From the IMG/VR virus record IMGVR_UViG_3300017917_003521: a DNA stretch of 61,745 bases; one strand, given 5' to 3'. Numbering within the stretch: the first letter of the stretch is position 1; each line of letters opens with the position of its first letter. Source of the stretch: a virus (lineage: Duplodnaviria; Heunggongvirae; Uroviricota; Caudoviricetes). The position numbers and the translations under genes are program-made. Shown here piece by piece: positions 1 to 61,745 of the stretch. The notes below the pieces were generated by a model that saw nothing but the letters and a program-made list of their open reading frames with translations, was not told the DNA's origin and searched no databases.

Positions 1-922
1 CTTTATCAGATACTTTTTGATACTCAGCAACTCTCTTTTCAAAGAAGTTAGTTTTACCTTGAAGAGAAATCATATCCATGAAGTCAAATGGATTCTCAAC
101 ATTGTAAACCTTAGGACAACCTAAAGCACTCATCCAGAAGTCAGCAACATACTCAATATATTGTTGCATTAAGTTTGAGTTCATACCAATTAAAGATACT
201 GGTAAAGATTCAGTGATAAACTCTCTCTCGATATCAACAGCTGATGTGATGATTTCTTGTATTCTTTCAATTGAAACTTTATTTTGTACATATCTATTAT
301 GTAATAAACAAGCAAACTGACAGTGCAATCCTTCATCTCTTGAAATTAACTCATTAGAGAATGTTAAACCTGGCATCAAACCTCTTTTCTTTAACCAAAA
401 AATAGAACAAAATGAACCAGAGAAGAAGATACCTTCAACTGCGGCAAATGCGATTAATCTCTCAGCAAAAGATTCAGAATTAATCCACTTTAAAGCCCAT
501 TCGGCTTTTTTCATAATTGATGGAAAGTTATCAATTGCATGAAATAATTTATCTTTTTCAGCTGAATCTTTGATATAAGTATCAATTAAAAGAGAATATG
601 TTTCTGAGTGAATGTTCTCCATCATAATTTGAAACCCATAAAATGATTTTGCTTCTGGATATTGAACCTCTTTCAAAAAATTCTCAGCTAAATTTTCATT
701 AACAATACCGTCTGATGCTGCAAAGAAAGCCAAAATCATTTTAATGAAATGTCTTTCATTGTCATTTAACTTTTCATTCCAATCTGTTAAATCTTGAGCC
801 AAATCAATCTCTTCTGCTGTCCAGAATGAGTGCTGGCAGTTTTTGTACATGTCCCAAATATCGTGATATTTTAAGGGAAACATTACAAATCTGTCTTTGT
901 TTTCTTGTAGTATGTGTTCCAT
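1..922 (-). CDS. nrdB: Ribonucleotide reductase class Ia beta subunit (3' end runs off the window)
   Basis: Manual translation from ATG at 922: [40 protein letters not shown].. through ..[16 protein letters not shown]; not in the ORF track. Confidence 0.95.
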
Positions 923-1044
923 ATTTTTTATTTATTATTTATTTTTATAACTATTTTAGTCTAATGTTTATGATAAAGAGTGCAATTTGTTTAGTCATTC
1001 ATAAAAAATAATGAATATCTCTTTTTCTATATATTGAATTTTAG

Positions 1045-1052
1045 TATATTTG
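1045..1052 (+). promoter_or_regulatory. Bacteroidota-type -7 promoter element TATATTTG
   Basis: Matches TAnnTTTG; upstream of the 1078-3027 gene run. Confidence 0.65.
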
Positions 1053-1077
1053 TATTTTAAAGAAAGGAGGCTTTTTT

Positions 1078-1620
1078 ATGGATAAAAGACAAAAATGGAA
1101 AGATAAAAGATCAAGAATATTGGATGCGTTAGAATCAAATGCTCATGACAATCAATATGATAGTATGATAAATAATTTATCTTTATTAAATTCTGATGAG
1201 TTTTCAAAAATAAAAGACCGTTTGCTTTTCTTAGCACTTAAAAATTGTTCAAAAGAGTGTGCTCAGTTTCTTCTAAGTAAAGAAGCTACAGCAAATATTA
1301 TGGACATATTGACAAAGTGTGAGTTTACTAAAATGGTTGATGTTTTTAATTTAATTAGAGAATTAGATGTAAGAGATTCTTACTCAAGATTCAACACTGA
1401 ACTTCAAAAACCTTACTTAATAAATCGTTTGATTGACCCATCAAAAGTTGATGCTAATAAAGAACGTGTTGATTATTTATTCAAGTTAATATCTGATGGG
1501 TTTTTCACAGCTGAACAAGTAAGAAGTCAAATAGAATTAGAATATAAAGACAAACCAGAAAAGAAAAATAAGTTTGTTTCAATATACCGTGAATTAGCAC
1601 TAAAAGAACTAGGAATATAA
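1078..1620 (+). CDS. Hypothetical protein with C-terminal tag (RELALKELGI)
   Basis: ORF track; first gene of a tightly overlapped run. Confidence 0.75.
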   Translation: MDKRQKWKDKRSRILDALESNAHDNQYDSMINNLSLLNSDEFSKIKDRLLFLALKNCSKECAQFLLSKEATANIMDILTKCEFTKMVDVFNLIRELDVRDSYSRFNTELQKPYLINRLIDPSKVDANKERVDYLFKLISDGFFTAEQVRSQIELEYKDKPEKKNKFVSIYRELALKELGI

Positions 1621-1955
1621 TGGAACCCCATGTTTTAATTCGGAAAATAGATGATCGTATTCTTTATAAGATATCCGAGGGTTGTTCTATTGATGAATTG
1701 ATTAATTACTTTACTATTGTTGCTGATGGTTGCCAAAGACGTAGTAGTTTTATTAAAGTCAGTTTAAAATATCTAATTAACAATTGGAAACTTATTAACA
1801 CTGACAAAAAAATGAATACGCTTTATGTTATCTTTCTTAGAAAAAGATTAAAAGACTTGAAGTGGTTAAATGAAAATAAACATAAATTTCCTCAATTAGA
1901 AGGTGAAAGACTTTATAAAGTTTTAAGATTAAAAGACATTCTAGGAAATGAGTAA
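1620..1955 (+). CDS. Hypothetical protein, paralog of 42712-43074
   Basis: RLKDLKWLNENKHKFPQL versus RIKDLDWLIKNKHKFPKL. Confidence 0.75.
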   Translation: MEPHVLIRKIDDRILYKISEGCSIDELINYFTIVADGCQRRSSFIKVSLKYLINNWKLINTDKKMNTLYVIFLRKRLKDLKWLNENKHKFPQLEGERLYKVLRLKDILGNE

Positions 1956-2172
1956 GCTTTGTTATATTTGTTTAAGTGATGATATCTTCATTGATGATAA
2001 TGAACCACTAATTTGTGATAAGTGTGGTGAATATTATTGTTATGATTGCTCATATACTTATTCAATACACTATCAACACGAGGGTCAAAGGTGTTATCAA
2101 TGTGCTGATCAAAATAGAAGAAAGCCTCTTAATAAAAGAGATTATAAAATAGATTATATTTTAAGAAAATGA
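1948..2172 (+). CDS. Cys-rich zinc-finger protein with C-terminal tag
   Basis: Four CxxC pairs; ends RDYKIDYILRK. Confidence 0.75.
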   Translation: MSKLCYICLSDDIFIDDNEPLICDKCGEYYCYDCSYTYSIHYQHEGQRCYQCADQNRRKPLNKRDYKIDYILRK

Positions 2173-2444
2173 AACAAGTTTGGAAGTGTGACTTCTGTTC
2201 ACATACAGATATTAGTGTTGAAAAAATGGCTCAACATGAACCAAAATGTTCTTTTAACAAAGTGAATAAAAAGTGTTATACTTGCAAATATCGATTTGAG
2301 GCAGGGTATGGTGGTGAGCACATTCCAGGTTGTGAGATAAACGAAAATATCTGTAGAGGTGAAGATGATGGAAATTGTCCGGGTTGGGTTTATGAGTACT
2401 TGGAAGAAGAACGTAATAATAAATTAAACGATTTAGGTATATGA
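2169..2444 (+). CDS. Cys-rich protein with C-terminal tag
   Basis: CDFC..H..C and CYTC; ends RNNKLNDLGI. Confidence 0.75.
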   Translation: MKQVWKCDFCSHTDISVEKMAQHEPKCSFNKVNKKCYTCKYRFEAGYGGEHIPGCEINENICRGEDDGNCPGWVYEYLEEERNNKLNDLGI

Positions 2445-2845
2445 AATTATATTATAATGGTAAAGGATACCCAGTAAAATGGAAATCTTTAATGAATAAA
2501 AATATGTGGTATAATATGGAACCTGTCAAATTAAAAATGACAATTCCAGAATCTGTTTACAAGGCTATACTTATAGATATAAAACTAGATGAAGAAAATA
2601 AAACCTTGCGAGATGTTTTCAGATTCAACCTGTTACTACAGAAAGGTGAAATGTCTAGAGATAGAGATAAACTTGTTGTTGAATCTAGTGAATATTGGAA
2701 GATAGATGCTTATTTAGACAGAGTATCAATATCATCTAAATTTAGAAATGGTGAGGTAACTGCTATTTTTGAAGTTTCTATTTTTGAAGAAGAAGAGTTA
2801 GATAAATCTGAATTGAGAAACATATTATTAAATGAACTTGTATGA
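2441..2845 (+). CDS. Hypothetical protein with C-terminal tag
   Basis: ATGA overlaps; ends RNILLNELV. Confidence 0.7.
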   Translation: MKLYYNGKGYPVKWKSLMNKNMWYNMEPVKLKMTIPESVYKAILIDIKLDEENKTLRDVFRFNLLLQKGEMSRDRDKLVVESSEYWKIDAYLDRVSISSKFRNGEVTAIFEVSIFEEEELDKSELRNILLNELV

Positions 2846-3027
2846 TTATAAAAGATAGAGACGAATGGGTAAGTGTTGTAGATTGTCACTATTGTAAATC
2901 ACAGACACCTACAAAAGAGACACATATTGTTGAAGTTGATTATAAATACTTTAAAGGAACCGGAAGAATGTATGTTCAAGTTTGTAAAGAATGTCATCGA
3001 GAATCACAATTAAACAAACTTATTTAA
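2842..3027 (+). CDS. Small zinc-ribbon protein with C-terminal tag
   Basis: CHYC...CKEC; ends RESQLNKLI. Confidence 0.7.
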   Translation: MIIKDRDEWVSVVDCHYCKSQTPTKETHIVEVDYKYFKGTGRMYVQVCKECHRESQLNKLI

Positions 3028-3029
3028 AA

Positions 3030-3112
3030 GCGAAAAACAGGAGTAGCGAATTCCTGTTTTTCTATAGCCACCCGATTTGGGGCGAAACTATAACGGGTCC
3101 TAAGCCGTTTCA
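3030..3112 (-). ncRNA. Candidate small structured RNA with three hairpins, the last terminator-like
   Basis: GC-rich intergenic island with stems 3093-3108, 3063-3092 and 3032-3062; late-type promoter TTAATATATA on the minus strand at 3126-3135. Confidence 0.45.
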
Positions 3113-3196
3113 AAATTTATAAAATTATATATTAAACTTTTTACTCTCTCAAACATAGAATAATTCTGAATAAAGTCTAACTAATAAAAAACAAAA

Positions 3197-3508
3197 ATGA
3201 TTAAACACGAAATCAAAGTAGAGTTTTCAAACTCTGAAGTATTAAAAAACCTTATCAACAAAGCTTATTTTGAAGAAGGTTACATGGGTAAGATTATGGG
3301 CAAAGAAAACTACATTAAAGTAGATGAATCTGTTGATGATATCGCTTACACTGTTTTCAAGGGTCTTAATAGTGTTACCGCTAAAATCACAAATGAAATT
3401 ATTGATGGTGCTATGAGATTTATGATTGACGAAACTCAAGGTGAAGTTCGTCTTTATCCTATTTCTGTTTACTGCATTCAAGAAGAAGGAAAATATATCT
3501 TCTATTAA
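3197..3508 (+). CDS. Hypothetical protein
   Basis: ORF track; A-rich leader. Confidence 0.75.
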   Translation: MIKHEIKVEFSNSEVLKNLINKAYFEEGYMGKIMGKENYIKVDESVDDIAYTVFKGLNSVTAKITNEIIDGAMRFMIDETQGEVRLYPISVYCIQEEGKYIFY

Positions 3509-3523
3509 AAAAAATCACACACT

Positions 3524-4543
3524 ATGAAATTTGACTGGAATGATGTTTCAATTGTACCTGAAACACTAAGCACAATTGCGTCTAGAAAAGAAATTAATCC
3601 TTACTACAATGGTAAGCTGCCTCTTTTCACCGCACCAATGGATAAAGTTATTGATGATACTAATTTAAGTGAATTTGTTAATAACAATATCAATGTCTGC
3701 TTACCAAGACACGTCAAGTTTGATAATATAGAAAGTAGTGATGATTTTTTCTTTTCTTATGGTCTTGATGAAATAATTGGTATTATACAGACCGGTGGTA
3801 GAGTACCTAAGAGAGTTTTAATTGATGTGGCTAATGGTCACATGATGAAACTTTATGAAACATCTAAGATGATTAAAGAGAAGTTTGGTGATAGCGTAGA
3901 GCTAATGATAGGTAACATCGCCAATCCCGATACATACCGGGAGTATTGCAAGATTGGTGTCGATTATATAAGAGTTGGTATTGGTGGAGGTTCGGCTTGT
4001 ACGACCTCTGCCAATGTCTCAATTCACTATCCAATGGGTTCATTGATAAGTGAATGTGCTCAGATTAAAAAAGAATTTGAAAATCCTACTAAGATTATTG
4101 CTGACGGTGGTTTCAAAAACTTCTCTGATATTATTAAAGCTTTGGCACTCGGTGCTGACTATGTAATGTTAGGAGGTGTTTTTAATAAATCACTTGAAAG
4201 TTGCGGTGAAACATTCTTAAAAGATGCTCAAGACCAATACTATGTAGTTGATATGGATAGAGCCAAAGTATCATTTGAAGCTGGTATTTCTGTTTATAAA
4301 TACTATCGTGGTATGTCAACTAAAGAAGTTCAAAAGTCTTGGAATAAACACGAATTAAAAACTGGTGAAGGTATTACTAAATATAATAAAGTAGAATATA
4401 CTTTATCAGGTTGGTGTGAGAACTTTACCGATTATTTGAAATCAGCAATGTCTTATACAAATAGTAGAAATCTTAAAGAATTTATTGGTGAGGTTAGGTA
4501 TGAAATGATTACTCAGAACTCATTTAATAGATTTAATAAGTAA
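3524..4543 (+). CDS. IMP dehydrogenase / GMP reductase family protein
   Basis: TAPMD, IDVANGH, VGIGGGSACTT (catalytic Cys), IIADGG, YRGMS. Confidence 0.92.
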   Translation: MKFDWNDVSIVPETLSTIASRKEINPYYNGKLPLFTAPMDKVIDDTNLSEFVNNNINVCLPRHVKFDNIESSDDFFFSYGLDEIIGIIQTGGRVPKRVLIDVANGHMMKLYETSKMIKEKFGDSVELMIGNIANPDTYREYCKIGVDYIRVGIGGGSACTTSANVSIHYPMGSLISECAQIKKEFENPTKIIADGGFKNFSDIIKALALGADYVMLGGVFNKSLESCGETFLKDAQDQYYVVDMDRAKVSFEAGISVYKYYRGMSTKEVQKSWNKHELKTGEGITKYNKVEYTLSGWCENFTDYLKSAMSYTNSRNLKEFIGEVRYEMITQNSFNRFNK

Positions 4544-4544
4544 C

Positions 4545-4572
4545 AAAAAACCCACTTTAGAGTGGGTTTTTT
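4545..4572. terminator. Bidirectional intrinsic terminator
   Basis: AAAAAACCCACT-TTAG-AGTGGGTTTTTT between convergent genes; same core in inverted orientation at ~45436-45461. Confidence 0.85.
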
Positions 4573-5023
4573 ATTTTATATCTTTTAGTTTTTGTAACTC
4601 TTTTTCAAGGTTTTCAATTTTTGCTTCGTATTCTGATTTGTTAATTTTGATAGCATCATAAAAACCAGTTGTAAATAATTCTAAATTATTTTTAATTGTT
4701 GATGCTTTAATTCTAGCATGTAGTTTAGAAACGGCTTTAACCAAAACAATAGGACTTCCTATTTTTCTACCATAATCATCGGTATTATATAACTCATAAA
4801 CATTCCACACATCAGTCATTGTTGGATTTGATACAGATAGATGATTAATTTCGGATATTCTTTTATCATAGTATTCAGTGTTTTTTGAAGATACGACTTT
4901 AGCACACCAAACTTTGAATTTCTCACCAAACTTTTCTAAGAATTCATTTACATCAGATTCAACATCAATTGGATCTTTATAATCTTCAGATTCAAATATT
5001 TTATAAGTATTTAAGTGTTTCAT
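4571..5023 (-). CDS. Hypothetical protein with N-terminal MKHL..FES motif
   Basis: MKHLNTYKIFESE; follows the neck gene. Confidence 0.75.
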   Translation of the reverse strand: MKHLNTYKIFESEDYKDPIDVESDVNEFLEKFGEKFKVWCAKVVSSKNTEYYDKRISEINHLSVSNPTMTDVWNVYELYNTDDYGRKIGSPIVLVKAVSKLHARIKASTIKNNLELFTTGFYDAIKINKSEYEAKIENLEKELQKLKDIK

Positions 5024-5024
5024 A

Positions 5025-5825
5025 TTATCTCTTAACCATTATAAAGAAAGATGAAGTTGATTGTCCTTTTACTTCTTCTTCTACTTCTTTTACTTCTTCT
5101 TTTCCCTGAGTAACTAAGTCTGCTGCTTGTATTTTAACACCACCTGGTAAAGTGAAGTCATAACGACCAACTAAGTTACCTAATTGTTGTTTAGCATATC
5201 CAACAACATACTTAAAGAATAAATCTTCTTTGAATAAATTTTCAGCTGGAATATTAGCATAAGCCTCCATAATAACGTGGTGTTTAACATTAGTTAATAT
5301 GTTAAGTCTGTGATTTAATTGGTTAAATTGATATCTAAGTGTATATTTATTCAACTGATTCAACATATCAGACATTGAATCTAATACTGTTTTATAAACC
5401 CCTAATTCACCAATTGTAGTAACATAAGATGATAAGTAAGGTTGGTTAGTAACACCCATATTAACTGATAAGTTAGGAGTGTTAATACCTAATTGAAATA
5501 AACTATCACCTCTAACTTCATATAGATAAACAACTGTTTGAATTTCACAAGGAACAGTTACATAGTTATACTTTGTATATTCCTCAGTAAAAAAAGCTCT
5601 TTTATCTATAAAGTAATATATTTTTTGAACAGCGTATTGATAGTTACGATAAAACCAAGGCAAAGCTCTAGTTTCAATTATTTGTCTGATGTTAGCATCA
5701 GGAAGTGTTTTTGGTAAGGCGCAAGATATAGTAAGCTCATTTTGAACTAAATCAATTAACTCGTCTATTGTATAACCACCTTGATATGGTACAAAAGCAT
5801 CTTCAAATCCGTTAGTATCTGCCAT
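5025..5825 (-). CDS. T4 gp13-like neck / head-completion protein
   Basis: C-terminal KYVVGYAKQQLG..RYDFTLPGGVKIQAADLVTQGKEE is typical of the gp13 family. Confidence 0.7.
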   Translation of the reverse strand: MADTNGFEDAFVPYQGGYTIDELIDLVQNELTISCALPKTLPDANIRQIIETRALPWFYRNYQYAVQKIYYFIDKRAFFTEEYTKYNYVTVPCEIQTVVYLYEVRGDSLFQLGINTPNLSVNMGVTNQPYLSSYVTTIGELGVYKTVLDSMSDMLNQLNKYTLRYQFNQLNHRLNILTNVKHHVIMEAYANIPAENLFKEDLFFKYVVGYAKQQLGNLVGRYDFTLPGGVKIQAADLVTQGKEEVKEVEEEVKGQSTSSFFIMVKR

Positions 5826-5845
5826 AAAATATTTTTACTTTTGTT

Positions 5846-5887
5846 TATATATTAATTTGGCATATTCACTTATTTTTCTTATCTTTG
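5846..5887. promoter_or_regulatory. Back-to-back promoters: late-type TTAATATATA (minus, 5846-5855) and Bacteroidota-type TTTG-N20-TATCTTTG (plus, 5856-5887)
   Basis: Motifs read directly between divergent genes. Confidence 0.7.
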
Positions 5888-5918
5888 TAAGACAAACAAA
5901 CAGATAAACACTACGATT

Positions 5919-6107
5919 ATGAAACTCAAAGGCACAATAAAAGTTGGTAAATTCACAAGAGAAGATTCTATGAAAGCTTGTAGAAAAGCCAGTCGTGAGA
6001 TGGAGTTAGAAAACTCTGTTGGTTGGGTTGCTGTTCGTAAAGCACATAAATCTATTAAAGATTATACAAGAAAACCTAAACATAAAAAAGACTATTCATT
6101 TGAATAG
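5919..6107 (+). CDS. Small basic protein with an ArfA-like tail
   Basis: RKASRE..KAHKSIKDYTRKPKHKK; own promoter and terminator. Confidence 0.7.
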   Translation: MKLKGTIKVGKFTREDSMKACRKASREMELENSVGWVAVRKAHKSIKDYTRKPKHKKDYSFE

Positions 6108-6115
6108 TCTTTTTA
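6084..6115. terminator. Bidirectional intrinsic terminator
   Basis: AAAAAGACTATTC-ATTT-GAATAGTCTTTTT. Confidence 0.8.
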
Positions 6116-6230
6116 TTTTATATTTTCTAAGTTTCTTTTTAGAGTGTACACTTCTTAAATATTCTCCAAAATCAATTTGTTGATCAAATTGATTCCAAAA
6201 CCACTCAGTAAATTCCTTTTTATTTTTCAT
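6096..6230 (-). CDS. 44-aa protein with C-terminal tag (not in ORF track)
   Basis: [44 protein letters not shown]. Confidence 0.6.
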   Translation of the reverse strand: MKNKKEFTEWFWNQFDQQIDFGEYLRSVHSKKKLRKYKIKRLFK

Positions 6231-6453
6231 TGAAAATATTATTAATTTTCCTCATTCTTTTTCTATTGAACATAGCATCTTTACCGGTAACTTTTAGTTC
6301 TTTCCAATTACCACCATCAAATACATAGTTTCTATTTTTAGTAGAATCATAGTAAATATCACCTGTATTTGGATTAGTAGGTTTAATAGTGTTAATAGAT
6401 GTTACACTCTTCCATAAACCATTAGCGGTTAATTCAGTAATTGTCTTTATCAT
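6220..6453 (-). CDS. Small protein: tail-fibre-like beta motif plus C-terminal tag
   Basis: [26 protein letters not shown]; ends [12 protein letters not shown]. Confidence 0.65.
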
Positions 6454-7493
6454 ACTTGAAAGTTCTTAGAATTTTTAAGTTTTTCTAAAATATGTTGTTC
6501 ATCTAGTTCTATTTTCTTAGGTATTTTTATTGATATTTTAATAAATAAATCACCCATACCTAATTGAATATCTGGAATACCTCGTCCACTTATTCTGATA
6601 ACTTTACCATGTTCAGTACCTGGTTCAATTGTAATAGGAATCTCACCGTGTGGTGTGTTAACTTTTAAATTTGAACCAATAATAGCATCAATTATTGAAA
6701 TTGTTTTTTCTACTACTATATTATTACCTTCTCTTTTGAATGAGTAATCTCTTATCTCTTCAACAACAATATGTAAGTCACCAGCCACACCATTTCTAAT
6801 GTAGTTACCATAACCATTCATTGATAGTTGCATTCCGGTAGAAACACCTGCTGGTATATCAACATCGACTGTTTCTTCTTTTACATACGTTCCTTCACCT
6901 CTACAATCTTTACATTTTACATGAACTTGTTGACCTGATCCACCACAATCGGGACAAGTTGATGCTTGTCTTATTTGACCAAATGGTGTATTTTGAATAA
7001 CTGTTCTCTGTCCTGTTCCGTTACAAGGAATACAACTTCTAACATCAGTACCACCTTTACCTGAACAAGTATTACATTTATCCTGTCTCTTGTATCTTAT
7101 TTTTTTATTGGCTCCTTTTAAAATCTCATCAATTGTTAATGAAACTTTTATTCTTAAATTAGATCCTTTACTTTGTGGTCTTTGTCCATTATATCTTTGA
7201 TTAAAAGCATTTCCAAATATGTCACCAAAATTACTAAAGATATCATCCATATTAAATCCACCAAATCCACCACCTGGACCAGAAGAACCGTATCTATCAT
7301 AATTAGCCTTTTTGTCAGGTGTTGACAATATGTCATATGCCTCAGCGGCTTCTTTAAATTTAGATTCAGCCTCTGGATTGTCCGGATTTTTATCCGGATG
7401 ATATTTCATAGCCATTTTACGATAGGCTTTTTTAATTTCATCTTCAGATGCTCCTTTTTCTAATCCTAATACTTTATAATAATCTTTACTCAT
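6450..7493 (-). CDS. dnaJ: Chaperone DnaJ
   Basis: J-domain with HPD, G/F region, four CxxCxGxG repeats. Confidence 0.97.
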
Positions 7494-7512
7494 ATTTTTA
7501 TTTTTTCAAATT

Positions 7513-7827
7513 TTATGCCAGTAGCTGTTTTATTTTTGAATCTCTATATATCTGTTTAGGTGTTTCGGTTAACCTTATAGTTACCCATCTATTATAATTT
7601 ATAAAAAATTCATTATTATAAATAACGGCAGACATAATTGGTAGTTCTTCTATTATCTCTTTGAAGATATTGTTAGCATCTTCTAACTTCCAATTCTTCA
7701 TCTCAGTTAATCTTTTACAAAAGTAATTCATACAGGGTGAAGCAGTATCTATAACATTAGATAGATATTTATCACCTCTAAATCCATCAGGTGCATTTTC
7801 TGATATTTCAACATACCAATCTATCAT
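7513..7827 (-). CDS. Hypothetical protein with C-terminal tag
   Basis: Ends RDSKIKQLLA. Confidence 0.7.
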   Translation of the reverse strand: MIDWYVEISENAPDGFRGDKYLSNVIDTASPCMNYFCKRLTEMKNWKLEDANNIFKEIIEELPIMSAVIYNNEFFINYNRWVTIRLTETPKQIYRDSKIKQLLA

Positions 7828-8408
7828 ATTAAATCTTTATTTTTATCCAATAATTGATTTATTGTTTCTTCTCTTTGATGTTGTTTTATCAACCTATCTA
7901 TTGCTTCTTCATGGTCTTCTATGTTTATAACTTTAGTTACTAAACTAGCAATATAATTATCAACTATTAAAGTTAGTGTCTCTGAAGTTCTATCTATATG
8001 TTCAAAGTGAGCTAAGCAATCTTTTGACTTAATAAACATATCAATTAGATAATCAATAAACTCATCAATATTGAAATACATAGTAAACAGCTTATACCTT
8101 TTGTTTTCCGGTAAAACTCTACCATAACCAGAATCTTTGAAGATTGTAGGTGGGTCTATAAATATCTTAGCAAATACTCTTCTAACTGAAGGTAAAACTA
8201 AATCTAAAGTTTCATCCTCTTCTAAGTATAAAGCTCCCTTAAACTCATCTCTGTCAAATAGATGATATTTTTTATTAATCACATATTCTAGTAATGACTT
8301 AAATGAGTGTAAATGTTCACCACTTATTCCTTTACAAAGAGCTTCAATGATAATTTTTTTGTAACTTTCTTCTTTATAGAGATGTATGAAACTTTTTTTA
8401 GAATCCAT
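7824..8408 (-). CDS. Hypothetical protein with near-C-terminal tag
   Basis: REETINQLL near the end. Confidence 0.7.
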   Translation of the reverse strand: MDSKKSFIHLYKEESYKKIIIEALCKGISGEHLHSFKSLLEYVINKKYHLFDRDEFKGALYLEEDETLDLVLPSVRRVFAKIFIDPPTIFKDSGYGRVLPENKRYKLFTMYFNIDEFIDYLIDMFIKSKDCLAHFEHIDRTSETLTLIVDNYIASLVTKVINIEDHEEAIDRLIKQHQREETINQLLDKNKDLI

Positions 8409-8872
8409 TATTTACTAAGTACAATTTTTGGATGTCTAAAAGGTTTACCATTTAACATATAACCTTTACTAACAACATCTAATATTTTAGATTCACCTGT
8501 AGGTACAACACTAATAACCTCATGTAAATCTTCATCATATGTCTCAGTTTGAATAATTTCTATTCCTTGAGACTTTAAAAAATTCTCAAGCTTTTGAGCA
8601 ATAAGTTGAACACCTTCTCTAGCTGATTCATCTTTGATATTCTTAATTGCAATAGAAACATCATTATCCATATCAAGAATAGGAGTTACCATAGAAACCT
8701 TTGTGTTGAATCTAATCTCTTCTTTGTCTTTTACAACTCTTCTTTTGTAATTCTCAAATTCAGCATAAAGACGAACATACTTGTCTTCAGCCTGAGCTAA
8801 CTTATCTTCTAATGTTAATTCTGTTTGAGTATTCTCAACTTGTTCGTTTACTATTTCTTTATTCTCTTCCAT
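8408..8872 (-). CDS. grpE: Nucleotide exchange factor GrpE
   Basis: RLYAEFENYKRR, YDEDLHEVI, KGYMLNGKPFRHPKIV. Confidence 0.93.
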   Translation of the reverse strand: MEENKEIVNEQVENTQTELTLEDKLAQAEDKYVRLYAEFENYKRRVVKDKEEIRFNTKVSMVTPILDMDNDVSIAIKNIKDESAREGVQLIAQKLENFLKSQGIEIIQTETYDEDLHEVISVVPTGESKILDVVSKGYMLNGKPFRHPKIVLSK

Positions 8873-8882
8873 ATCTATTTTA

Positions 8883-9782
8883 TTATTTTAAGTTTGATAA
8901 ATATCTTTCAGTATCAAGTGCTGCCATACAACCTGTACCAGCAGCAGTTATTGCTTGTCTGTAGTGTTTATCTTGAACATCACCACAAGCAAATACACCT
9001 TCAATATTTGTCTTAGTTGTTCCTGGTTTAGTTATTATATAACCTTCATTGTCCAAGTCTATTTGGTCTTTGAATAAATCAGTATTAGGTTTATGACCAA
9101 TAGCAATAAAGATACCATCACAAGAAAAAACGCCATTATTAGTCATAACCATATTTACAGTTTTATCTCCTAAAATTTCTAGTACATGTGTATTATATTC
9201 AATTTTTATTTTAGGATTGTTTTTAACTCTTTCTTGCATAATGTTAGAGGCTCTCATCTTATCAGATCTTACTAACATAGTAACACTACTACATATATTT
9301 GATAAATATGTAGCTTCTTCACAAGCTGTGTCACCGCCACCAACTACAATAACATTTTGGTCTCTATAGAAAAATCCATCACAAGTAGCACAAGCTGATA
9401 CACCATAACCTGAAAATTTCTTTTCAGAGTCTAGACCTAAATACTTAGCCTCTGCTCCTGTTGATATAATAACTGATTCGGATTGATATGTATTTCCATC
9501 CTCATCAGTTATCTTAAATGGTTTACTACTAAAATCTACAGATGTTATCATTTTATATTTAATGTCTGTGCCAAATCTTAAAGCTTGATTCTTCATGTCT
9601 TCCATCATCAATGGTCCTGTTATACCATTTGGATAACCTGGAAAGTTCTCAACATCTCCAGTATCCATTAATTGTCCGCCTATATTAAAACCAGTAAACA
9701 TAACAGGTCTTAATCCAGCTCTAGAAGCATATATAGCAGCAGTGTAACCAGCCGGTCCACTACCAATGATAACTACATTCAT
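8883..9782 (-). CDS. trxB: Thioredoxin reductase
   Basis: GSGPAG, CATCDG, GGGDTA, FACGDV..YRQAITAAG. Confidence 0.97.
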   Translation of the reverse strand: MNVVIIGSGPAGYTAAIYASRAGLRPVMFTGFNIGGQLMDTGDVENFPGYPNGITGPLMMEDMKNQALRFGTDIKYKMITSVDFSSKPFKITDEDGNTYQSESVIISTGAEAKYLGLDSEKKFSGYGVSACATCDGFFYRDQNVIVVGGGDTACEEATYLSNICSSVTMLVRSDKMRASNIMQERVKNNPKIKIEYNTHVLEILGDKTVNMVMTNNGVFSCDGIFIAIGHKPNTDLFKDQIDLDNEGYIITKPGTTKTNIEGVFACGDVQDKHYRQAITAAGTGCMAALDTERYLSNLK

Positions 9783-9783
9783 C

Positions 9784-10269
9784 TTAATAATTAAATTTTA
9801 ATAGTTTTCTAACATTATTAGAGTTATAGAACTCATAAGTTACGTTTTTATCAACAACTTTGTGTATTTCTAGTTTCTCTACCTCTACTTTAATATTTTC
9901 TACATATTCTACTAAATCTTTTAGAGCTTTTGTAAAAGTAGTGTTTGGTTCCCAATAATCGGGAAACTTATCAACAAACTTATCAATAGCAACATCAAAA
10001 GTCTTCTTTCTAACAAGAAGATACTCTTTTTCTTTTATTGATTTATTTGTTAAGAATTCCATTATATAAGTATTGAATTTGTGTATAAGATTGTCGGTCT
10101 CTATAACTTTTAACAATCCTATTACTAAAGCATCTCTTTCAGAGATTTCTATTTCTTTATTATCTTTAAGAATCTTTTCAGCTTCTTTTTCAGATCCTAC
10201 TATGTAGTATACATAATGATCCCATAGACACATTCTAACTATATCTTCTGGATAAATTTTAATATTCAT
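9784..10269 (-). CDS. Hypothetical protein
   Basis: ORF track; co-directional with trxB. Confidence 0.75.
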   Translation of the reverse strand: MNIKIYPEDIVRMCLWDHYVYYIVGSEKEAEKILKDNKEIEISERDALVIGLLKVIETDNLIHKFNTYIMEFLTNKSIKEKEYLLVRKKTFDVAIDKFVDKFPDYWEPNTTFTKALKDLVEYVENIKVEVEKLEIHKVVDKNVTYEFYNSNNVRKLLKFNY

Positions 10270-10474
10270 TTATAATTTGGTTTATTTTTTTATTATAGTG
10301 GATATACGTTACAAAGTTTTCATTCGCATACCATATAAGTCAATGTCATTATTTTAGAAAATAAACTGAAAAAAGTTGAATTTTAATTTAAAAATCAAGA
10401 ATTTGTAAAAAAATAAAGAATATATAAAATCACTTTTACAATCGTAAAGGAATAAAAAATCAAAACTAAATGAG

Positions 10475-10705
10475 TTGAAAAACATTCTTAATTCAGAAGT
10501 GGAAACACCTGACGGTAAAGCCACTTTAAAAGAAATCTATGTAACAGAATTAGGTTACATTATGGTTAAAATTTACTACCCATCAAGAGGTGTATTTATT
10601 AACTACAACGTAGAAAACGTTAAAAATTTATTAGAGGGAAAGGGGATAAATCTACTATCTGGATTTGAAGAAAGGATAACATTAGAAGAAAAGTTGGTTG
10701 ATTAA
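10475..10705 (+). CDS. Hypothetical protein (TTG start)
   Basis: ORF track; followed by a hairpin and T-tract. Confidence 0.6.
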   Translation: MKNILNSEVETPDGKATLKEIYVTELGYIMVKIYYPSRGVFINYNVENVKNLLEGKGINLLSGFEERITLEEKLVD

Positions 10706-10765
10706 CAATCAACTTTTTCTTTTTTAAATTATTTCATTATATTTGCTTTTGATATATACACTATC

Positions 10766-11410
10766 ATGAGTAAGTACAATAGAACATATCATTTGCCTTG
10801 GTCACCTGGTTCAACCAATGATGATAGAATATCTAATGACGTTAGTTCGTTGTTAGGTAAAGAAATTGTTATTACTGAAAAACTAGATGGTGAAAATTGT
10901 GGAATGACAGATGATGGTGTTTATGCCAGAAGTCATGCAGCATTCACTACATCACCTTGGTCTAGAGAAGTTAGACAATTACATAAAATTTCAGTTGAAG
11001 GTAATTTAGGTGATGGTGTTTATCTATTTGGAGAAAACATGGAAGGTATTCACTCTATTGAATATACTAACTTAAAATCTTACTTTTATATTTTTGGAGT
11101 TAGAGATAATAACATTTGGATTCCTTGGGATAAAGTTGAGGAATATTCTTATCTTTTAGATATACCAACGGTTCCAGTTTTATTCAAAGGTGTTGTTAAC
11201 AATGAAAAAGAATTAAAAGACTTAGTTGAAAAGTTAGTTAAAGAACAATCTTCATTAGGTGGTCCAAGAGAAGGTATTGTTGTTAGAAGTGCTTCTTTAT
11301 TTCACAACGATGATTTTGCTGAGAATGTAATGAAGTGGGTTAGAAAGGGACATGTTCAAACTGATGAACATTGGACTCGCAACTGGGTCAAAGCTAAAAT
11401 TAATTATTAA
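10766..11410 (+). CDS. RNA ligase family nucleotidyltransferase (Rnl2-like catalytic domain)
   Basis: KY.RT.HLPWSPG, motif I EKLDGEN, FGEN, EGIVVR, KWVR. Confidence 0.85.
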   Translation: MSKYNRTYHLPWSPGSTNDDRISNDVSSLLGKEIVITEKLDGENCGMTDDGVYARSHAAFTTSPWSREVRQLHKISVEGNLGDGVYLFGENMEGIHSIEYTNLKSYFYIFGVRDNNIWIPWDKVEEYSYLLDIPTVPVLFKGVVNNEKELKDLVEKLVKEQSSLGGPREGIVVRSASLFHNDDFAENVMKWVRKGHVQTDEHWTRNWVKAKINY

Positions 11411-11412
11411 TT

Positions 11413-11601
11413 ATGGAACTTGAAAATAAAATTGAATTAAACAAACAAATTAGAGCTTACAAAGGAACAAATAGTTTTGTTCTTTCTTTACAGAAACAAC
11501 TTAAAACAAATAAGTTTTTAACAAAGGTTGAATGGAAAGGAAAACAAACTAAAATTCTAAGCGACAAACAATACGAAGCGGCTAAAAGTGCCTTAGTATA
11601 A
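11413..11601 (+). CDS. Hypothetical protein
   Basis: ORF track. Confidence 0.65.
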   Translation: MELENKIELNKQIRAYKGTNSFVLSLQKQLKTNKFLTKVEWKGKQTKILSDKQYEAAKSALV

Positions 11602-11628
11602 AAAAAGAGACCAATTGGTCTCTTTTTT
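11601..11628. terminator. Bidirectional intrinsic terminator
   Basis: AAAAAAGAGACC-AATT-GGTCTCTTTTTT. Confidence 0.85.
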
Positions 11629-12802
11629 ATTTTAATCTCTTAAATGCTATTGAAATTTGTTTAAGATCAATTTGAGTTACTTTATTTCTTTCTATCAAAT
11701 CCTCAGCTCTTTCTGGATATCTTTCTAAGTCAACATTTAATGACCATGATTCAGTACAATTATCTAAGTCTGATAAAAGAGTTTCTATATCAGAACCTGT
11801 TAAAATTAATATGTTTTGTCTAGATTGTGGTGCAAAATCTACAGTCAACTTTTCAACATTAAGTGTTTTGTAGTGTCTATTCCAAAGCGCTTTATCAGTA
11901 TCTTCATCATATCTATTTGAGTATTCCTTAGCCGCTGGAATTATTTCTGTTCCAAATCTACCAGCATTACCATTATAAAATAGAGGTCCTTTAACTCTAT
12001 ACTTAATAATGTAATTAAAATTAAGATTTTCACTTTTTAGATAATCTTTAATTCTCTCAGAAACATCAATTAATAAAGAGTTGACATCACTTGAATATGG
12101 AAGGCTTTTAGCTTCATCAACTTTTATATCTAAGCTAAGATAATCTTGTTCTTTACTAAAGTATGGCTTTACATCAACTGGTAATTCATCTTCAATTTCT
12201 AGACAGATATCATCTACTAATTGTTGAACTTCTTTAACCTTTTCTAATTCATCGTATTTTGCTGCAATTAGAATCATTGGAAAGTTAGCAGGGTCTTTTA
12301 ATTTAGATGGATATAACTTACCTTTAGAGTTTTTAGACATAATAAAATCATCCTCAGGGTAAATATCAGAATCACTTAATCTATAACCTTTATAAGTATC
12401 ACCTTTAGATATTTCATCTTTAGAAATATAAATAACATCTCTACCAATTTTACCATGTTCTCCGCCTCCAGTTGATTTATAATCTTTAGCTAAGTAGAGA
12501 TTCCAATCTCTTAAAAACATAGCCCATTTTAATGAGTTCGGTGGAAGTTTGTCTATAGTTATTTTTTCTAATTCATGTTTCATTGTCTGTGTATCACCTA
12601 TGTAAAATGGTGAATCTCTGTGACCTTTAGTAGCTCTTTTTAATTCACTCCATTTAAGATTCAACATTGGGTAAATGCCTAATAGTTTTTTACCCAAGAA
12701 ACCTATAATAGCATTAGGAATAAATCTAATAGATCTTTTTTCAGAAGGAGTTAATTCTTCGTTTACTTTATTAAAGTTTTTATATGATTGTAAATGTTTC
12801 AT
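11627..12802 (-). CDS. Hypothetical protein with N-terminal MKHL motif
   Basis: MKHLQSYKNFNKVNEE. Confidence 0.8.
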   Translation of the reverse strand: MKHLQSYKNFNKVNEELTPSEKRSIRFIPNAIIGFLGKKLLGIYPMLNLKWSELKRATKGHRDSPFYIGDTQTMKHELEKITIDKLPPNSLKWAMFLRDWNLYLAKDYKSTGGGEHGKIGRDVIYISKDEISKGDTYKGYRLSDSDIYPEDDFIMSKNSKGKLYPSKLKDPANFPMILIAAKYDELEKVKEVQQLVDDICLEIEDELPVDVKPYFSKEQDYLSLDIKVDEAKSLPYSSDVNSLLIDVSERIKDYLKSENLNFNYIIKYRVKGPLFYNGNAGRFGTEIIPAAKEYSNRYDEDTDKALWNRHYKTLNVEKLTVDFAPQSRQNILILTGSDIETLLSDLDNCTESWSLNVDLERYPERAEDLIERNKVTQIDLKQISIAFKRLK

Positions 12803-12814
12803 AAAGTATATATA

Positions 12815-13216
12815 TTATTTAATAGGATCAAATATGAAAGCCACTTCATATATCTTATTTTTCTCAATGAATTCTGGCTCAGTTATATAGTTTAAGAAAT
12901 AGTTATAATTGCCAAAATTAATAAATTCTTTAATTTTAATATGTGGGCCATAAAAACTAAGATGAATCTTTGTTAGTTTCCAACCATTTTCACAAATGTA
13001 GTCTTTTGATCTTTCAAAATATTCTTTAATATCTGACCATTGAAATAATTCATCCTTTGATACTTCTACACAAAACATATCAACACCTTGTGGTCTCATG
13101 TCAACATTTACTTGATATCTAGAATCTTCAAGTTCAAGAAGCATATCTTTAACATCTAATTCTAAATCAGAGCTAGATATATTCTCAAATAATTTATATG
13201 TTTTTAAGTATTTCAT
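12815..13216 (-). CDS. MKHL-motif family protein
   Basis: MKYLKTYKLFEN; DVKDMLLELED. Confidence 0.8.
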   Translation of the reverse strand: MKYLKTYKLFENISSSDLELDVKDMLLELEDSRYQVNVDMRPQGVDMFCVEVSKDELFQWSDIKEYFERSKDYICENGWKLTKIHLSFYGPHIKIKEFINFGNYNYFLNYITEPEFIEKNKIYEVAFIFDPIK

Positions 13217-13219
13217 ATA

Positions 13220-13864
13220 TTAATATTCGCTATCATTTATATCCTTATCAGCTAATGCTTTTATAGCTTGTTCAATAGATTTATATTCTTTTTGATAATG
13301 ACGACCCGATTTAACAATTACTTTATCATCACAATAAAATAATGCATAATCATAATCACCACTATTATTAAATAATACATTAAATCTTGTAGCATCTTGA
13401 CCATCAAGTTTTACCTTTTTCAAATTTTTGTGTAAAAAATTAATAGCTTTTATACCTTCATCATTTGATTCATATGAATCATCATCAGTAACCCAACTAC
13501 TCATACAAATATTAAAAATATATTGATTAGTATCACCATTAAAACCAGAATCCATAACTCCTTCTAGTTGTCCTAAGTATTTATGTGATATCTCATAGTG
13601 TTTAGATGTAGTATGATGTCCGTGTTCTAAAACCCAATCAATTTGAAACTTATCTAAATCCCAAATAGATTCGGGCCAATCCTTAGTTAATTCTTCTTCA
13701 GAAGATTCTTTTCTATATTTTTGAATACCTACTATTTGTGATATTTCTCTTTGTATATCATTATATTCAATTCTTAACCAATGTAGCTTTTCCTCAAGCT
13801 CTTCATCAGTCATTGAATTGAAATTATTAGATTCAAATATTTTATAAGACTTTAACTTTTTCAT
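13220..13864 (-). CDS. MKHL-motif family protein
   Basis: MKKLKSYKIFES. Confidence 0.8.
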   Translation of the reverse strand: MKKLKSYKIFESNNFNSMTDEELEEKLHWLRIEYNDIQREISQIVGIQKYRKESSEEELTKDWPESIWDLDKFQIDWVLEHGHHTTSKHYEISHKYLGQLEGVMDSGFNGDTNQYIFNICMSSWVTDDDSYESNDEGIKAINFLHKNLKKVKLDGQDATRFNVLFNNSGDYDYALFYCDDKVIVKSGRHYQKEYKSIEQAIKALADKDINDSEY

Positions 13865-14160
13865 ATTCCTCTAACATCATGTATTGATTGTGGTGGTGTT
13901 TCAGCCATATCTGATATGTCAAAACATAAAGATTCATCTTTACATTTTTCTTTTTCAACTTCTACAAAAGCACCGGTCATTTTAACACCTGCTTCAAATC
14001 CTTCAATCCACTCATCAATTTTATCGTGGTAGTAATCACCATATTTTTCTAATTGTCCATTAACATAAAGAGCAACAACACCATCACCACCGCCTCTAAA
14101 ATCAACTATAGTTAATCTATAAGTTGTTGAACTTTCGTTATATTTTCTTAAATGCTTCAT
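13861..14160 (-). CDS. MKHL-motif family protein
   Basis: MKHLRKYNES. Confidence 0.8.
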   Translation of the reverse strand: MKHLRKYNESSTTYRLTIVDFRGGGDGVVALYVNGQLEKYGDYYHDKIDEWIEGFEAGVKMTGAFVEVEKEKCKDESLCFDISDMAETPPQSIHDVRGI

Positions 14161-14164
14161 TATG

Positions 14165-14527
14165 TTACTTTAATTTATTTTTTGGATCATCTATCCATAT
14201 CTCTACATCTTTAGAGTCACCGTCAAAAAGATTCACTATTCTAACTTCTCTACCAAAAGCATCTTGTAATCTTTTACAGCATTCAAAAATATCATTAAAA
14301 TATTTTAATCTTTTCTCAATGTTATTAAGACGAATAGAAGATTCATTATAAATCGGAAGAGGTTTTATTGTAATAACGGTATAAATATTACCATCATATT
14401 TACGATTTGTTATTTCACCTTGAATTGATGAGTACTCATGCTTCAACTCTAATATAATTTCTTTTATTAAAGTTATATCATCATTACTAAAAGCATCCGC
14501 CTCATTATATTTCTTTAGGTGTTTCAT
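14165..14527 (-). CDS. MKHL-motif family protein
   Basis: MKHLKKYNEA. Confidence 0.8.
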   Translation of the reverse strand: MKHLKKYNEADAFSNDDITLIKEIILELKHEYSSIQGEITNRKYDGNIYTVITIKPLPIYNESSIRLNNIEKRLKYFNDIFECCKRLQDAFGREVRIVNLFDGDSKDVEIWIDDPKNKLK

Positions 14528-14529
14528 CT

Positions 14530-14994
14530 TTAATCTTTTTTTCTAAATGCAAATGTTACAGAATCAACATTTTGATTATCTGGTAAAGCATCTATTGACT
14601 TGTAATATAAATATCTAGGAACTCTCATTGTATAGATATATTCTACTTCAAGACCTAGTTCATCTTTTGCATAAGATTCTGCGAATCTTAATGATTCTTT
14701 AATATCACCTACATTAAATTCTTTTAAAGTTGGTCCAAAAAATCTTGTATTATCTTGTGCTAAAACTCTTTTTTCAATTTTAACATCTACCGTTTTAATA
14801 CTTTGAAGTGGTTGACCTGGTTCTTCATCCATATAATGAATGTCAATTACATCAGATTTTGAAAAGTCTAAACGTCTAGTATTAGACTCATTAACAGTGA
14901 CTTTAAATCCTTCGTCTTTTAATTCTTGGAATATATCAGTAAATATACTAAGGTCTTGTGACTCAAATAACTTATATGATTTTAAATGCTTCAT
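14530..14994 (-). CDS. MKHL-motif family protein
   Basis: MKHLKSYKLFES; DIFQELKDEGFKV. Confidence 0.8.
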   Translation of the reverse strand: MKHLKSYKLFESQDLSIFTDIFQELKDEGFKVTVNESNTRRLDFSKSDVIDIHYMDEEPGQPLQSIKTVDVKIEKRVLAQDNTRFFGPTLKEFNVGDIKESLRFAESYAKDELGLEVEYIYTMRVPRYLYYKSIDALPDNQNVDSVTFAFRKKD

Positions 14995-15004
14995 AGAGTA
15001 TATA

Positions 15005-15532
15005 TTAAACTTTCATCTCAATTCTTAAACTTGTAAAAGAAATGAAATCTCCTAAATTATCAAAATCCTCAGGTTTATGCCAACCAATACCAAATTCACC
15101 AACACCACTAGTAAACATTCTAAATGGTGAATTTGTATTGTATTTAATTCCTATTTTAGCAAGTTCTTGAGAAGTTTTACCACTTATACCTGGTGTGTAT
15201 TCATTTCCGGAATATTCATAGTACCAATCATTTAATCTAATAATATCATCCTTTACCTCTTTCCATAAGAAAATATTACCTGGATATGTACCACCTGGAG
15301 GTTCTGGAGCACCTGGTATGACTCTTTGTGGTGCACCCCAAGGTCTCATAATACGAACTTCTATAAAAGTCTCGGTATAACCTTTTATAGATGAATCTTC
15401 TTTATCTTTACGAGTTCTATCTATTTCAACTTGAAATCCTTGATCTTCTAATTCAAGTAAGATATCTTTAATGATATCTTCCATATCATCAATTCGAGAT
15501 TCAAATAGTTTAAATGTTTTTAAGTGTCTCAT
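15005..15532 (-). CDS. MKHL-motif family protein (start reassigned to 15532)
   Basis: MRHLKTFKLFES; IKDILLELEDQGFQV. Confidence 0.8.
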   Translation of the reverse strand: MRHLKTFKLFESRIDDMEDIIKDILLELEDQGFQVEIDRTRKDKEDSSIKGYTETFIEVRIMRPWGAPQRVIPGAPEPPGGTYPGNIFLWKEVKDDIIRLNDWYYEYSGNEYTPGISGKTSQELAKIGIKYNTNSPFRMFTSGVGEFGIGWHKPEDFDNLGDFISFTSLRIEMKV

Positions 15533-16121
15533 TAAACTCATTAAACTTTTTTATCTTGAAGATAGAACTAATATTAGATAGTTTCATTTTAATTTGATTA
15601 GCAAGTAAACCTTGAATACGATTAAATCTTCTGTTTTTTTCCAATTCATCCATAATTTTAACGGTTTCTTGGAAATATTTATTTCTAAATTTTTCAGAAG
15701 CTGTAAATGCATCTGAAATGTTTTGTAATCTATCTGCTAGTTTTATAATTAAAGCATCATTAGACATATGAATCATCTTAACTATAAGATAATCTGCTTT
15801 ACTGTCAAAGTCTTCTTCAATCTCTTCTTTAGAAGAAGTTAACTCCATAACAATATCAGCAACTCTTTTACCAAACTTATCTTTAATAATTTGGTAACCA
15901 ACTTCTTTATCTTCAAAACAATCTTCAATAGTGTCGTGTAGTAAAGCAGCACAAAGTAAATCTTCATCAGTTGTATATTGTTTAACAATGCCATTTACTT
16001 TTTGAACATGAGCCATAAAGTAAGACTTATTGATAAACTTTCTAATTTGGTCTTTATGTAGTTCTTTTGCTAAATCCCAAGCTTCTTTTTCTTTTGCTGT
16101 TATTGGTCTGTTTCTAGTCAT
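15510..16121 (-). CDS. RelA/SpoT-type HD hydrolase (Mesh1 / small alarmone hydrolase-like)
   Basis: HKDQIRK..Y..H..V, AALLHDTIED, FGKRVADIVMELT, IKLADRLQN. Confidence 0.88.
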   Translation of the reverse strand: MTRNRPITAKEKEAWDLAKELHKDQIRKFINKSYFMAHVQKVNGIVKQYTTDEDLLCAALLHDTIEDCFEDKEVGYQIIKDKFGKRVADIVMELTSSKEEIEEDFDSKADYLIVKMIHMSNDALIIKLADRLQNISDAFTASEKFRNKYFQETVKIMDELEKNRRFNRIQGLLANQIKMKLSNISSIFKIKKFNEFNETLKNI

Positions 16122-16243
16122 ATTGTATATATTAAATAAATTTTGTATTTTTGCTTTTGATTCACTAATCTGATATTCACAAGATAGTATAAAAAAATTA
16201 ATTATACAAGTTATTAGTGACTTATTTTAATATATAAAAAAAT

Positions 16244-16831
16244 ATGAGTGAAATTAGAATATCTTGTGCCGCATTGGCATCAATTATGATAGATGGTAAG
16301 TACCTACTTCTTTTAAATAAACGTTCTTATAGAGAAGGTAGAATTGTTTATACACCAATTGGTGGTGCTTTAGAATACTTGCCTAGTGGTAAGGCTTTCT
16401 TAGATAATTTAGGAGCAAGATATGAAAGAGAAACACCTGATTTAAGATTTAAAATGGACTCTGAAAATCTAGAACTGTTCAAGTTTTGGTTTGAAAAAGG
16501 TATAGATAGAGAAAGAGACGTTGTTAGAGAATTAACAGAAGAAATGATAGAAGAAGAAAATATCTTTGATACATTAAATTCAAATGACTATGATATATCT
16601 TACCTTAGAACAGAAACACCGATTAATCCTTATAAAGGTATTATGAATAATTTCTTCTTTGAAATATATGATGTTAGATTCTCAGAAGAAAAAATTAATG
16701 TGATTAAAGATTATATTAATAATCAAGGTCAAGTTAAAAAAGCTATATTAGTGACTGAAAAAGAAATTAAAAATGGTCTAACCATAAATAAAATAGAAAT
16801 TGGCAACAATGCCAAATCAATACTACAATGA
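16244..16831 (+). CDS. NUDIX-fold protein resembling the SMODS-associated NUDIX domain
   Basis: RISCAAL..I..GKYLL, YTPIGG, DLRF, RE..RELTEE. Confidence 0.7.
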   Translation: MSEIRISCAALASIMIDGKYLLLLNKRSYREGRIVYTPIGGALEYLPSGKAFLDNLGARYERETPDLRFKMDSENLELFKFWFEKGIDRERDVVRELTEEMIEEENIFDTLNSNDYDISYLRTETPINPYKGIMNNFFFEIYDVRFSEEKINVIKDYINNQGQVKKAILVTEKEIKNGLTINKIEIGNNAKSILQ

Positions 16832-18165
16832 AAAAACTATTTAGATATAACGAATTTTTAAAAGAAAGCGTTTCTCAAAATGCTATACCAACATATGAAC
16901 AAGCATTAGAACTATGTTCAGTTCCTGAATCACCATTTTATGAATCTAAAATGGTTGTTGATGGATATCCAGTATCTGTATTTAACTATCGTCTTGCTCA
17001 ATATAAAGACTTCTCTAATCCTATTCCTGAAAAACCAGAATTAAAAGGTTATGAAATGAGAGGATTAACATTTGTATTCGATAAAGACGGTTCTTTATTC
17101 AATAGATATGTTTTGCTTGAAAAGTTCTTTAACTTAAATCAAGTACCGGAATCTTTATACTCTGTTGTTAAAAATTACAAGATTAAATTCATAAATAATA
17201 AAGAGGATGGTTCTATCGCTTCTTTTGTTAAATTACCAAATGGTAAAATAGTTGGTAAGTCTAAAATGGGATTTGATAATGACCAGGCAGATGGTATTAA
17301 TCGTGTTTACAAAACAAACAACGAGGTTAAATCATTTGTTGATTGGGCTCTAAATAATGATATTGTTCCAATATTTGAATATGTAGCACCACATAATCGT
17401 ATAGTTTTAAGATATCCAAGTGAAGAATTAATTCTTCTTCGTCTTAGAGATAATAAGACAGGTAAACACATTGATATAAGAGAACATCTTGATAAATTAG
17501 GAACTATTAGAGTTGCACCATTTGAGGATGAAGTAAAAGACTTAGACCATTTAATTGAATTAACTGCTACTCAAGTAGACAAAGAAGGATCTATTGTTAC
17601 TTGTGAAGATGAAAACGGTAAAGACTTTTTCTTTAAGTTAAAGACTCCTTGGTACTGTGAACGTCACGGTTTATTAACCGAAGACCTTTACAGAGAGCAT
17701 GTTATTATTGGTTACATCTTAGATGATAAGATAGATGATATCTTAGGTCAAGTACCAGAGGATGAAAAAGAAGCACATATTAGAATTAACAAAATTATTT
17801 CTATTGTGAAAAGATCAATTTCTGATAAAGTTTCAGAGATTGAAAACGCTTATGACCAATTTGTAAAGTCAGGTATGACTAAAAAAGATTATGCTTTGAA
17901 ACAAAGAGTTGGTAATCCAAACTTCGGATTTGTAATGAATATGGTAAAGTCTGATGATTTGAAAAAGATGTCTAAAGAAGAAATTCTTGATATCTATGAT
18001 GATTTAGAAGACTACGAAAAAGCATTACAAAGATGTGAGCCGTATGAAATGGCTAAAGAGTGGTTAAGAGACCAAACTAAAAGATTGGCAATTGCTAGAG
18101 AATGGTTACAAAAGAAAGATCCAACACTATTCTTCAAGGATCCAGAAGAAAATGATGATAATTAA
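16828..18165 (+). CDS. T4 Rnl1-like RNA ligase with N-terminal CTS-like motif
   Basis: EMRGLTF, KFFNLNQ, KEDGS, FEYVAPHNRIVLRY, EG, KLKTPWY; starts MKKLFRYNEFLKES. Confidence 0.88.
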   Translation: MKKLFRYNEFLKESVSQNAIPTYEQALELCSVPESPFYESKMVVDGYPVSVFNYRLAQYKDFSNPIPEKPELKGYEMRGLTFVFDKDGSLFNRYVLLEKFFNLNQVPESLYSVVKNYKIKFINNKEDGSIASFVKLPNGKIVGKSKMGFDNDQADGINRVYKTNNEVKSFVDWALNNDIVPIFEYVAPHNRIVLRYPSEELILLRLRDNKTGKHIDIREHLDKLGTIRVAPFEDEVKDLDHLIELTATQVDKEGSIVTCEDENGKDFFFKLKTPWYCERHGLLTEDLYREHVIIGYILDDKIDDILGQVPEDEKEAHIRINKIISIVKRSISDKVSEIENAYDQFVKSGMTKKDYALKQRVGNPNFGFVMNMVKSDDLKKMSKEEILDIYDDLEDYEKALQRCEPYEMAKEWLRDQTKRLAIAREWLQKKDPTLFFKDPEENDDN

Positions 18166-18219
18166 AGAGAGTTTTTTAACTCTCTTTTTTTATATATAGA
18201 TAAATATTAGTATATTTAC

Positions 18220-18465
18220 ATGAGAATTTTAAGATTTAGTGAAATGAAAGTAAATGACCCAGAACACAGATGTAGAATATGCGGAGCCCCTCTTTATAGA
18301 ACCGATGGTGGTGGTCCAACAGTTACTTTGCAGTGTTCTTCTGATGAGGCAAAATTTTGGAACTTTAATAGAGGAACTAAAGCTCAAAATGATGCTCATA
18401 AACACTTCACCGGTTCATTAATGAATATATCTCATGAAGATTGGGAACACCTTGAAGTTTATTAA
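18220..18465 (+). CDS. Small zinc-binding protein
   Basis: CRICG...C..H; starts MRILRFSE. Confidence 0.65.
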   Translation: MRILRFSEMKVNDPEHRCRICGAPLYRTDGGGPTVTLQCSSDEAKFWNFNRGTKAQNDAHKHFTGSLMNISHEDWEHLEVY

Positions 18466-18746
18466 AAACTTCTAAAATCTTTTACAAAACCAATATTCTG
18501 TAAAACCGGTGCCATATTTTTGATACTATCAATTGGTATAAGAGTTTTTATCTTATCACTATTTAAGCAAGATTTCATTTCATCTGGATACTCAGTAAAA
18601 TAATCAATTAAGAAACTTACATTTTCTTCTTCACTCTTCGAATCATCCCAAAGATGTCTAAGATTAGGTTTATTTTTTTCTATAAACTCTAATACATCCT
18701 TGTTTATAACAGGATTCCATTCAGACCATTCTTTTATAAATTTCAT
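18462..18746 (-). CDS. Hypothetical protein
   Basis: Late-type promoter directly upstream; starts MKFIKEWSEW. Confidence 0.7.
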   Translation of the reverse strand: MKFIKEWSEWNPVINKDVLEFIEKNKPNLRHLWDDSKSEEENVSFLIDYFTEYPDEMKSCLNSDKIKTLIPIDSIKNMAPVLQNIGFVKDFRSF

Positions 18747-18875
18747 AAATTATATATTAAACTTTTGATATTATAAAGTATATAAAACCTGTGTCACTAA
18801 AATATGACAAAATGTCATATCTTAAACTTTGGCATTTAAATTGATATAACAAATATTAAAAAAAGAAAAAAATAT

Positions 18876-20756
18876 ATGGCAAAAGATGTAATTATTGGAA
18901 TTGACTTAGGAACTACCAACTCTTGTGTTGCAGTAGTTGAAGGTGGTGAACCAATAGTAATCACCAACTCTGAAGGTAAAAGAACAACTCCCTCTGTTGT
19001 AGGCTTTACTGACAAAGACAGAAAAATTGGTGACCCAGCTAAAAGACAAGCGGTTACTAATCCAAAAAACACAATTTATTCAATTAAAAGATTTATTGGT
19101 AAAGACTATTCAGTTTGTACCGATGAAGTTAAAAAAGTTCCATATCAAGTTGTTAAATCTGGGAATAATGTTCCAGGTGTTCAAATTGATGATAGAACAT
19201 ATACTCCTCAAGAAATCTCTGCTATGATTCTTCAGAAAATGAAGAAAACTGCTGAAGATTACTTAGGTTATGAAGTAAAAAGAGCTGTTATTACAGTTCC
19301 TGCTTACTTCGGTGACGCTGAAAGAACTGCAACAATTGAAGCTGGTGAAATCGCTGGTTTGAAAGTTGAGCGTATTATTAATGAGCCTACTGCTGCTGCC
19401 TTAGCTTATGGTTTAGACAAGAAGAATACAGATTCTAAAATCTTAGTATTCGACTGTGGTGGTGGTACTCATGACGTATCAGTTCTAGAAATTGGTGATG
19501 GTGTATTTGAAGTTAAATCTACTGACGGTGATACTCACTTAGGTGGTGACGACTTTGACAATGCTATTATCAATTGGATGGTTGAAGAGTTTAAATCCGA
19601 ACACTCTATGGATTTATCTAAGGACCCAATGGCTCTTCAACGTTTGAAGGAAGCGGCTGAAAAAGCTAAGATTGAGTTATCATCTACTTCTCAATCTGAA
19701 ATCAACCTTCCTTATATCACTGCGAAAGATGGTATGCCTTTACACTTTGTAAAACAATTAACTAAAGCTAAGTTTGATCAAATGACTTCTGGTCTTGTTG
19801 ATAGAGCGATTGCTTGTGCTAAATCTGCTTTGAAAAGTGCTGGGTTAAAACCATCTGACATTGATGAGGTTATTCTTGTTGGTGGTTCTACAAGAATTCC
19901 TGCTATTCAAGAAGCATTAGAAAAATACACTGGTAAGAAGCCAAACAAATCAGTTAACCCTGATGAAGTTGTTGCTCTTGGAGCCGCTATTCAAGGTGCT
20001 GTTTTAACTGGTGGTATTACAGACGTATTACTTCTTGACGTAACTCCACTCTCATTGGGTATTGAGACTATGGGTGGTGTAATGACGAGATTGATTGAAG
20101 CTAACACTACAATCCCTACTCGTAAATCTGAAACATTCTCTACTGCTGCTGATAATCAACCATCTGTAGAAATTCACGTTCTACAAGGTGAAAGACCAAT
20201 GGCTAAGGACAACCGTTCTCTTGGTAGATTCCATCTTGATGGTATTATGCCAGCTCCTAGAGGTATTCCTCAAGTAGAGGTAACATTAGATATTGATGCT
20301 AATGGTGTACTTTCAGTATCTGCTAAAGACAAAGCATCTGGTAAGGAAAACAAAATCCGTATCGAAGGTGGTTCTCAATTGTCTAAAGAAGAGATTGAAA
20401 GAATGAAAGCTGAGGCTGAAGCAAATGCTGAGTCTGACCGTATCGAAAGAGAATTGGTCGATAAAGTAAATATGGCTGATAACCTTATCTTCCAAACAGA
20501 AAAACAAATTAAAGAGTTTGCTGATAAATTAACAGAAGATGATAAGTCTGCTTTGAATACTGACTTAGAAGCGTTAAAAACAGCTCATTCATCTAAAGAT
20601 GCTCAAGCAATTGATACGGCATCAGAGAAATTGAATTCAACTTGGTCAACAATCTCAACAAGATTGTATCAAGAGACTCAATCAGAACCACAAACTTCTA
20701 ACACCGACAGTGGTAATGGCGATGTAGAAGATACTTCTTACGAAGAAGTTAAATAA
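18876..20756 (+). CDS. dnaK: Chaperone DnaK (Hsp70)
   Basis: [44 protein letters not shown]. Confidence 0.98.
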
Positions 20757-20775
20757 TAGAAACGTAAGAAAAAAG

Positions 20776-20805
20776 AAAAACCCAGTCAAGTGACTGGGTT
20801 TTTTT
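20776..20805. terminator. Bidirectional intrinsic terminator
   Basis: AAAAACCCAGTC-AAGT-GACTGGGTTTTTTT. Confidence 0.85.
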
Positions 20806-20806
20806 A

Positions 20807-22051
20807 TTAGTCCATATCGTATGCATCTTCATATCCACCACTTGTATCTCTTAGTAATCTATCAGCATCATCCCAATAAACATTACAAGCTGTACCTGTA
20901 TCGGAATTGATGTAACAAATAGTATCACAGTAAGGATAGTAATCCCAACTAGCTTCGTCTAGTTTAACTTCAATAGTTGCTCTTCTTGAACCACTACCAT
21001 TTGTTATTTCTTCACCAGGCTCCATAGATTGTCTTTTTTTATACCACCAACCATTCTTTTCAGCAAATTGCTTAAATAACTCAGCATCCGCATCAACAGT
21101 TGTGTATATTCTATCCATAAATTTAGCAGGTTGTTCATCTATTTTACAATCCCAAAGAATTGCTCTACCTTTAATATATCTATCAACATATTTACCATCA
21201 GTAATTTGACCATTATCACCATAAAGAATAACAAGTGAAACCTGTGGATTTTGAGTATAAATATCAAAATAATCAGAGTCAACATCAGCCATACAAGAGT
21301 TGTTTAATGTTCCGCCACCGCTAACATAGTTATCTTCACTATACCAGTATGCTATTTTATCACCTTTAACAATATCAAACTGTTTAAGAGCGTCTGCTGC
21401 AAAATCATAAGTTGCTTTATAAACATTTATAAACTGTTCTAACTCAGTATCGGTGAAATTTATTTTAGCAGAGTTTAAGAGTGCTCTAACAAATCTACCT
21501 ATTTTAATATTGTTTCTTGATGTTGACCAAATTCTTTGATCTTCAGCATCTTTTGGTTGAATAGCGGCTTTATTAATCACACCTATTTTTTCACCTTGAT
21601 ACTCTTGAAACATTACATAAATTTTACCAGATGTTCTTGAAACGGTTTCTGATAATATCACACCTATAACACCTGTCTCTGGTGCCCAACATTGATACTT
21701 TTCTTTATCATAACCAAGAGCTTCAAATATCTTATCATTTCTATCACTTTTTGTTAAGTATCTACCCGATTCAACAATAACCCAAGTTTCAGGCTTATCT
21801 TTAGTTAATTCTTGAACTTTTCTATCTGGTGTAAAACTAACAGCATCTTTTTGGTCTGTAATATCAACATAGTTTTGAGCCAAACTATCAATATCTTTAG
21901 AATATAAATCTAAAACTTGACTAGCTATTTTATTACCTTTAATTTTACTCAGTATGTTAATAAACTTTTTCGAGTATATAACTTTTGATTCTAGTAAAAG
22001 CTCATAGACCTTACTTTCAGAAATATAATCTTCGTATTTAAGAATTGCCAT
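20807..22051 (-). CDS. Large-phage protein of unknown function (GTL.NSCM / GRAILW / MDRIY / YPY.DT motifs) with CTS-like N-terminus
   Basis: Motifs in translation; starts MAILKYEDYISES. Confidence 0.75.
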   Translation of the reverse strand: MAILKYEDYISESKVYELLLESKVIYSKKFINILSKIKGNKIASQVLDLYSKDIDSLAQNYVDITDQKDAVSFTPDRKVQELTKDKPETWVIVESGRYLTKSDRNDKIFEALGYDKEKYQCWAPETGVIGVILSETVSRTSGKIYVMFQEYQGEKIGVINKAAIQPKDAEDQRIWSTSRNNIKIGRFVRALLNSAKINFTDTELEQFINVYKATYDFAADALKQFDIVKGDKIAYWYSEDNYVSGGGTLNNSCMADVDSDYFDIYTQNPQVSLVILYGDNGQITDGKYVDRYIKGRAILWDCKIDEQPAKFMDRIYTTVDADAELFKQFAEKNGWWYKKRQSMEPGEEITNGSGSRRATIEVKLDEASWDYYPYCDTICYINSDTGTACNVYWDDADRLLRDTSGGYEDAYDMD

Positions 22052-22161
22052 TTTTTAAAATATTTTTATTAATTTATATATTAAATTTGAAATTTTCAAT
22101 ATTTTATTTTTTATATACTAAAAATGATTAATATATAATTAATAAAAAAAAATCATTTTAT

Positions 22162-22395
22162 ATGAAGGAAAAAATTATAGACTTAATAACCGAGTTAGGT
22201 GTTGATCTAAATGAGTTAGTCTTTGACTTTGAAATAGATGGTGTTAAATTCAATTCTATTGAGTGGGTACCTGAAGAAGATGTTATATTACTTCATGTAT
22301 TTGAAGATGAATCAGATTTTCACTGTGATTTTGAAAATATAGATATCGATAAACAAATAAAAGTTTATAAGATACTATCTTCTTTTAAGAATTAA
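22162..22395 (+). CDS. Small acidic hypothetical protein
   Basis: ORF track; late-type promoter upstream. Confidence 0.65.
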   Translation: MKEKIIDLITELGVDLNELVFDFEIDGVKFNSIEWVPEEDVILLHVFEDESDFHCDFENIDIDKQIKVYKILSSFKN

Positions 22396-23369
22396 AGACT
22401 ATTCAACATCTGAATCATTTCTCTTTGTGGGAAAATATCAAACTTATCTCTTCTAACCTGGCTGTGACTTCTTATTCCACCAGTATTAAACCACTTTTCG
22501 TCATACTCGAACCACTTTTCATTATAAATCTTACCTTCTATTGTAATAGCATGTTTGTTTATTAGATAGTGAATTAACTTTCTTGCATTTTCTAATTGAA
22601 AGTCAGTATATCTTTCAAAGTATTCATAACCTCTAAATGGATTATCTAATTTAACTACTTCACTTTCTTTTATAGGTTTATTAACATAGTTATAAAATCT
22701 ACCATCTTTACCAAGTGTAAGAGCACCATAATTACAAAATTCTATGCCTATAGATTTAGAATTTAGTTCTTGTGAATTTTTATTTACACCTAAGTGATAT
22801 GCCCAATACTTATCATCAAAAGCTCTTAATATCTTACCATCCCAAATGTTCTCATCCGTTGTTGATGATTTTCTACCAATCACATAAGATGTTCCAACTC
22901 TTAGAGGTTGTGCTTTTCCAAAAGCATCCAATATAGGTCTACCTAATTTATCTTTAACAAAATCTTTTTCCCAACCATCTATACTCCAATCTGGTCTTGA
23001 TCCACCAGCAGTATGGTGTAACCATATAGTATCTTTTTTAGTTTCTTCTTTAATATACTCTTCATCATCCATTAGATAATCATAGATAGTTAATCCATTA
23101 GGATTCGTATAGTGTATTTTATGTGGTATACCATCATTGATAGTTGGTATTTTACCAAAGTTATTCAATCTATTAAATGTAAGTGTTCCAACAATACCAT
23201 CTGCTTTAATTCCAACAGATCTTTGAAAGTTAGTAACTGAAACCAAGGTATTCTGACCAAAGAATCCGTCAATTCTTTCATTAAAGAAACCATATTCTTT
23301 TAATTTTGTTTGTAAATATTTAATGTCATCTCCTGACATTTTTAATTTTAATATTCTACTTAGTTTCAT
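22392..23369 (-). CDS. Endolysin: peptidoglycan-binding domain plus N-acetylmuramoyl-L-alanine amidase
   Basis: DGFFGQNT..V..FQ..GIKADGIVG; LHHTAG, AYHLG, SIGIEFCN, HSQVRRDKFD. Confidence 0.88.
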   Translation of the reverse strand: MKLSRILKLKMSGDDIKYLQTKLKEYGFFNERIDGFFGQNTLVSVTNFQRSVGIKADGIVGTLTFNRLNNFGKIPTINDGIPHKIHYTNPNGLTIYDYLMDDEEYIKEETKKDTIWLHHTAGGSRPDWSIDGWEKDFVKDKLGRPILDAFGKAQPLRVGTSYVIGRKSSTTDENIWDGKILRAFDDKYWAYHLGVNKNSQELNSKSIGIEFCNYGALTLGKDGRFYNYVNKPIKESEVVKLDNPFRGYEYFERYTDFQLENARKLIHYLINKHAITIEGKIYNEKWFEYDEKWFNTGGIRSHSQVRRDKFDIFPQREMIQMLNSL

Positions 23370-23382
23370 ATACTATATATTA

Positions 23383-23892
23383 TTATTTGCTTTTATATCT
23401 TTCAGCATTTTGCTTTTCCAAGAAGGCTTTTAAGTCTTCATATCTAACTGCACCTGGATTAAATGTTACTAACTCAGCATTTCCAGTTGGTTTAGGTTCC
23501 ATCTTCTTCTGAGTATCTTCGGCTATTCTTTTCTCATGTTCTTCTTCAACATTTTTAAGAACGTGACCCAGGTAAAAGTCTATTCCTTTTTCTGAAATCA
23601 TTTTAAAGTCAACATTTATAAGAAACTCTTCATTTTCAGGACCTACATATATAGCCATAATAGGGTCTTTTATAAAAACATCTGTATAGAATTTTATATC
23701 ACCAACATTACCCTGCGCATATATTGTTGTTCTATATTGAGTATTATAAAAATGTGCGAATTTGTCAGCATCATTAAAAAGTCTTTGTCCGTTTTTGTCC
23801 ATAGTTGCGGCAAGACCTAAATTAATTTTAAAGTATCTACACTTTTTAATCTCATATACTACTAGAGAATTTGTTACTACATGATATGCCAT
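23383..23892 (-). CDS. Hypothetical protein
   Basis: ORF track. Confidence 0.75.
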   Translation of the reverse strand: MAYHVVTNSLVVYEIKKCRYFKINLGLAATMDKNGQRLFNDADKFAHFYNTQYRTTIYAQGNVGDIKFYTDVFIKDPIMAIYVGPENEEFLINVDFKMISEKGIDFYLGHVLKNVEEEHEKRIAEDTQKKMEPKPTGNAELVTFNPGAVRYEDLKAFLEKQNAERYKSK

Positions 23893-23929
23893 AGATTATT
23901 TATTAATAAATTTAATCTTCCTTAAAATA

Positions 23930-23962
23930 AAAAAACCCTACACATTATGTAGGGTTTTTTTT
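23930..23962. terminator. Intrinsic terminator
   Basis: AAAAAACCCTACA-CATTA-TGTAGGGTTTTTTT. Confidence 0.8.
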
Positions 23963-24521
23963 ATGATTCAATTTCAAATTCTTCTTCATCTCCAAACTTA
24001 TCGTCAATTTCTATTTTCAAATCTATTAAAAACTCTTCATCTATTTTTTTGATTTCAACATTTTTAGTAATTTGACCTACAACATCATTTGTGTCTATGT
24101 CATACTTTTTAAATTTTATATAACATTTTTCAATATCATCATACGAAAAGTCTTTATTGGCATCCTTTGGTAAAGCATCTTTTAAGTCAATTGCTATATA
24201 GAGATTGTACCAAGCATTTGGATCAGAAAACTTAACAGTTAAATTATCATACATTTTAGAGTATTTAGATATTTCTGAACTCTCTAATCTAACTCCTAAA
24301 TCTCTAAATGACATTTTAGATTTGTCTTTACTTTCAGCTTTAGCCTTTCTTATAGACTTACCTTCTTCACTTTCTTCAGATTCAGGATTTTCATTTTCCT
24401 GAAACTCAAACATTTTGTCAATTTTTTTCTTTAGTTGTTTAAGTGCAAGTTCTATATATGACTCAGGTGTGTCATTTATAATTTCTTCTTTAATAAACTC
24501 TGAATATTTAATTATCTTCAT
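23961..24521 (-). CDS. Acidic hypothetical protein with CTS-like N-terminus
   Basis: MKIIKYSEFIKEE; late-type promoter at 24526-24535. Confidence 0.78.
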   Translation of the reverse strand: MKIIKYSEFIKEEIINDTPESYIELALKQLKKKIDKMFEFQENENPESEESEEGKSIRKAKAESKDKSKMSFRDLGVRLESSEISKYSKMYDNLTVKFSDPNAWYNLYIAIDLKDALPKDANKDFSYDDIEKCYIKFKKYDIDTNDVVGQITKNVEIKKIDEEFLIDLKIEIDDKFGDEEEFEIES

Positions 24522-24558
24522 AATGTATATATTAAAAAATATTCCTTATATTTGTAAA

Positions 24559-25485
24559 ATGATGAAGAATATCGGATACTGTTGCATACCATTAGGATGT
24601 AACGAAGGGAAAAAGAAAAAAGAACAAATTTTAGTGAATAGAGGAATGGTTCGTAGAACCTTTGATGCTAAAGGTTTACCTTATGTATCTGAACTTATCA
24701 TTGAGAATCTTAAAGATACACTTAAAGTTCTTGATTGGAACTTAAAAAATCATATTTATATCTATCGTTTATCATCTGACTCATTTCCTTGGATGACTGA
24801 ATATGAGTTTTCAGACTTGCCAAAGTTTCCCGCTATTCAAACTTACATGAGGTTAATTGGTGAAAAGATTAAATCAAATAATATGCGATGCTCTTATCAT
24901 CCAGGTCCCTTCAATGTTTTAGCAAGTGAGAATCCTTCAGTTGTTGAAAAAACAATAAAAGAGTTAGACAAACACGCTCAATTAATGGATATGATGGGTT
25001 TAGACCAAACTACATTTTATCCAATCAATATTCACATTAACACTACTCAACCAACAAGAGAAGAGGCGGCTCAGAGATTTGTAGACAGATTTCCTCTTTT
25101 ATCAGAATCTTGTCGTAAAAGACTGACAGTTGAGAATGATGATTCACCAAATCAATACTCTGTTAAAATGCTATATGATATGGTTTATACTAAAATTGGT
25201 ATTCCAATTGTATTTGACCAACATCACTTTAACTATGGACCACAAGATCAAACTATGGAAGAAGCTCTTAAATTAGCCCACTCAACTTGGTCTACAAGAG
25301 CAATGACTCATATGAGTTCACCAAAAACTTTAGAAGATAATTCAGGCAAACAAACTGCACATGCTGACTACATATATGAAGAAATTAAAACATTTGGTCT
25401 TGACTTTGATACAGAAATTGAAGCGAAAGCAAAAGACCTTGCGGTATTTAGATATAGACAACAATTTAAAGTTCTCAAAGGGTGA
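24559..25485 (+). CDS. uvsE: UV-damage endonuclease UvsE (start reassigned to 24559)
   Basis: IGYCC, YRLSS, HPGPFNVLAS, INIH, ENDD, FDQHH, HADYI, EAKAK. Confidence 0.92.
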   Translation: MMKNIGYCCIPLGCNEGKKKKEQILVNRGMVRRTFDAKGLPYVSELIIENLKDTLKVLDWNLKNHIYIYRLSSDSFPWMTEYEFSDLPKFPAIQTYMRLIGEKIKSNNMRCSYHPGPFNVLASENPSVVEKTIKELDKHAQLMDMMGLDQTTFYPINIHINTTQPTREEAAQRFVDRFPLLSESCRKRLTVENDDSPNQYSVKMLYDMVYTKIGIPIVFDQHHFNYGPQDQTMEEALKLAHSTWSTRAMTHMSSPKTLEDNSGKQTAHADYIYEEIKTFGLDFDTEIEAKAKDLAVFRYRQQFKVLKG

Positions 25486-25720
25486 CCGTGTTACTATCAT
25501 AACTAGAGCACATGACGATCTAAAATATAAGTCTGGTAATATAGTTGCTGGTAAAAAATCAACACCGGATTTAAATGTATATAAAGTTTCTTTGGATGTA
25601 TACCCAAGTGGTTATCAACTAAAGCAACATTTAATTCCAATTCTTTTTGCTGAAGAAGAATTAATATTTGAGGATACTGATAAAGAAAGAGATTGGAAAA
25701 TTAAACAAGTATTGAAATGA
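25361..25720 (+). CDS. SH3/KOW-like small protein with C-terminal tag (start uncertain)
   Basis: FSKGDRVTI..; ends RDWKIKQVLK. Confidence 0.6.
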   Translation: MLTTYMKKLKHLVLTLIQKLKRKQKTLRYLDIDNNLKFSKGDRVTIITRAHDDLKYKSGNIVAGKKSTPDLNVYKVSLDVYPSGYQLKQHLIPILFAEEELIFEDTDKERDWKIKQVLK

Positions 25721-26037
25721 TAGAAAAAATAATAAATCTTTTTAAGAAAAAAAAGAAACAAGAAAATACTTTTGGTTATATCAAATTTGAAAGAGGTGAT
25801 GAAGTTAAAGTAACCATCTATTCTGAAATACCTGAATTCTGGTATATAGGCAAGGTATTAGATATTAATGCTAGATATGTAGTTTCCTCAATTGAATCTA
25901 GTTGGAGGGTAGAATACTATGTTTCTTTTAAGAATAAAAATGGTGATACCTTAAAATATTGGTTCTTAGAATCTGAATTAAAAAAATACTCTTTACAAGA
26001 AGAAAGAAATTCAGTTATTGATATGATATTAAACTAA
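25717..26037 (+). CDS. SH3-like small protein with C-terminal tag
   Basis: FERGDEVKV..WFLESEL; ends RNSVIDMILN. Confidence 0.7.
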   Translation: MIEKIINLFKKKKKQENTFGYIKFERGDEVKVTIYSEIPEFWYIGKVLDINARYVVSSIESSWRVEYYVSFKNKNGDTLKYWFLESELKKYSLQEERNSVIDMILN

Positions 26038-26065
26038 AAAAGAGAGTCAATGACTCTCTTTTTTT
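26036..26065. terminator. Bidirectional intrinsic terminator
   Basis: AAAAAAGAGAGTC-AAT-GACTCTCTTTTTTT. Confidence 0.85.
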
Positions 26066-26098
26066 ATGCTAGACTATTTTATTTTATTTTATTTTTGC

Positions 26099-26476
26099 TT
26101 ATTTTTTAAGACCTAAAGCTTGTCTTGTTAATTCTTGAATATGAGCAATACTTTCATCTCTTTTTTGTAATTCTTGATTAACTCGAAGTATTTCTTTATT
26201 ATATCCGTCAAATAGTTTATCACAACGGCTATCTATTTTTCTATCTAAATCTGTATAAACATTAGACATTGAGTTATCGTACTCATTAAATCTATTGTTT
26301 ATAATTTGCATCTCATTATTTAAGGAATTTTGTAGATGTGTAATATCTACTGTGTTGTTATTAACAACTCGTCTTAACTTTCTCACAACCGCAACCAAGT
26401 AAGCTATAGAGCCTACGACCGCAACTGACACAAGAGTAATCAAAACTGTTACTAAAATTAATTGTAAATTTTCCAT
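26099..26476 (-). CDS. Membrane-anchored coiled-coil protein
   Basis: N-terminal hydrophobic helix followed by heptads. Confidence 0.75.
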   Translation of the reverse strand: MENLQLILVTVLITLVSVAVVGSIAYLVAVVRKLRRVVNNNTVDITHLQNSLNNEMQIINNRFNEYDNSMSNVYTDLDRKIDSRCDKLFDGYNKEILRVNQELQKRDESIAHIQELTRQALGLKK

Positions 26477-26481
26477 TTTTT

Positions 26482-26961
26482 CTAATTTATTTTTTGTTGT
26501 CTAGCAATTTCTTTCTCTTTTAATTCTTTTTCTAACTCTTCTGGATGAAGAAGTCCTCTACCATATTTCTTAAATCGTTCTTCATATCTTAGTTTAACTC
26601 TATCAGATATAGGGATTGGAGAACCCTCTTCATCTAGTTTAACAAATACCATTTTAGTTGAACATACTAGTTCTTGTTTACCTGTATGTACATTATGTTT
26701 TCTTGCTTCTAGATTGATAGTTATAGATGAATTTCCAAATCTATCAACTGATGCATAAATCTTAATAAGGTTACCAACCTTAACCGGACTTTGAAATACA
26801 ACTTCCTCAATTTTCTTTGTCACCATTTTAGCCGAATCACATATCTGACAAGCATATGCTGCTGCAGCTTCATCTAAGAATGACATCATATTTCCACCGA
26901 ATAAATTACCATGAACACCTAGGTCCAAAGCCATACAAATTTTTGTTGTTACTAATTCCAT
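26482..26961 (-). CDS. Acyl-CoA thioesterase (HotDog fold, YciA-like)
   Basis: HGNLFGG.MMS.LDEAA, FQSPVKVG, GNSSI, MVFVKLDEEG.P.PI. Confidence 0.88.
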   Translation of the reverse strand: MELVTTKICMALDLGVHGNLFGGNMMSFLDEAAAAYACQICDSAKMVTKKIEEVVFQSPVKVGNLIKIYASVDRFGNSSITINLEARKHNVHTGKQELVCSTKMVFVKLDEEGSPIPISDRVKLRYEERFKKYGRGLLHPEELEKELKEKEIARQQKIN

Positions 26962-26963
26962 AA

Positions 26964-27464
26964 TTATTGTAATATTGCGTTTATTTTACCGTCTCTTTCT
27001 TCATATTTTTCTGTTATATCGGCATATCTAATTCTATAGCTAACCGATAAGTTTTCTAGATTTACATACTTAACAATCGAAAAAATAACAAATTTTTTCC
27101 ATCTACCTTTATTGAAAAAAACTCCTATTTCATCATCGGACTGAAACTCATGACATTCAACAGAATATGAATTGGAAACTATTATATTATTTTCTACCTT
27201 AAACATTTCAAATTTTGGCAGAGTTGTCACATATGAAATATACTGCCAATAGTTATCCAAGAACTCACCTAACCAGATTGATGGTGATACTGTAGCAATA
27301 GTTATATTACTATTATTCTCACTACCCATTCTCATACAATTGTCAATTAATATCTTTATACCTTCTAGATTATCTTGACTTATTGGATATAATGTTATAT
27401 TTTTTGGATCCGTATTTGTAAATTGAATCGGACCATTCATATTTTTGATTAAATCTTTAAACAT
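26964..27464 (-). CDS. Hypothetical protein with C-terminal tag
   Basis: Ends RDGKINAILQ. Confidence 0.7.
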   Translation of the reverse strand: MFKDLIKNMNGPIQFTNTDPKNITLYPISQDNLEGIKILIDNCMRMGSENNSNITIATVSPSIWLGEFLDNYWQYISYVTTLPKFEMFKVENNIIVSNSYSVECHEFQSDDEIGVFFNKGRWKKFVIFSIVKYVNLENLSVSYRIRYADITEKYEERDGKINAILQ

Positions 27465-27465
27465 A

Positions 27466-28143
27466 CTATTTTATGTAATAAAACAGTTTAAGTTTATTAC
27501 CCCATGAAACATCAACTGTAAATTCTTCTTTAAGTATCTTACATTCCTTCATAAACTTAGATGTTATAAAGTGACACCCTTTTGACATATTACTATAAAT
27601 ATAATTTGATAGGTCGTCATCAAAACAAACATCATTCATAAAAACTATTGTTGCTACTGATAAATCAAAATTTCTAACATCTTTTTCTAAAAAGAAAACA
27701 GACTTATCACCAACATCTATTTTATTTTGAATATACTTTGAATATCTTTGCCTCTGTGGTACAATTTCAATACCAACAAAAGTTTTTATATTAGACTTTA
27801 TAGCGGTATGTAATACTAACTTACCACTACCACTGCCTATATCAACAAATAAATCTTTATCTGATATTTTTTTATACTTATTTATCTTTTCTATTATAGA
27901 ATCAACACCACTCCTTAGTATCTCACCATAAGTATAGTTGTTATTATAGTTACCTTTATATGTGAAGTGTCTATTAATATTAGTATCTCTTGCTGTAAAG
28001 TTTTCTAGTTGAAACTTTTGTTCAGGTGTATAGTTATCCCAAACACCCAACAATTCACAAATTGATTTTATACTAAAGAGATTATTTTGATATAATTGAT
28101 CAAGCTTATAATTATCTGCTAATACTTTAAGTTCATTGTCCAT
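27466..28143 (-). CDS. Class I SAM-dependent methyltransferase, DOT1-like
   Basis: YTYGE, FVDIGSGSGK, GIEI..R, ATIVFMNDVCF. Confidence 0.8.
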   Translation of the reverse strand: MDNELKVLADNYKLDQLYQNNLFSIKSICELLGVWDNYTPEQKFQLENFTARDTNINRHFTYKGNYNNNYTYGEILRSGVDSIIEKINKYKKISDKDLFVDIGSGSGKLVLHTAIKSNIKTFVGIEIVPQRQRYSKYIQNKIDVGDKSVFFLEKDVRNFDLSVATIVFMNDVCFDDDLSNYIYSNMSKGCHFITSKFMKECKILKEEFTVDVSWGNKLKLFYYIK

Positions 28144-28549
28144 ATTTTACAATTTCAATTTTAGCTTCTCTTAAAAATTCCAAACCAGATAGGTCTTTAT
28201 AATCTTCTAGATATACTAGTCTTTTTATTCCAGATTGTAATATAAGTTTAGAACAGTCTCTACAAGGTGAATGAGTTTGATATAAAGTTGCGCCTTCACA
28301 AGAATGACCGTGCTTTGCGCACTTCAAAATAGCATTTGCTTCACCGTGAATAACGTACCAGTTAGTATCACCATCAACGTTCTCACAAGAGTTATCAAAC
28401 CCTGTAGGTGTTCCATTATAACCATCTGATATAATCATACCATTTTTAACTATAAGAGCACCAACTTGTTTTCTCGTACAATGAGAAAGCTTTGCCCATT
28501 CTTTAGCCATATTTAAGTATGTTCTATCGTATCTCTCTTGTTTAGTCAT
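28133..28549 (-). CDS. dCMP deaminase
   Basis: GYNGTP, HGEANA, PCRDC. Confidence 0.93.
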   Translation of the reverse strand: MTKQERYDRTYLNMAKEWAKLSHCTRKQVGALIVKNGMIISDGYNGTPTGFDNSCENVDGDTNWYVIHGEANAILKCAKHGHSCEGATLYQTHSPCRDCSKLILQSGIKRLVYLEDYKDLSGLEFLREAKIEIVKYGQ

Positions 28550-28736
28550 TTAATATTTTTTTTATTTTAATTCTTCTAAGGTATTTTCTAAAAGATTTAC
28601 GATAGACTTTTTTATCATATATTCTACCTGAATGTGTATTATCAAATTTTTGTAAAACACCTTTTAGTATAATTTTCTCAACCATTGAATATTTTATTGA
28701 TTGAATTTTTTCTACGTTTGTTTCTATCATGTTCAA
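28542..28736 (-). CDS. Mini-protein resembling a prohead protease (gp21) N-terminal fragment plus C-terminal tag
   Basis: ILKGVLQKFDNTHSGRIYD; ends RRIKIKKILND. Confidence 0.55.
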   Translation of the reverse strand: MNMIETNVEKIQSIKYSMVEKIILKGVLQKFDNTHSGRIYDKKVYRKSFRKYLRRIKIKKILND

Positions 28737-28887
28737 ATCCCATAGATCTAAGTATATCCAAGTCTATTTGTTTACTCAAATCTTCAGACAATTTTCTAGT
28801 CATCTCATCTACAATATCAATTCCATATAGATTTTCTATTTCATATGTAGAATTGACTTCAATGCCTTTAACTTTGTGTTTCTTCAT
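28678..28887 (-). CDS. Mini-protein resembling a major capsid protein (gp23) fragment plus C-terminal tag
   Basis: YGIDIVDEMTRKLSEDLSKQIDLDIL; ends RKNSINKIFNG. Confidence 0.6.
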   Translation of the reverse strand: MKKHKVKGIEVNSTYEIENLYGIDIVDEMTRKLSEDLSKQIDLDILRSMGFEHDRNKRRKNSINKIFNG

Positions 28888-29071
28888 TGAAGATTCTCAT
28901 TATTTTTTCTTTTCTACTACTTTTTCGTAAATTATTAATAATATTAACAACAGCTTTTGAAACGACCATACAATTGCTATTACCATATCTAGAACTATTG
29001 TTTATAATAGCAGACGCTTGTAATATTTTATCTATTAACTCTTTAGACATATCTTGTGGTTTATATTCCAA
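28868..29071 (-). CDS. Mini-protein resembling a second gp23 fragment plus C-terminal tag
   Basis: LIDKILQASAIINNSSRYGNSNCMVVSKAV; RKEKIMRIF. Confidence 0.6.
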   Translation of the reverse strand: MEYKPQDMSKELIDKILQASAIINNSSRYGNSNCMVVSKAVVNIINNLRKSSRKEKIMRIFNEETQS

Positions 29072-29793
29072 TTTTTTGGTAAAAATTTACACTCATTGTT
29101 GTTAACAAAGTGTCTTCGCCATAACTGAACGAACTCTTGTAAGTTATTTATTTTACTAACAACAATCTCACCGTGTGTTTTTTTAAGAACAGTTGATTTA
29201 ATTTCTGATATTTTTTGAAGCCTAGATGTTGTTAATCTTTTTATACCAAAATAGTCTTTAATTTCTTTCTTCAATAAATTAATTCTTTTATCTGGTATAT
29301 TTGATGTGTCGCCTATAAGTGTTTTGGCTATCTTAACATATTTAACTAAGTCACTTCTAGTTTCTAACTCACCATTAATAGGAGCATTATGTATGTTAGC
29401 CAAATTAGATTTTAACTGGTCGGCTTTTCTTTCATAACTTTCATGACAATCAACACATAATGATAGAACATCATGAAAATTATGAGATTTTATCTCAAGT
29501 GGAAAGTATCTACGATAGCAATAAGGAACTACATGGTGTCTATTTAACTCATTTTTATTACCACAATTAACACATATATTTATCATCTCTGATAAACCAA
29601 ATCCCTTATTATGATTTCCTAATCCCTTTGGTTTAAATTTTAATCTAATTGTATTTTTAGATATAAATTCTGCTAAGTCTCTTTTTAAATACCAATTAAC
29701 TTTTTTTTCATCACATCTGAACATTAGTATATCATCTGGTGATACAACTTTAAAGTTTCCGTATATTGGATTTTTTGAGTATGGTGTGTTCAT
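29035..29793 (-). CDS. HNH-like protein resembling the C-terminal domain of eukaryotic EXD2
   Basis: PDD..MFRCDEKK..WYL, CVNCG, HHVVPYCYRRYFP.EIKSHNFHDVLSLCVDCH. Confidence 0.75.
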   Translation of the reverse strand: MNTPYSKNPIYGNFKVVSPDDILMFRCDEKKVNWYLKRDLAEFISKNTIRLKFKPKGLGNHNKGFGLSEMINICVNCGNKNELNRHHVVPYCYRRYFPLEIKSHNFHDVLSLCVDCHESYERKADQLKSNLANIHNAPINGELETRSDLVKYVKIAKTLIGDTSNIPDKRINLLKKEIKDYFGIKRLTTSRLQKISEIKSTVLKKTHGEIVVSKINNLQEFVQLWRRHFVNNNECKFLPKNWNINHKICLKS

Positions 29794-30066
29794 ATAATTT
29801 CTTTCTTCTTTAGATTAGTTGATATTTTTTTTACCCAATTGATAAACTCATCATATTGTAAATCATGTTTTGCAACATTACATAGATCCTGATTTATACT
29901 CATAAACTAATCCATTTAATGCAATGTCATCTGTGTGTTTTATAGATGATTTAAAAAACATCTCTTTCTGGTAACAACCACAGCTTGTTGTTTTTTTATA
30001 TTTTAAGCAATATGAATTTGTTAATTTAACATTACCACATGATAATAAATCTAAAATAATATCATG
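29790..30066 (-). pseudogene. Degraded HNH homing endonuclease remnant
   Basis: Fragment SCGNVK..KKTTSCGC..* in one frame and CNVAKHDLQYDEFINWVKKI* in another; no start codon; central HNH missing. Confidence 0.6.
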
Positions 30067-30624
30067 TTAAATGTTTTTATCAATTTGCATAGTATTCAAC
30101 TCAACAAGAGTTTTTCTTCCAAAAATTAAAACAGAAACTTTAACTCTTTGATCAGTTATACTTTCAATTGTACCGGTGAATGAATTGAATGGTCCATCCA
30201 TGATTTTTACTTCTTCACCTACCATATATTTATTTAAGTTTTCTTGCTCAACTGTAACTTGTTCTTGAATACCTATCATTCTTTCAACTTCTTTCAATGA
30301 AAGAACTTGAGGTAATTTCGATCTATCAGACAAAAGTCCTGTAGCGCCATCACATCCTTTTACGAAGTGAGCTAATTCACCAATTGATTTGGTTTCTACA
30401 AAAATATAACCAGGATACATAACTTTTTCTCTTGTAACTTTTTTACCGTTCTTTAAGAAGAAGCTTTTTTCAGTTGGAACTAATACTCTACCAACGACAC
30501 CCATTAGATCTCCTTTTTCAGCTTCTTTTCTTAACTTTTCTGATACAGATCTTTCTCTATTAGATTGAGCTCTAACTATGTACCATTTCATTGTTGTTTC
30601 TTTTTCCATTGTATTTGTATTCAT
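30067..30624 (-). CDS. nusG: Transcription elongation factor NusG
   Basis: WYIV..SNRE, MYPGYIFVE, KOW GEEVKIMDGPFNSFTG, VLIFGRKTLVEL. Confidence 0.93.
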   Translation of the reverse strand: MNTNTMEKETTMKWYIVRAQSNRERSVSEKLRKEAEKGDLMGVVGRVLVPTEKSFFLKNGKKVTREKVMYPGYIFVETKSIGELAHFVKGCDGATGLLSDRSKLPQVLSLKEVERMIGIQEQVTVEQENLNKYMVGEEVKIMDGPFNSFTGTIESITDQRVKVSVLIFGRKTLVELNTMQIDKNI

Positions 30625-30627
30625 ATT

Positions 30628-31023
30628 TTAATTTCCTTTTTCTATTTGTTTGTAATATTTTAGTTCTTCTTTAATAAAGTCTATATGATTTTCTATTAGA
30701 TAGTCTAAATCAATTTCTTTTATCTTCATCTTTTGTAAGATTAGTTTATAATCCTTTTCACTGATTTCAGATTTTTCGGACCTTTCACTTTTTGACCAAA
30801 ACCATTTAGGATATGGCTTGTTTAACATATAATAATACCATGTATCAAAAGCTGATACTTTATCTATATTTTTAAGGTTCAAAAGTTGTGACTTATCTGG
30901 ATATTTTTTAGAAAAATAACGATTGAAGATAAAGAAATATTTATCTTTATCTTCATCAGTTATATTAATCCAATTTTGTCTATTGGTAAATAAAGCATTA
31001 GCAATATCTATTATCTCAGCCAT
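30628..31023 (-). CDS. Hypothetical protein, possibly a gp62-like clamp-loader small subunit
   Basis: FFIFNRYFS..P..KWFW; weak resemblance; start reassigned to MAEIID. Confidence 0.55.
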   Translation of the reverse strand: MAEIIDIANALFTNRQNWINITDEDKDKYFFIFNRYFSKKYPDKSQLLNLKNIDKVSAFDTWYYYMLNKPYPKWFWSKSERSEKSEISEKDYKLILQKMKIKEIDLDYLIENHIDFIKEELKYYKQIEKGN

Positions 31024-31987
31024 TATTGTATCTATTTTCCATTTTCTCAATAATTTCTTTTGGGAAATTATGTATTCTCAAATCAATAAGTTTCATGTTG
31101 TCTTTTATATTATCTACAATTGATTCTATTTGAGTCTTACTAAGTTTTTTCTTCTCACAAATTAAATCAGCTATATTCTCATATAAATCAGGATCGTGTA
31201 AGTTTATTTCACCAAACTCTTGAAGATAGTTTTCATAGATACCTTTAGCACCTTTTTCTCCTATTCCTCTTTTCTTACCATTTTTAACTTGTGACCAAAC
31301 AGAACCGATATTATCTGATGTGTCGCCAGATATTATCTTTATAATTAAAGATTCTATAGGATCAATTTCATTAATGTCATATTTGTTTAGAAATCTATCC
31401 ATTAATAGTAAAAAGTCATTGTTATCATTTAGATTAAATATATCATCATTTGGTAACCTTGAAACTTTATTTAGAAAAACTTGATAATTTCTAGGTAGAA
31501 ATAATTTTTCTTTATTATACATTTCATTAGTCATTATGTTAATATACATTGGATCTAAGCCATAACTAACTATTTGTTTGATGTCATAGTCATTTGAAAC
31601 TATAATTGTTGACCTACCTTCTTTATTAGCTTTTGTTACTAAGAATGATATCCAGTCATCACCTTCAACATGAGGTGCCTCTAAAACTTTAACTAAACCT
31701 TTCATTGATTCTTTAAACTCGCCATAAGCGTTGTAAACAAACTGCCAGTCAATATCAGAATCTTTTTTTCTAGTCGCTTTGTAATTAGTGGTTAATTGTT
31801 TTCTCCAAGATTTTTCTTTGGAATCAGAAACAAGGTAAACATTAGCAAATGGATACCATTTTCTGTAGTTGTTAACGGTGTTCTCTAAAGATTTATGTAG
31901 AGCACCAAAAAGTAAATTATTTTTATGTAAAGTAAACGTATTTTTACTTAAAATATAATTCCCGTCTATTATTAAATCACATACCAT
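31016..31987 (-). CDS. T4 RNase H-like 5'-3' exonuclease
   Basis: IIDGN, SWRK..YKATR, EGDD, SNDYD, GDTSDNI. Confidence 0.88.
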   Translation of the reverse strand: MVCDLIIDGNYILSKNTFTLHKNNLLFGALHKSLENTVNNYRKWYPFANVYLVSDSKEKSWRKQLTTNYKATRKKDSDIDWQFVYNAYGEFKESMKGLVKVLEAPHVEGDDWISFLVTKANKEGRSTIIVSNDYDIKQIVSYGLDPMYINIMTNEMYNKEKLFLPRNYQVFLNKVSRLPNDDIFNLNDNNDFLLLMDRFLNKYDINEIDPIESLIIKIISGDTSDNIGSVWSQVKNGKKRGIGEKGAKGIYENYLQEFGEINLHDPDLYENIADLICEKKKLSKTQIESIVDNIKDNMKLIDLRIHNFPKEIIEKMENRYNNG

Positions 31988-32041
31988 TGGGATTTTATTA
32001 TTTTTTATTTTATACTAAAAAAGCCCAACTAAGTTTGTTAT

Positions 32042-32434
32042 TTATTTTAATACATCGTTGATTTTTCTATCTCGTTCTAGAATTTTGAACTTTACTTCTA
32101 GATAATCCTCAATTTCTTTAGGAAATGATATTTTATTCTTTTTTAGCTCATCATAGAAAGTTTTTCCTAAAACATTTAATGTTGATATAGCTAAAGCTAA
32201 ACTAGAATCGGCATAACCCGAAACTTCAACATCTTCACCTAATACATGATAAGTTGTTGATTGTAAAGAATAATTTATAGTACTACCACCATAAACTAAA
32301 TATTGATTAGATGTAGTCGTTATAGAATTAGTTCCAGATATAGATACAATACCTGTAGCAGAACCTGTTATTCCAATTGATCCACTAAGAGCAGATGTAT
32401 GAACATTATTACCGCCTATGTTTACAAAACTCAT
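32042..32434 (-). CDS. Ser/Thr/Gly-rich protein with C-terminal tag
   Basis: Ends RDRKINDVLK. Confidence 0.7.
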   Translation of the reverse strand: MSFVNIGGNNVHTSALSGSIGITGSATGIVSISGTNSITTTSNQYLVYGGSTINYSLQSTTYHVLGEDVEVSGYADSSLALAISTLNVLGKTFYDELKKNKISFPKEIEDYLEVKFKILERDRKINDVLK

Positions 32435-32465
32435 ATTGAATTATAATGAACAATATGATAAAAGT

Positions 32466-32990
32466 TTATAATATCTTACTAATTTGAATATGGCGATAAA
32501 GAGATTGAAATTCATCTCTAATTTCCTGGCAATAATCAAAGTGCTTTTTATTTGAATAATAGTCCCAACTTTGTCTATTGACCGTTTTAAGAACATCTTG
32601 ATAAGCTGGTTTAACTAAGTCAAAACAATTTTCTTTCTCAGTCCACTTAACCATATTATCTATTAAGTCAAATTCTATTTTCTTAAAAGAGTCATAAAAT
32701 TCTTTTTTAGCAAAAGAAAGTAGATAGTGTTTAATTACTTTTTCATTTAAATCTAAAACACCTGATGGGTTAGATATTTCTGGTGTTGTTAAATAAAATT
32801 TAATATTCAATTTTTGAATATGTTTAATTAATTTTATCATCTGCTTAATTAATCTAGCATCTAATAAGATATAAACAATATCATCTTCAATGTAAGCAAC
32901 AGGAATATATTCAAGTTTCTTAAACATAAGAAACTTGTTTCTAACCGTCCAGTTAGAATTGTTATCTGGTATGAGATTATTTAAGTCCAT
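32466..32990 (-). CDS. Hypothetical protein with C-terminal tag
   Basis: Ends RHIQISKIL. Confidence 0.7.
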   Translation of the reverse strand: MDLNNLIPDNNSNWTVRNKFLMFKKLEYIPVAYIEDDIVYILLDARLIKQMIKLIKHIQKLNIKFYLTTPEISNPSGVLDLNEKVIKHYLLSFAKKEFYDSFKKIEFDLIDNMVKWTEKENCFDLVKPAYQDVLKTVNRQSWDYYSNKKHFDYCQEIRDEFQSLYRHIQISKIL

Positions 32991-33318
32991 TTTCTTTTAA
33001 TATCTTAAAAAATAAAGATTTATCTTTTTCTCTTAAACCATAAGAATTACCTTTTGACTTAGGATCTCTACTATATCCACCAAATTTATTAGGTGAATAT
33101 TTACACTTGTATCGTGTGTCCCACTTTGTAGTTGATAATGTCTTAGACCAAAAATAATCTTTTGTACCTATGTAAGTAGAAACAGTTCTTTTACTATAGT
33201 TTATACCATTAACATCCTCAAAGCCACGCCACCAATGGTCAACCACACACTTTCTTTTCAAGCGTTTGATTAATACTTTTTCTTCCATATGTCTGCGCCA
33301 CGCACGATCTCGGATCAT
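32977..33318 (-). CDS. Basic hypothetical protein (probably leaderless)
   Basis: TATCTTTG 4 nt before the ATG. Confidence 0.7.
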   Translation of the reverse strand: MIRDRAWRRHMEEKVLIKRLKRKCVVDHWWRGFEDVNGINYSKRTVSTYIGTKDYFWSKTLSTTKWDTRYKCKYSPNKFGGYSRDPKSKGNSYGLREKDKSLFFKILKENGLK

Positions 33319-33359
33319 CAGACAAAGATAGTTAAAAATTTATAGATAATTAAATTTTT

Positions 33360-34256
33360 TTACAAAAGTTCAAAGCAGTTATAAACAACAGAAGATATAT
33401 CATCACTTATATCATAATATTTTTCATCAAATATTAAAGATACTTTATCATTAGTGTCTAGTTCAATAAAATCTAAATTTGAAATTTTATATTCTTTTAC
33501 ATTACCATTCACAAAAGTAGATATATTTATATAATCATTTATATGATAGAAATATATTCTAGTATTGTTTGAGTCTTTAGTTATAAAGTAATGAATATTA
33601 GGTATTTTTGAATAGTTAAATAAATTAATACCGTTATAATAATGTATTTTCTCATTGATATGTCTATCTTCTATAAGATATTCTATATCACAAGATTTTA
33701 TAAAATTATCTAACCAAGGTTCAGCTATATTACCATCATTTATATATTGATCATAAGATATACTAGAGGAAAATTTATAAAGGTTATCTCTATTAAATAT
33801 CATAAAATGCAGACTAACATTCCATTCATGAAAGTGAAAAAAGCTGCATTTTTTATCAGACATCATATCAGATATGATATCATCATTTATATCTAAATCG
33901 TATATTATATGATAAAAATAATCATAGTCAAATGTTAAAGCTATTTCACTTAATTTTTTCACTTGATAGATATTAGCCCAACCAAAATCAGACAATGCTC
34001 TTGATAACTTAATATCTTTTCCATATGAATTAAAAGCATACCAACTTACACTTGACTTAACCGGCCAGCTAAGAACTGGATTATCTTTTGTTAGGAAAAA
34101 ATAGTCACATTTTTTAATAATACCATCAGGTATTAATATTGGACTGTTTAGCATAATATCAACACCTATTGATTTTATCAAGTCAATATTATTAGATAAT
34201 ACATTTAGCTTTTCTTCTGTATCACAATACGAGCTTATTAAGGCTATTCTTTTCAT
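33360..34256 (-). CDS. Hypothetical protein, possibly glycosyltransferase-like
   Basis: CDYFF.TKDNP, YDYFYHIIYD; very AT-rich. Confidence 0.6.
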   Translation of the reverse strand: MKRIALISSYCDTEEKLNVLSNNIDLIKSIGVDIMLNSPILIPDGIIKKCDYFFLTKDNPVLSWPVKSSVSWYAFNSYGKDIKLSRALSDFGWANIYQVKKLSEIALTFDYDYFYHIIYDLDINDDIISDMMSDKKCSFFHFHEWNVSLHFMIFNRDNLYKFSSSISYDQYINDGNIAEPWLDNFIKSCDIEYLIEDRHINEKIHYYNGINLFNYSKIPNIHYFITKDSNNTRIYFYHINDYINISTFVNGNVKEYKISNLDFIELDTNDKVSLIFDEKYYDISDDISSVVYNCFELL

Positions 34257-36097
34257 TTTAGCAATTCTGTTTTTCTTAAATCAGAGTTTTTACCAAACCA
34301 TATATCTAGTGAGTTAGATGACATATCATCTTTAGTAATTAAAGTCATTTTAGGACTATTAATAATATCTTGATACTCGTCATCGACAAGTGCCGCCAAA
34401 CCCTTCTTATACTTAATTTCATATTGCTTTAAGTCAGCTTTTTCAGACCAGTTATTATACTCAGTTTGTGTATAGAAAAGTATTTTCTTTTTAGTCTTTG
34501 ATTTAGGAATAGCTACAACTATTGGTGTCTCAACTTTGTAAATCATACGTCTATCGAACATATCGGGCCAGTACTTGTAAAAGAAATTTAAAAGCAAACC
34601 AGCAATAGAGTTACCATCAACGTCAGCATCAACATAGAATAGAATACGACCATATCTTAAATCTTTTAATTCAATCTTTTGACCTAACTTTAGTCCAATA
34701 GCCGCCATTAAATTAACAACCTCATCATTTTGAACTAACTTTTGATTGGTCATTTCAGATACGTTGACAAACTTTCCTTTAAGAGCAAAAGCACCCATCG
34801 TTTGAGGATCTCTATATTTTCTAAAAGCTGAAATAGCCGAATCACCTTCAAATAAACCAATAGAGTACTTCCATCTGTCTTTTCCTTTAGCGTCAATTAA
34901 CTTTTCAACTTTAAGTTTAGTTAGTTTCTTATTTAAGTCTCTTTGAAGTTTAGATTCTTCAGCTGTCTTTTTTTGTTGAATCCAATCTAAAATTGAATTA
35001 ACAATTTCAGATTTTAAAATAGACTGTACTAGTTTATTTGATATCTCAAAAGTAGAACCAAAATCTTTAATCTCTGTAATTAACTTTTCTTTTGTTTGTG
35101 AAGAAAATGATGGATTAATTACAGTGGAATCTAAAAATAAAAACATATGATTTTTAAGTTCAGATGGTTTAACATCTACTTTATGTTTCTTTGAAAAGAA
35201 TTCACGAAGTTGTGTGATAATCTGATTCATCACATAATCAACGTGTGTACCACCATCATATGTATCGGTTGAGTTAGCAAATGATACTTGTTGAAATCCG
35301 TTCTCAGATAGAGATATTCCTATTGACCAAGATTTGTCTTTTTTAGACTCAAAAAAATAATCATTAACATATAACTTTATATAATCTTCAAATGATTTGA
35401 AGTTTATTAGTTTACCATTAAAGTATATCTTTAGATTGGTATTACAAGCCGCTATGTCATAAACTCTTTTTTCAATCATCGAAAAGTGATCATCGTCAAT
35501 ACCAGTTAATCCAAACTTTTCAAAGTCAACTAAATAACTTATCTCAGTGAATCCTTTACTACCTTTTTTAACCTTAGGTGATGTTCTTTTTCTCATGTTA
35601 TCTGAGAATGTCTGTGTAAAGTGATTAGTACCATCACATGTAGTAATAGTAAATTGTTTTGAATAAATGTTAGTAAGTGTAGAACCTACACCGTTTGTAC
35701 CTGCCCAAGAACGTGCTTCTGAATCATCAAAATTAGAACCTGCTTTAAGATTAGAAAATATCATCTCTGGAATCCACTCTTTGTGTTGACTGTGTTTAAC
35801 TACGGGTATTCCACCGTTATCCCAAATTTTAATATAATTATTAGTTCTATCTACTTCTACTTTTACTGTATTAAGTTTAGAACCTTTTCTTTTACTCTCA
35901 TCTACAGAGTTAGTTACTATTTCATCAAATATTTTGAGAAAGCCTGGATTATAAGTTACTTCTTTATTTACTACTTTATCACCATCAATTAACCACTTAT
36001 TTGCTTTATGTGGTTTAATTGAACCAATATACATACCAGGTCTTAAAATAACATGGTCTATATCATCTAACTTTTTGAACTTCTTATCTACCGACAT
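34253..36097 (-). CDS. Type IIA DNA topoisomerase large subunit (T4 gp39+gp60 in one chain)
   Basis: HVILRPGMYIGS, DEIVTNSVD, GTNGVG, EGDSA, LKGK, DADVDG, KKGL. Confidence 0.95.
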   Translation of the reverse strand: MSVDKKFKKLDDIDHVILRPGMYIGSIKPHKANKWLIDGDKVVNKEVTYNPGFLKIFDEIVTNSVDESKRKGSKLNTVKVEVDRTNNYIKIWDNGGIPVVKHSQHKEWIPEMIFSNLKAGSNFDDSEARSWAGTNGVGSTLTNIYSKQFTITTCDGTNHFTQTFSDNMRKRTSPKVKKGSKGFTEISYLVDFEKFGLTGIDDDHFSMIEKRVYDIAACNTNLKIYFNGKLINFKSFEDYIKLYVNDYFFESKKDKSWSIGISLSENGFQQVSFANSTDTYDGGTHVDYVMNQIITQLREFFSKKHKVDVKPSELKNHMFLFLDSTVINPSFSSQTKEKLITEIKDFGSTFEISNKLVQSILKSEIVNSILDWIQQKKTAEESKLQRDLNKKLTKLKVEKLIDAKGKDRWKYSIGLFEGDSAISAFRKYRDPQTMGAFALKGKFVNVSEMTNQKLVQNDEVVNLMAAIGLKLGQKIELKDLRYGRILFYVDADVDGNSIAGLLLNFFYKYWPDMFDRRMIYKVETPIVVAIPKSKTKKKILFYTQTEYNNWSEKADLKQYEIKYKKGLAALVDDEYQDIINSPKMTLITKDDMSSNSLDIWFGKNSDLRKTELLK

Positions 36098-36154
36098 TTT
36101 TACTTGCTAAGAATTTTAAGTATATATAGCAAAGTTTTCGGTTTGTTTAAATAA

Positions 36155-36343
36155 TTATAGTTTAGACTTCTTGAAACCTAACTTTTCAAATACCCATTTT
36201 GATGGACAAAATTTAGTCCAAACCCCAACTTGTAACATAGTTATTACAAATAAAATAACATACCAGTTATTTAATAAAAGTCCTGTTAAAAGAACTAAAG
36301 ACATTAAGAAGTAAACTGCTCTAACAGATGTGATGTTTTTCAT
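36155..36343 (-). CDS. Small membrane protein (DUF2892/YgaP-like)
   Basis: Two hydrophobic helices followed by FCP..KLG. Confidence 0.7.
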   Translation of the reverse strand: MKNITSVRAVYFLMSLVLLTGLLLNNWYVILFVITMLQVGVWTKFCPSKWVFEKLGFKKSKL

Positions 36344-36348
36344 AGTGG

Positions 36349-37020
36349 TTAATTAATTTTTAATGGTATCTCTGGATCGATACTATAATGATCGTTTAAG
36401 TATTTTTTAAGTTCGTTTTCAATATAATGGTCAGGCACTTCTGTTAAAGGATCCATAAGTGACATTTTCTCAGATAAAAAAATTGAAAATTTTTGAAGAA
36501 CTTCAGGTTTTATAGCCTCAACAAGTCTATCTGACACAACAAATGCTCTTGTAAATCTATCTTTAGGTGTTGTTAAGTCGCCTTCAGCAACTCTCATTGT
36601 TGAATCTATTACTTTTTTAAGAAAGGTTGGGTAATCACTACCAGGATCTGCTAATATAGGGGCGATAATTTTATTAAACGCTCTTGATGAACCAAGTATG
36701 TAACCAATGATAGCAACTATAGGAAAGAATGGCGCTAGAGCCATTGGTAATATTCTATGAACTGCCTTTATAACACCAACTCTAATATCAGTTCTTCTCT
36801 TAGCATCTCTAGCATCTTGAAATAAAGCGTTTAACATACCAAATGTTAAACTTTTACCATTTTGCTTTAGATATTCAGCTAAATGACCTCTGTGAGCGTG
36901 GTAAAGATGACGATTTATTTCATCTTGGTCAGTAACACCTAATCTTTTTAATTCGGCAATAATATTATCGTCAAACTTCTCTAATATTAGAAAACTGTTA
37001 TAATTCTTAATTCTTCCCAT
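36349..37020 (-). CDS. Hypothetical protein with hydrophobic hairpin and CTS-like N-terminus
   Basis: MGRIKNYNSFLILE; ILPMALAPFFPIVAIIGYILG. Confidence 0.75.
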   Translation of the reverse strand: MGRIKNYNSFLILEKFDDNIIAELKRLGVTDQDEINRHLYHAHRGHLAEYLKQNGKSLTFGMLNALFQDARDAKRRTDIRVGVIKAVHRILPMALAPFFPIVAIIGYILGSSRAFNKIIAPILADPGSDYPTFLKKVIDSTMRVAEGDLTTPKDRFTRAFVVSDRLVEAIKPEVLQKFSIFLSEKMSLMDPLTEVPDHYIENELKKYLNDHYSIDPEIPLKIN

Positions 37021-37058
37021 TATTTAAACAAAAGAAACTTTTTACTATATATAAAATT

Positions 37059-38402
37059 ATGATGACAGAAAAAACAATATCTGAATTCCTATCAAATGAA
37101 TACAAGGAGTTCGCAATGTACTCTATTGAAGGTAGAGCTATACCATCTGTTATTGATGGATTTAAGCCAACTCAAAGAAAAATTATTCATATATCAAATC
37201 AAGTTTGGAGAACAGGAACTGAGAAAACTAAAAAGGTATTCCAATTAGCTGGAGTTGTAGCTGACCAAGCTTATTATCATCATGGAAACGCTTCACTTGA
37301 AAACGCCATTATTACTATGGCTCAAAAATTCAAAAACAATGCACCTTTGTTAGAAGAAGATGGTCAATTTGGATCATTGAGATCACCTCAGGCTGGTGCG
37401 CCAAGATATATTGGTACTAAACTATCTGAGAACTTTGGTTTGATTTATAAAGACTTTGAGCTTTTAGATTATAAAGAAGAAGAAGGTGAGAAAATTGAAC
37501 CAAGATTCTTTTTACCTATTATACCAACTGTTTTATTAAATGGTTCATCTGGTATAGCGGTAGGCTTTGCCTCAAACATTTTAAATAGAGATGTTAAAGA
37601 CTTGATAGATTCTTGTGTTAAAATTCTTAGTAATAAAAATGTAGGTGAAGTTAAACCGTCATTAAGCGGATTTACAGGTGAGTTTATACAAGACAAAGAA
37701 AATAATAAAAGATGGATTATCCGTGGTAGATTTAGTAGAGTAAATACATCTACCGTTAAGATAAGCGAACTACCACCATCTATGACATACGAAAAGTATG
37801 AAGACCTTTTAGATAAGTTAGTAGAAGATAAATCAATAGTTTCATATGATGACAATTGTAAAGACAATATTGATTATACTATAAAGTTTACTAGATCAGA
37901 CTTAGAAAAGTTAGATGATGAGAAGTTAATTAAACTATTAAAGTTAGAAGAGTCATCAACAGAAATATTCTCAACTTTGGATGAGAATGGTAAGTTAATG
38001 ATATTTGAAAATACAGGGGATATTATTAAATACTTTGTTAATTTTAGATTAACATACTATCACAAAAGAAAACAATATCTTTTAGATAAAATGAATCGTG
38101 AGTTAAAGATTTTATCTAATCGTGGTAGATTTATTAAGGCTATTATTGATGGTAAACTAAAGGTAAATAATGTAGCTAAGGCTCAAATCGTTGAAGGTAT
38201 TGAATCGTTAGGTTTAGATAAGATTGATGACTCTTATGATTACTTATTAAGAATGCCTATCTACTCTTTAACAAAAGAAATGTATGAAAAGCTAAAAGAA
38301 GATTTCAAGTTAAAGAAAGAAGAAATTACTAAATTAGAAGCAACAGATCCTAGAGATATGTACTTATTAGACTTATCAGAATTAAAAAAGAAATTTAAAT
38401 GA
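37059..38402 (+). CDS. Type IIA DNA topoisomerase medium subunit (T4 gp52-like)
   Basis: RAIPSVIDGFKPTQRK, YHHG, GQFGS, APRY (catalytic Tyr), NGSSGIAVG. Confidence 0.95.
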   Translation: MMTEKTISEFLSNEYKEFAMYSIEGRAIPSVIDGFKPTQRKIIHISNQVWRTGTEKTKKVFQLAGVVADQAYYHHGNASLENAIITMAQKFKNNAPLLEEDGQFGSLRSPQAGAPRYIGTKLSENFGLIYKDFELLDYKEEEGEKIEPRFFLPIIPTVLLNGSSGIAVGFASNILNRDVKDLIDSCVKILSNKNVGEVKPSLSGFTGEFIQDKENNKRWIIRGRFSRVNTSTVKISELPPSMTYEKYEDLLDKLVEDKSIVSYDDNCKDNIDYTIKFTRSDLEKLDDEKLIKLLKLEESSTEIFSTLDENGKLMIFENTGDIIKYFVNFRLTYYHKRKQYLLDKMNRELKILSNRGRFIKAIIDGKLKVNNVAKAQIVEGIESLGLDKIDDSYDYLLRMPIYSLTKEMYEKLKEDFKLKKEEITKLEATDPRDMYLLDLSELKKKFK

Positions 38403-38578
38403 AACCACACAGAACTTGGTTTAAAATAATATTCAATCCTGTTCTAAGAAAGTTTGGATGGTCTATTGTTAGTGTATTTAATAATAATAAACTAAAAGGA
38501 TATCAACTAAGAAGATATCCGAAAAATTGTGAAGTATTAAAAAATAATTTAAGTAATGGAAAGAATGAAAAGATATGA
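38399..38578 (+). CDS. 59-aa basic protein (not in ORF track)
   Basis: ATGA overlap with the gp52 stop; MKPHRTWFKIIFNPVLRKFGWSIVSVF.. Confidence 0.6.
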   Translation: MKPHRTWFKIIFNPVLRKFGWSIVSVFNNNKLKGYQLRRYPKNCEVLKNNLSNGKNEKI

Positions 38579-38861
38579 GGATTTCAAAAATGAAAGTAAT
38601 GATACTGATTACCTCACTAAAGAAGAACTTGAAAAAGTAAAGTGGACTAAATATAAAATTGTTGTTCCAACTGAAGAAGACAAGTTAGAACTTGAAAAAG
38701 CATTTGAACATATTCACTACTCTGATATTGATACAGATAATATCGCAGTTAACCAACTGGCACATGAATATTTAACAGAAGAAATAACTGGAGACCCTCA
38801 AACCAGAAATAATATTATTGTTGATGAAGAAATTTACAATAAGTTAAATGATAGAGGATAA
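38556..38861 (+). CDS. Hypothetical protein with CTS-like N-terminus
   Basis: MERMKRYEDFKNES. Confidence 0.7.
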   Translation: MERMKRYEDFKNESNDTDYLTKEELEKVKWTKYKIVVPTEEDKLELEKAFEHIHYSDIDTDNIAVNQLAHEYLTEEITGDPQTRNNIIVDEEIYNKLNDRG

Positions 38862-39231
38862 AAGAAATCATTGTGTCTTAAAAAGACAGGTTGTTAAACT
38901 TGGTGAAGAAATTGAAGTAAGTGAAGGTTTCTTTGAATCTCAATGTATAACTAAGTCTGGTAGGTACAAACTTCAAAAAGTAAATCTAAAAGACATAGAT
39001 GTTGTTATTAAAGGAATAGCTAATCGTGATTTTTTCAAATGGGAAGATGGTACACATTTAGATAGAATTAAAATTAACTTTGAAAAAACCCCACCTGTTA
39101 TTCTTGAAAACCTAGATGGTAAATATTATTCAGTAGATGGTCATCACAGAATAACGATAGCGAATGAAATAGGTTTGAGTAACATCTTATCATTTGTAAT
39201 AAAAGTAAATAAATTAACACATATAAGATAA
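38848..39231 (+). CDS. ParB/sulfiredoxin-like domain protein
   Basis: PPVIL...YYSVDGHHRI..A. Confidence 0.75.
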   Translation: MIEDKRNHCVLKRQVVKLGEEIEVSEGFFESQCITKSGRYKLQKVNLKDIDVVIKGIANRDFFKWEDGTHLDRIKINFEKTPPVILENLDGKYYSVDGHHRITIANEIGLSNILSFVIKVNKLTHIR

Positions 39232-39611
39232 TGGCTTTTAAATTTAATTCATCACCTGATTTAGGTTCTAGAACAATAAATCTATCTCCTTATAAAGAAA
39301 TATCAATTACAAGTAGAGTACTCCATCACACTTTAATTAATGAGGTAACTATTATAATTGAAGATGGTGAAGATTATTATGTTATCCAAGATGACATTGA
39401 AAAGGTTCATGATGTTTCTCAAATGCCACATTATATAAAAGAGGATTGGATAAAGTATAATAGAAAAGAGCTTACAATTCAAATATTAGATTTTCATATA
39501 ATTTACTTCATTAAGATGTCAGAAGAACAATATCCTAATGAAGAAATACTAGAAGTAGTAAATAAACTAAAATCTATAAAAAGACATCAAATAATTAAAA
39601 AGATTATATAA
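39231..39611 (+). CDS. Hypothetical protein with C-terminal tag
   Basis: Ends RHQIIKKII. Confidence 0.7.
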   Translation: MAFKFNSSPDLGSRTINLSPYKEISITSRVLHHTLINEVTIIIEDGEDYYVIQDDIEKVHDVSQMPHYIKEDWIKYNRKELTIQILDFHIIYFIKMSEEQYPNEEILEVVNKLKSIKRHQIIKKII

Positions 39612-39630
39612 TTTTTATTATCTTTGTAAA

Positions 39631-39798
39631 ATGAAACATCTAAAGCCTCATAGAGAAGATCCTTTAAAACAATTTACACCTGTTGGTAAAAAAGACTGCC
39701 AGGGTGTTTGTGATCGTGAGGTTGTAATGACAAAAGAAGGACCAGTCATTATTTGCCACGGATGTATGAGAATTGTAATGGATAATAGAAAGAAATGA
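39631..39798 (+). CDS. 55-aa zinc-ribbon-like protein (not in ORF track)
   Basis: MKHLKPHRED..CQGVC..CHGC..; TATCTTTG 4 nt upstream; ATGA overlap with rhomboid. Confidence 0.7.
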   Translation: MKHLKPHREDPLKQFTPVGKKDCQGVCDREVVMTKEGPVIICHGCMRIVMDNRKK

Positions 39799-40358
39799 TT
39801 TTAACTAGAGTTGTAAAGAATTTACTAATTGCGAATATTTTAATATTTATACTTTTACTGTTCAATCAGATTTCATCTGTTGAAAGTTTAGTTTTATATC
39901 CAATGTGGTCTAGTGACTTTGGACTTCATCAATTTTTCACATATATGTTTTTACATGCTTCTTTTTCACATGTAATTTTAAATATGTTGGGTCTTATAAC
40001 TTTTGGTCCAGAACTAGAACAATACTTTGGTGAGAAAAAGTTTTTACTATTTTACTTCACTTGTGGTATTTTAGGTGGTCTGCTACATATTACTTTTTCA
40101 ACTTTACCGGTACTTGGTGCTTCAGCCGCTGTTTGGGGTCTTATGTTAACATATGCTTTGCTATATCCAAATAGAATCTTACATATTTACTTTTTACTAC
40201 CTGTTAAGGCTAAGTATATAATTGGTACTTTCTTTTTAATTGAGGTGATGTCTGCTATTGGTAACTCTATGGACGGTGTGAGTCATTACGGTCACGTTGG
40301 TGGTGCAGTAGCAGGTGCTTTATTCTATTTTTTTGATAAACAAAAAAATAGTTTGTAA
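39795..40358 (+). CDS. Rhomboid family intramembrane serine protease
   Basis: FTYMFLH.SFSH..LNM, GAS, HYGHVGG. Confidence 0.93.
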   Translation: MILTRVVKNLLIANILIFILLLFNQISSVESLVLYPMWSSDFGLHQFFTYMFLHASFSHVILNMLGLITFGPELEQYFGEKKFLLFYFTCGILGGLLHITFSTLPVLGASAAVWGLMLTYALLYPNRILHIYFLLPVKAKYIIGTFFLIEVMSAIGNSMDGVSHYGHVGGAVAGALFYFFDKQKNSL

Positions 40359-40468
40359 TATATAATTGTGTCTATAAATTCGTTGTAAGAGTTTTCTTTT
40401 GATAAATTGGTATCAAAAACTCATTTTTATAACAACAGTTATAGATATTAAAATTTAATTTTTTTCTT

Positions 40469-42694
40469 ATGAGACTGTTTATCCTTGTTAGTTTATTATT
40501 TTTAAACTTGTTTACTTATGCACAATTTTGTCCTTTTTTAGGACCTGATCAATTTTTACCTTGTGGTGTTTCATCAACAACACTAACAGCTGATTTAAGT
40601 CAGTGTACACCTGGTAATAATCCAAATCAAACAACAAACTACGGAGTATCATCGATACCTTATGTAGCTCAAACAAATACAGGTAATCAGCTATTCATGG
40701 GTGATGATACTCAACAAGGACCATTTCAAATTGGATTTAACTTTTGTTACTTTGGACAAACCTACACACAATTTTGGGTTGGTTCGAATGGATGGATATC
40801 TTTCTCTGGTGGACAACCTACTACATTCACATCTGCTTCTATACCCAATGCGGCTTTTAATATACCAAAAAACTGTATAATGGGACCTTGGCAAGATTGG
40901 CATCCAGGAATCGGTGGTCAAATTAGATATCAAGTTCAAGGTACAGCTCCTTGTAGAAAATTAGTTGTTAGTTGGATTAATATGCCGATGTTTGGTTGTA
41001 CTCAAACTTTAGGTACTTTTCACATCGTAATATACGAATCATCAAATTATATTGAAAATCATATTCAATCTAAACAGTTTTGTAATTGGGCTAACGGTAC
41101 AGCTGTTCAAGGAATACACAATCAAGCAGGTACTATAGGAATCACAGTTCCTGGTAGAAACTCAACTCAATGGATTGCTAATAATGATGCTTGGAGATGG
41201 ACTCCATCTGGTCCAGTTGTAACACCTACTTTAACTTGGTATCAAATTGGTAACCCAAATCCAATTGGAACTGGACAAACAATTACAGTTAATCCACCAG
41301 CCGCTGGTGCAAACTATACTTGTAGATTTGTTTACCCTACTTGTAATGCTGGTTGGTCAAGTTGTAATACCGGTCAAGGTCTAGGTCCAGATACGGTATT
41401 TGTACAACCAGGTCCTCCTAATTTAAGTCCACCTGCTGTTAATATAACTGATCCAACTTGTCATAATAGTTGTGATGGTTCTATAAATATAGTTCCAAGT
41501 AGTGGTGTAGCTCCTTTTACTATATCTTGGACTAATCCAGTATTACCATCAAATTTCACTCAAATTGGTTTATGTAGTGGTCAATATTTATTTACTCTTC
41601 AAGATGCTTTGGGTTGTAATATATCATCTTTTGCTAATTTGATAAATCCAGATATGGTTGTTATAAATTCAATTAATGGATTAGATACAATATGCGCAAA
41701 CTCAACAACCAATACATATAATGTTCTATCTAACACCAATTTTAACTATACTTGGTCAACTACACTTGGTCAAATAACAAATGGTCAGGGAACTAATCAA
41801 ATTAATCTTAGTGCTAGTGGAATAAATGGTTCAATTTATAATACCAATATATCTGTTTATGCTGACTCTGCTGGTTGTTTAAGTCAAACAGAAAATTTAA
41901 ATGTTACTATTTTAGACGTTATTCCAAGTATTGATAATTTAGGTCCTTTTTGTGAATACGATAGTTGTGTAAATTTAACGGCTCAGCCAATAGGTGGATT
42001 TTTTACAGGAAATAATTTAGTTGGAACACAATACTGTCCAAATAACGGATTTATAGGAAGCGACACTGTATTATACACATACAACCAATCTGGTTGTCAA
42101 TTTACAGATAATATAATAGTTAATGTATTTGGTAGACCTTTAATATCTGAAATTTATAATGAACTAGGTGACCAAGGTTCGCAGTTTATAGAACTTTGTA
42201 TAGGAGATAGTATTACAAATACTTATATGGTTAATCAAATTGGAAACGGTATAAACATATGGGATTTTAACAATACTCAAATAACATCACAGAATCTTCA
42301 ATCAACGTGGAATCAAACAGGTGGTTTCTACATATCAGTTGTTAACTATGAAAATGGTTGTTATTCAAATCCTCAAGACTTTTATATAAATATAGAACAA
42401 TGTCCAGAAGATATAATCTATATTCCAAATAGTTTTACACCAAATGGTGATGAATTAAATCACTACTGGCTTCCTGTTTTAAGTCAAGGAATTGATGAAT
42501 ATGATTACAATCTTGTTATATTTAATAGATGGGGTAATATTTTATTTGAGTCAAATAATCCTTTAGTTGGCTGGGATGGATATTATCAAAACTTACCTTG
42601 TCCGGTTGGTGTTTATGTTTATAGAGTTAATTATAAACTAAAAGGAACAACAATTGAAAAAATTGTTATAGGACATATAAATTTATTAAAATAA
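40469..42694 (+). CDS. Secreted adhesin-like protein with a T9SS type-B (gliding-motility-associated) C-terminal domain
   Basis: Signal peptide; SprB-like PTC...CDGSI..G.APFT..W; YIPNSFTPNGD..N, IFNRWG, GWDG, GVYVY, GHINLLK. Confidence 0.88.
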   Translation: MRLFILVSLLFLNLFTYAQFCPFLGPDQFLPCGVSSTTLTADLSQCTPGNNPNQTTNYGVSSIPYVAQTNTGNQLFMGDDTQQGPFQIGFNFCYFGQTYTQFWVGSNGWISFSGGQPTTFTSASIPNAAFNIPKNCIMGPWQDWHPGIGGQIRYQVQGTAPCRKLVVSWINMPMFGCTQTLGTFHIVIYESSNYIENHIQSKQFCNWANGTAVQGIHNQAGTIGITVPGRNSTQWIANNDAWRWTPSGPVVTPTLTWYQIGNPNPIGTGQTITVNPPAAGANYTCRFVYPTCNAGWSSCNTGQGLGPDTVFVQPGPPNLSPPAVNITDPTCHNSCDGSINIVPSSGVAPFTISWTNPVLPSNFTQIGLCSGQYLFTLQDALGCNISSFANLINPDMVVINSINGLDTICANSTTNTYNVLSNTNFNYTWSTTLGQITNGQGTNQINLSASGINGSIYNTNISVYADSAGCLSQTENLNVTILDVIPSIDNLGPFCEYDSCVNLTAQPIGGFFTGNNLVGTQYCPNNGFIGSDTVLYTYNQSGCQFTDNIIVNVFGRPLISEIYNELGDQGSQFIELCIGDSITNTYMVNQIGNGINIWDFNNTQITSQNLQSTWNQTGGFYISVVNYENGCYSNPQDFYINIEQCPEDIIYIPNSFTPNGDELNHYWLPVLSQGIDEYDYNLVIFNRWGNILFESNNPLVGWDGYYQNLPCPVGVYVYRVNYKLKGTTIEKIVIGHINLLK

Positions 42695-42711
42695 ATTTGT
42701 ATATTTGTAGA

Positions 42712-43074
42712 ATGAAGAGAGAGAACATTTTAAATATGGTTGATAAAAAGATCGTTGAGTCCTTGGTTGAAGGACACGCTGTACGCTATATTCAAAGTGA
42801 ACTTGATAAAAAAATGCACACTTTTGCTTCTAAGATAAAAGAGAATGATAGAAGTATAGACCTTGTTAAACTACTCACAGTAGAGCCTGAGACTATCACT
42901 CCAAGTAAAGTTAAATGGCAAGTGATGTATATTAAAGAGTGTGGTAAGAGAATTAAAGATTTGGATTGGCTCATTAAAAACAAACATAAGTTTCCAAAAT
43001 TAAGTAACTCTCAAATATTTAACTTAATAAAACTTAAAGATAAACTTTCAAAAGAAAACGCTTTACCTTTCTAA
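42712..43074 (+). CDS. Hypothetical protein, paralog of 1620-1955 (start reassigned)
   Basis: TATATTTG at 42700-42707 then ATG at 42712; shared WL..NKHKFP.L. Confidence 0.72.
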   Translation: MKRENILNMVDKKIVESLVEGHAVRYIQSELDKKMHTFASKIKENDRSIDLVKLLTVEPETITPSKVKWQVMYIKECGKRIKDLDWLIKNKHKFPKLSNSQIFNLIKLKDKLSKENALPF

Positions 43075-43114
43075 TTTATTTGGCAAATTAAGAATTTATT
43101 CTTATATTTGTCTT

Positions 43115-43348
43115 ATGAAAATCACTACAGAAAATAAAGCAATACTTTGGTCAGTTCTTGAAAAATATGACGGCATTAAAGAATATGAAAAGTTCTGCGA
43201 TGCTATATCTAATATAATTCAAGGTAAAGTAACAAGTGGTGAGTTACTAACTGTTTATAGTACACTTTATATTCTTGATTTATCTGACAAAAATAAAATT
43301 GATAACACAATAGGTGCTGATATTGAAGCTTGTTTGTTTTCTATTTAA
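43115..43348 (+). CDS. Hypothetical protein
   Basis: TATATTTG 4 nt before the ATG. Confidence 0.7.
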   Translation: MKITTENKAILWSVLEKYDGIKEYEKFCDAISNIIQGKVTSGELLTVYSTLYILDLSDKNKIDNTIGADIEACLFSI

Positions 43349-43427
43349 ACATGTAACATCATGATGCCTATTCTTAAATAAATACTCACGAATTTGTTGA
43401 TTTTTAGACACTGGATTTTTTATAAGT

Positions 43428-43453
43428 AAAAAACCTCTCAATTTGAGAGGTTT
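43428..43453. terminator. Intrinsic terminator
   Basis: AAACCTCTCA-AATT-TGAGAGGTTT. Confidence 0.75.
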
Positions 43454-44192
43454 ATTTTTTTATCCATTGTTTGAATTTCAAAACAGATTCTTTTAATGAT
43501 TCTACAAAATCAAGTTCTCTTAAAAAGTCTCCAAAGTCCTCAAGGTATCCTTTTTTACTTTCATCAAGTTCATCTTTTGTCCATTGCCAGTTAAATGAAA
43601 GAACATCTGGAGTTTTGAAACCAAAGAAACCAAGAACTTGTTTTTCCAACTTAACAGCATCTGCGCCATTCCAATTGTGACCGGTTGCTACTATACCAGC
43701 TTCTTTATCTTTTAGTAAGTTAGATTCACCTAAAGTATTGTGTCTATTTTCTAACCAAGTTAATCTTTCTACTAACTCAGCATATATAGCATTCATTTTA
43801 CCCCAACGAATAGAACCAAAGAAAATAACTATATCAGCATCAAAGATAGCATTTGCTACTTTATACATCTCGTCAGATTTATTATTTAGAGATGCCCAAC
43901 ATCTAATATGACCTGTTGGATTTTTTTCTTTATCATCTAACTTAGCATCTTTAAGACCACAAGTGTTTCCTCTTTTTGTTGATACATTACCTTCACAAGG
44001 AAATATTTTCAACTTAGAAACGTTAATAAGTTCAATATTATCTGAACCTAACTTTTTAATAAGTTCATCAGCAATCATAGAAGATTTTGGTAACTCTTTA
44101 TCACCTTCCCATCGATTAGAAGTTGTTAAGAAAAGTATTTTTTTACCTTTCTTTTGTTTAAGATACTTATATAGTTTTTTTAGAGAATCCAT
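43452..44192 (-). CDS. Flavodoxin-like / NADPH-dependent FMN reductase family protein
   Basis: ILFLTTSNR, IFPCEGNVS..C..RCWAS..DEM, ADIVIFFGSIRWG. Confidence 0.8.
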   Translation of the reverse strand: MDSLKKLYKYLKQKKGKKILFLTTSNRWEGDKELPKSSMIADELIKKLGSDNIELINVSKLKIFPCEGNVSTKRGNTCGLKDAKLDDKEKNPTGHIRCWASLNNKSDEMYKVANAIFDADIVIFFGSIRWGKMNAIYAELVERLTWLENRHNTLGESNLLKDKEAGIVATGHNWNGADAVKLEKQVLGFFGFKTPDVLSFNWQWTKDELDESKKGYLEDFGDFLRELDFVESLKESVLKFKQWIKK

Positions 44193-44204
44193 ATAATCTA
44201 TATA

Positions 44205-44828
44205 TTAAATTTTAACTTTACAAAGATTAATAAAGTTATCTAAAATTGGAAAAGTCTTATTTATATTTTCTGGATGAAAAAGTGTTCCAAATCTATCTTT
44301 ACCATTTGATATACCTGCTATCTTACCATCAATCTCAGCAATAACTTTAAAACCATTAGGAACATCTACCGGAAAATCATGAAAACAAATAGAAACTTCA
44401 GTATTATCTAAATCAATATTATTAAAAATAACTTCATTATCATAATTATCTAAAATAGTATTTTTACAAACTTCATCACCAGAACCTATTTCAGAGCCAT
44501 AGTATTTAGCCATAGATTGAAAACCATAGCAAATTCCATAAACAGGACATTCTAATAGTTCTAAAGCAGCAAAGTTTAATTCATTGGTTTCTATATCATT
44601 TACTCTAAAGTCAGAGCCAGTTGAGATAGCACCAATTATATTAAAATTATTAATACAATCTTTTAAATCATCAACTGTTTCAACTATTTTATAGCTAACA
44701 TCTGTTGTATCTAAATACTTTAAAACATTATTCAAGTATTTATGCTTTGGTGGTTTTGAATTATCAATCACCAAAAAATAATCTTCTTTATAAGAGTTGA
44801 ATTCCTTAAATAATCTTAGATGTTTCAT
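44205..44828 (-). CDS. Class I glutamine amidotransferase domain with N-terminal MKHL motif (start reassigned)
   Basis: PVYGICYGFQ, FHPE triad; starts MKHLRLFKEF. Confidence 0.85.
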   Translation of the reverse strand: MKHLRLFKEFNSYKEDYFLVIDNSKPPKHKYLNNVLKYLDTTDVSYKIVETVDDLKDCINNFNIIGAISTGSDFRVNDIETNELNFAALELLECPVYGICYGFQSMAKYYGSEIGSGDEVCKNTILDNYDNEVIFNNIDLDNTEVSICFHDFPVDVPNGFKVIAEIDGKIAGISNGKDRFGTLFHPENINKTFPILDNFINLCKVKI

Positions 44829-44867
44829 TAAAACTATATATAAAAAAATGAATTTAATATATACTTT

Positions 44868-45425
44868 ATGAAATATCTCAAACAATTTGAATCTAAAGAA
44901 ACTCCAGAAGAGTTGATGTTGAAATATGCTGATGATATCATCAGAGTTTATGTTACTTATGATAAAGAGTTTAATGACGATTTAAATATTAGATTATCAA
45001 ATGTAATTTGGAACTGTTCAGTAGGTGATGAATATGGCGAAGCTGGTGTTTTAACTGAAGAAATGATGCGTCAGGTTATTGAAGATCACAAAGGTGCTTG
45101 GAGAGCTATTGACCAACTACTTGAAGTTTATTATGATTGTAAACCATTTGTTGATTCATTAAACAAAGACTTAGAAAAAGATATTGAAGAAATATTTTTA
45201 GATTACTCTGACATGGGTCAAGTAAAAGTTTATAAGACATCTAAGTTTAATGATGATAGATATTCGGTTGATATAAGAATGAAAGATATATTTTTTCAAA
45301 TTAACTTTGAAGAAGTTTTCGGTAGAATAAAAGATTTAGGATTTGAATCGTATCACGTTGATGGTATCAAAAACGGTTCTACTGAATATATGAAAATTGA
45401 ATTTTGGAAACCACTACCAAAATAA
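44868..45425 (+). CDS. MKHL-motif family protein
   Basis: MKYLKQFES; TAATATATA directly upstream. Confidence 0.78.
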   Translation: MKYLKQFESKETPEELMLKYADDIIRVYVTYDKEFNDDLNIRLSNVIWNCSVGDEYGEAGVLTEEMMRQVIEDHKGAWRAIDQLLEVYYDCKPFVDSLNKDLEKDIEEIFLDYSDMGQVKVYKTSKFNDDRYSVDIRMKDIFFQINFEEVFGRIKDLGFESYHVDGIKNGSTEYMKIEFWKPLPK

Positions 45426-45435
45426 GATGAAGAAT

Positions 45436-45461
45436 AAAAAACCCACTCTAAAGTGGGTTTT
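45436..45461. terminator. Bidirectional intrinsic terminator
   Basis: AAAAAACCCACT-CTAA-AGTGGGTTTT. Confidence 0.85.
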
Positions 45462-45467
45462 AATTTT

Positions 45468-46442
45468 TTAATCAAGTAAGTTATTATCAACTCTTTCTTT
45501 TAGTCTTCCTATAGCTCTTACTAATTCACCACCAACTTGCATTACAACTGGATGGTTAAATTCATTTAATGTACTTGCTATAGTATCAAGATGTCTGATT
45601 TCACTTTCTATACCTCTTAATTCTGTTTCAAGATCTGAGTATATTTTACTCTTATTGGACTCAACTAGTTCATTAACATTGTTTTCTAACATCTGCTCTA
45701 GTTCTCTAACTCTTTTCTGTTCAGTTTCAAGCTCTTTTTCACGTTTTGAAAGATTAGCTAAATCATTATCTATTTTACTTTGAAGTTCAGCATATTTAGA
45801 ATCTACTTCTTTAGCTGACATTAAAGCAGTTTTATCAAGGTTTCTTTCTCTTTCATTTAACTCTTGATATTTCTCTTGAAGACTTGCTTCTTTTTCAGCC
45901 AGAACTCTATTTTTTGATCTAATCTCATCATCTTTCTTTTCAAGAGTTTTAAGGTCCAATTTATATTCTTCTTCTCTTTTTTCAACTCTTTTCATTCTGA
46001 TTTCGATTTCATCTTCTCTATCTTTGATTCTTCTTTCTCTTGAATCTAAATCAGAATCTCTTCTATCTAATTCTCTTTTGAAAGAATTCAACTCAGAATC
46101 TCTTCTCTCAACCTCTCTCATCAAGTTTGGATCAACTGATCCACCAGTTGTTTGTTGAATTGAAGACATAATCATCTCTTCAAAGAAAGGAATTAATTTT
46201 TTACCTAATTGAGCAGGTTGAGGCATTTTTTCAGCTCTCATAAATGTTAGTAGTTCAGCTTTCCAGTCTATTGGATCGAAAAGTTGTGGGTTTGCCTCAA
46301 CTATATCTCTATCGATTGGAATATTTTCACCTTTTAATTTATAGAGGTATTCTTCAATTATTGTGCCTGATTTTATTAAAAAAATCTTCTTATCAGGTGT
46401 TATATATTGATAGTCAGCTAGAAGTTTGTGTTTAATTTTCAT
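45468..46442 (-). CDS. Long coiled-coil protein
   Basis: Charged heptad repeats (RRDSEL, RRDSDL, KREEE). Confidence 0.8.
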   Translation of the reverse strand: MKIKHKLLADYQYITPDKKIFLIKSGTIIEEYLYKLKGENIPIDRDIVEANPQLFDPIDWKAELLTFMRAEKMPQPAQLGKKLIPFFEEMIMSSIQQTTGGSVDPNLMREVERRDSELNSFKRELDRRDSDLDSRERRIKDREDEIEIRMKRVEKREEEYKLDLKTLEKKDDEIRSKNRVLAEKEASLQEKYQELNERERNLDKTALMSAKEVDSKYAELQSKIDNDLANLSKREKELETEQKRVRELEQMLENNVNELVESNKSKIYSDLETELRGIESEIRHLDTIASTLNEFNHPVVMQVGGELVRAIGRLKERVDNNLLD

Positions 46443-46515
46443 ATTTTAAAATAAAAAATTTAATGTATATATTAAAAACCTTTGTTTTTGTTTTAATTTT
46501 CGGTATATTTGTGGA

Positions 46516-47010
46516 ATGGTATCTCTCAATAAAGAATATAATCAAATTGTGAACCTTACTAAGTTCAATGTGAACTTCAGTAAGTTTATTCATAATAATG
46601 ATCTTTTGAGTCATAGCCCAGACTATATTCTTGAAAAGTATAATCATTGGATTGGATTTGAACCAACAGTTGAATTCAAAGTTTACACTCCAGATAGTAT
46701 GACTGATTTTTTTCTACAATATAGTAAAAGATGGGCAACTTATGATAGGTATTGTAAAGTTGACCCAAGTACAGGAAAGAGTCGTGTTAAGAATATTTTG
46801 ATGTATCTTTATTCAACTCAAAGTATGAATTTAGTACAAATGTCTGAGAAGTTTGAAGAGTATATCGGACCTATGAATATGATATCAGATGTACCAGATA
46901 AAAGAGGACTACATCAACTAACAGAAAAATTTGTTGGTGAAGTATTAGAAAAAAACAATGACAATATGAAAATTGTCTTACGAGATATGAAAATTGGAAG
47001 TATAATATAA
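46516..47010 (+). CDS. Hypothetical protein with C-terminal tag
   Basis: TATATTTG 4 nt before the ATG; ends RDMKIGSII. Confidence 0.72.
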   Translation: MVSLNKEYNQIVNLTKFNVNFSKFIHNNDLLSHSPDYILEKYNHWIGFEPTVEFKVYTPDSMTDFFLQYSKRWATYDRYCKVDPSTGKSRVKNILMYLYSTQSMNLVQMSEKFEEYIGPMNMISDVPDKRGLHQLTEKFVGEVLEKNNDNMKIVLRDMKIGSII

Positions 47011-47012
47011 TT

Positions 47013-47221
47013 TAACTAAAGAAGGACGTGTAGCACTACCCGTAAGGATGTGAGCAAAACTCAGCCAATCTTTGCTTAAGATAGGAGACCTAATAAGTCG
47101 ATAGCACTATCGAGGATTAAACTCAAAATAGACTAGCGGGTGAGCAACGCAATGATGTCGAGGTAGAGGACAATAGATAAATTACACGATAAAGCAGAAG
47201 GCTGGTTATTCTCTTTAGTTA
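47013..47221 (+). ncRNA. rnpB: Minimal RNase P RNA
   Basis: P1 TAACTAAAGA/TCTTTAGTTA; P2 CGTGTAG/TTACACG; P3 hairpin; P4 AAC(U)CAGCC/GGCTGGTT with bulged U; GAGCAA; P15 loop containing GGU; AGATAAAT; CAGAA before the 3' P4 strand. Confidence 0.88.
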
Positions 47222-47770
47222 TATTATATTATTAGATTTAAGATCTCTATTATATTTACTACAAAGAGGTTGTAAATTTGTAAAATGATTTAGTTTGTAA
47301 ATTTCTTCTTCTGTTTTTGCTGATGATACCGGTATTATATGGTCGATATCCCAACCATAGTTAAACTCACCATTGTATAAACCTCTGTTTTCCCAATTCA
47401 TCCAATTCTCAAATTTAGATTCTAAGTATAATTTAAATTCTTCAAATGAGCAACCAAGTATAGATTCTGTTTTAATATTCTTTGAAAACCCATTTCTTAA
47501 TATAGCAGTTCTAATATTTCTAGAAATTGATGATCTTATAGCAAATAAAGGATTTGTTTTTCTTTTCTCTTTTAATTGCTCACTTCTTGATTTTTTTCTT
47601 TTCTCTTTATTTTCTAACTCCCATCTTTTCTGTCTATCTCTTGTCTTATCTCTGTTATTTTCCCTGTAAGATTTTGAATTTTGTCTATGACAAACTTTAC
47701 AAATTCCTTTGTGTTTATAGAATTCATTTAAGTCCTTATCTACATTACATTTTTTACAAATTTTAGACAT
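47219..47770 (-). CDS. HNH homing endonuclease (start reassigned to 47770)
   Basis: KICKKC..K...EF..CKVC; LGCS..E.K..LES.F..WMNWEN.G..WDIDHIIP..LNHFTNLQPL...N. Confidence 0.88.
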   Translation of the reverse strand: MSKICKKCNVDKDLNEFYKHKGICKVCHRQNSKSYRENNRDKTRDRQKRWELENKEKRKKSRSEQLKEKRKTNPLFAIRSSISRNIRTAILRNGFSKNIKTESILGCSFEEFKLYLESKFENWMNWENRGLYNGEFNYGWDIDHIIPVSSAKTEEEIYKLNHFTNLQPLCSKYNRDLKSNNII

Positions 47771-47818
47771 ATTTTTATATATTAAAAATCTTTTAGTATA
47801 TTTGTAGGTATAAATAAT

Positions 47819-48433
47819 ATGGAACAAAAGTTAAAAGATTACATAGGTGGTAAAACTCATTACACACCTATTATGAATATCATCATTAACAATCGTTCAG
47901 AGAATTGGTATGCTGAATTGGGTAAGTATATCGCTGAAAACTTAGATGTTGAAAAAATACCCTATTTAAGTTTCTTTGTTGATAAGTTAAAAGAAAGAAA
48001 AGGTATTATCACAAAAATTAAAGATTTTATTAGTCCAGAAAGTAGAACTTATACGTCTATTGCTATCAACTTTCTAACAGGGGTGTTAGATGAAGAAGCA
48101 TTAGAGAATATGTTTGGTAAACCAATCTTTCATAGTGAATTCGGTGAAGGATTTCATGGTGAGTATGATGAAGAAACTGACGAATATGGAGAACATGAAA
48201 TTAAAGAATCTTACGCTTCTTATTTTGTAAATATCAATGGAACTGAGTTTCACATCGGTTACGACCATCGTGGAACAAACATTGAAATTCAAATAACAAA
48301 TAAATTCAATTCTACATCAAGTGATTCTTTAAATCGAGTGCAAATATACATGAATAAATTTACTGATGAAGATGCTAAAAAATGTTTTGAATCTCTAAAA
48401 AAAATCGTAGATTTGTATAAAATTAAAAACTAA
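47819..48433 (+). CDS. Hypothetical protein
   Basis: ORF track; TATATTTG at ~47797. Confidence 0.75.
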   Translation: MEQKLKDYIGGKTHYTPIMNIIINNRSENWYAELGKYIAENLDVEKIPYLSFFVDKLKERKGIITKIKDFISPESRTYTSIAINFLTGVLDEEALENMFGKPIFHSEFGEGFHGEYDEETDEYGEHEIKESYASYFVNINGTEFHIGYDHRGTNIEIQITNKFNSTSSDSLNRVQIYMNKFTDEDAKKCFESLKKIVDLYKIKN

Positions 48434-48445
48434 AAATAGATAAAA

Positions 48446-48916
48446 ATGAAAATGATTAAATTTTTGATGTTGGCTCTTGTAGCGACAATGTTCTTAACTT
48501 CTTGTACTGAGAACTACTCTAATGGTGAACGTATTGGTATGATTACTAAATTTTCGCAAAAGGGTCTTGTTTGGAACTCTTGGGAAGGTTCTTTGAATAC
48601 AACTCAAACTGGTATGAACTCTGCTACTCCTTTTGAGTTCTCTGTTGATAATGATGTGAATGATCCTAAAGTAATTGCTACTTTAGATTCAGCTGCAACC
48701 GAAGGATGGAAAGTTAAGATTAAATATCATGAAACTTGGGGTAAGAACTGGTTATCTAATAGAGGTGAGACTAACTACTTTGTTAAAGATGTTGAAGTAT
48801 TAGATAAAGATCCAATGGGTAGTGTTTTTGGAAATAAAAACAGTGGTAATACAAGTGGTAAAGTTATTGATACAATTTATGTGGTAATTGTACCAAAAGA
48901 AAAAGTAATAAGATAA
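48446..48916 (+). CDS. Lipoprotein
   Basis: Signal peptide II with lipobox LTSC; YS.GER.G...KFSQKG....WEG. Confidence 0.82.
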   Translation: MKMIKFLMLALVATMFLTSCTENYSNGERIGMITKFSQKGLVWNSWEGSLNTTQTGMNSATPFEFSVDNDVNDPKVIATLDSAATEGWKVKIKYHETWGKNWLSNRGETNYFVKDVEVLDKDPMGSVFGNKNSGNTSGKVIDTIYVVIVPKEKVIR

Positions 48917-49129
48917 ATGGCTATAAGAAAAGGAGATAAACTTTTGTGTACCAAGGAGGTTAATAACGTCTTTGGTATGCCTCTTTTTAAAAAAGATGAA
49001 GTATATGAAGTACTTTGTGTTGATAATGAAAAAGTAAAAACATATATTACCTTAAATCATATCCTTTATGCTAATGAGTATATGGAACATGAACTAGAAT
49101 GGGTGTTAAAACATTTCAAGCAATTATGA
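48917..49129 (+). CDS. SH3-like small protein
   Basis: KGDKLLC..F.K...YEV. Confidence 0.68.
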   Translation: MAIRKGDKLLCTKEVNNVFGMPLFKKDEVYEVLCVDNEKVKTYITLNHILYANEYMEHELEWVLKHFKQL

Positions 49130-49581
49130 TAAACGATAAAGTTAAAATGATTATAGAAAATCTAACACTATCTACTAAAAATGGAGAGTTGGATTGGATG
49201 GATAAAGGTTCACCTGATAAAAGAAACTATCATCGTGAGTATTATGCTATTGCTGAGGATGGTACAAGATATGAAACAGAAGTTAAATACACACTAGGTA
49301 ATAGTGGTGTTTGGCAATTAGAGTCAGCTCCTTCTATATGGGTTAGAAATGAAAAACTACCTAACGGTGCTTATTATATCTATGGTGGTAATACTGATGT
49401 AAGAGATATTATTGTTGAATTCCGAAAAGTAATAATGGATAAGTATTGTAAAGATATGAAACCATCTGAAAAGATAGTTGAAGATGCTTTAGAAAATATC
49501 GCTAAAGGTATTAGTTTATCTACTTATCGTGATAATAAGTTAAACAAGATTCTTAATGTTTTCAAATTATCTGGTAAGTAA
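49126..49581 (+). CDS. Hypothetical protein with near-C-terminal tag (start reassigned)
   Basis: RDNKLNKIL. Confidence 0.72.
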   Translation: MINDKVKMIIENLTLSTKNGELDWMDKGSPDKRNYHREYYAIAEDGTRYETEVKYTLGNSGVWQLESAPSIWVRNEKLPNGAYYIYGGNTDVRDIIVEFRKVIMDKYCKDMKPSEKIVEDALENIAKGISLSTYRDNKLNKILNVFKLSGK

Positions 49582-49828
49582 TAAACTATATCTTAAAAAA
49601 GATATTAGTATTGAGTGTGCTGAAATTATAAATAATAGACCAAGTAATATTCATGAATGGGTTGAATTAAAAGAATCAATAAATATTCTTTCAATTGACA
49701 ATAATGAATTCATTTTTATGAAAGGTGATAAAAAATATATTTATTGGTGTGATGTTAGTATTTTCTTCAAACTCAGATGTAAAAATAAAGCCGAGATAAG
49801 AGAAATGAATTTAAATAAGATTTTATAA
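49556..49828 (+). CDS. Hypothetical protein with C-terminal tag
   Basis: Ends REMNLNKIL. Confidence 0.68.
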   Translation: MFSNYLVSNKLYLKKDISIECAEIINNRPSNIHEWVELKESINILSIDNNEFIFMKGDKKYIYWCDVSIFFKLRCKNKAEIREMNLNKIL

Positions 49829-50220
49829 TGGAAGGATCTTGGAAAGATTTAATGGATTATGTCTTTGAGTTAGACGAAGAAATTGCTGTTATAATTGGTT
49901 GTTCTGATATAGCTCATAAAGAAGGTTATTCAAGTCTATATTTTAAGGACTTAACGGTTGATAGTTTTTGGAAAGTAATCGGTAGAGGTGATAATGAATC
50001 AATATTACATGATGCTCTTGAACATTGGGAGTGTGATGTTGATAGAGAAGGTGAATATGAATTCAAAGCTATTCTAAAATATTACAAAGGTGACTATTCA
50101 GTTGGCGAAAGTGGTTATTGGGAAATTACACACATTGAATATAATTTTATACAAACCTTTCTAGAAAGAGAAAGAGATTCTAAATTAGAAAAAATATTTG
50201 ACTTTAATTTATTTGAATGA
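49828..50220 (+). CDS. Hypothetical protein with C-terminal tag
   Basis: RDSKLEKIF. Confidence 0.72.
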   Translation: MEGSWKDLMDYVFELDEEIAVIIGCSDIAHKEGYSSLYFKDLTVDSFWKVIGRGDNESILHDALEHWECDVDREGEYEFKAILKYYKGDYSVGESGYWEITHIEYNFIQTFLERERDSKLEKIFDFNLFE

Positions 50221-50477
50221 GATTAAACATAGGTGATAAGATATATTGTAAGAGAATAATAGGTGGTAACGGACACGGTCTTACTTTAGATAAAGCATAT
50301 GAAGTTGTTCATACTAGACCTAGAGACAGATGGAATGGTGATGATATCTGTATATTAGATGATGCTGGTGCAAATTGGTGGTTTGGTCAAGTTGGTGAGA
50401 CGGAATGTTGGACTAACTGGTTTGTTTCAGAAAAAGAATGGTTAAGAGAAAAGAAATTAAATGAATTAGGAATATGA
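50217..50477 (+). CDS. SH3-like protein with C-terminal tag
   Basis: Ends REKKLNELGI. Confidence 0.72.
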   Translation: MRLNIGDKIYCKRIIGGNGHGLTLDKAYEVVHTRPRDRWNGDDICILDDAGANWWFGQVGETECWTNWFVSEKEWLREKKLNELGI

Positions 50478-50830
50478 AAGATACAAATGCAAAATCAGAA
50501 TTTTTAAATCATACTTCGAGTAAAGAGATTCTTTGTGCTCAATTACAAAGAGGTGATGATTGGGATGATGATAAGTCAATATTTAATCTAACTACTGGTT
50601 GGACTAAAGAAGACTTAGATTCTTTTCTTTCTGATATTGATTTTGACTATGACTCTGGTTATGGTGGTCAAAATCTATTTGGTACTATCTGGTATACCGA
50701 TGGTACTTGGTCTGAGCGTGGAGAATACGATGGTAGTGAGTGGTGGGAATATAGATTAAGACCAAACATTCCTAAAGAGTTAGATAGAGTTGATAAAGTT
50801 CGTGATAAAAAATTGAATCAAATTTTATGA
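50474..50830 (+). CDS. Phage protein (YDSGYG.Q.LFGTIW..DGTW.ER.EYDGSEWW) with C-terminal tag
   Basis: Motif in translation; ends RDKKLNQIL. Confidence 0.78.
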   Translation: MKDTNAKSEFLNHTSSKEILCAQLQRGDDWDDDKSIFNLTTGWTKEDLDSFLSDIDFDYDSGYGGQNLFGTIWYTDGTWSERGEYDGSEWWEYRLRPNIPKELDRVDKVRDKKLNQIL

Positions 50831-51099
50831 GCAAAGATAAAAAAGCACTAGTTAAAGAAACTGGTGAAATACAAGAGGTTAAAAGTGAATATAAAGTATC
50901 ATACATCACCGCAACTTTCAATTTTGATTTAAGTGATGAACAAAGTGATGAAATTAAAAAAATGACATTTGTTCATGATTCTGAACCTCAAAAAGAAGGT
51001 ACACACTATACTCTTTCAAATGGTAAAACATACCATGAAGAAGATGTTGTTGTTGGTGTGGATAATATTCGTGATGAAAAATTAAAGAAGATTATATGA
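50827..51099 (+). CDS. Hypothetical protein with C-terminal tag
   Basis: Ends RDEKLKKII. Confidence 0.72.
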   Translation: MSKDKKALVKETGEIQEVKSEYKVSYITATFNFDLSDEQSDEIKKMTFVHDSEPQKEGTHYTLSNGKTYHEEDVVVGVDNIRDEKLKKII

Positions 51100-51683
51100 G
51101 TACAAAACTATACAACGGAATTAAATTCAAATCTAATGATATTAGAGAGGTGTTAGACCAATTAATTTCTATCAAGAATAAGGCAAATGAAATAGCTCTT
51201 GATCTTTTAGATGATAGAAGTTTAGCTTTATTTATAGAGAGTAATAATCTTTTAGATAAAGACAAGTGGGAAATCTCAAGAGAAATACTTGATGCACTAG
51301 AATCATCTAACTATAATAAGTGGAAATTTAAACCAAGAATGTACTTTTCTGTTGTTATTTATCCAACAAAAGAAGGTGATATTTATGGTTATTACTTTGA
51401 CTCGGATAAAAAAGAATTTAATGATTTATTAAAACCATTTTATACAGATTTCCATTATCAAAATAACTCAGATAAACCAGATGATATTTCAGATGAAGAA
51501 TGGAAATTTCGTGAATTAAAATGGGATGAGTTATTACCTGGAGATAAGTTTGCAGATAGTGGTTTAAAATATGATATTGTAACTGGTGATACTCTAGATA
51601 TTTTTGACTTACAAGATAAGATTAAAATCATTTTAGATAAACTAAAAAGAGATAATAAAATAAACCAAGTGGTTGGAGATTAG
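51096..51683 (+). CDS. Hypothetical protein with C-terminal tag
   Basis: MSTKLYNG..FHYQNNSDKPDD..EEW..R...W; ends RDNKINQVVGD. Confidence 0.75.
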   Translation: MSTKLYNGIKFKSNDIREVLDQLISIKNKANEIALDLLDDRSLALFIESNNLLDKDKWEISREILDALESSNYNKWKFKPRMYFSVVIYPTKEGDIYGYYFDSDKKEFNDLLKPFYTDFHYQNNSDKPDDISDEEWKFRELKWDELLPGDKFADSGLKYDIVTGDTLDIFDLQDKIKIILDKLKRDNKINQVVGD

Positions 51684-51693
51684 TATAACATTT

Positions 51694-52509
51694 ATGGAAT
51701 TAAATAAAATCTATCAAGGTGATTCTCTTAACCTACTAAAGCAACTACCAGATAATTCTGTTGATTTGGTGATAACATCACCACCATATGCTGATTTAAA
51801 AGTTTATATTGATAATCCTGGTATACTAGCGGATGATTATGTTAATTGGTTTATACCTTATTGTAAAGAAATTGAACGAGTTATCAAACCAACGGGTTCA
51901 TTTATCTTAAATATTAACGATAAAGTTGAGAATGGCTTTAGACATCCTTATGTATTTGATTTAATATCACAATTACATAAACAAACAAATCTTAAAATGT
52001 TTGAAAGGTTATTCTGGAATAAGCTAAAGAGTTTACCTAATCGTGCTAGATTTGGAGATCGTGTTGAGTATCTTTTCTGGTTTGCTAAAGAAAAAGGATT
52101 TAAATTTTACCTAGATGAACTTAGAACTGAGTATTCTGAGCAATCTGTTAAAAGAATGAAGAAACCTCTAAAGAAAAGATTTGCTAGAACTGAAGGTGAT
52201 GATAATATTGATTATAAAGATTGGGCTCCAAATCCAAAAGGTGCTTTACCAACTACTTTAGTTAATATATCATCTGAGTCTAAAAGAATTGCTGATAATC
52301 ACGTTGCTGTTTTCCCAGTTGAACTTATTGAGTATTTTATTAAAGGTGCTACAGATAAAGGTGATTTAGTTCTAGATATCTTTATGGGTACGGGCACAAC
52401 TGCCGTTGCTGCTAAGAAGTTAGGTAGAAATTGGATGGGATTTGAATTACAACAAGACTATATAGATCTTGCGAATATTAGAATAGGTGATTATGTTGAG
52501 AATAACTAA
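51694..52509 (+). CDS. DNA methyltransferase, N4-C/N6-A beta class (start reassigned)
   Basis: TSPPY precedes H.AVFP..L and VLDIFMGTGTT. Confidence 0.92.
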   Translation: MELNKIYQGDSLNLLKQLPDNSVDLVITSPPYADLKVYIDNPGILADDYVNWFIPYCKEIERVIKPTGSFILNINDKVENGFRHPYVFDLISQLHKQTNLKMFERLFWNKLKSLPNRARFGDRVEYLFWFAKEKGFKFYLDELRTEYSEQSVKRMKKPLKKRFARTEGDDNIDYKDWAPNPKGALPTTLVNISSESKRIADNHVAVFPVELIEYFIKGATDKGDLVLDIFMGTGTTAVAAKKLGRNWMGFELQQDYIDLANIRIGDYVENN

Positions 52510-52792
52510 AAATACTAGTAAGGTTGTTTCCATCATAGTCAGCACTAAAGAAGAGGTACCTGATAACTATCAACCACCTCAGATAGATAGTTTTATTATT
52601 ATACCTGGTGTAACTCAATATAATCATATTTATTCTAAAGGCAATTGGATAATATTTGACAGTCATGATACTTATATAGGTGTTGAATTTTCAAGTGAAG
52701 CAGACTTAGAAAGATTTTTTATTCAATTAATGAGAGATATAAAATTAAATCAAATAACAAATGTCAGTATTGAAACGAAAGATACTAAGTAG
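52487..52792 (+). CDS. Hypothetical protein with near-C-terminal tag
   Basis: RDIKLNQI. Confidence 0.68.
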   Translation: MIMLRITKNTSKVVSIIVSTKEEVPDNYQPPQIDSFIIIPGVTQYNHIYSKGNWIIFDSHDTYIGVEFSSEADLERFFIQLMRDIKLNQITNVSIETKDTK

Positions 52793-53012
52793 AATAGGTG
52801 TTATATCTGGAATACTAGCATTTTTAATGTTGTTTGTTATACCATTTATTTTAATTAAAATTCCCGGTATAAATAATAAATTATGGGCTGGTATTTACTT
52901 CTGTATATTCTTAGTTTGTACGGCAGTTGCTAATATAAGTTTTGAGAAGTCAGGTAAGCCAGTTACTCTTGATGAAGAAAGAGAAGAAAAAATTAGGCAA
53001 ATTTTTAAGTGA
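52761..53012 (+). CDS. Two-TM membrane protein with C-terminal tag
   Basis: Two hydrophobic helices; ends REEKIRQIFK. Confidence 0.72.
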   Translation: MSVLKRKILSRIGVISGILAFLMLFVIPFILIKIPGINNKLWAGIYFCIFLVCTAVANISFEKSGKPVTLDEEREEKIRQIFK

Positions 53013-53317
53013 AAGTTTATTGTAAAAGAACCTATTTTGAAAAGAATACAAACTACTTTCCAGTAAATGGAAAAGAATATGGTCAAGATTATGCTAAGTG
53101 GGCTTGGGGTAAACTATATGAATGTAGGGAACCTGATGATTATGAAAGAGGTGGTCATACCGAAATGTTTCCAGGTATTTACTTATACATAGAATCTGAA
53201 GTTAAAAACACTTGGTGTCCAATAAAAGAAAAAGATTTTAAAAAGTATTTTGAAACTTTAGATGAACATCGTAATAATAAAATAAATCAAATATTAAATG
53301 ATAGCAGAATATCATAA
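53009..53317 (+). CDS. SH3-like protein with C-terminal tag
   Basis: F.KYF..L.EHRNNKINQIL. Confidence 0.72.
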   Translation: MKVYCKRTYFEKNTNYFPVNGKEYGQDYAKWAWGKLYECREPDDYERGGHTEMFPGIYLYIESEVKNTWCPIKEKDFKKYFETLDEHRNNKINQILNDSRIS

Positions 53318-53807
53318 TTTTTTAACACAAGATGAGTGTAGTTTATTAATAGGACTTGGTGAGTCTGGTGCTTTGAATTTTGGAAAAACTAATGGTGATA
53401 AACTAGGTTATAGAAAAGCAAAGGTTACTTGGTTTGATTTAAATAATCAATTTGTAAATAATATAAAATCAAAAATATCAGAGTTATCTGGATTACCTAT
53501 TGAGAATCAAGAAAAGTTTCACTTTGTAAAATATAATGTAAGTGGTGAATATAAGATACATCATGATGGATTAAATAGACAAAAAACAGCTGTTATTTAT
53601 CTTAATGATGGATTTCAAGGTGGTGAAACTGTATTTCCTAAAGTAGATAGAGTTGTTAAACCAGAAACAGGTAAATTAGTTATTTGGAACAACTATGATG
53701 AAGATGGTTTAAAAATAGAAGAAAGTCGACATGCTGGTCTACCAGTAGATTTTGGAACCAAATACATAGCAGTTATTTGGATAAGAAATACTAAATATGA
53801 GGAATAA
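53298..53807 (+). CDS. 2OG-Fe(II) oxygenase (prolyl-4-hydroxylase-like)
   Basis: HHD, YLND...GGET.FP, HAGLPV..G.K. Confidence 0.9.
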   Translation: MIAEYHNFLTQDECSLLIGLGESGALNFGKTNGDKLGYRKAKVTWFDLNNQFVNNIKSKISELSGLPIENQEKFHFVKYNVSGEYKIHHDGLNRQKTAVIYLNDGFQGGETVFPKVDRVVKPETGKLVIWNNYDEDGLKIEESRHAGLPVDFGTKYIAVIWIRNTKYEE

Positions 53808-54547
53808 TGAAATACTTAACAGATAGTGAAATATTAAATTGGAATAAAAGATTAGAGAAAAGTGATTACTCTGTTTATCCCGTACCTAATAGAAAGTCGG
53901 CTGAGCCTTATTTATCTTTTAGACAGAAGACCAACTCACCATTTGGTATGCCTGGTCAGCTTACAATAACAACTGAACCATCAATAAAATATAAGTTCAC
54001 GTTTTCAATTGCTAGTAATCGTGTTTCAAGTTTTAATGACCTTTTTGGGAAAATATACAAAGAACCATTTGGTAGTAAATCTATTTACTCTGATTTGAAT
54101 AACGAGAAGATTTTTGATATTAAACTAACAGAAGATATTGTCGAGAAAAAAGAAGAATCAAAACATATGGTTCTAGATAAAGAATATGTTAGATATACAT
54201 ATGACTTCTCTGGAAAACTTGGATCAATTATGGCTTACATTTCTTACTTAGAAGATGCTATTAATTTCTTTAATGAAATATGGGGTTATGGTGAAGATGG
54301 TTCAGAGATATGCTTACTTAAATATCCAATAGGAACTTGTGTTTCAACTATAGATAACAAATCAGTTGATTATTTAGTATTAGATTATAAATATTCCAAA
54401 TACAACGGTAAGTATTATATTGATTATGTTACTGCTGAAATGTTAAATACGAATAAGTCGGTTTTAACATATGGTGATATTGTTACATTTTCAGAAGATA
54501 GGCTTTGTTATAGCCGTAATTCAAGAATTGATGATATTTTAAATTAA
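53807..54547 (+). CDS. Hypothetical protein with C-terminal tag
   Basis: Ends RNSRIDDILN. Confidence 0.72.
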   Translation: MKYLTDSEILNWNKRLEKSDYSVYPVPNRKSAEPYLSFRQKTNSPFGMPGQLTITTEPSIKYKFTFSIASNRVSSFNDLFGKIYKEPFGSKSIYSDLNNEKIFDIKLTEDIVEKKEESKHMVLDKEYVRYTYDFSGKLGSIMAYISYLEDAINFFNEIWGYGEDGSEICLLKYPIGTCVSTIDNKSVDYLVLDYKYSKYNGKYYIDYVTAEMLNTNKSVLTYGDIVTFSEDRLCYSRNSRIDDILN

Positions 54548-54550
54548 AAA

Positions 54551-54581
54551 TTTGACAATTAAAAAAGTTTTACTATCTTTG
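54551..54581 (+). promoter_or_regulatory. Bacteroidota-type promoter TTTG-N19-TATCTTTG driving the tRNA
   Basis: TTTG at 54551-54554, TATCTTTG at 54574-54581. Confidence 0.8.
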
Positions 54582-54591
54582 TAAAACAATT

Positions 54592-54671
54592 GCGGGTAGA
54601 GTCTAATGCGGCGTGGAAGTCGCGGGCGCCTCTAAAACGTCTGGCACCGGGTTCAAATCCTGCTATCCGCA
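54592..54671 (+). tRNA. Atypical tRNA with anticodon CUA (amber suppressor-like)
   Basis: Acceptor GCGGGTAG/CTATCCGC, D arm GCGGC-GTGGAA-GTCGC, anticodon loop CT-CTA-AA (CTA at 54632-54634), T arm CGGG-TTCAAAT-CCTG; no encoded CCA. Confidence 0.8.
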
Positions 54672-54673
54672 CT

Positions 54674-54844
54674 ATGAAATATCTTTTTATCTTAGTTGTT
54701 ATTCTCGCTTCTTGTAAAACACAGAAAGCCGGGTGTGACGCTTATTCAAGTAATAGCAGCGACACAACTTATATTTCAACTAATCATTATCACATTGAAT
54801 CTGAACATAAATGTATTTGGATTGATACAACTGTTAGAAAATGA
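54674..54844 (+). CDS. Small lipoprotein (start reassigned, after the tRNA)
   Basis: MKYLFILVVILASC lipobox. Confidence 0.72.
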   Translation: MKYLFILVVILASCKTQKAGCDAYSSNSSDTTYISTNHYHIESEHKCIWIDTTVRK

Positions 54845-55281
54845 TTATAAAAAGAGACGATGGCTTAATGCAAGACCTTTATTGGTTCTGGTCAAAATAT
54901 TGTCATTATAAACTAATTGACGGTGTGGTTCCAGATAGACTCAGTAAGCAATTCGATATAATGTTAGGAATATTAGAAGTAAAATACTCAGATATGTCAG
55001 GAAAATGGAATGGTCAAACTAAGACCGAATTTGAAAAGAACTACAAAAGAGTTCAAGATATAGTTGATAAAAGTGCAGGTGATGAAACCAAGGCAACTAC
55101 GCTAGCATTAACACAAGCAAATCGAATTACAGATGAATTTAAAGCCATTAACAGAGCAATGGCGGCTAAGGCTATGAACCAAGAACACATCTTTGAAATC
55201 TTTTTTCAAAGAGCATATGAGTTAGGTTCTGTTAGTAAACAAGAGTATCGTGAATATAAATTAGAAAAGTTAGGTATTTAA
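54841..55281 (+). CDS. Hypothetical protein with C-terminal tag
   Basis: Ends REYKLEKLGI. Confidence 0.75.
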   Translation: MIIKRDDGLMQDLYWFWSKYCHYKLIDGVVPDRLSKQFDIMLGILEVKYSDMSGKWNGQTKTEFEKNYKRVQDIVDKSAGDETKATTLALTQANRITDEFKAINRAMAAKAMNQEHIFEIFFQRAYELGSVSKQEYREYKLEKLGI

Positions 55282-55574
55282 TGACTCAAATTATTAAGAC
55301 TAATTTTCTTTGTAAGAACGGTAGTAGAATATTGACCGGTACAACTTTAGGTGGACCTTGGACAGACAGATTCATAGAAGGTAAGTGGTATGATGGTGAG
55401 TATGAAACTTGGTCTTGGGAAGATGGATATAGAGTAAATGGTGGTTGGAGAAGATATTTTGTTGTAAACGAAAAAGGTGTGAAAGAAGAAATATCTAGAG
55501 CACATTTCAAGGTAATATTTGAAACAGACACTCAACAATTAAGAGATAGAAAAATAGAAGATTTAATAAAATAA
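55281..55574 (+). CDS. SH3-like protein with C-terminal tag
   Basis: Ends RDRKIEDLIK. Confidence 0.72.
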   Translation: MTQIIKTNFLCKNGSRILTGTTLGGPWTDRFIEGKWYDGEYETWSWEDGYRVNGGWRRYFVVNEKGVKEEISRAHFKVIFETDTQQLRDRKIEDLIK

Positions 55575-55582
55575 AAACATAA

Positions 55583-55978
55583 ATGGAGCCAATAGAAATT
55601 TCAAATCCAATAAATGTTTCAGAGTTATTCTTTGAGATATACAAAAACTTCAATGTTATTTCACAAGTTGAAAAAATGAAGCAACTAAGTAAACGTGAGT
55701 TATACTTACTCTTAACCGTTTGTCTTGATAAATTTTCAGATGAAGATCCAGTTGTTAAGTTTAACTTAATTCCTTTCCGTGATGAAATCATGGCTATCTA
55801 TGATATTCAAGATGAAAAAGATCCAACTGATGAGGTTTTGATTAAACTTATTGAAGAAACAGGAGATAAGTACATTGAAACTGATAACATTACTTACAAT
55901 GGTATTAAATTACCAGAACCTCTGACTAAAGATCAAGTTCGTGATGAAAAAATTAACATCATTAATAACAATAATTAA
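55583..55978 (+). CDS. Hypothetical protein with C-terminal tag
   Basis: RDEKINII. Confidence 0.72.
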   Translation: MEPIEISNPINVSELFFEIYKNFNVISQVEKMKQLSKRELYLLLTVCLDKFSDEDPVVKFNLIPFRDEIMAIYDIQDEKDPTDEVLIKLIEETGDKYIETDNITYNGIKLPEPLTKDQVRDEKINIINNNN

Positions 55979-56014
55979 TATTTTTTGATTATATTTGTAT
56001 CTAAATTATAAAAT

Positions 56015-57850
56015 ATGCAAGAAACTCTGAATACTGAAAATCAGGAAGTGAAAGAGCCAATCATTGGTGAATTCAAACCTAAACGTAAATTTTTAAACTT
56101 TGTCTCGGCTGTTAACGGTGCAAGAATCCGTTTCATCCGTGATGTTGCTTTTGTCAAAGGTGAGAAACTTTCAGGAACTCTTGAAGGTGTTGTTTTCAAA
56201 ATTACAATTTGTGATGAAGGAACAATTAACTTTGAAGAAGTTGATACCAATTTAACAGATGCGGCTATGCGTAAACGTCTTATTGAAGAGATTGAATCTC
56301 TTGATGTGACAGGCTATGCTCAAAAGTTTGTTGTATCTGGTATTCAGTTTGCTGATGTTAATGGTGACCTTTGTTACCTTGAAGTTGAACATCAAAAACC
56401 TATTGATAAATTGAAATCAATTTTTGATGAAGAACCTAAGGCAGAGCTTTCTGATAGAGGTTTCTCAATTCTTGATGCTCTTTTCTCTTCTGAATCAGAC
56501 GAAGAATTATCTCGTGAATTTGAAGGAGAGTCTGATGAAATTATTCTTTCTGAAAAAGACGCTGAGATTTTTGTAGATGCTATTGAAAACCCAGCAGAAC
56601 CAAATGAGAAATTAAAGAGTGCCGCTCAATCATATATGGAAGAACAATTCCGTAAAATGAATGAAGATAAAATCAATGAGTTGAAAAGACGAATTGAAGA
56701 TGGTGAAAAAGAATCTGAAAGATTGCGTAGAGAAATTTCTATGTCTGAAAGTAAGTTGAAGAAACAGTCAGAAGACTTGAAAGTTCTTGAAACTCGATTG
56801 GATAGCTTCAGTGCCAACGATGAAACCAATGGATATGTATTCTTTGTTTCAGAAGAACAAAAAGCTGAAGAGATTGGCTTGACAGAAGAGAACCGTGCTA
56901 TTGCTGACAAAATTGCTGATATTGTTGGTTTGAAAAAAGATGTTCTTTTCAAAATGTTGACCGAAGGTCACTATAAAATCCGTATCGCTGAGAAGTCAGA
57001 TATTACTGCTGAAAAAGTTAAAGTTACTAATGATATCTTAGAAAAGATGAAGTCATTGGTTAATGGTGATGAATCTTTAGATGCTAAAGTAACTATGGTT
57101 GAACCTGGTCATTTTGAGTATCGTGGTAGTATGACTTGGCATCAAATTGTCGGTAAGATGATCCGTAAAGGATTCGAACAAGAGCCAGAGTTTGATAAAC
57201 ATTGTCAATCTAACTCCTATGATTCTCACGAAGAAAAAGCAACTGAAATGGATTTAGGCAATGGTGTCGTTGTTAAATCAGATGAAGGATTTGTTAATAT
57301 GGGTAATGGTGTTTATGGTATTCCACCATCTAATCCAACTCCTAAAGAAGAAAAGTCAACTTCAACTGAGATTAAATCAATAGAAGTTAGAACTTATAAA
57401 GAAGAAACTACATTAGTAGTAATGGGTACTATTGATCACAATGACAATCGTGATGTTGAAATCACTGATGATTACACAGGATTTGGAGTTTATGTTGGCA
57501 ATAAGAGAGTAAAAGCTTCATATGAATCTGATGGTTTTATCTCAATTATGACTTTACCAGAGTTCAAGAAGTGGCAAGCCGCTTACCCAGATGCTTTGAC
57601 TGATGGTGGTGGAGTAGATTCACTTTTACTTCCTAACTTCAAAGGAACTATTGGTGTAACTGCAATGGTTGATGGTGAGTTCACTAATAAATTTGATTTG
57701 AGTGATTACATTCAACATCAAGATGGAATGGATGAAGCTGATGTTTACTTGGTACTACCAGAGGGAACTGAAGTTATGAAGATGGATGACTATCACCAAG
57801 TTCCGGTTGCTGCAATGAGAGATATTAAAATTGATAAAATAATTAAGTAA
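56015..57850 (+). CDS. Large acidic coiled-coil protein with C-terminal tag
   Basis: 611 aa; internal LSEKDAEIFVDAIENPAEPNEKLKSA; ends RDIKIDKIIK. Confidence 0.8.
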   Translation: MQETLNTENQEVKEPIIGEFKPKRKFLNFVSAVNGARIRFIRDVAFVKGEKLSGTLEGVVFKITICDEGTINFEEVDTNLTDAAMRKRLIEEIESLDVTGYAQKFVVSGIQFADVNGDLCYLEVEHQKPIDKLKSIFDEEPKAELSDRGFSILDALFSSESDEELSREFEGESDEIILSEKDAEIFVDAIENPAEPNEKLKSAAQSYMEEQFRKMNEDKINELKRRIEDGEKESERLRREISMSESKLKKQSEDLKVLETRLDSFSANDETNGYVFFVSEEQKAEEIGLTEENRAIADKIADIVGLKKDVLFKMLTEGHYKIRIAEKSDITAEKVKVTNDILEKMKSLVNGDESLDAKVTMVEPGHFEYRGSMTWHQIVGKMIRKGFEQEPEFDKHCQSNSYDSHEEKATEMDLGNGVVVKSDEGFVNMGNGVYGIPPSNPTPKEEKSTSTEIKSIEVRTYKEETTLVVMGTIDHNDNRDVEITDDYTGFGVYVGNKRVKASYESDGFISIMTLPEFKKWQAAYPDALTDGGGVDSLLLPNFKGTIGVTAMVDGEFTNKFDLSDYIQHQDGMDEADVYLVLPEGTEVMKMDDYHQVPVAAMRDIKIDKIIK

Positions 57851-58314
57851 TGATTAGAACAAAATTAAAATATAAAGCTTTTAGACTGTTAATTCGTTGG
57901 AGAAGATGGAAGCAATCATTTGGAGATAAAATGATTCCTGATACAGCTGTGACACCTTACGAAGAGAAAGCTATGAAACTTTGGAAGATTCTCATAAAAG
58001 ATGAAAATACAAAGCTCTCATATAACACTCTGGGTGTTAGACAGATTGAAAAGAGTAATATATTCATGATTCTACAACCTGGATATAATACTGATTGTAT
58101 TATGACACTTATGGATGTTACATCTGATAGAAAAAATCTATGTGAGTTAAGAATACCTTCTAAGTATGCTGAAGAAGTATCTGACTACTTTGACTATGAG
58201 TTAGAACGTAGAATGAAAAAGGCTGAAAATAATAAAAGAAGTATTATTGAGACTGATATCGATAGACTTCTAGAACAAGAAGAAAAAAGAATTGCTGAGA
58301 AATTCAAAAAATAA
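57850..58314 (+). CDS. Hypothetical protein
   Basis: ORF track. Confidence 0.72.
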   Translation: MIRTKLKYKAFRLLIRWRRWKQSFGDKMIPDTAVTPYEEKAMKLWKILIKDENTKLSYNTLGVRQIEKSNIFMILQPGYNTDCIMTLMDVTSDRKNLCELRIPSKYAEEVSDYFDYELERRMKKAENNKRSIIETDIDRLLEQEEKRIAEKFKK

Positions 58315-58365
58315 TTTGAGAAATATAGAATTTTTTGTATCTTTGTATAAAATAAATAGAATAAG

Positions 58366-61745: not shown

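Follow-up and report, generated by a model that had tools for sequence, protein, structure and literature searches.

The window, which is the whole analysed stretch of 61,745 nucleotides from a virus of the class Caudoviricetes (IMG/VR record IMGVR_UViG_3300017917_003521), encodes numerous small proteins with a similar peptide close to their C-termini. The core proteins of this huge Bacteroidota phage are about 80% identical to those of LR745206.1, an uncultured 634-kb phage. In the initial annotation, about 34 unrelated proteins were claimed to share the C-terminal tag R-[DEN]-x-K-[IL]-x-x-[IL]-[LIFG]. All 34 quoted peptides were located in ORFs of at least 40 aa, 0-10 residues before the stop. 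An array of 16 tagged genes spans 49099-57850. The tags (position, strand, peptide, ORF), one internal tag-like motif and the chaperone genes of the window are the following:

1588..1614, +: RELALKELG(I), ORF 1078-1620, 180 aa; LR745206 orthologue also tagged
2137..2163, +: RDYKIDYIL, ORF 1948-2172, 74 aa
2412..2438, +: RNNKLNDLG(I), ORF 2169-2444, 91 aa
2816..2842, +: RNILLNELV, ORF 2441-2845, 134 aa; orthologue tagged
2998..3024, +: RESQLNKLI, ORF 2842-3027, 61 aa; weak Zn-ribbon match; no co-oriented gene directly 3'
6102..6128, -: RKYKIKRLF, ORF 6096-6230, 44 aa
6232..6258, -: RMRKINNIF, ORF 6220-6453, 77 aa; just downstream of phage dnaJ
6450-7493: DnaJ
7519..7545, -: RDSKIKQLL, ORF 7513-7827, 104 aa; grpE-dnaJ interval
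7848..7874, -: REETINQLL, ORF 7824-8408, 194 aa; grpE-dnaJ interval
8408-8872: GrpE
18876-20756: Hsp70
25688..25714, +: RDWKIKQVL, ORF 25361-25720, 119 aa
26005..26031, +: RNSVIDMIL, ORF 25717-26037, 106 aa; convergent gene next
26970..26996, -: RDGKINAIL, ORF 26964-27464, 166 aa
28551..28577, -: RRIKIKKIL, mini-ORF 28542-28736, 64 aa
28687..28713, -: RKNSINKIF, mini-ORF 28678-28887, 69 aa; LR745206 homologue of 67 aa, tagged, E 5e-18
28889..28915, -: RKEKIMRIF, mini-ORF 28868-29071, 67 aa
32048..32074, -: RDRKINDVL, ORF 32042-32434, 130 aa
32469..32495, -: RHIQISKIL, ORF 32466-32990, 174 aa
39582..39608, +: RHQIIKKII, ORF 39231-39611, 126 aa
46981..47007, +: RDMKIGSII, ORF 46516-47010, 164 aa; own TAnnTTTG promoter; convergent gene next
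49528..49554, +: RDNKLNKIL, ORF 49099-49581, 160 aa; opens the array
49799..49825, +: REMNLNKIL, ORF 49556-49828, 90 aa
50173..50199, +: RDSKLEKIF, ORF 49828-50220, 130 aa
50445..50471, +: REKKLNELG(I), ORF 50217-50477, 86 aa
50801..50827, +: RDKKLNQIL, ORF 50474-50830, 118 aa
51070..51096, +: RDEKLKKII, ORF 50827-51099, 90 aa
51648..51674, +: RDNKINQVV, ORF 51096-51683, 195 aa
52733..52759, +: RDIKLNQIT, ORF 52487-52792, 101 aa; 10 residues short of the C-terminus
52980..53006, +: REEKIRQIF, ORF 52761-53012, 83 aa; two predicted membrane helices, both termini predicted cytoplasmic
53270..53296, +: RNNKINQIL, ORF 53009-53317, 102 aa
54515..54541, +: RNSRIDDIL, ORF 53807-54547, 246 aa; family of 271 database homologues
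55249..55275, +: REYKLEKLG(I), ORF 54841-55281, 146 aa
55542..55568, +: RDRKIEDLI, ORF 55281-55574, 97 aa
55940..55966, +: RDEKINIIN, ORF 55583-55978, 131 aa
57818..57844, +: RDIKIDKII, ORF 56015-57850, 611 aa, the largest tagged protein; 731-aa LR745206 orthologue tagged too
60809..60835, +: REYKIDQLL, internal tag-like motif, residues 122-130 of ORF 60446-61141, 231 aa; conserved in the LR745206 orthologue as RDYKINKIL

With the pattern R-[DENKHRM]-x-x-[IL]-x-x-[ILV]-[LIFGVTN], allowed up to 12 residues from the C-terminus, 31 of 108 non-overlapping ORFs were tagged, about one third of the genes as called by a greedy longest-ORF procedure rather than a trained gene finder. Only two matches in this set were not C-terminal. 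The comparison with shuffled controls suggested in the initial annotation was carried out on the last 40 residues of each ORF; in 1000 rounds, 0.40 ORFs were tagged on average and never more than 3. Based on 195 instances, the proposed core consensus is slightly too narrow, and the conserved positions reach further upstream: K(-3)-[SQE]-E-h-R-[DEN]-x-K-[IL]-[NKD]-x-[IL]-[L/I/F, or G-I].

The bodies that carry the tag are unrelated, as had been claimed: no similarity was detected between any two tagged proteins of the window (all-against-all BLASTP, E 1e-3), and only 4 paralogous pairs were found among the 164 tagged proteins of LR745206. The described variety of N-terminal parts (Zn fingers, SH3-like domains, a membrane protein) was recovered weakly, as one Zn-ribbon match with E 0.003 and one two-helix membrane protein. 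None of 148 tagged proteins had a Pfam match better than E 8e-5, compared with at least 20 of 148 length-matched untagged controls (40 families matched). The tagged proteins are small, with a median of 114 aa. No paper on such a C-terminal tag was found in the literature, and the peptide behaves like a previously undescribed address or docking label.

In LR745206.1, 164 of 967 ORFs were tagged versus 4.4 expected. The tag was retained in 16 of 17 orthologue pairs between the window and this phage, with a median body identity of 48%. The more distant 636-kb LR756504 has homologues for only 10 of the 164 tagged LR745206 proteins, yet about 166 tags occur there in a form of their own, R-K-x-[KRI]-I-x-x-L-[LI]; no tag was detectable in LR756508. 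The motif varies by lineage, and the tag outlives the protein bodies between relatives.

Counted by operon, the C-tagged genes were assigned to 89 TAnnTTTG and 22 TAATATATA promoters and the genes with the N-terminal MKHLKxY tag to 5 and 47, respectively (Fisher p = 2e-18), with the classes defined by crude regular expressions that left one third of the genes unclassified. The C-tagged genes belong mostly to the host-type (early) promoter class. The MKHLKxYKxFE tag, which is T4-like and resembles a capsid-targeting signal, was found in about 58 genes behind late-type promoters. This tag and the C-terminal tag are mutually exclusive: they occur together in a single ORF of LR745206 and in no ORF of the window. 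The recognisable enzymes and the MKHL-motif proteins of the window are untagged, as noted in the initial annotation.

The residue preferences of the tag seem to point to specific recognition. Position 1 in the C-terminal tags of LR745206 was R in 99 cases and K in none, despite a 2.4-fold excess of K over R; position 5 was I or L only and position 8 was I, L or V. On a helical wheel, h0, K4, h8, R1, h5 and h9 would share one face with the Arg in the middle, as is typical for protein interfaces but not for helices that bind lipid. In 120 sequences of the 246-aa family, the last 10 columns were 98% conserved versus 86% in the body. The AlphaFold model of this family (mean pLDDT 79) has residues 240-246 below 50 pLDDT and without secondary structure; the tag is predicted to be the best conserved and yet unpacked portion of the protein. 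The tail was a coil, not a helix, in the one full-length model, and a helix was predicted only for the product of the gene that precedes clpC, in its tag-like tail (pLDDT ~58). The tag is portable: a UvsW-like helicase of LR745206 has a loop insertion, a tag of 14 residues, that its orthologues lack, and internal copies are about 8-fold commoner than composition predicts. Since the number of residues that follow the tag varies between 0 and 10, the free carboxylate is outside the signal. According to the positive-inside rule, the tails of 10 tagged single-pass proteins of LR745206 are predicted to be cytoplasmic, likewise that of the two-helix protein of the window.

With moderate confidence, we favour the explanation that the tag is a short linear motif, specific to its phage lineage, whose docking partner is one reader protein in the cytoplasm. 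The tail spans about 13 residues, K-x-E-h-R-[DEN]-x-K-[IL]-[NKD]-x-[IL]-[L/I/F or G-I], with 0-3 more behind it; it would be flexible alone and would fold into one amphipathic helix upon docking to this one protein. It would be carried by numerous small orphan proteins, a set with fast turnover that is expressed from host-type (early) promoters in a clade of >600 kb phages infecting Bacteroidota, the variable body being the payload or bait and the tail the common hook. The reader is probably phage-encoded and may co-evolve with the tag. The initial annotation proposed a docking helix that plugs variable modules into one partner. The hallmarks of a portable motif agree with this (the invariant Arg, I or L at position 5, the conserved and unpacked tail); the helix is conjectural, and because no reader was found, the one common partner is still something we infer. 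Our leading guess for the reader, a tentative one, is the phage proteostasis machinery, either the ClpC lacking the N-domain with two ClpP or the Hsp70-DnaJ-GrpE set.

The tag might be a C-terminal degron by which early proteins are destroyed at a set time by phage ClpC and the two ClpP, or an adaptor-like hook delivering a bait with its bound targets; we regard this as possible though doubtful. Each of the tag-bearing LR745206, LR756502 and LR756504 has genes for two canonical ClpP and a single ClpC; this ClpC has no N-domain, shares 57% identity with the B. subtilis protein and retains the VGF loop for ClpP docking. Removal of the N-domain of S. aureus ClpC raises its ATPase activity and, combined with an M-domain mutation, lets it degrade, with no adaptor, a substrate whose C-terminal SsrA degron is recognised by the pore (PMC12583610). 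The early promoter class of the tagged genes and the unstructured tail in the AlphaFold model would suit a degron, and the product of a conserved gene that immediately precedes clpC in IMG/VR relatives terminates with a tag-like helix, ERRDEIIDEILN. However, the phyletic link of the tag to ClpC is weak: LR756508 has the N-domain-less ClpC and no tag, and LR756504 is tagged but has a ClpC devoid of the acidic extension found at the N-terminus in closer relatives. The exclusion of the free carboxylate also speaks against a degron, copies within helicases would be odd, highly conserved families retain the tag, and the i, i+3/4, i+7/8 pattern with the invariant Arg would suggest a surface-docked helix rather than a pore-threaded strand. 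A client or recruitment tag for the Hsp70-DnaJ-GrpE set is unlikely. The set is encoded in the window, the grpE-dnaJ operon contains four tagged genes, and no protein of the window is better conserved than Hsp70 (88% to LR745206), which occurs in the three tag-bearing genomes and is missing from the tag-free LR756500. Yet this co-occurrence covers only four genomes, three in one clade, and with 1/4 to 1/3 of the regional genes tagged, the tagged genes of the operon could be due to chance. DnaK-binding peptides have a known specificity and an extended hydrophobic binding mode; the basic flanks and the I-x-x-I-L core of the tag loosely resemble them, whereas the acidic or amide positions 2, 6 and 7 and the helical periodicity would not fit that mode.

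In phage T4, a short peptide loads unrelated proteins into the head. A similar packaging of the tagged proteins into the head or tail for injection with the DNA is quite unlikely, although a conserved signal on hypervariable bodies is typical of translocated effector repertoires and some tagged proteins resemble virion parts (gp23 fragments, a tail-tube/Hcp-like barrel): the N-terminal MKHLKxYKxFE tag behind late-type promoters already exists and excludes the C-terminal tag, whose genes lie mostly behind host-type promoters. Pairing of the amphipathic tails as short coiled coils, giving oligomers or a mixed condensate of early proteins, could involve Arg1 and Asp/Glu2 of neighbouring helices; it is distinctly unlikely, as 10-13 residues are very short for a stable coiled coil and promiscuous hetero-oligomers of about 160 different proteins look costly. 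The tails of MinD and FtsA are C-terminal and short, with basic and hydrophobic residues, and the tag matches them in position, length and composition. A membrane-targeting helix of this type is nevertheless very unlikely given Arg and never Lys (99:0), no V, M or F at position 5, Arg1 and Lys4 inside the hydrophobic face instead of at its edges, the conserved D/E/N at position 2 and N at position 6, unexpected for lipid binding, and the membrane anchor already present in some tagged proteins. The h-x-x-h-h spacing resembles PIP boxes, and T4-type clamp clients (gp43, gp33, gp55) likewise place their motif at the extreme C-terminus. The sliding clamp is highly unlikely as the partner because the phage polymerase keeps a different tail: PolB is split in LR745206, and its C-terminal half ends with ...VVMDIFGGFK, aromatic as in T4/RB69 and unlike the tag, which has no conserved aromatic residues; competition of about 160 small orphan proteins for the clamp is also implausible. 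Hardly credible is a by-product of constraint on the nucleic acid where genes end, for example from the A-rich translation start of the next gene or from cassette recombination boundaries, although the genes are tightly packed with ATGA overlaps and start regions in Bacteroidota are A-rich. None of the remaining 192 six-frame ORFs of at least 40 aa in the window ends in the motif, the distance to the stop is variable, and ORFs 2842-3027, 25717-26037, 46516-47010 and 6096-6230 are tagged without a co-oriented downstream gene. The Arg of the window tags is encoded by AGA 18 times and by CGT/CGA/CGC 13 times, with ATT, ATA, TTA, CTA and CTT mixed at positions 5 and 8; because AGA and CGN are both used, selection acts on the peptide, in agreement with the protein-level constraint proposed initially.

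All 34 C-terminal peptides quoted in the initial annotation were found in the proteins of the window, 0-10 residues before the stop. When the loose pattern was applied to a non-overlapping ORF set (n = 108) with a limit of at most 12 residues from the C-terminus, 31 of the 108 ORFs were tagged, and only 2 matches lay elsewhere in the proteins of this set. The shuffled control, performed with the last 40 residues in 1000 trials, averaged 0.40 tagged ORFs and never gave more than 3, which upholds the claimed C-terminal enrichment. None of the 192 other window ORFs of at least 40 aa ended in the tag. The observation of the tag is confirmed and very strong.

The Arg codon of the tag in the window was AGA in 18 and CGN in 13 cases, and the I/L positions mixed five codons. 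Selection therefore acts on the peptide, in agreement with the protein-level constraint proposed earlier. A DNA-level origin of the tag, as the start region of the next gene or a cassette boundary, was contradicted by tagged genes that are not followed by a co-oriented gene and by the variable spacing between tag and stop. No similarity was detected by BLASTP between any two tagged window proteins, and the bodies (the variable N-terminal parts) are thus unrelated, as had been stated. Pfam and PHROGs searches with 30 tagged window proteins gave only weak Zn-ribbon, DUF6042 and TacA1-like matches, and the search of the tag profile against the PDB sequences retrieved nothing relevant.

The nearest public relatives of the window are the uncultured phages LR745206.1 (634,780 bp) and LR756502.1 (642,428 bp); the large topoisomerase subunit is 81% identical to the closest public relatives, and the window is syntenic with 452-512 kb of LR745206. 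The LR745206.1 genome was fetched whole for an ORF census, in which 164 of 967 ORFs were tagged (4.4 expected from the shuffles, maximum 14). The logo of 195 instances reached further upstream than the pattern first noted and was determined to be K(-3), [SQE](-2), E(-1), hydrophobic(0), R1, [DEN]2, x, K4, [IL]5, [NKD]6, x, [IL]8, [L/G/I/F]9, where position 8 was I, L or V and position 9 was L, G, I or F (F in 20 of the 195). The tag is followed by 0-10, mostly 1-2, residues, and the proteins end in polar residues that vary (K, N, D or E). Two types of endings were observed, ...I-L-[KND]-stop and ...L-G-I-stop, the latter of which resembles a helix capped by Gly at its C-terminus.

The tagged LR745206 proteins are short, with a median length of 114 aa compared with 159 aa for the untagged ones, and only four paralogous pairs were found among them. 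Pfam searches with 148 tagged LR745206 proteins gave no match better than E 8e-5, and the same number of length-matched untagged proteins matched 40 Pfam families, more than 20 of them strongly. The tag was kept in 16 of 17 orthologue pairs between the window and LR745206 at a median body identity of 48%. LR756504.1, a more distant relative (636 kb, topoisomerase 43% identical), has its own variant, E-x-R-K-x-[K/I/R]-I-[END]-x-L-[LI], with about 166 such tails. Homologues in LR756504 were found for just 10 of the 164 tagged proteins of LR745206 (6%); the corresponding values for small and large untagged proteins were 14% and 52%, respectively. On these comparisons, the pattern is that of a conserved, lineage-tuned address on payloads with a very fast turnover. 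The tag is absent from LR756500.1 (462 kb), whose 546 ORFs gave 2 matches, and no C-terminal motif of any kind was detected in 400 kb of LR756508.1. About 14 LR756500.1 proteins of 200-370 aa (e.g. 11601-17016, 197835-199531) end in NADDFGFFDN, which looks like the mark of a single paralogous family rather than a portable tag.

The residue at position 1 is strictly defined. Arg was counted 99 times and Lys 0 times in C-terminal instances, though Lys is 2.4 times commoner, and position 5 was only I or L. On a helical wheel, h0, K4, h8, R1, h5 and h9 would share one face with the Arg in the middle, and the variable residues together with positions 2 and 6 would lie on the other. The conserved face looks like a protein-binding and not a lipid-binding surface. 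For the 246-aa tagged protein (53807-54547), which one database record places on a 205-kb contig, 271 database homologues were found, and in the best 120 of these the last ten columns were 98% conserved vs 86% for the body. In its AlphaFold model (mean pLDDT 79), the tail 240-246 had a pLDDT below 50 and no secondary structure, and Foldseek against the PDB gave no match at E 1e-3 or better. Such strong conservation of an unpacked tail is the signature of a short linear motif. The tag is short, conserved above its surroundings, not packed on the fold and portable between unrelated proteins, as expected of such motifs.

Internal copies of the tag were about 8 times commoner than composition predicts by our own estimate. 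The window protein 60446-61141 and its orthologue have a common internal copy at a probable domain junction. Another copy is the insertion MRDKKIDHILNGTH, which is absent from the LR756504 and LR756500 orthologues of the following protein:

LR745206.1 120830-122440, minus strand, UvsW-like SF2 helicase with the 14-residue tag insertion in the RecA1 domain

In the case of the two-helix window protein 52761-53012 and of tagged proteins with an N-terminal membrane helix, the tail is predicted to be cytoplasmic by the positive-inside rule.

The phages also carry a separate N-terminal tag that resembles the T4 capsid-targeting sequence. Its carriers in the window, which are unrelated proteins, share the N-terminal tag MK[HYK]L[KRQN]x[YF]KxFE:

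4571-5023, minus strand
11627-12802, minus strand
12815-13216, minus strand
13220-13864, minus strand
13861-14160, minus strand
14165-14527, minus strand
14530-14994, minus strand
15005-15541, minus strand
44868-45425, plus strand

None of the window ORFs carries both tags, as the initial annotation had noted for the MKHL-motif proteins, and a single ORF does so in LR745206. About 58 LR745206 genes have the N-terminal tag, almost always behind TAATATATA boxes. With promoter classes defined by crude regular expressions and genes assigned by operon, 89 C-terminally tagged genes stood behind host-type TAnnTTTG boxes and 22 behind the late-type TAATATATA boxes. The corresponding numbers were 5 and 47 for the N-terminal MK[HY]LKxYKxFE genes (Fisher p = 2e-18), and 221 and 280 for all other genes.

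Two payloads of LR745206 could be related to a known protein, being homologous to gp23, the major capsid protein, over its C-terminal part:

LR745206.1 255010-255237, tagged 75-aa gp23 homologue (Pfam Gp23 E 2e-4, BLAST E 4e-5)
LR745206.1 207176-207907, tagged 243-aa gp23 homologue (BLAST E 9e-15)
LR745206.1 200752-202434, major capsid protein

It may be speculated that an adaptor ("bait-and-hook") model would accommodate baits which copy oligomerising virion proteins and carry the same hook. The idea that the window mini-genes 28542-29071 are gp23/gp21 fragments was unsupported, because a sensitive BLASTP search of the LR745206 proteome yielded matches at the level of the tag alone, apart from one tagged 67-aa homologue.

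Several known systems resemble the tag. In ssrA-type and other C-terminal degrons of ClpX, ClpA and ClpC, as well as in the ClpX-binding tail of the adaptor SspB, a short C-terminal peptide on unrelated proteins is read by one machine, as proposed for the tag, and ClpC and ClpP genes of their own are found in phages of this clade. However, the phage tag is gene-encoded, whereas ssrA is added by tmRNA, and it has helical periodicity, an invariant Arg and a variable distance from the carboxylate. An ssrA-like signal needs the extreme C-terminus with a free carboxylate and essential last residues (e.g. LAA), but up to 10 residues follow the tag. The T4 capsid-targeting sequence of IPI-III and Alt is also a phage-specific address of about 10 residues common to unrelated proteins. 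It is N-terminal, ends in a prohead-protease site (h-x-E) and is found on late virion proteins. In contrast, the present tag is C-terminal, occurs on early-class genes (89 host-type vs 22 late-type promoters), is excluded by the separate MKHLKxYKxFE set and is carried by three times as many genes as the phage's N-terminal tag.

PIP-boxes and the tails of T4 gp43, gp33 and gp55 are comparable as C-terminal h-x-x-h-h motifs on many clients of one hub. The tag differs from them in having no conserved aromatics, the 195 instances showing no conserved pair of the FF, FY or LF type at their end, and its clients are orphan miniproteins and not replication enzymes. The sliding clamp, one of the partners named in the initial annotation, is an unlikely reader: clamp clients include the replicative polymerase, but the C-terminal half of the split LR745206 PolB ends in ...VVMDIFGGFK, an aromatic clamp tail of the T4/RB69 type, unlike the tag. 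The Pfam T4 clamp family PF02916 had no match in LR745206. The C-terminal signal of Legionella Dot/Icm effectors and the oomycete RxLR motif likewise place one short signal on hundreds of fast-evolving unrelated proteins; for the phage tag no secretion machine is implicated, and the tagged membrane proteins have predicted cytoplasmic tails. The poxvirus ankyrin proteins with the PRANC/F-box-like hook are also viral variable baits joined to one degradation hub by a common C-terminal element. In the poxviruses a single repeat family bears the hook, which folds as a domain of about 30-50 residues and is read by the host SCF, whereas the phage hook is a peptide of 10-13 residues on unrelated bodies. 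In MinD/FtsA-type helices, K and R are interchangeable and flank the hydrophobic face, but the R:K ratio at position 1 of the tag was 99:0 and, on the wheel, R1 and K4 would lie within the hydrophobic face. The first helix of HeH/SAP/Rho_N domains (E-L-R-x-x-A-K-x-L-G-I) is followed by a second one after the G-h turn, but the tagged proteins end after G-I; the tag spacing is by eye one residue longer than that of Rho_N, and no Pfam match to Rho_N, SAP or HeH was found in 30 window and 148 LR745206 tagged proteins. The tag is related in concept to C-terminal degrons, clamp tails, the T4 capsid-targeting peptide and effector translocation signals, but fails those of their defining features for which the tests gave a clear result. 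No description of the motif was found in the literature searched.

The proteins which could read the tag were sought among the relatives. Hsp70, two canonical ClpPs and one ClpC are encoded in each of LR745206, LR756502 and LR756504; the ClpC/ClpP set is present in these three tagged relatives and not in the window itself. The LR745206 genes are:

LR745206.1 423224-425329, ClpC without the N-domain, with the VGF ClpP-docking loop kept
LR745206.1 75119-75859, canonical ClpP
LR745206.1 123556-124221, canonical ClpP

The ClpC of the relatives is 57% identical to B. subtilis ClpC and has retained both its UVR M-domain and its VGF loop; as the sequence begins only at the linker preceding D1, the N-domain is missing. 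ClpC is repressed by its N-domain, and removal of this domain combined with M-domain mutation led to adaptor-free degradation of an SsrA-tagged substrate, the degron being read by the pore (PMC12583610). This makes the reading of the tag as a C-terminal degron attractive. Among 39 IMG/VR loci with a ClpC at least 65% identical to that of LR745206, 27 had tagged genes no more than 10 kb away. The majority of the 39 ClpCs (about 28) were of the 695-732-aa form without the N-domain and had a common N-terminal extension, ...P-D-I-K-A-A-L-E-D-D-D-D-D. A conserved 107-141-aa protein is encoded directly upstream of this form of clpC in at least 12 IMG/VR loci (L062-L097; e.g. L067:9611-9955). It was modelled as an Hcp/tail-tube-like beta barrel (pLDDT above 90; Foldseek probability 1.0, TM about 0.55-0.59) with a tag-like helix, ERR[DE]EIIDEILN, after the barrel.

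Docking of the tag on the acidic ClpC extension (PDIKAALEDDDDD) was weakened because the heavily tagged LR756504 has a ClpC without it, and the N-domain-free ClpC was rejected as a sufficient correlate of the tag, LR756508 having such a ClpC (657 aa) and no tag. The link between ClpC and the tag is not tight. LR756500 has neither ClpC nor Hsp70 nor the R..KI tag. The untagged loci with full-length ClpC may belong to other lineages. The predicted complex of the relatives' N-domain-free ClpC (710 aa) with a 40-residue tagged tail had a score of 0.00, which speaks neither for nor against binding. Phyletic profiling for proteins shared by LR745206 and LR756504 and missing from LR756500 and LR756508, with about 85% of each tag-free genome covered, resulted in 117 candidates including Hsp70, PrkA, SpoVR, tRNA synthetases and RNase R, a number too large to single out a reader.

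The docking interpretation of the initial annotation stood with respect to the properties of the motif (specific residues, portability, unpacked tail), but no partner was found. With moderate confidence, we regard the tag as a portable docking helix that is specific to the lineage, sits on early orphan proteins and has one cytoplasmic, probably phage-encoded reader. The leading specific model, in which the tag acts as a degron or adaptor for the phage Clp protease, is in itself rather unlikely. Still more doubtful is the proposal that about 160 early miniproteins per genome each bind a different target of the host or a rival phage, and all plug by the invariant-Arg helix into a single phage-encoded machine, e.g. 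the Clp protease with the N-domain-free ClpC, which unfolds, destroys or relocates the catch of the bait, some baits being derived from capsid or tail-tube pieces or their look-alikes. If true, this would be a programmable virus-encoded platform for targeted proteolysis or targeting in bacteria.

In some of the largest known phages, one protein in six carries the same address, and the tag would offer a shared entry point to a large fraction of their "dark matter" proteins. Once the reader is identified, hundreds of orphan proteins in each genome would have one step of their action in common, and it would become clear how the early programme of giant phages is organised or timed. The tag might also be developed into a small transferable label with which proteins of Bacteroidota are targeted or degraded.

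The window has a G+C content of 29%, and its genes are densely packed and often overlapping. UvdE and an IMPDH-like enzyme are encoded together with the following features:

6096-8872, minus strand, operon of grpE, two tagged ORFs, dnaJ and two tagged ORFs, syntenic in LR745206
6450-7493, DnaJ
8408-8872, GrpE
18876-20756, Hsp70
34253-36097, minus strand, subunit of the T4-type topoisomerase II
37059-38402, other subunit of the T4-type topoisomerase II
40469-42694, 741-aa protein with SprB repeat, PKD-like and CHU_C (type IX secretion) domains
58366-59937, DUF2201 putative metallopeptidase with a VWA-like domain, 80% identical in LR745206

The CHU_C domain, the TAnnTTTG boxes upstream of operons and the cellular homologues closest to the window Hsp70, all from Bacteroidota (65-73% identity), point to a Bacteroidota host. 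The 741-aa protein is 50% identical to an LR745206 protein at a non-syntenic place, and the DUF2201/VWA gene directly follows the 611-aa tagged protein and a 154-aa orphan. The grpE-dnaJ operon and Hsp70, about 10 kb away, make up a complete phage Hsp70 chaperone set. A sigma-54-like -24/-12 box (TGGCAT-N5-TTGA) lies upstream of the Hsp70 gene at 18836-18875, and LR745206 has TGGCAC-N5-TTGA at the matching place. LR745206.1 also encodes a pair of PrkA (AAA+/kinase-like) and SpoVR at 480112-482034 and 483247-484920; PrkA is 65% identical between LR745206 and LR756504, and the pair is missing from the window at the syntenic place.

Follow-up and report, generated by a model that had tools for sequence, protein, structure and literature searches.

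We report three tandem mini-genes in a 61,745-nucleotide stretch of phage DNA (hereafter the window) whose products, as judged from sequence, are tagged copies of single motifs of core head-assembly proteins, and which appear to belong to a new, clade-wide class of genes. ORF3 (60 aa, 28868..29050, minus strand) carries a copy of a helix-strand element of the capsid-protein A domain, ORF2 (69 aa, 28678..28887, minus strand) a copy of a capsid-protein strand with the short P-domain helix and the spine helix, and ORF1 (47 aa, 28542..28685, minus strand), less certainly, a copy of the N-terminal motif of the prohead protease. In all three ORFs this element is followed by a basic linker and a C-terminal helix tag, R/K-x-K-I-x-x-I-F/L. 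Neither Pfam nor PHROG has a family for these mini-proteins, and a literature search for tagged capsid fragments found no description of them.

The array lies on the minus strand between the gene of an HNH-type endonuclease (29035..29793, minus strand), directly upstream of ORF3, and that of a dCMP deaminase (28133..28549, minus strand), directly downstream of ORF1. A preliminary description of this DNA, made from the sequence alone, had proposed three tandem overlapping reading frames that each end in the tag, and all three were found where it had placed them. It had given them 64-69 aa each, which we corrected to 60, 69 and 47 aa for ORF3, ORF2 and ORF1, respectively, using ATG starts chosen from the N-termini of homologues and from database gene calls. 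Starting ORF3 at the alternative TTG at 29071 would give 67 aa, and starting ORF1 at the TTG at 28736 would give 64 aa; the latter was judged unlikely, and the database gene calls include the identical 47-aa protein (P0040). The stop/start overlaps between successive genes are 8-20 nt (16 nt between ORF3 and the HNH stop codon), and in the window and its relatives alike the ATG of each following gene lies within the last tag codons (TTCAATG or TTAAATG), that of the dCMP deaminase inside the final tag codons of ORF1. No Rfam family was matched in a scan of 27.5-30.5 kb, and open reading frames on the opposite strand over the array were not kept in relatives.

Evidence that ORF2 derives from a gp23-type capsid protein came from several comparisons. 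Its residues 15-50 (28738..28845, minus strand) align to residues 337-377 of the clade capsid protein and to residues 276-306 of T4 gp23. For this family 22 homologues were found; the Pfam Gp23 profile was matched by all 20 aligned members at positions of about 162-194 (best E 5.5e-6), hhalign of the family against the capsid-protein alignment gave P 5.7e-6, and when the family profile was compared with all PDB sequences T4 gp24 and gp23 led the list (E 0.01-0.27), followed by two weaker, unrelated entries. These results bear out the earlier suggestion that the frame at 28678-28887 resembles gp23. The window protein by itself scored 12.1 bits against PF07068 at positions 162-194, relative to a gathering score of 24.4 and a domain of 376 positions. 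The invariant residues of the family coincide with positions conserved in the Gp23 family (Y-G-x-D, L-S, I-D) and with the tag, R-R-K-N-S-I-N-K-I-F (28681..28716, minus strand), which is almost invariant across the family. An AlphaFold2 model of ORF2 comprises a weak hairpin, a long helix at residues 25-48 and a tag helix at residues 55-68, with pLDDT of about 85 in both helices; the helix at 25-48 is the predicted copy of the spine helix. A tblastn search of cultured and GenBank phages returned only the two homologues of ORF2 and weak matches in jumbo phages, two of which sit in annotated capsid genes. The search for longer relatives gave two proteins with a Gp23 domain (E 0.02-0.07) and nothing else, and hence no nearer candidate for the donor capsid protein.

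ORF3 matches a later part of the same protein, with residues 3-39 (28934..29044, minus strand) aligned to residues 419-459 of the clade capsid protein and 364-385 of T4 gp23, and a tag of the type R-K-E-K-I-x-x-I-F-N (28880..28915, minus strand). We found 13 homologues, and 17 of the 18 family members in the Pfam test matched Gp23 at profile positions of about 219-263 (best 4.6e-5). The comparison of the family with the capsid-protein alignment gave an hhalign P of 6.4e-5, and T4 gp23 was the only PDB entry returned (E 0.6-0.7), so that here too the proposed resemblance to gp23, made for the frame 28868-29071, held. Against PF07068 the window protein reached 18.6-19.9 bits at positions 219-263 (gathering score 24.4, domain of 376 positions), and tblastn found no match to it in cultured and GenBank phages. 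ORF3 also matches, weakly, the C-terminal end of the HNH-endonuclease PHROG phrog_3118 (E 0.021), and an HNH gene and an ORF3 homologue co-occur in eight relatives. In T4 the homing endonuclease gene segD adjoins gene 23. An HNH endonuclease may have picked up a capsid fragment.

For ORF1, resemblance to the N-terminus of the gp21 prohead protease had been proposed, and here the outcome was divided. Residues 2-35 (28581..28682, minus strand) align to protease residues 22-60 (about 37-70 in T4 gp21), and hhalign of the family, for which 24 homologues were found and which shares the motif I-L-K-G-V-L-Q-x-F-D ... N-G-R-I-Y, supported the resemblance at the very segment that had been named (P 2e-5, probability 77%). 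The Smith-Waterman z value against T4 gp21 was 3.5. However, Pfam Peptidase_S77 (PF03420) was matched by only 1 of the 23 members tested, and not by the window protein, and BLASTP and phmmer searches of the clade protease and of the proteome of a 635-kb relative gave no protease match; the best match to ORF1 in that relative was the tag-proximal end of another tagged protein, of 99 aa. At 47 aa in total, ORF1 is devoid of the catalytic Peptidase_S77 domain of about 200 residues, and it ends in the tag L-R-R-I-K-I-K-K-I-L (28545..28580, minus strand). Four of the 23 members matched Pfam EF-hand_7 (best E 7e-6) through the pattern F-D-x-x-x-N-G-R-I, which we read as a coincidence of pattern, the calcium-ligand positions 3 and 12 not being conserved. 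ORF1 is thus the weakest of the three resemblances, supported mainly by profile-profile comparison, and copying of the protease is suggested less certainly than copying of the capsid protein.

The profile comparisons, one of the checks that the preliminary description had named, therefore detected similarity to gp23 for ORF2 and ORF3 and, less certainly, to the gp21-type protease for ORF1. Swapped-pair hhalign controls were negative (P 0.05-0.2). After trimming of the tag, the family HMMs scored the clade capsid protein higher (20-21 bits) than T4 gp23 and gp24 (13-15 bits), and they did not match other head proteins (scaffold, gp67, gp68).

Another check was dN/dS, which we computed between the window and two close relatives. 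The values were 0.16-0.45 for ORF2, 0.40-0.60 for ORF3 and 0.34 for ORF1, compared with 0.17 for the HNH gene and 0.006-0.03 for the dCMP deaminase; at 0.16-0.6 the mini-genes do not evolve neutrally, and ORF1, ORF2 and ORF3 are conserved and under purifying selection. The capsid pieces are not colinear with their parent, as the upstream ORF3 matches the later segment of gp23, and this reversed order indicates that ORF2 and ORF3 are not the remains of one gene. We considered a pseudogene, that is, a decayed or frameshifted capsid gene, and rejected it because of the reversed order, the intact frames in diverged relatives and the dN/dS of 0.16-0.6. The initial view that this is not simply a decayed capsid gene is upheld by the same evidence and by the separate, intact frames, each with its own start, stop and tag.

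Among relatives the number of mini-genes per array varies from 1 to 4. In the uncultured phage genome LR745206 a NusG gene is followed by one mini-gene and the deaminase gene, and in LR756502 there are only the HNH gene and an ORF3 homologue; of two metagenome contigs, one has the HNH gene and then ORF3 and ORF2 homologues, with ORF1 absent, and the other has four mini-genes after the HNH gene. Both LR745206 and LR756502 have an ORF2 homologue at other locations. In three IMG/VR contigs an ORF3-like piece and its tag are fused in frame to the dCMP deaminase (L047:3714-4322, L048:3714-4322 and L049:2687-3286). The fused fragment carries an acidic form of the tag, E-R-D-K-K-L/I-N-Q-L-L, which shows that the basic and the acidic form can replace each other and that a tag can come to lie inside a protein.

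The tag itself, defined as R/K-x-x-K-I/L-x-x-I/L-F/L/I with its end no more than about 12 residues from the C-terminus, is found at the end of about 20 ORFs of the window. To obtain its statistics we used the whole genome of the 635-kb relative LR745206, where about 10% of all genes are tagged. Within the last 22 codons, 88 genes have the strict motif in the coding frame, vs. 4 and 2 for the two alternative frames, and the enrichment of the tag in the 12 residues before the C-terminus is 48-fold. Of 89 tagged genes, 16 are not followed by another gene on their strand. The frame control and these operon-end cases point to a constraint on the protein and not on the DNA, and they rule out the tag as a DNA-level or translation-initiation signal. 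In LR745206, 64% of tagged genes run into the start of the gene that follows on their strand, vs. 40% of untagged genes. About 25 internal copies of the strict motif were counted as well, often with a further domain after them, as if left by gene fusions. Pfam searches with ten other tagged proteins gave no matches. By eye, the tag (K-I-x-x-I-F-N) resembles the sequence S-K-Q-(A)-I-I/V-A-K-I-F-E, which is found at residues 28-40 of T4 gp23, in the propeptide (L052), and at the end of the spine helix of the clade capsid protein (about 365-376).

Tagged motif copies were also found outside the array. In LR745206 a minus-strand mini-gene of 83 aa (460435-460686), located directly after DnaJ, encodes four scaffold repeats and the tag, and its product matches the protease-scaffold fusion protein of the clade at E 8e-38. 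The fusion, in which the prohead protease is joined to the scaffold, has its gene upstream of that of the capsid protein in both LR756502 and LR745206 (L013:1447-3360 and L014:1522-3435, respectively); its scaffold part consists of about ten 14-residue repeats, Y-S-E-Y-L-A-E-N-L-D-K-N-I, and a tag-like E-S-K-I-N-x-L-F-N stands at the end of its protease domain, while the tag was absent from the scaffold C-terminus. The window has a tagged mini-gene on the minus strand in the corresponding place (6096-6453, directly after DnaJ at 6450-7493), whose 44-aa product resembles the scaffold repeats only weakly (E 0.004). LR745206 further encodes tagged copies of a second protease motif, of the C-terminal strands of the capsid protein (E 2e-5) and of another capsid segment (Pfam profile positions 102-163), as well as a 79-aa tagged mini-protein (83154-83393, plus strand) with motif A of DNA polymerase B (D-F-A-S-L-Y-P-S-T-Q-R), nearly identical to a fragment of the phage's own polymerase (232803-234344). 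This polymerase fragment indicates that the class is wider than capsid assembly. Most fragment mini-genes of LR745206 are not beside endonuclease genes, and several close their operon.

The window is phage DNA with a G+C content of about 29%, distantly related to LR745206 and LR756502, two uncultured "huge phage" records of 635-642 kb. Its genes include those of DnaK, DnaJ, topoisomerase II subunits, RNA ligase, a NusG-like protein and dCMP deaminase. A full-length capsid gene of 560-571 aa is present elsewhere in related genomes, with more than 345 related capsid genes in IMG/VR alone. The clade capsid protein is a distant relative of gp23, and its nearest cultured relatives are those of a Tenacibaculum phage and of Prevotella phages, from which we infer a Bacteroidota host. 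At 40469-42694 (plus strand) the window encodes a 741-aa protein with an SprB repeat and PKD-like and CHU_C type IX secretion (T9SS) domains; from its sequence, CHU_C with the accompanying domains is a predicted Bacteroidota-type secretion signal.

The late-type motif TAATATATA is enriched in the window (16 found vs. 4.4 expected; e.g., at 12809, 14999, 16126, 16228, 22075 and 44199) and is located just upstream of genes whose products have N-termini like the T4 capsid targeting sequence (CTS), M-K-H/Y-L-K-x-Y-x-x-F-E. None was found between about 24.6 and 40.3 kb, a region that includes the array, and genes with the C-terminal tag are in other operons than the genes behind TAATATATA, for example at 49-58 kb on the plus strand. 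Judged by the absence of this one motif from its region, the array is probably not expressed late. Scans for sigma-70 promoters and TAnnTTTG remained at chance level.

The mini-proteins share features with several known systems. ORF2 and ORF3 are homologous to two internal segments of the capsid proteins gp23 and gp24 of T4 (PF07068, HK97 fold; PDB 5vf3, 6uzc, 1yue). Unlike these, whose fold takes more than 500 residues, the homologous parts have 30-40 residues, score below the Pfam cut-off and cannot form this fold alone, and they carry a basic linker and a helix tag that the capsid protein does not have. In the profile-profile comparison the ORF1 family aligns to the N-terminal motif of the T4 gp21-type protease (PF03420; residues 22-60), but it has none of the catalytic domain. 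MicroProteins, known from plants and animals, are small relatives of larger proteins that retain a single element and bind competitively in a dominant-negative manner. ORF1-3 are similarly small and separately encoded, and each has one element of a parent that is still in the genome; they differ in being viral, arranged in arrays and provided with a C-terminal tag found across the proteome, and they are known here from sequence. The Gol peptide of T4, which comprises gp23 residues 93-122 and triggers the Lit protease, is also a short gp23 segment and is active on its own, but it is not a separate gene, and the mini-proteins copy other segments of gp23. Finally, the C-terminal tail of the HK97 protease and the cargo peptides of encapsulins are address labels for head cargo, which, like the tag, are short peptides common to many unrelated proteins. 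The T4 CTS is such an address label of head cargo (PMC3012670). In contrast to these labels, the tag is C-terminal and has no recognisable protease cleavage site, and the tagged genes are not preceded by a late-type promoter motif; a T4-CTS-type N-terminal signal (M-K-x-Y-x-E-F) is absent from ORF1-3.

The segments that were copied include sites known from T4 mutants. In T4 gp23 the length mutations at D285 and D287 are near the short P-domain helix and the quasi-threefold contacts, G292 and V306 are sites of gp31-chaperonin bypass in the spine helix, and N381, a site of gp24 bypass, belongs to a short helix of the A domain at the subunit interface within the capsomer (PMC9546572). D285, D287, G292 and V306 fall within the segment copied by ORF2 and N381 in that copied by ORF3, while A455, a further gp31-bypass site, is in the segment copied by a mini-protein of a relative. 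The mini-proteins thus reproduce parts of the capsid protein that control how it folds and how its subunits meet, although the overlap with the T4 mutant sites is partly expected, since the copied elements are the most conserved parts of the parents.

Our tentative reading, to which we would give somewhat less than an even chance, is that ORF1-3 are microProtein-like competitive mimics of folding or interface elements in head assembly, either the phage's own or that of a co-infecting relative. The isolated element would occupy the site to which its counterpart in the full-length protein binds, either on a capsid or protease subunit in the course of folding or assembly or on a chaperone. Such binding would slow or divert the building of heads, whether those of the phage or those of the co-infecting relative, and the tag helix would give the mini-proteins and the other tagged proteins one common partner or fate. 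In favor of mimicry we count the conservation of the families and their specific profile matches, the capsid-like invariant residues, the purifying selection, the T4 assembly and folding sites in the copied segments, the action of the tag at the protein level, the other tagged fragments of LR745206 and the lack of the late-type motif around the array. Against it, a fragment of a DNA-polymerase active site does not fit a role in assembly, and the mini-proteins diverge far faster than the capsid protein, which is 73-90% identical across the clade, a pattern that is not one of tight co-evolution.

The preliminary description had proposed decoys or baits that catch immune sensors or a competitor's capsid subunits and pass them to a partner of the tag. 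As immune decoys, the mini-proteins would precede the late proteins and occupy host sensors of conserved motifs in core phage proteins, with the tag delivering the sensor to a shared partner for sequestration or degradation. The parents found (capsid protein, protease, scaffold and DNA polymerase) and the apparently non-late operon are in line with this, and bacterial STAND/Avs receptors sense, among other phage proteins, two of those parents, capsid proteins and DNA polymerases (PMC13581612). Yet Avs receptors bind whole conserved folds through extended interfaces (PMC13581612), which an element of 30-40 aa is unlikely to reproduce; what is copied belongs to the core and the interfaces of the HK97 fold, and no fragment found so far covers the Gol region sensed by Lit (gp23 93-122). 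We consider decoys unlikely. Less probable still is that the mini-proteins are clients or baits linked to chaperones, with fragments taken from the capsid-protein elements on which chaperone dependence turns, the fragment or the tag engaging the phage DnaK/DnaJ or the host GroEL and so tuning the folding of head proteins. The window does encode DnaK and DnaJ, DnaJ is followed by the tagged mini-gene whose product is like the scaffold repeats (a clear likeness in LR745206, a weak one in the window), and the gp31-bypass sites lie in copied segments (G292 and V306 in that of ORF2, A455 in that of a relative's mini-protein), but the evidence for a chaperone link is one of synteny, ORF1-3 are not beside the chaperone genes, and the common form of the tag has an acidic residue, which is atypical of DnaK-binding peptides.

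We regard two further explanations as improbable. If the tag were a peptide targeting proteins to the capsid or scaffold, the mini-proteins would be loaded into proheads as core cargo, comparable to gp67 and gp68, small core proteins of which T4 proheads contain hundreds of copies (PMC9958956), and the tag-like sequence that closes the protease domain of the protease-scaffold fusion would fit. Head cargo is nevertheless a very doubtful role for a tag present in about 10% of all genes and absent from the scaffold C-terminus: operons with TAATATATA in front do not include the tagged genes, and the genes with T4-CTS-like N-termini behind that motif are better candidates for head cargo. Alternatively, the fragments could be by-products of mobility, moved with the HNH gene or by shuffling of cassettes at tag junctions and kept for reasons unrelated to the capsid, e.g., as translational couplers. 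The joint travel of the HNH gene and the ORF3 homologue, arrays of 1 to 4 units, the weak match of ORF3 to the HNH PHROG, the position of segD beside gene 23 in T4 and the more frequent overlap of tagged genes with the next start are what such shuffling might leave. That it accounts for the mini-genes is very unlikely in view of the invariance of the capsid-like residues across diverged homologues, the dN/dS values below 1 and the fragment mini-genes of LR745206, which are mostly away from endonuclease genes and in several cases end operons.

More broadly, it is conceivable, if rather doubtful, that huge phages of the Bacteroidota type use tagged copies of core-protein motifs, made before the late phase and acting through the tag and a reader of it, to blind host immunity or to sabotage co-infecting relatives. 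If true, such mimicry by motif copies would be a strategy of counter-defence or interference at the peptide level that has no described precedent. As mimics, the mini-proteins would make this the first virus with a labelled set of peptides copied from its own core proteins, and they would mark those elements of the HK97 fold, the protease and the polymerase that can be addressed functionally in vivo. The shared tag, for its part, implies a reader that would handle about 10% of the proteome in a widespread clade of huge phages.

Follow-up and report, generated by a model that had tools for sequence, protein, structure and literature searches.

A probable miniature RNase P RNA of type-A ancestry in a large phage

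The interval 47013-47221 on the + strand, with a closing stem P1 that extends it to ~46999-47236, very probably encodes a miniature RNase P RNA that is of bacterial type-A ancestry and is carried by a large phage. The comparison of homologs shows that the predicted fold keeps the complete type-A catalytic domain together with its conserved joining strands (J3/4, the AA of J5/15, the GGUA of L15, a J18/2-like strand and the CAGAA of J2/4). The initial annotation had identified the locus as a phage RNase P RNA cut down to its catalytic domain. This identification is borne out by covariation, by the joining strands, by matches of the Rfam model RF00010 to relatives and by the phage context. The window (the whole 61.7-kb stretch of DNA that was analysed) itself has the appearance of a segment of a large phage genome. 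It is 90% coding with the standard code, and its predicted products include T4-type topoisomerase II subunits, RNA ligases of the Rnl1 and Rnl2 types, Hsp70, GrpE, NusG, a dCMP deaminase and a DNA methylase. A further predicted protein with SprB/PKD/CHU_C domains hints at a host among the Bacteroidota.

The RNA lies in an intergenic region, 47011-47218, bounded by the stop codons of two convergent genes, ORF 46516-47010 (+) and ORF 47219-47827 (-). There are no ORFs of at least 40 aa inside this region under table 11, and when TAG is read as glutamine it is touched only by chance frames of 31-47 aa. The GC content of the RNA region is ~39%, versus ~29% in the flanks. The + strand folds at -53.7 kcal/mol (z = -3.3), a value equalled by none of 200 shuffles. 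We infer that the RNA is transcribed from this strand because of G-U pairs: 53 of 57 sequences have G-U at G47033-U47182, and 43 sequences have U-G at U47077-G47142. ARAGORN and Rfam at curated thresholds reported nothing over the whole window, and a scan for promoters and terminators gave sites no commoner than in shuffled sequences, with no terminator-like site scored at the RNA locus. The elements of the predicted structure and the adjoining gene are as follows (window coordinates; percentages are the fraction of paired cells among homologs).

46999..47026, + strand: 5' strand of P1; core at 47013-47022, outer part overlapping the last codons of ORF 46516-47010
47027-47033/47182-47188, + strand: P2, CGUGUAG/UUACACG; 98.2% paired, double changes in 6 of 7 pairs
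47034..47052, + strand: P3 hairpin, with CAC..GUG closing pairs, a 2x2 internal loop, CC/GG and a GUAA-type loop; 93.9% paired
47053..47066, + strand: J3/4 AGCAA and the 5' strand of P4, AAC(U)CAGCC, with bulged U47061; equivalent of CR-I (bacterial GAGGAAAGUCC)
47058-60,62-66/47200-07, + strand: P4; 95.6% paired, double changes in 6 of 8 pairs, absent from the search model
47067-47070/47115-47118, + strand: P5, AAUC/GAUU; 97.4% paired, double changes in 4 of 4 pairs
47072-47077/47142-47147, + strand: P6 pseudoknot to the P17 loop, 5' strand UUGCUU; 96.7% paired, double changes in 4 of 6 pairs, absent from the search model
47078..47114, + strand: specificity-domain stub of 37 nt with conserved GGAG and GCAC strands
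47080-84/47107-11, + strand: P7-like stem in the stub; 94.7% paired
47087-89/47097-99, + strand: small hairpin inside the P7-like stem; 94.4% paired
47119-47121, + strand: J5/15 AAA; the AA at 47119-20 is invariant and aligned to 'GCAA' of RF00010
47122-24/47166-68, + strand: P15, CUC/GAG; 100% paired, with covariation
Between P15 and P16 in the arm 47122..47168, + strand: J15/16 AAAAUA
47131-33/47157-59, + strand: P16, GAC/GUC; 100% paired, with covariation
47136-38/47148-50, + strand: P17, GCG/CGC; 99.4% paired, with covariation
47162-64 (GGU) and 47162-65 (GGUA), + strand: within J16/15 GAGGUA, in the P15/P16 internal loop
47169..47181, + strand: joiner GACAAUAGAUAAA, counterpart of bacterial J18/2 (CUAGAUAAAUGA), with P18 missing
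In 47182..47199, after the 3' strand of P2, + strand: J2/4 AUAAAGCAGAA; bacterial ACAGAA, part of CR-V
47200..47207, + strand: 3' strand of P4, GGCUGGUU; bacterial counterpart CCGGCUU
47209..47236, + strand: 3' strand of P1, overlapping the stop and last codons of the minus-strand HNH gene
47219..47827, - strand: HNH endonuclease gene (Pfam HNH E=6.9e-6; phrog_1035 E=8.6e-21)

We used covariation among homologs to assess this structure. The covariance model R1 was built from nine sequences in a trimmed alignment with nested helices only, i.e. P4 and P6 were excluded, and it matches 68 loci with E-values from 1e-12 to 1e-47. Among 60 distinct homologs from large phages and metagenome contigs, 94.0% of the cells are standard pairs, versus 33-47% in a control where the partners were slid by 1-3 columns. 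Changes on both sides were found in 39 of the 50 pairs, and none of 500 shuffles attained any of the observed measures. The most stringent test is that of the pseudoknots P4 and P6, as neither had a part in fitting the alignment. By these comparisons, strong purifying selection maintains the predicted fold in no fewer than 60 distinct homologs from phages and metagenomes. The sequence of P1 is different in every member and the stem is present in all; in the window it is a stem of ~24 bp whose duplex, computed from the window's own flanks, reaches -19.5 kcal/mol, and the mean duplex energy over 53 family members is -15.0 kcal/mol for cognate flanks versus -6.4 kcal/mol for non-cognate ones. The entire P2 is swapped (GCACA/UGUGU) in the close relative L013. 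P3 varies from a minimal CAC-UACG-GUG hairpin up to 30 nt.

Much of the pairing scheme of the initial annotation is recovered. Its P1 (47013-22/47212-21), which it had called extendable, does extend, and its P2, its P4 with the bulged U47061 and its TTGCTT/GAGCAA pairing, which corresponds to the P6 pseudoknot of type A, are all exact in their coordinates and show compensatory changes. Other helices had to be redrawn. The proposed P15, TGTC/GACA, is paired in only 71% of cells across homologs and is replaced by the P15 and P16 given above. The GGU motif that had been placed in the loop of that helix is indeed present, but its position is the internal loop separating P15 from P16, the same place as in bacterial RNAs, and not a hairpin loop. 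Two short hairpins that had been drawn, TAGG/CCTA and TCGATAG/CTATCGA, pair in 60% and 61% of cells, versus 94-95% for the comparative alternatives, the P7-like stem and the small hairpin inside it, which supersede both. P3, P5 and P17, which had gone unnamed, are also supported by the homologs. Outside these helices, a search for partners of the G(A/C)CA conserved downstream of P15, and of the other unpaired conserved columns, gave nothing convincing.

The homologs were collected by sequence patterns and by similarity. A pattern based on P3 (GCACTACCC..GGATGTGAG) gave no matches in IMG/VR. The pattern that replaced it, taken from the most conserved strand (L15/J18-2), retrieved 10 contigs of up to 215 kb in IMG/VR, 69 contigs of up to 487 kb in metagenomes and 11 places in bacterial and archaeal genomes. 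Ten of the latter are not family members according to R1; the sole member, L087, is on a 10.7-kb contig within a Dehalococcoidales MAG. With the window copy as query, a blastn search of GenBank phages aligned its central 150 nt to LR756502.1 (642 kb) with 78% identity, and a shorter stretch to LR756511.1 (595 kb). The 735-kb records LR756501 and LR756503 are matched as well, by another family member. A blastn search of GenBank phages with the L009 copy gave no match. We take LR756501-03 and LR756511 to belong to the accession series of the huge-phage paper. Members are 180-276 nt long, and distant relatives (~68-78% identity) retain the invariant joining strands; GGUA, for example, is invariant in 9 of 9 aligned homologs. 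Already in the first three-way alignment the relatives carried GAGGAAGUUC and ACAGAAnGUnGnCUAC, which resemble bacterial CR-I and CR-V, and compensatory changes were visible in the strands that lie between the two.

These patterns bear on whether the locus is a functionless relic, i.e. a decaying fragment of a host rnpB, or else a long inverted repeat acting as a bidirectional terminator. In favour of such an origin are the convergent flanking genes, the closing P1 stem of ~24 bp and the lack of an Rfam match to the window copy. Yet dozens of divergent homologs preserve every helix by compensatory changes, including the two pseudoknots, the joining strands stay invariant at ~68-78% identity and no terminator-like site was scored, which makes it barely credible.

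The neighbouring HNH gene abuts the RNA gene and lies outside the ribozyme. The two are linked in many relatives. The HNH product is 98% identical in amino acids in L032 and L055, the product of the gene on the other side of the RNA 68-69%. In L013 and L028 the HNH gene is broken or a remnant.

We then compared the RNA with bacterial RNase P RNAs. The order and nesting of the helices are those of the catalytic domain of bacterial type A: P1-P6, P15-P17, a contact between P6 and the P17 loop, and a GGU internal loop. RF00010 (RNaseP_bact_a) matches the relative L040 with 25.6 bits (E=1.7e-6), and this alignment is in register at P2, P3, GAGGAAAGUC, P5, GCAA, P15, P16/17, GGGUA, UAGAnAAAUG, the 3' strand of P2 and ACAGAA. 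The same alignment reduces 140 S-domain positions of the model to 42 nt and 23 P18 positions to 1 nt. The earlier claim that most of the specificity domain and P18 are absent thus holds: the domain P7-P14, with CR-II and CR-III, is not present and the window has the 37-nt stub instead, while the 3' strand of P15 leads directly into the J18/2-like strand with no P18 hairpin. A second relative, L087, is matched by RF00010 with 28.5 bits (E=2.8e-7) and by the archaeal model RF00373 with E=3.9e-5. The two invariant adenosines of J5/15 are the counterpart of the bacterial GCAA strand that holds A248 of E. coli, and the invariant GGUA is the counterpart of CGGGUA in the RF00010 model.

The agreement is also visible in the primary sequence. 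Over their last 100 nt, the window RNAs' 3' strands share GGU(A/U)G, UAGAUAAAU and CAGAA...GGCU(G)GUUA / GGCUUA with rnpB of Pelagibacteraceae and Flavobacteriaceae; the main difference between these 3' ends is the P18 hairpin, and the J18/2-like joiner is near-identical. Some relatives, namely L061, L040 and L076, carry the canonical GAGGAAAGUCCGGAC ... CGGCUUAC (GAGGAAAGUC(C/G)GGAC ... C(C/G)GCUUAC).

The window copy itself has no match to the Rfam RNase P models, either at the gathering threshold, at E<=10 for a 651-nt slice or at E<=0.5 for the whole window. No family member reaches the Rfam gathering score of 100 bits, the best relatives scoring 25.6-28.5 bits. A search of five whole phage records with RF00010 gave nothing at the RNA loci and two chance-level matches elsewhere, and the type-T model RF02357 had no match reported in the Rfam scans of the window or of the scanned relatives. 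In the reciprocal direction, R1 gave one weak match (E=0.027) among four bacterial rnpB loci, in the 3' part of the Pelagibacteraceae gene. This reciprocal test is weak. The case for RNase P is founded on the matches of RF00010 and RF00373 to relatives and on the architecture. The initial annotation had counted the lack of a covariance-model match and of covariation among homologs among the grounds for rejection; both were found, the model matches being those to the relatives L040 and L087. We file the RNA as a putative derived variant of type-A RNase P RNA lying outside the Rfam membership criteria, since type-A architecture and model matches of relatives stand on one side, and the lack of a window match, scores below 100 bits and a weak reciprocal search on the other. 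This amounts to a blind spot in annotation, as curated Rfam thresholds miss the entire family.

The window copy departs from the consensus at several core positions. It reads GAGCAAAACUC, as do L032 and L055, against GAGGAAACUC in the family consensus. The altered consensus and its compensating partner strand, already remarked upon in the initial annotation, are real and common to the closest relatives. Its J3/4 reads AGCAA against a near-universal AGGA, i.e. it has C for the second G and one extra A, and G replaces A immediately before CAGAA. At the pair flanking the bulged U, 31 family sequences have C-G, 11 have U-A, 7 have G-C and 7 have U-G; the window thus agrees with about half of the family in having C-G, versus G-C in bacteria. 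Taking CR-I and CR-V together, bacteria have GAGGAAAGUCC / ACAGAAnnnGGCUUA, the family consensus is GAGGAAACUCAGCC / AACAGAAGGCUGGUUA and the window has GAGCAAAACUCAGCC / GCAGAAGGCUGGUUA. The window strands keep the A-run, the bulged U, CAGAA and UUA, and differ at three normally conserved positions.

The commonest context of the RNA among relatives is a tRNA array. For example, in L005 a tRNA-Glu ends at 1754, the RNA occupies ~1759-2025 and the next tRNA-Glu starts at 2030, such that the RNA fills the gap. Similar settings were found in L014, L020, L027, L034, L040, L045, L056, L061, L062, L080 and L081, and whole carrier records have 26, 24, 46 and 50 tRNA genes. Other structured RNAs occur in the vicinity of some copies: GOLLD at a distance of 1.4 kb in L010, and an SRP RNA close by in L003. 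Two relatives, LR756502.1 (53 bits) and the L012 contig (50 bits), encode an RnpA that has the RNR motif; in the L012 contig no tRNA was detected. In the 61.7-kb window, rnpA was not found with Pfam on ~70 ORFs or with a profile of the two phage RnpA against the six frames, nor were standard tRNA genes found with ARAGORN or Rfam. The window does have a tRNA-like gene with a CUA anticodon at 54592-54671. It has an 8-bp acceptor, is called by ARAGORN at a relaxed threshold only, has no match to the Rfam tRNA model and is preceded by a promoter TTGACA-17-TACTAT. This is the tRNA-CUA that the initial annotation had put forward as something the RNA may mature. For 142 phage tRNAs, the nucleotide at -1 was U in 62% of cases versus 32% in the background. 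U at -1 is a preference of bacterial RNase P, and the host enzyme shares the same preference. The CCA that the GGU of L15 would bind is encoded in 6 of 116 phage tRNA genes of the relatives. This rarity weighs against the RNase P reading, as do the absence of standard tRNA genes and rnpA from the window and the L012 contig with RnpA but no detected tRNA.

It might be argued that the RNA is a catalytically dead mimic, which soaks up host RnpA or competes for pre-tRNA and thereby redirects host tRNA maturation. The best conserved strands are those contacting the protein (J18/2-like, J2/4 and P15/L15), the S-domain, which is the source of substrate affinity, is gone, and in the window copy J3/4 and the part of P4 beside the bulged U contain bases that differ from the consensus, all of which would suit a mimic. 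We nevertheless regard it as decidedly unlikely. Covariation in 60 sequences shows that the bulged U, the P4 geometry and an A-rich J3/4 are kept, all of them needless for a sponge. Members are embedded within phage tRNA arrays. Moreover, two relatives encode an RnpA themselves, which fits the building of an enzyme rather than the starving of one. Core covariation and tRNA-array context thus disfavour the RnpA decoy as well as the relic or terminator.

If the RNA is an active RNase P, its most likely mechanism would be that of an RnpA-assisted endonuclease of tRNA 5' leaders working without the elbow ruler. The RNA would bind RnpA, either from the host or encoded by the phage as in the two related phages, and would cut the 5' leaders of pre-tRNAs by the usual metal-ion chemistry centred on P4. 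The acceptor end would be held by the GGU of L15 (at the 3'-CCA), by the A of J5/15 (at N-1) and by the protein (at the leader), and the T-loop/D-loop 'ruler' of the S-domain would have no part in recognizing the substrate. The likely benefit for the phage would be 5' processing of its own tRNAs independently of host rnpB, possibly with tolerance for odd tRNA shapes. Since the S-domain 'ruler' is absent, a non-standard tRNA geometry could be accepted.

The same enzyme could instead have other main substrates, such as polycistronic mRNAs of the phage, tRNA-like structures, or GOLLD, tmRNA-like and SRP RNAs. The window copy is near no standard tRNA gene, the L012 contig encodes the RNA and RnpA with no detected tRNA, GOLLD and SRP RNA occur close to two copies, and loss of the S-domain removes the check on the tRNA elbow. 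We think this, too, decidedly unlikely given that the readers of the acceptor end, the GGU of L15 and the AA of J5/15, are invariant, that tRNA arrays are the commonest context and that U(-1) is enriched before phage tRNAs. Cleavage of pre-tRNA leaders is still the reading we prefer.

Several known systems resemble the phage RNA in part. The bacterial type-A RNA (E. coli M1 RNA/rnpB, RF00010) has the same C-domain elements in the same order, and the phage J18/2 UAGAUAAAUGA and CR-V ACAGAA..GGNUUA are almost letter for letter those of Pelagibacteraceae and Flavobacteriaceae rnpB. However, the phage RNA is ~209 nt long versus 324-396 nt in the four bacterial genes compared, and it lacks P7-P14 and P18. 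The bacterial genes are cellular, whereas the phage family is virus-encoded, with a best score of 28.5 bits where the cut-off is 100 bits. The type-T RNA of Pyrobaculum and other Thermoproteaceae (RF02357) is likewise ~200 nt long, with the S-domain nearly gone and the catalytic domain kept, a likeness of function and not of membership. The C-domain of type T is of the archaeal kind, its partner proteins are archaeal and its gene is cellular and essential, while the phage RNA has bacterial hallmarks (the contact of P6 with the P17 loop and the GGU of L15). The Pyrobaculum type-T RNA, which lacks the S-domain, is reportedly active in catalysis and is thus a natural precedent for a working RNA of this kind. 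Isolated bacterial C-domains are catalytically active, and a type-A core without S-domain elements keeps its chemistry, usually with protein or at high salt. Such engineered RNAs, i.e. the Min 1 and Micro P constructs and isolated C-domains, have a similar parts list (bimolecular C-domain and S-domain ribozymes, PMC6783828), but they are laboratory deletions, whereas the phage family is natural, selected and diversified, with a replacement stub of its own. Theta (HDV-like) ribozymes next to phage tRNAs are also phage-encoded and tied to phage tRNA maturation (PMC10879173). In contrast with the phage RNase P RNA, which would act in trans, they are small, self-cleave in cis and have an unrelated fold.

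To our knowledge, RNase P RNA is regarded as a universal cellular ribozyme. Our full-text search of the literature turned up no report of an RNase P RNA encoded by a phage or another virus. A 2026 survey of RNase P evolution covering 635 archaeal and bacterial RPRs leaves phages unmentioned (PMC12974513), and RNase P is unmentioned in the huge-phage paper (PMC7162821). Tentatively, then, large phages could be running an orthogonal RNase P, a ribozyme made of the C-domain only and accompanied in some of them by a phage RnpA, which would mature tRNAs independently of the host and accept non-standard ones such as that at 54592-54671. Such RNAs would form the smallest natural class of the bacterial lineage and the first viral one. 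If the RNA is active, the translation-related functions of large phages would extend to tRNA 5' processing. The family would also provide dozens of natural 'minimal' bacterial ribozymes for structure-function work, including variants at near-invariant core positions, and it would explain how tRNAs are matured in phages with 24-50 tRNA genes after host RNA synthesis has been shut off.

The miniature RNase P RNA gene of the window is directly adjoined by a gene for an HNH endonuclease, and counterparts of this gene linked to the same RNA were found in related loci of large phages and metagenomes (designated by L-numbers):

window 47219-47827, (-) strand: HNH endonuclease gene
L032:5611-6162 and L055:842-1393: counterparts of the window gene, linked to miniature RNase P RNA
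L021, L034, L030/L026, L067, L013, L028 and L001: further loci listed for the RNA-linked HNH gene

Comparison with the window proteins revealed 98% identity for the HNH protein in both L032 and L055, and only 68-69% for the ORF lying across the RNA from it (46516-47010, (+) strand). The gene is broken across two frames in L013, is down to a 26-aa remnant in L028, and lies 0.7-2 kb from the RNA in L001 and L069. At the sequence level, this pattern is that of a free-standing homing endonuclease, for which the conserved RNA gene would be the landing site.

The tRNA genes of phages carrying the RNA were also analysed. The 3' CCA is encoded in only 6 of 116 tRNA genes (arrays of L102, L103, L005, L040, L062, L080, L020, L056 and L061), and C-AAAA follows many of them. 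When the set was widened to 142 phage tRNAs, U occupied position -1 in 62%. The array of L040, a 487-kb metagenome contig that also has the miniature RNA, includes a tRNA (L040:3994-4082, (-) strand) whose anticodon, as called by ARAGORN, has four bases (ggaa). The window itself has one unusual candidate:

54592-54671, (+) strand: tRNA-like gene with anticodon CUA (ARAGORN, -ps80)

ARAGORN reports it as tRNA-Pyl(cta) at -ps80 only, and the Rfam tRNA model gave no match at this position. The gene has an 8-bp acceptor stem, a canonical T-loop (TTCAAAT) and a promoter (TTGACA-17-TACTAT). The standard code otherwise suits the genome (90% coding). L004 carries a tRNA(cta) with a standard score, 5 kb away from its miniature RNA.

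Other structured RNAs accompany some relatives' copies. A GOLLD RNA with an embedded tRNA (155 bits; L010:312-770, (+) strand) lies 1.4 kb upstream of the miniature RNA in L010, and L003 has a bacterial small SRP RNA (50 bits; L003:5828-5917, (-) strand) at 0.5 kb from its copy.

The window also encodes:

8408-8872, (-) strand: GrpE
10766-11410, (+) strand: Rnl2-type RNA ligase
16828-18165, (+) strand: T4 Rnl1-type RNA ligase
18876-20756, (+) strand: full-length Hsp70/DnaK
30067-30624, (-) strand: NusG-like protein
40469-42694, (+) strand: SprB/PKD/CHU_C protein (type IX secretion signal), 741 aa

As annotated from sequence, this set is a large-phage repertoire, and it hints at a Bacteroidota host.

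No RnpA was found within the window. Two large phages that also have the miniature RNA encode homologs, each roughly 100 aa long and matching Pfam Ribonuclease_P at 50-53 bits:

L100:1498-1803, (+) strand: RnpA homolog of LR756502.1, a 642-kb phage
L101:1498-1794, (+) strand: RnpA homolog of the IMG/VR contig of L012

Both share the motif FKRAVDRNRxKRLxRES. With protein and RNA both encoded in the same genomes, a complete phage RNase P holoenzyme could assemble in these two phages.

Follow-up and report, generated by a model that had tools for sequence, protein, structure and literature searches.

Positions 54592 to 54671 of the plus strand encode an 80-nt non-canonical tRNA with the anticodon CUA, recognized by covariation, by homologues found with a covariance model (R1) and by a score, below the cut-off, to the Rfam tRNA family RF00005. 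We consider this RNA likely to be a functional phage amber suppressor whose main clients are probably a few genes that begin with an early TAG codon, although its processing, charging and suppressing activity are all inferred. The window, by which we mean the whole stretch of DNA analysed, is 61.7 kb long with 29.5% GC and belongs to a phage akin to huge phages of 634 and 642 kb. Two of these, the uncultured phages LR745206 (634,780 bp) and LR756502 (642,428 bp), are ~69% identical to the window region; genomes of 634 and 642 kb have been placed in the Mahaphage clade, with Bacteroidetes predicted as hosts (PMC7162821). Two further relatives are a 476-kb IMG/VR contig, IMGVR_UViG_3300032236_002285 (G001), which matches about half of the window at ~80% identity in collinear blocks, and a 385-kb genome (G003).

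Structure of the tRNA and its conservation

The tRNA gene stands out at 60% GC from surroundings of ~30%. Its acceptor stem is 8 bp long (GCGGGUAG/CUAUCCGC, 54592-54599 with 54663-54670) and is followed by an 8-nt connector, AGUCUAAU (54600-54607), and by a D hairpin with a 5-bp stem, GCGGC/GUCGC, and the loop GUGGAA (54608-54623). The anticodon arm (54624-54642) consists of a 5-bp stem, a C38.A46 mismatch and the loop CUCUAAA, in which the anticodon CTA (54632-54634) is flanked by U33-like and A37-like positions. A 5-nt variable region (54643-54647) leads to the T arm (54648-54662), whose 4-bp stem, CGGG/CCUG, carries the loop UUCAAAU. The discriminator is A54671 and is followed on the same strand by CTA, the final A of which (54674) opens the ATG of the next ORF. 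An extra 3-bp helix joins connector residues G10-U11-C12 (54601-54603) to variable-loop residues G52-G53-C54 (54643-54645), and because of this helix the comparative evidence describes a five-helix RNA rather than a plain cloverleaf. The hallmarks of a tRNA are nonetheless present: the anticodon loop has 7 nt, with U33 and a purine in position 37; the T loop is of the form UUCRANY; the D loop contains GG; and the acceptor and T stems stack to 12 bp.

Most of this architecture had been proposed in a first-pass annotation made without database searches. Its 8-bp acceptor and 4-bp T stems held on both sequence and covariation, as did the C-A mismatch ending the anticodon stem, the CU-CUA-AA loop and the replacement of CCA by CTA. 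The connector, given as 7-8 nt, is 8 nt, and the D stem, given as 5-6 bp, is 5 bp and not 6. A suggested pairing of GTCTA with TGGCAC held only in part, the three pairs named above being all that is supported, and a likeness to tRNA-Pyl extends no further than the generic loop sequence.

Standard tools perform poorly here. ARAGORN at default settings misses the gene, finding 0 tRNA genes in the whole window, and reports a CTA tRNA at the locus only once its threshold is lowered to 80% (-ps80). An Rfam scan of the window gave no family at its gathering score; the best family at the locus is RF00005 with 20.9 bits and an E-value of 0.04 in a 251-nt search, against a gathering threshold of 29 bits. 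The folding energy of the single sequence does not differ significantly from that of shuffled versions (z = -1.47). As the finders, the Rfam cut-off and single-sequence folding are all weak, the case for a tRNA rests on comparison with its relatives.

Three IMG/VR contigs and 12 metagenome contigs yielded close homologues in exact-pattern scans. When the anticodon was left free, a metagenome scan returned 120 loci, 12 of them true homologues, and every one of the 12 had CTA; the 107 loci with other anticodons and one further CTA match (L180) were rejected as random non-tRNA matches, most of them in contigs of higher GC. Among 11 distinct close sequences, 100% of stem cells are paired, with compensatory changes at 4-76 and 17-32. 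BLAST contributed little, since against a phage collection it matched only the T arms of ordinary tRNAs, and a short-word search of the tRNA against the syntenic region of LR745206 returned nothing. The covariance model later detected a homologue in that same region (46.6 bits) and another at the syntenic site of LR756502 (49 bits); E-values of homologues found with this model range from 1e-9 to 1e-26. These two diverged copies are ~60% identical to the window tRNA; compensatory changes have remade their D, anticodon and T stems, and CUA is still kept. The anticodon CUA and discriminator A recur in 15 of 15 huge-phage homologues, from two lineages of ~60% mutual identity. A freely varying anticodon among homologues, which the first-pass annotation had named as grounds for refuting its reading, is not seen in huge phages; the anticodon CCA appears outside them.

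Covariation supports the fold in detail. Across 13 sequences, 11 pairs are changed on both sides, a value that neither shuffled alignments nor slid registers ever reach, and the acceptor, D and T stems are paired in 100% of cells. By pair counts, all stem substitutions preserve pairing. RNAalifold, applied to an independent MAFFT alignment of 9 diverse homologues, recovered the 8/4 fold; compensatory changes are seen at 14 of its 22 pairs. In all, 17 sequences from three lineages support the 8/4 branch, the connector, the D hairpin, the anticodon stem and the 3-bp connector:variable helix. Within this set the eighth acceptor pair varies (G-C, U-A or G.U), and extending the T stem to a fifth pair instead would mean C.C, U.C or A.C in the window's family. 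The 8-nt connector ends in an invariant CUAAU; the D-like hairpin has 5 bp and a loop of 5-6 nt containing GG; and the 5-bp anticodon stem, topped by an invariant G.U, adjoins the D hairpin directly. The position closing the anticodon loop is non-standard in 16 of the 17 (C.A, A.C or C.C) and U.G in the remaining one (L194). The variable region measures 5-6 nt, and the 4-bp T stem carries a UUCRANU loop. In the connector:variable helix, pair 10-54 is GC or UA with 1 mismatch and pair 12-52 is CG with 1 mismatch; the middle pair, 11-53, takes the forms UA, UG, AU, GC and CG without a single mismatch in the 17.

Looser patterns revealed the same fold in four unrelated phage contigs of higher GC (42-57%; L194, L228, L229 and L231), where it carries the anticodon CCA, a discriminator G and an encoded CCA end, and scores 52-61 bits to model R1. 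These members share with the window tRNA the 8/4 branch, the CUAAU connector, the 3-bp helix, the 5-bp D hairpin with GG and the top G.U. They sit in tRNA arrays in which ARAGORN counts 2 to 25 tRNAs and no tRNA-Trp, so they appear to occupy the tryptophan slot. By analogy with these CCA/G73 versions, with their encoded CCA ends and places in phage tRNA arrays, the fold should be usable in translation. The suppressor differs from them at position 35 (U for C) and at the discriminator, position 73 (A for G), and it appears to belong to a phage-borne family of Trp-type non-canonical tRNAs and looks Trp-derived. Which way the CCA/CUA change went is unresolved, however, because the distances among the three clades are all much alike (58-65% identity). 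No member of the fold turned up in two pattern scans of 185,579 species genomes.

Other tRNAs came to light in these contigs. One (L226:10722-10802) combines the 8/4 branch and CUAAU connector with a D stem of 3 bp, a loop of 11 nt, the anticodon UUU and a discriminator U, and is possibly a Lys-type member. A near-canonical tRNA with the anticodon CUA (L229:187-260) lies in the same array as an odd-fold tRNA-Trp (L229:2175-2253). Six contigs (L222-L225, L227 and L230), five of them from metagenome 3300045988, hold a near-identical, canonical-looking tRNA with the loop CUCUAAC (anticodon CUA) and a U1-A72-type end, which could, judging by its sequence, be another phage amber suppressor unrelated to the odd fold.

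The odd form is missing from G003. Its syntenic site, bounded by homologues of the window genes at 53807 and 54841, holds instead a canonical 73-nt tRNA(CUA) that has A73, shares the loop CUCUAAA and the CTAA trailer with the window tRNA, and is preceded by a TAnnTTTG box at an unchanged distance. We take this canonical orthologue as strong, if indirect, evidence that a working amber suppressor is maintained at this locus in the phage group; there are no suppression data.

Inferred transcription, maturation and charging

Upstream of the tRNA on the plus strand lies a Bacteroidota-type promoter (54551-54581), made up of TTTG (54551-54554), a 19-nt spacer and TATCTTTG (54574-54581), which ends 10 nt before the tRNA. 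The TAnnTTTG box is found 9-10 nt upstream in every homologue, those of LR745206 and LR756502 and the canonical gene of G003 included. A scan for sigma-70-type promoters also lists TTGACA/TATCTT, of which TTGACA is not kept in relatives. A host-type promoter of the tRNA's own, as the first-pass annotation had proposed, is thus conserved in all relatives, and the leader left for RNase P is estimated at ~5 nt instead of the ~6 nt suggested there.

Only 2 nt beyond the discriminator begins a small ORF of 56 aa, signal-peptide- or lipoprotein-like (54674-54844, plus strand; MKYLFILVVILASC...), and no terminator-like site was found between 54300 and 55000. Since the next ATG is so close, the tRNA likely heads a polycistronic RNA on which it is co-transcribed with this ORF, an inference from the arrangement. 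The 56-aa ORF is present in some relatives and absent from G001, L004, L119, L161 and L163, where the next gene directly follows the tRNA (in G001, right after the tRNA and its CTA); in several relatives the next ORF is 14-17 nt away. The window tRNA does not encode CCA, and a CCA-adding-type enzyme is present in 4 of 4 large relatives.

The amino acid that the tRNA carries cannot be read from its sequence, as had been recognized at the outset, and a similarity comparison with the phage's own 53 tRNAs gave no clear identity. Glutamine is our best guess, one we hold only tentatively and would not be surprised to see overturned, as there are no charging data. Recoded phages read TAG as Gln, as does su7, a suppressor derived from tRNA-Trp, which favours Gln. 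G001 has a genuine phage GlnRS (L237:1396-3054, or G001:272250-273908; TIGR00440, 668 bits) directly after three tRNA-Gln genes, all of which have U1-A72 and A73; the A73 shared with the suppressor also favours Gln. Against it, the suppressor has G1-C72 where the phage's own tRNA-Gln genes have U1-A72, and G1-C72, C2-G71 and A73 do not match the identity set of E. coli GlnRS. Tryptophan is an unlikely choice on textbook grounds, the main identity elements of bacterial TrpRS being C35 and G73, both of which are changed in the suppressor. Counted on the side of Gln, with the GlnRS of G001, are two class-Ic synthetases in each of the four large relatives; an enzyme of the TyrRS/TrpRS type passes its family cut-off only in LR756502. 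Pyrrolysine was rejected for want of a PylRS, the best score to TIGR02367 in the four relatives being 36.6 bits against a cut-off of 178, and because the tRNA core is different.

The large relatives hold other features of interest to translation. Small frames of 174-178 aa with an RF-1 domain are found in LR756502 (L248, 107309-107629) and LR745206 (L249, 48139-48459), and not in G001 or G003; from their size we would guess that they might be a peptidyl-tRNA hydrolase of the ArfB type. In G001, at 218-222, 230-234, 255-259, 271-273 and 385-387 kb, class-I isoacceptors for Lys, Glu, Asn, Ile, Thr, Met and Gln come in two forms, of ~73 nt and of 83-88 nt (for example L027:2489-2576 and G001:272129-272211). 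The long tRNA-Gln(UUG) has a hairpin in its variable region, and it is possible, as inferred from sequence, that the long forms are class-I tRNAs with long variable arms.

A probable TAG-gated locus and the genetic code of the phage

Some 5 kb downstream of the tRNA lies a conserved locus comprising a leader peptide and two genes, one Pth2-like and one HD, all three of which start ATG-(1-2 codons)-TAG-ATT. The leader ORF (59969-60013, plus strand) reads ATG ATG TAG ATT ... CCT CCG TAA, or M-M-UAG-INTYRILERPP-stop, and its frame beyond the TAG (I-x-T-Y-...-P-P-stop) is kept in L195, G003, LR745206 and LR756502. Overlapping its end on the same strand is a long terminator hairpin with a U tract (60005-60078), which folds at -38.9 kcal/mol (z = -8.66; none of 200 shuffles folds as well). 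The base of the hairpin's 5' arm is formed by the leader's Pro-Pro-stop codons, and UAG readthrough should therefore oppose termination. The leader ORF is likely both a client and a sensor of the suppressor; this is inferred, without readthrough data.

The Pth2-like ORF follows (60100-60462, plus strand; ~120 codons), opening ATG AAA AAC TAG ATT; over 85 codons it offers no alternative ATG, GTG or TTG start. Its TAG-ATT is kept in five homologues of 96, 86, 77, 62 and 56% protein identity. The Pth2 assignment itself is weak, at 20.1 bits to Pfam PTH2 (cut-off 23) and 21.9 bits to TIGR00283. The three best matches in a PDB profile search are all Pth2 (2zv3 at an E-value of 0.0014); the AlphaFold model is poor (pLDDT 61), and its top Foldseek match is the Pth2 structure 2zv3 at an E-value of only 0.07, leaving the fold unconfirmed. 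The HD-domain ORF (61146-61733, plus strand; Pfam HD, 22.1 bits) opens ATG TTG TAG ATT and has an in-frame ATG 9 codons downstream. Its start is kept as ATG TTG TAG ATT in G003 and as ATG AAT ACT TAG ATT in LR745206. Altogether three ORFs open with ATG-x(-x)-TAG-ATT, a start conserved over five or six phages, and initiation at the AUU is not excluded for these three starts.

Together with a 231-aa ORF, the leader, Pth2-like and HD genes form what looks like a portable module (window 59928-61744; order leader, Pth2-like, 231-aa, HD). It recurs at 89% identity between unrelated flanks in a fragment, G002 (71887-73722), which has nothing else in common with the window, so that the missing tRNA there is uninformative. 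In G003 (242.4-244.0 kb), LR745206 (338 kb) and LR756502 (212 kb) a long distance separates the module from the tRNA locus. Four genomes have both the locus and a tRNA(CUA), namely those of the window, G003, LR745206 and LR756502. G001, 97% complete by CheckV estimate, is the exception, having kept the tRNA without the gated locus or any convincing TAG-dependent gene. The idea put forward in the first-pass annotation, that the tRNA is the key to TAG-gated genes at 60-61.7 kb, is thus supported by the conserved TAG-ATT starts and by co-occurrence, with G001 standing apart.

Also in G001, a small basic ORF resembling histone H1/Hc1 (L046:19643-19831, ~119.6-119.8 kb of G001) is preceded by ATG ACA AAG TAA. 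Its TAA ending means that short ATG-led upstream frames arise without TAG as well.

Outside this locus, UAG behaves as a stop. ORFs of at least 100 aa in the standard code span ~58 of the window's 61.7 kb, and TAG ends 5 of 87 such ORFs; in G003 it ends 28 of 276 long ORFs. A genome not recoded at TAG, as had first been claimed, therefore held up on dense standard-code coding and on the presence of TAG among the normal stops, and two relatives are alike in this. Searches of G001 and G003 for internal TAG produced no convincing case. All candidates in G003 lay opposite longer ORFs and were rejected, and those for TAG-dependent genes in G001 were set aside as antisense shadows, adjacent in-frame genes, genes with a normal start nearby or motifs inside another frame. 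A tandem-stop test for adaptation to suppression gave no signal.

Proposed mechanism, rival explanations and known systems

We propose a model in which host RNA polymerase starts at the tRNA's own Bacteroidota-type promoter and makes a polycistronic RNA headed by the tRNA. RNase P would remove the ~5-nt leader, the 8+4 acceptor/T stack retaining the standard 12 bp, a 3' endonuclease would cut past A73, and a CCA-adding enzyme of host or phage would finish the end. Once charged by an unidentified synthetase, the suppressor would compete with RF1 at UAG, its clients being the genes of the conserved locus that begin ATG-(1-2 codons)-UAG-AUU. Readthrough in the leader would bring the ribosome into the 5' arm of the terminator and so open transcription of the Pth2-like and HD genes, each of which would need UAG readthrough once more, at codon 3 or 4.

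That the RNA is a dedicated amber suppressor, as the first-pass annotation had it, is supported by comparative evidence, namely the invariant CUA of huge phages and the canonical orthologue of G003, and by no experimental data. A point against is that TAG is an ordinary stop in 5-10% of phage genes, and an efficient suppressor would extend those proteins. A bolder reading would make the RNA an undescribed five-helix tRNA architecture, used both as tRNA-Trp and as a regulatory amber suppressor that serves as the trans-acting key of a leader/terminator/Pth2-like/HD switch. We lean slightly against it.

The rival that survives best accepts a working suppressor and denies that the ATG-x-TAG-ATT genes are its clients, these starting instead at AUU or by termination and reinitiation after a mini-ORF of 2-3 codons. 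The tRNA might then provide general UAG readthrough in host or phage, interfere with competing elements or be a neutral first step to recoding. In its favour, the tRNA of G001 stands without the locus, every TAG is followed by ATT, as expected if this were a start codon, and the gated locus acts as a separate module in varied genomic contexts. Moreover, TAG is the rarest stop here, and the acquisition of suppressors by standard-code phages ahead of recoding has been described (Borges et al. preprint, 10.1101/2021.08.26.457843). Against it, an in-frame ATG lies 2-3 codons before the TAG in 13 of 13 instances, although the intervening codons vary, and AUU initiation is very rare. All four genomes open to a complete search for the two features have both, and the short ATG-led upstream frames of G001 end far more often in TAA (15) than in TAG (6), no other recurring TAG motif having been found. 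We regard this reading as unlikely.

A second alternative is that the RNA is tRNA-like and does not decode, acting as a 5' processing or stability element for the downstream mRNA, or as a decoy or spare part against host defences that cleave tRNA. The next ATG only 2-3 nt past the discriminator in the window and G001, the absence of a terminator after the tRNA, and a non-canonical core scoring below the tRNA cut-off would all fit such a role, and irregular 8/4 tRNA-like RNAs have been found uncharged by the E. coli enzymes tested or unused in E. coli translation (Mukai et al., PMC5389517). A processing signal, however, needs no invariant CUA loop, T loop or D-loop GG across lineages ~60% identical. 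G003 has a fully canonical tRNA(CUA) in the equivalent position, the CCA versions lie in tRNA arrays with encoded CCA ends, and in several relatives the next ORF is 14-17 nt off, which makes this alternative very unlikely. Finally, a decaying pseudogene or chance tRNA-like fold, suggested by the failure of default finders and the weak folding z-score, is all but excluded by ~98% identity to the G001 gene between flanks of only ~80%, by stem substitutions that keep their pairs, by the conserved promoter and by covariance-model E-values down to 1e-26.

The suppressor we favour resembles those of recoded phages (crAss-like, Lak, Agate and others; code 15, TAG = Gln) in being a tRNA(CUA) encoded by a low-GC phage and expressed from standard-code DNA, with Mahaphage relatives predicted on Bacteroidetes (PMC7162821). 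The standard code and rare TAG stops of the window fit the pre-recoding stage proposed for such phages (10.1101/2021.08.26.457843). Unlike in recoded phages, UAG is met only at codon 3-4 of the leader and two genes, not throughout late genes, and the fold, unlike that of their suppressors, is non-canonical and escapes tRNA finders.

The 8/4 division of a 12-bp acceptor/T branch is shared with 8/4 tRNAs and allo-tRNAs. Such tRNAs, for Ser and His, are known from phage tRNA clusters, along with irregular forms carrying extra sequence between acceptor and D arms (Mukai et al., PMC5389517). Unlike allo-tRNAs, the window tRNA has neither a long variable arm nor a tRNA-Sec-like D arm of 6 bp and 4 nt, and unlike 8/4 tRNAs it has an 8-nt CUAAU connector that pairs with a short variable loop. 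Members of the fold are Trp (CCA) and amber (CUA), and tryptophan is not mentioned in the main text of PMC5389517. Compared with tRNA-Sec, it has CUA, an 8/4 branch and a short variable region in place of UCA, 8/5 (in bacteria) and a long variable arm. With tRNA-Pyl it shares the anticodon CUA, the loop CUCUAAA and an extended anticodon stem. In tRNA-Pyl, however, the connector is 1 nt, the variable loop 3 nt and the D loop small, and G18G19 and the T-loop motifs are lacking, whereas the window tRNA has an 8-nt connector, a 5-nt variable region, D-loop GG and UUCAAAU.

Escherichia coli su7 (supU) is an amber suppressor that arose from tRNA-Trp by a C35-to-U change, kept G73 and its canonical fold, and is charged mostly with Gln. 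Like su7, the window tRNA has an anticodon one base from the Trp CCA, and its closest structural relatives are tRNA-Trp genes; unlike in su7, the discriminator has changed as well, to A, and for this reason the charging enzyme cannot be inferred from su7.

Taken together, the comparisons describe a new structural variant within phage suppressor tRNAs and 8/4 tRNAs, probably with a regulatory use distinct from genome-wide recoding, for which there is no experimental evidence. Functional-looking phage tRNAs, suppressors included, can evidently escape standard tRNA finders; suppressors have been found in only 35-40% of recoded phages, and missed tRNAs were suspected (Borges et al. preprint, 10.1101/2021.08.26.457843). 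The amino acid inserted at UAG becomes testable with one 80-nt gene and a defined context, UAG-AUU-A. Should a dedicated enzyme charge the suppressor, its scaffold may be orthogonal to host synthetases and thus of interest for genetic-code expansion.

The use we suggest is that, in a standard-code genome, a few genes and a transcription attenuator are keyed to one tRNA. If the bolder reading is true, stop-codon suppression would here be a gene-specific regulatory signal and not genome-wide recoding. The phage may also offer a direct view of the step before recoding in the Lak/Mahaphage lineage.
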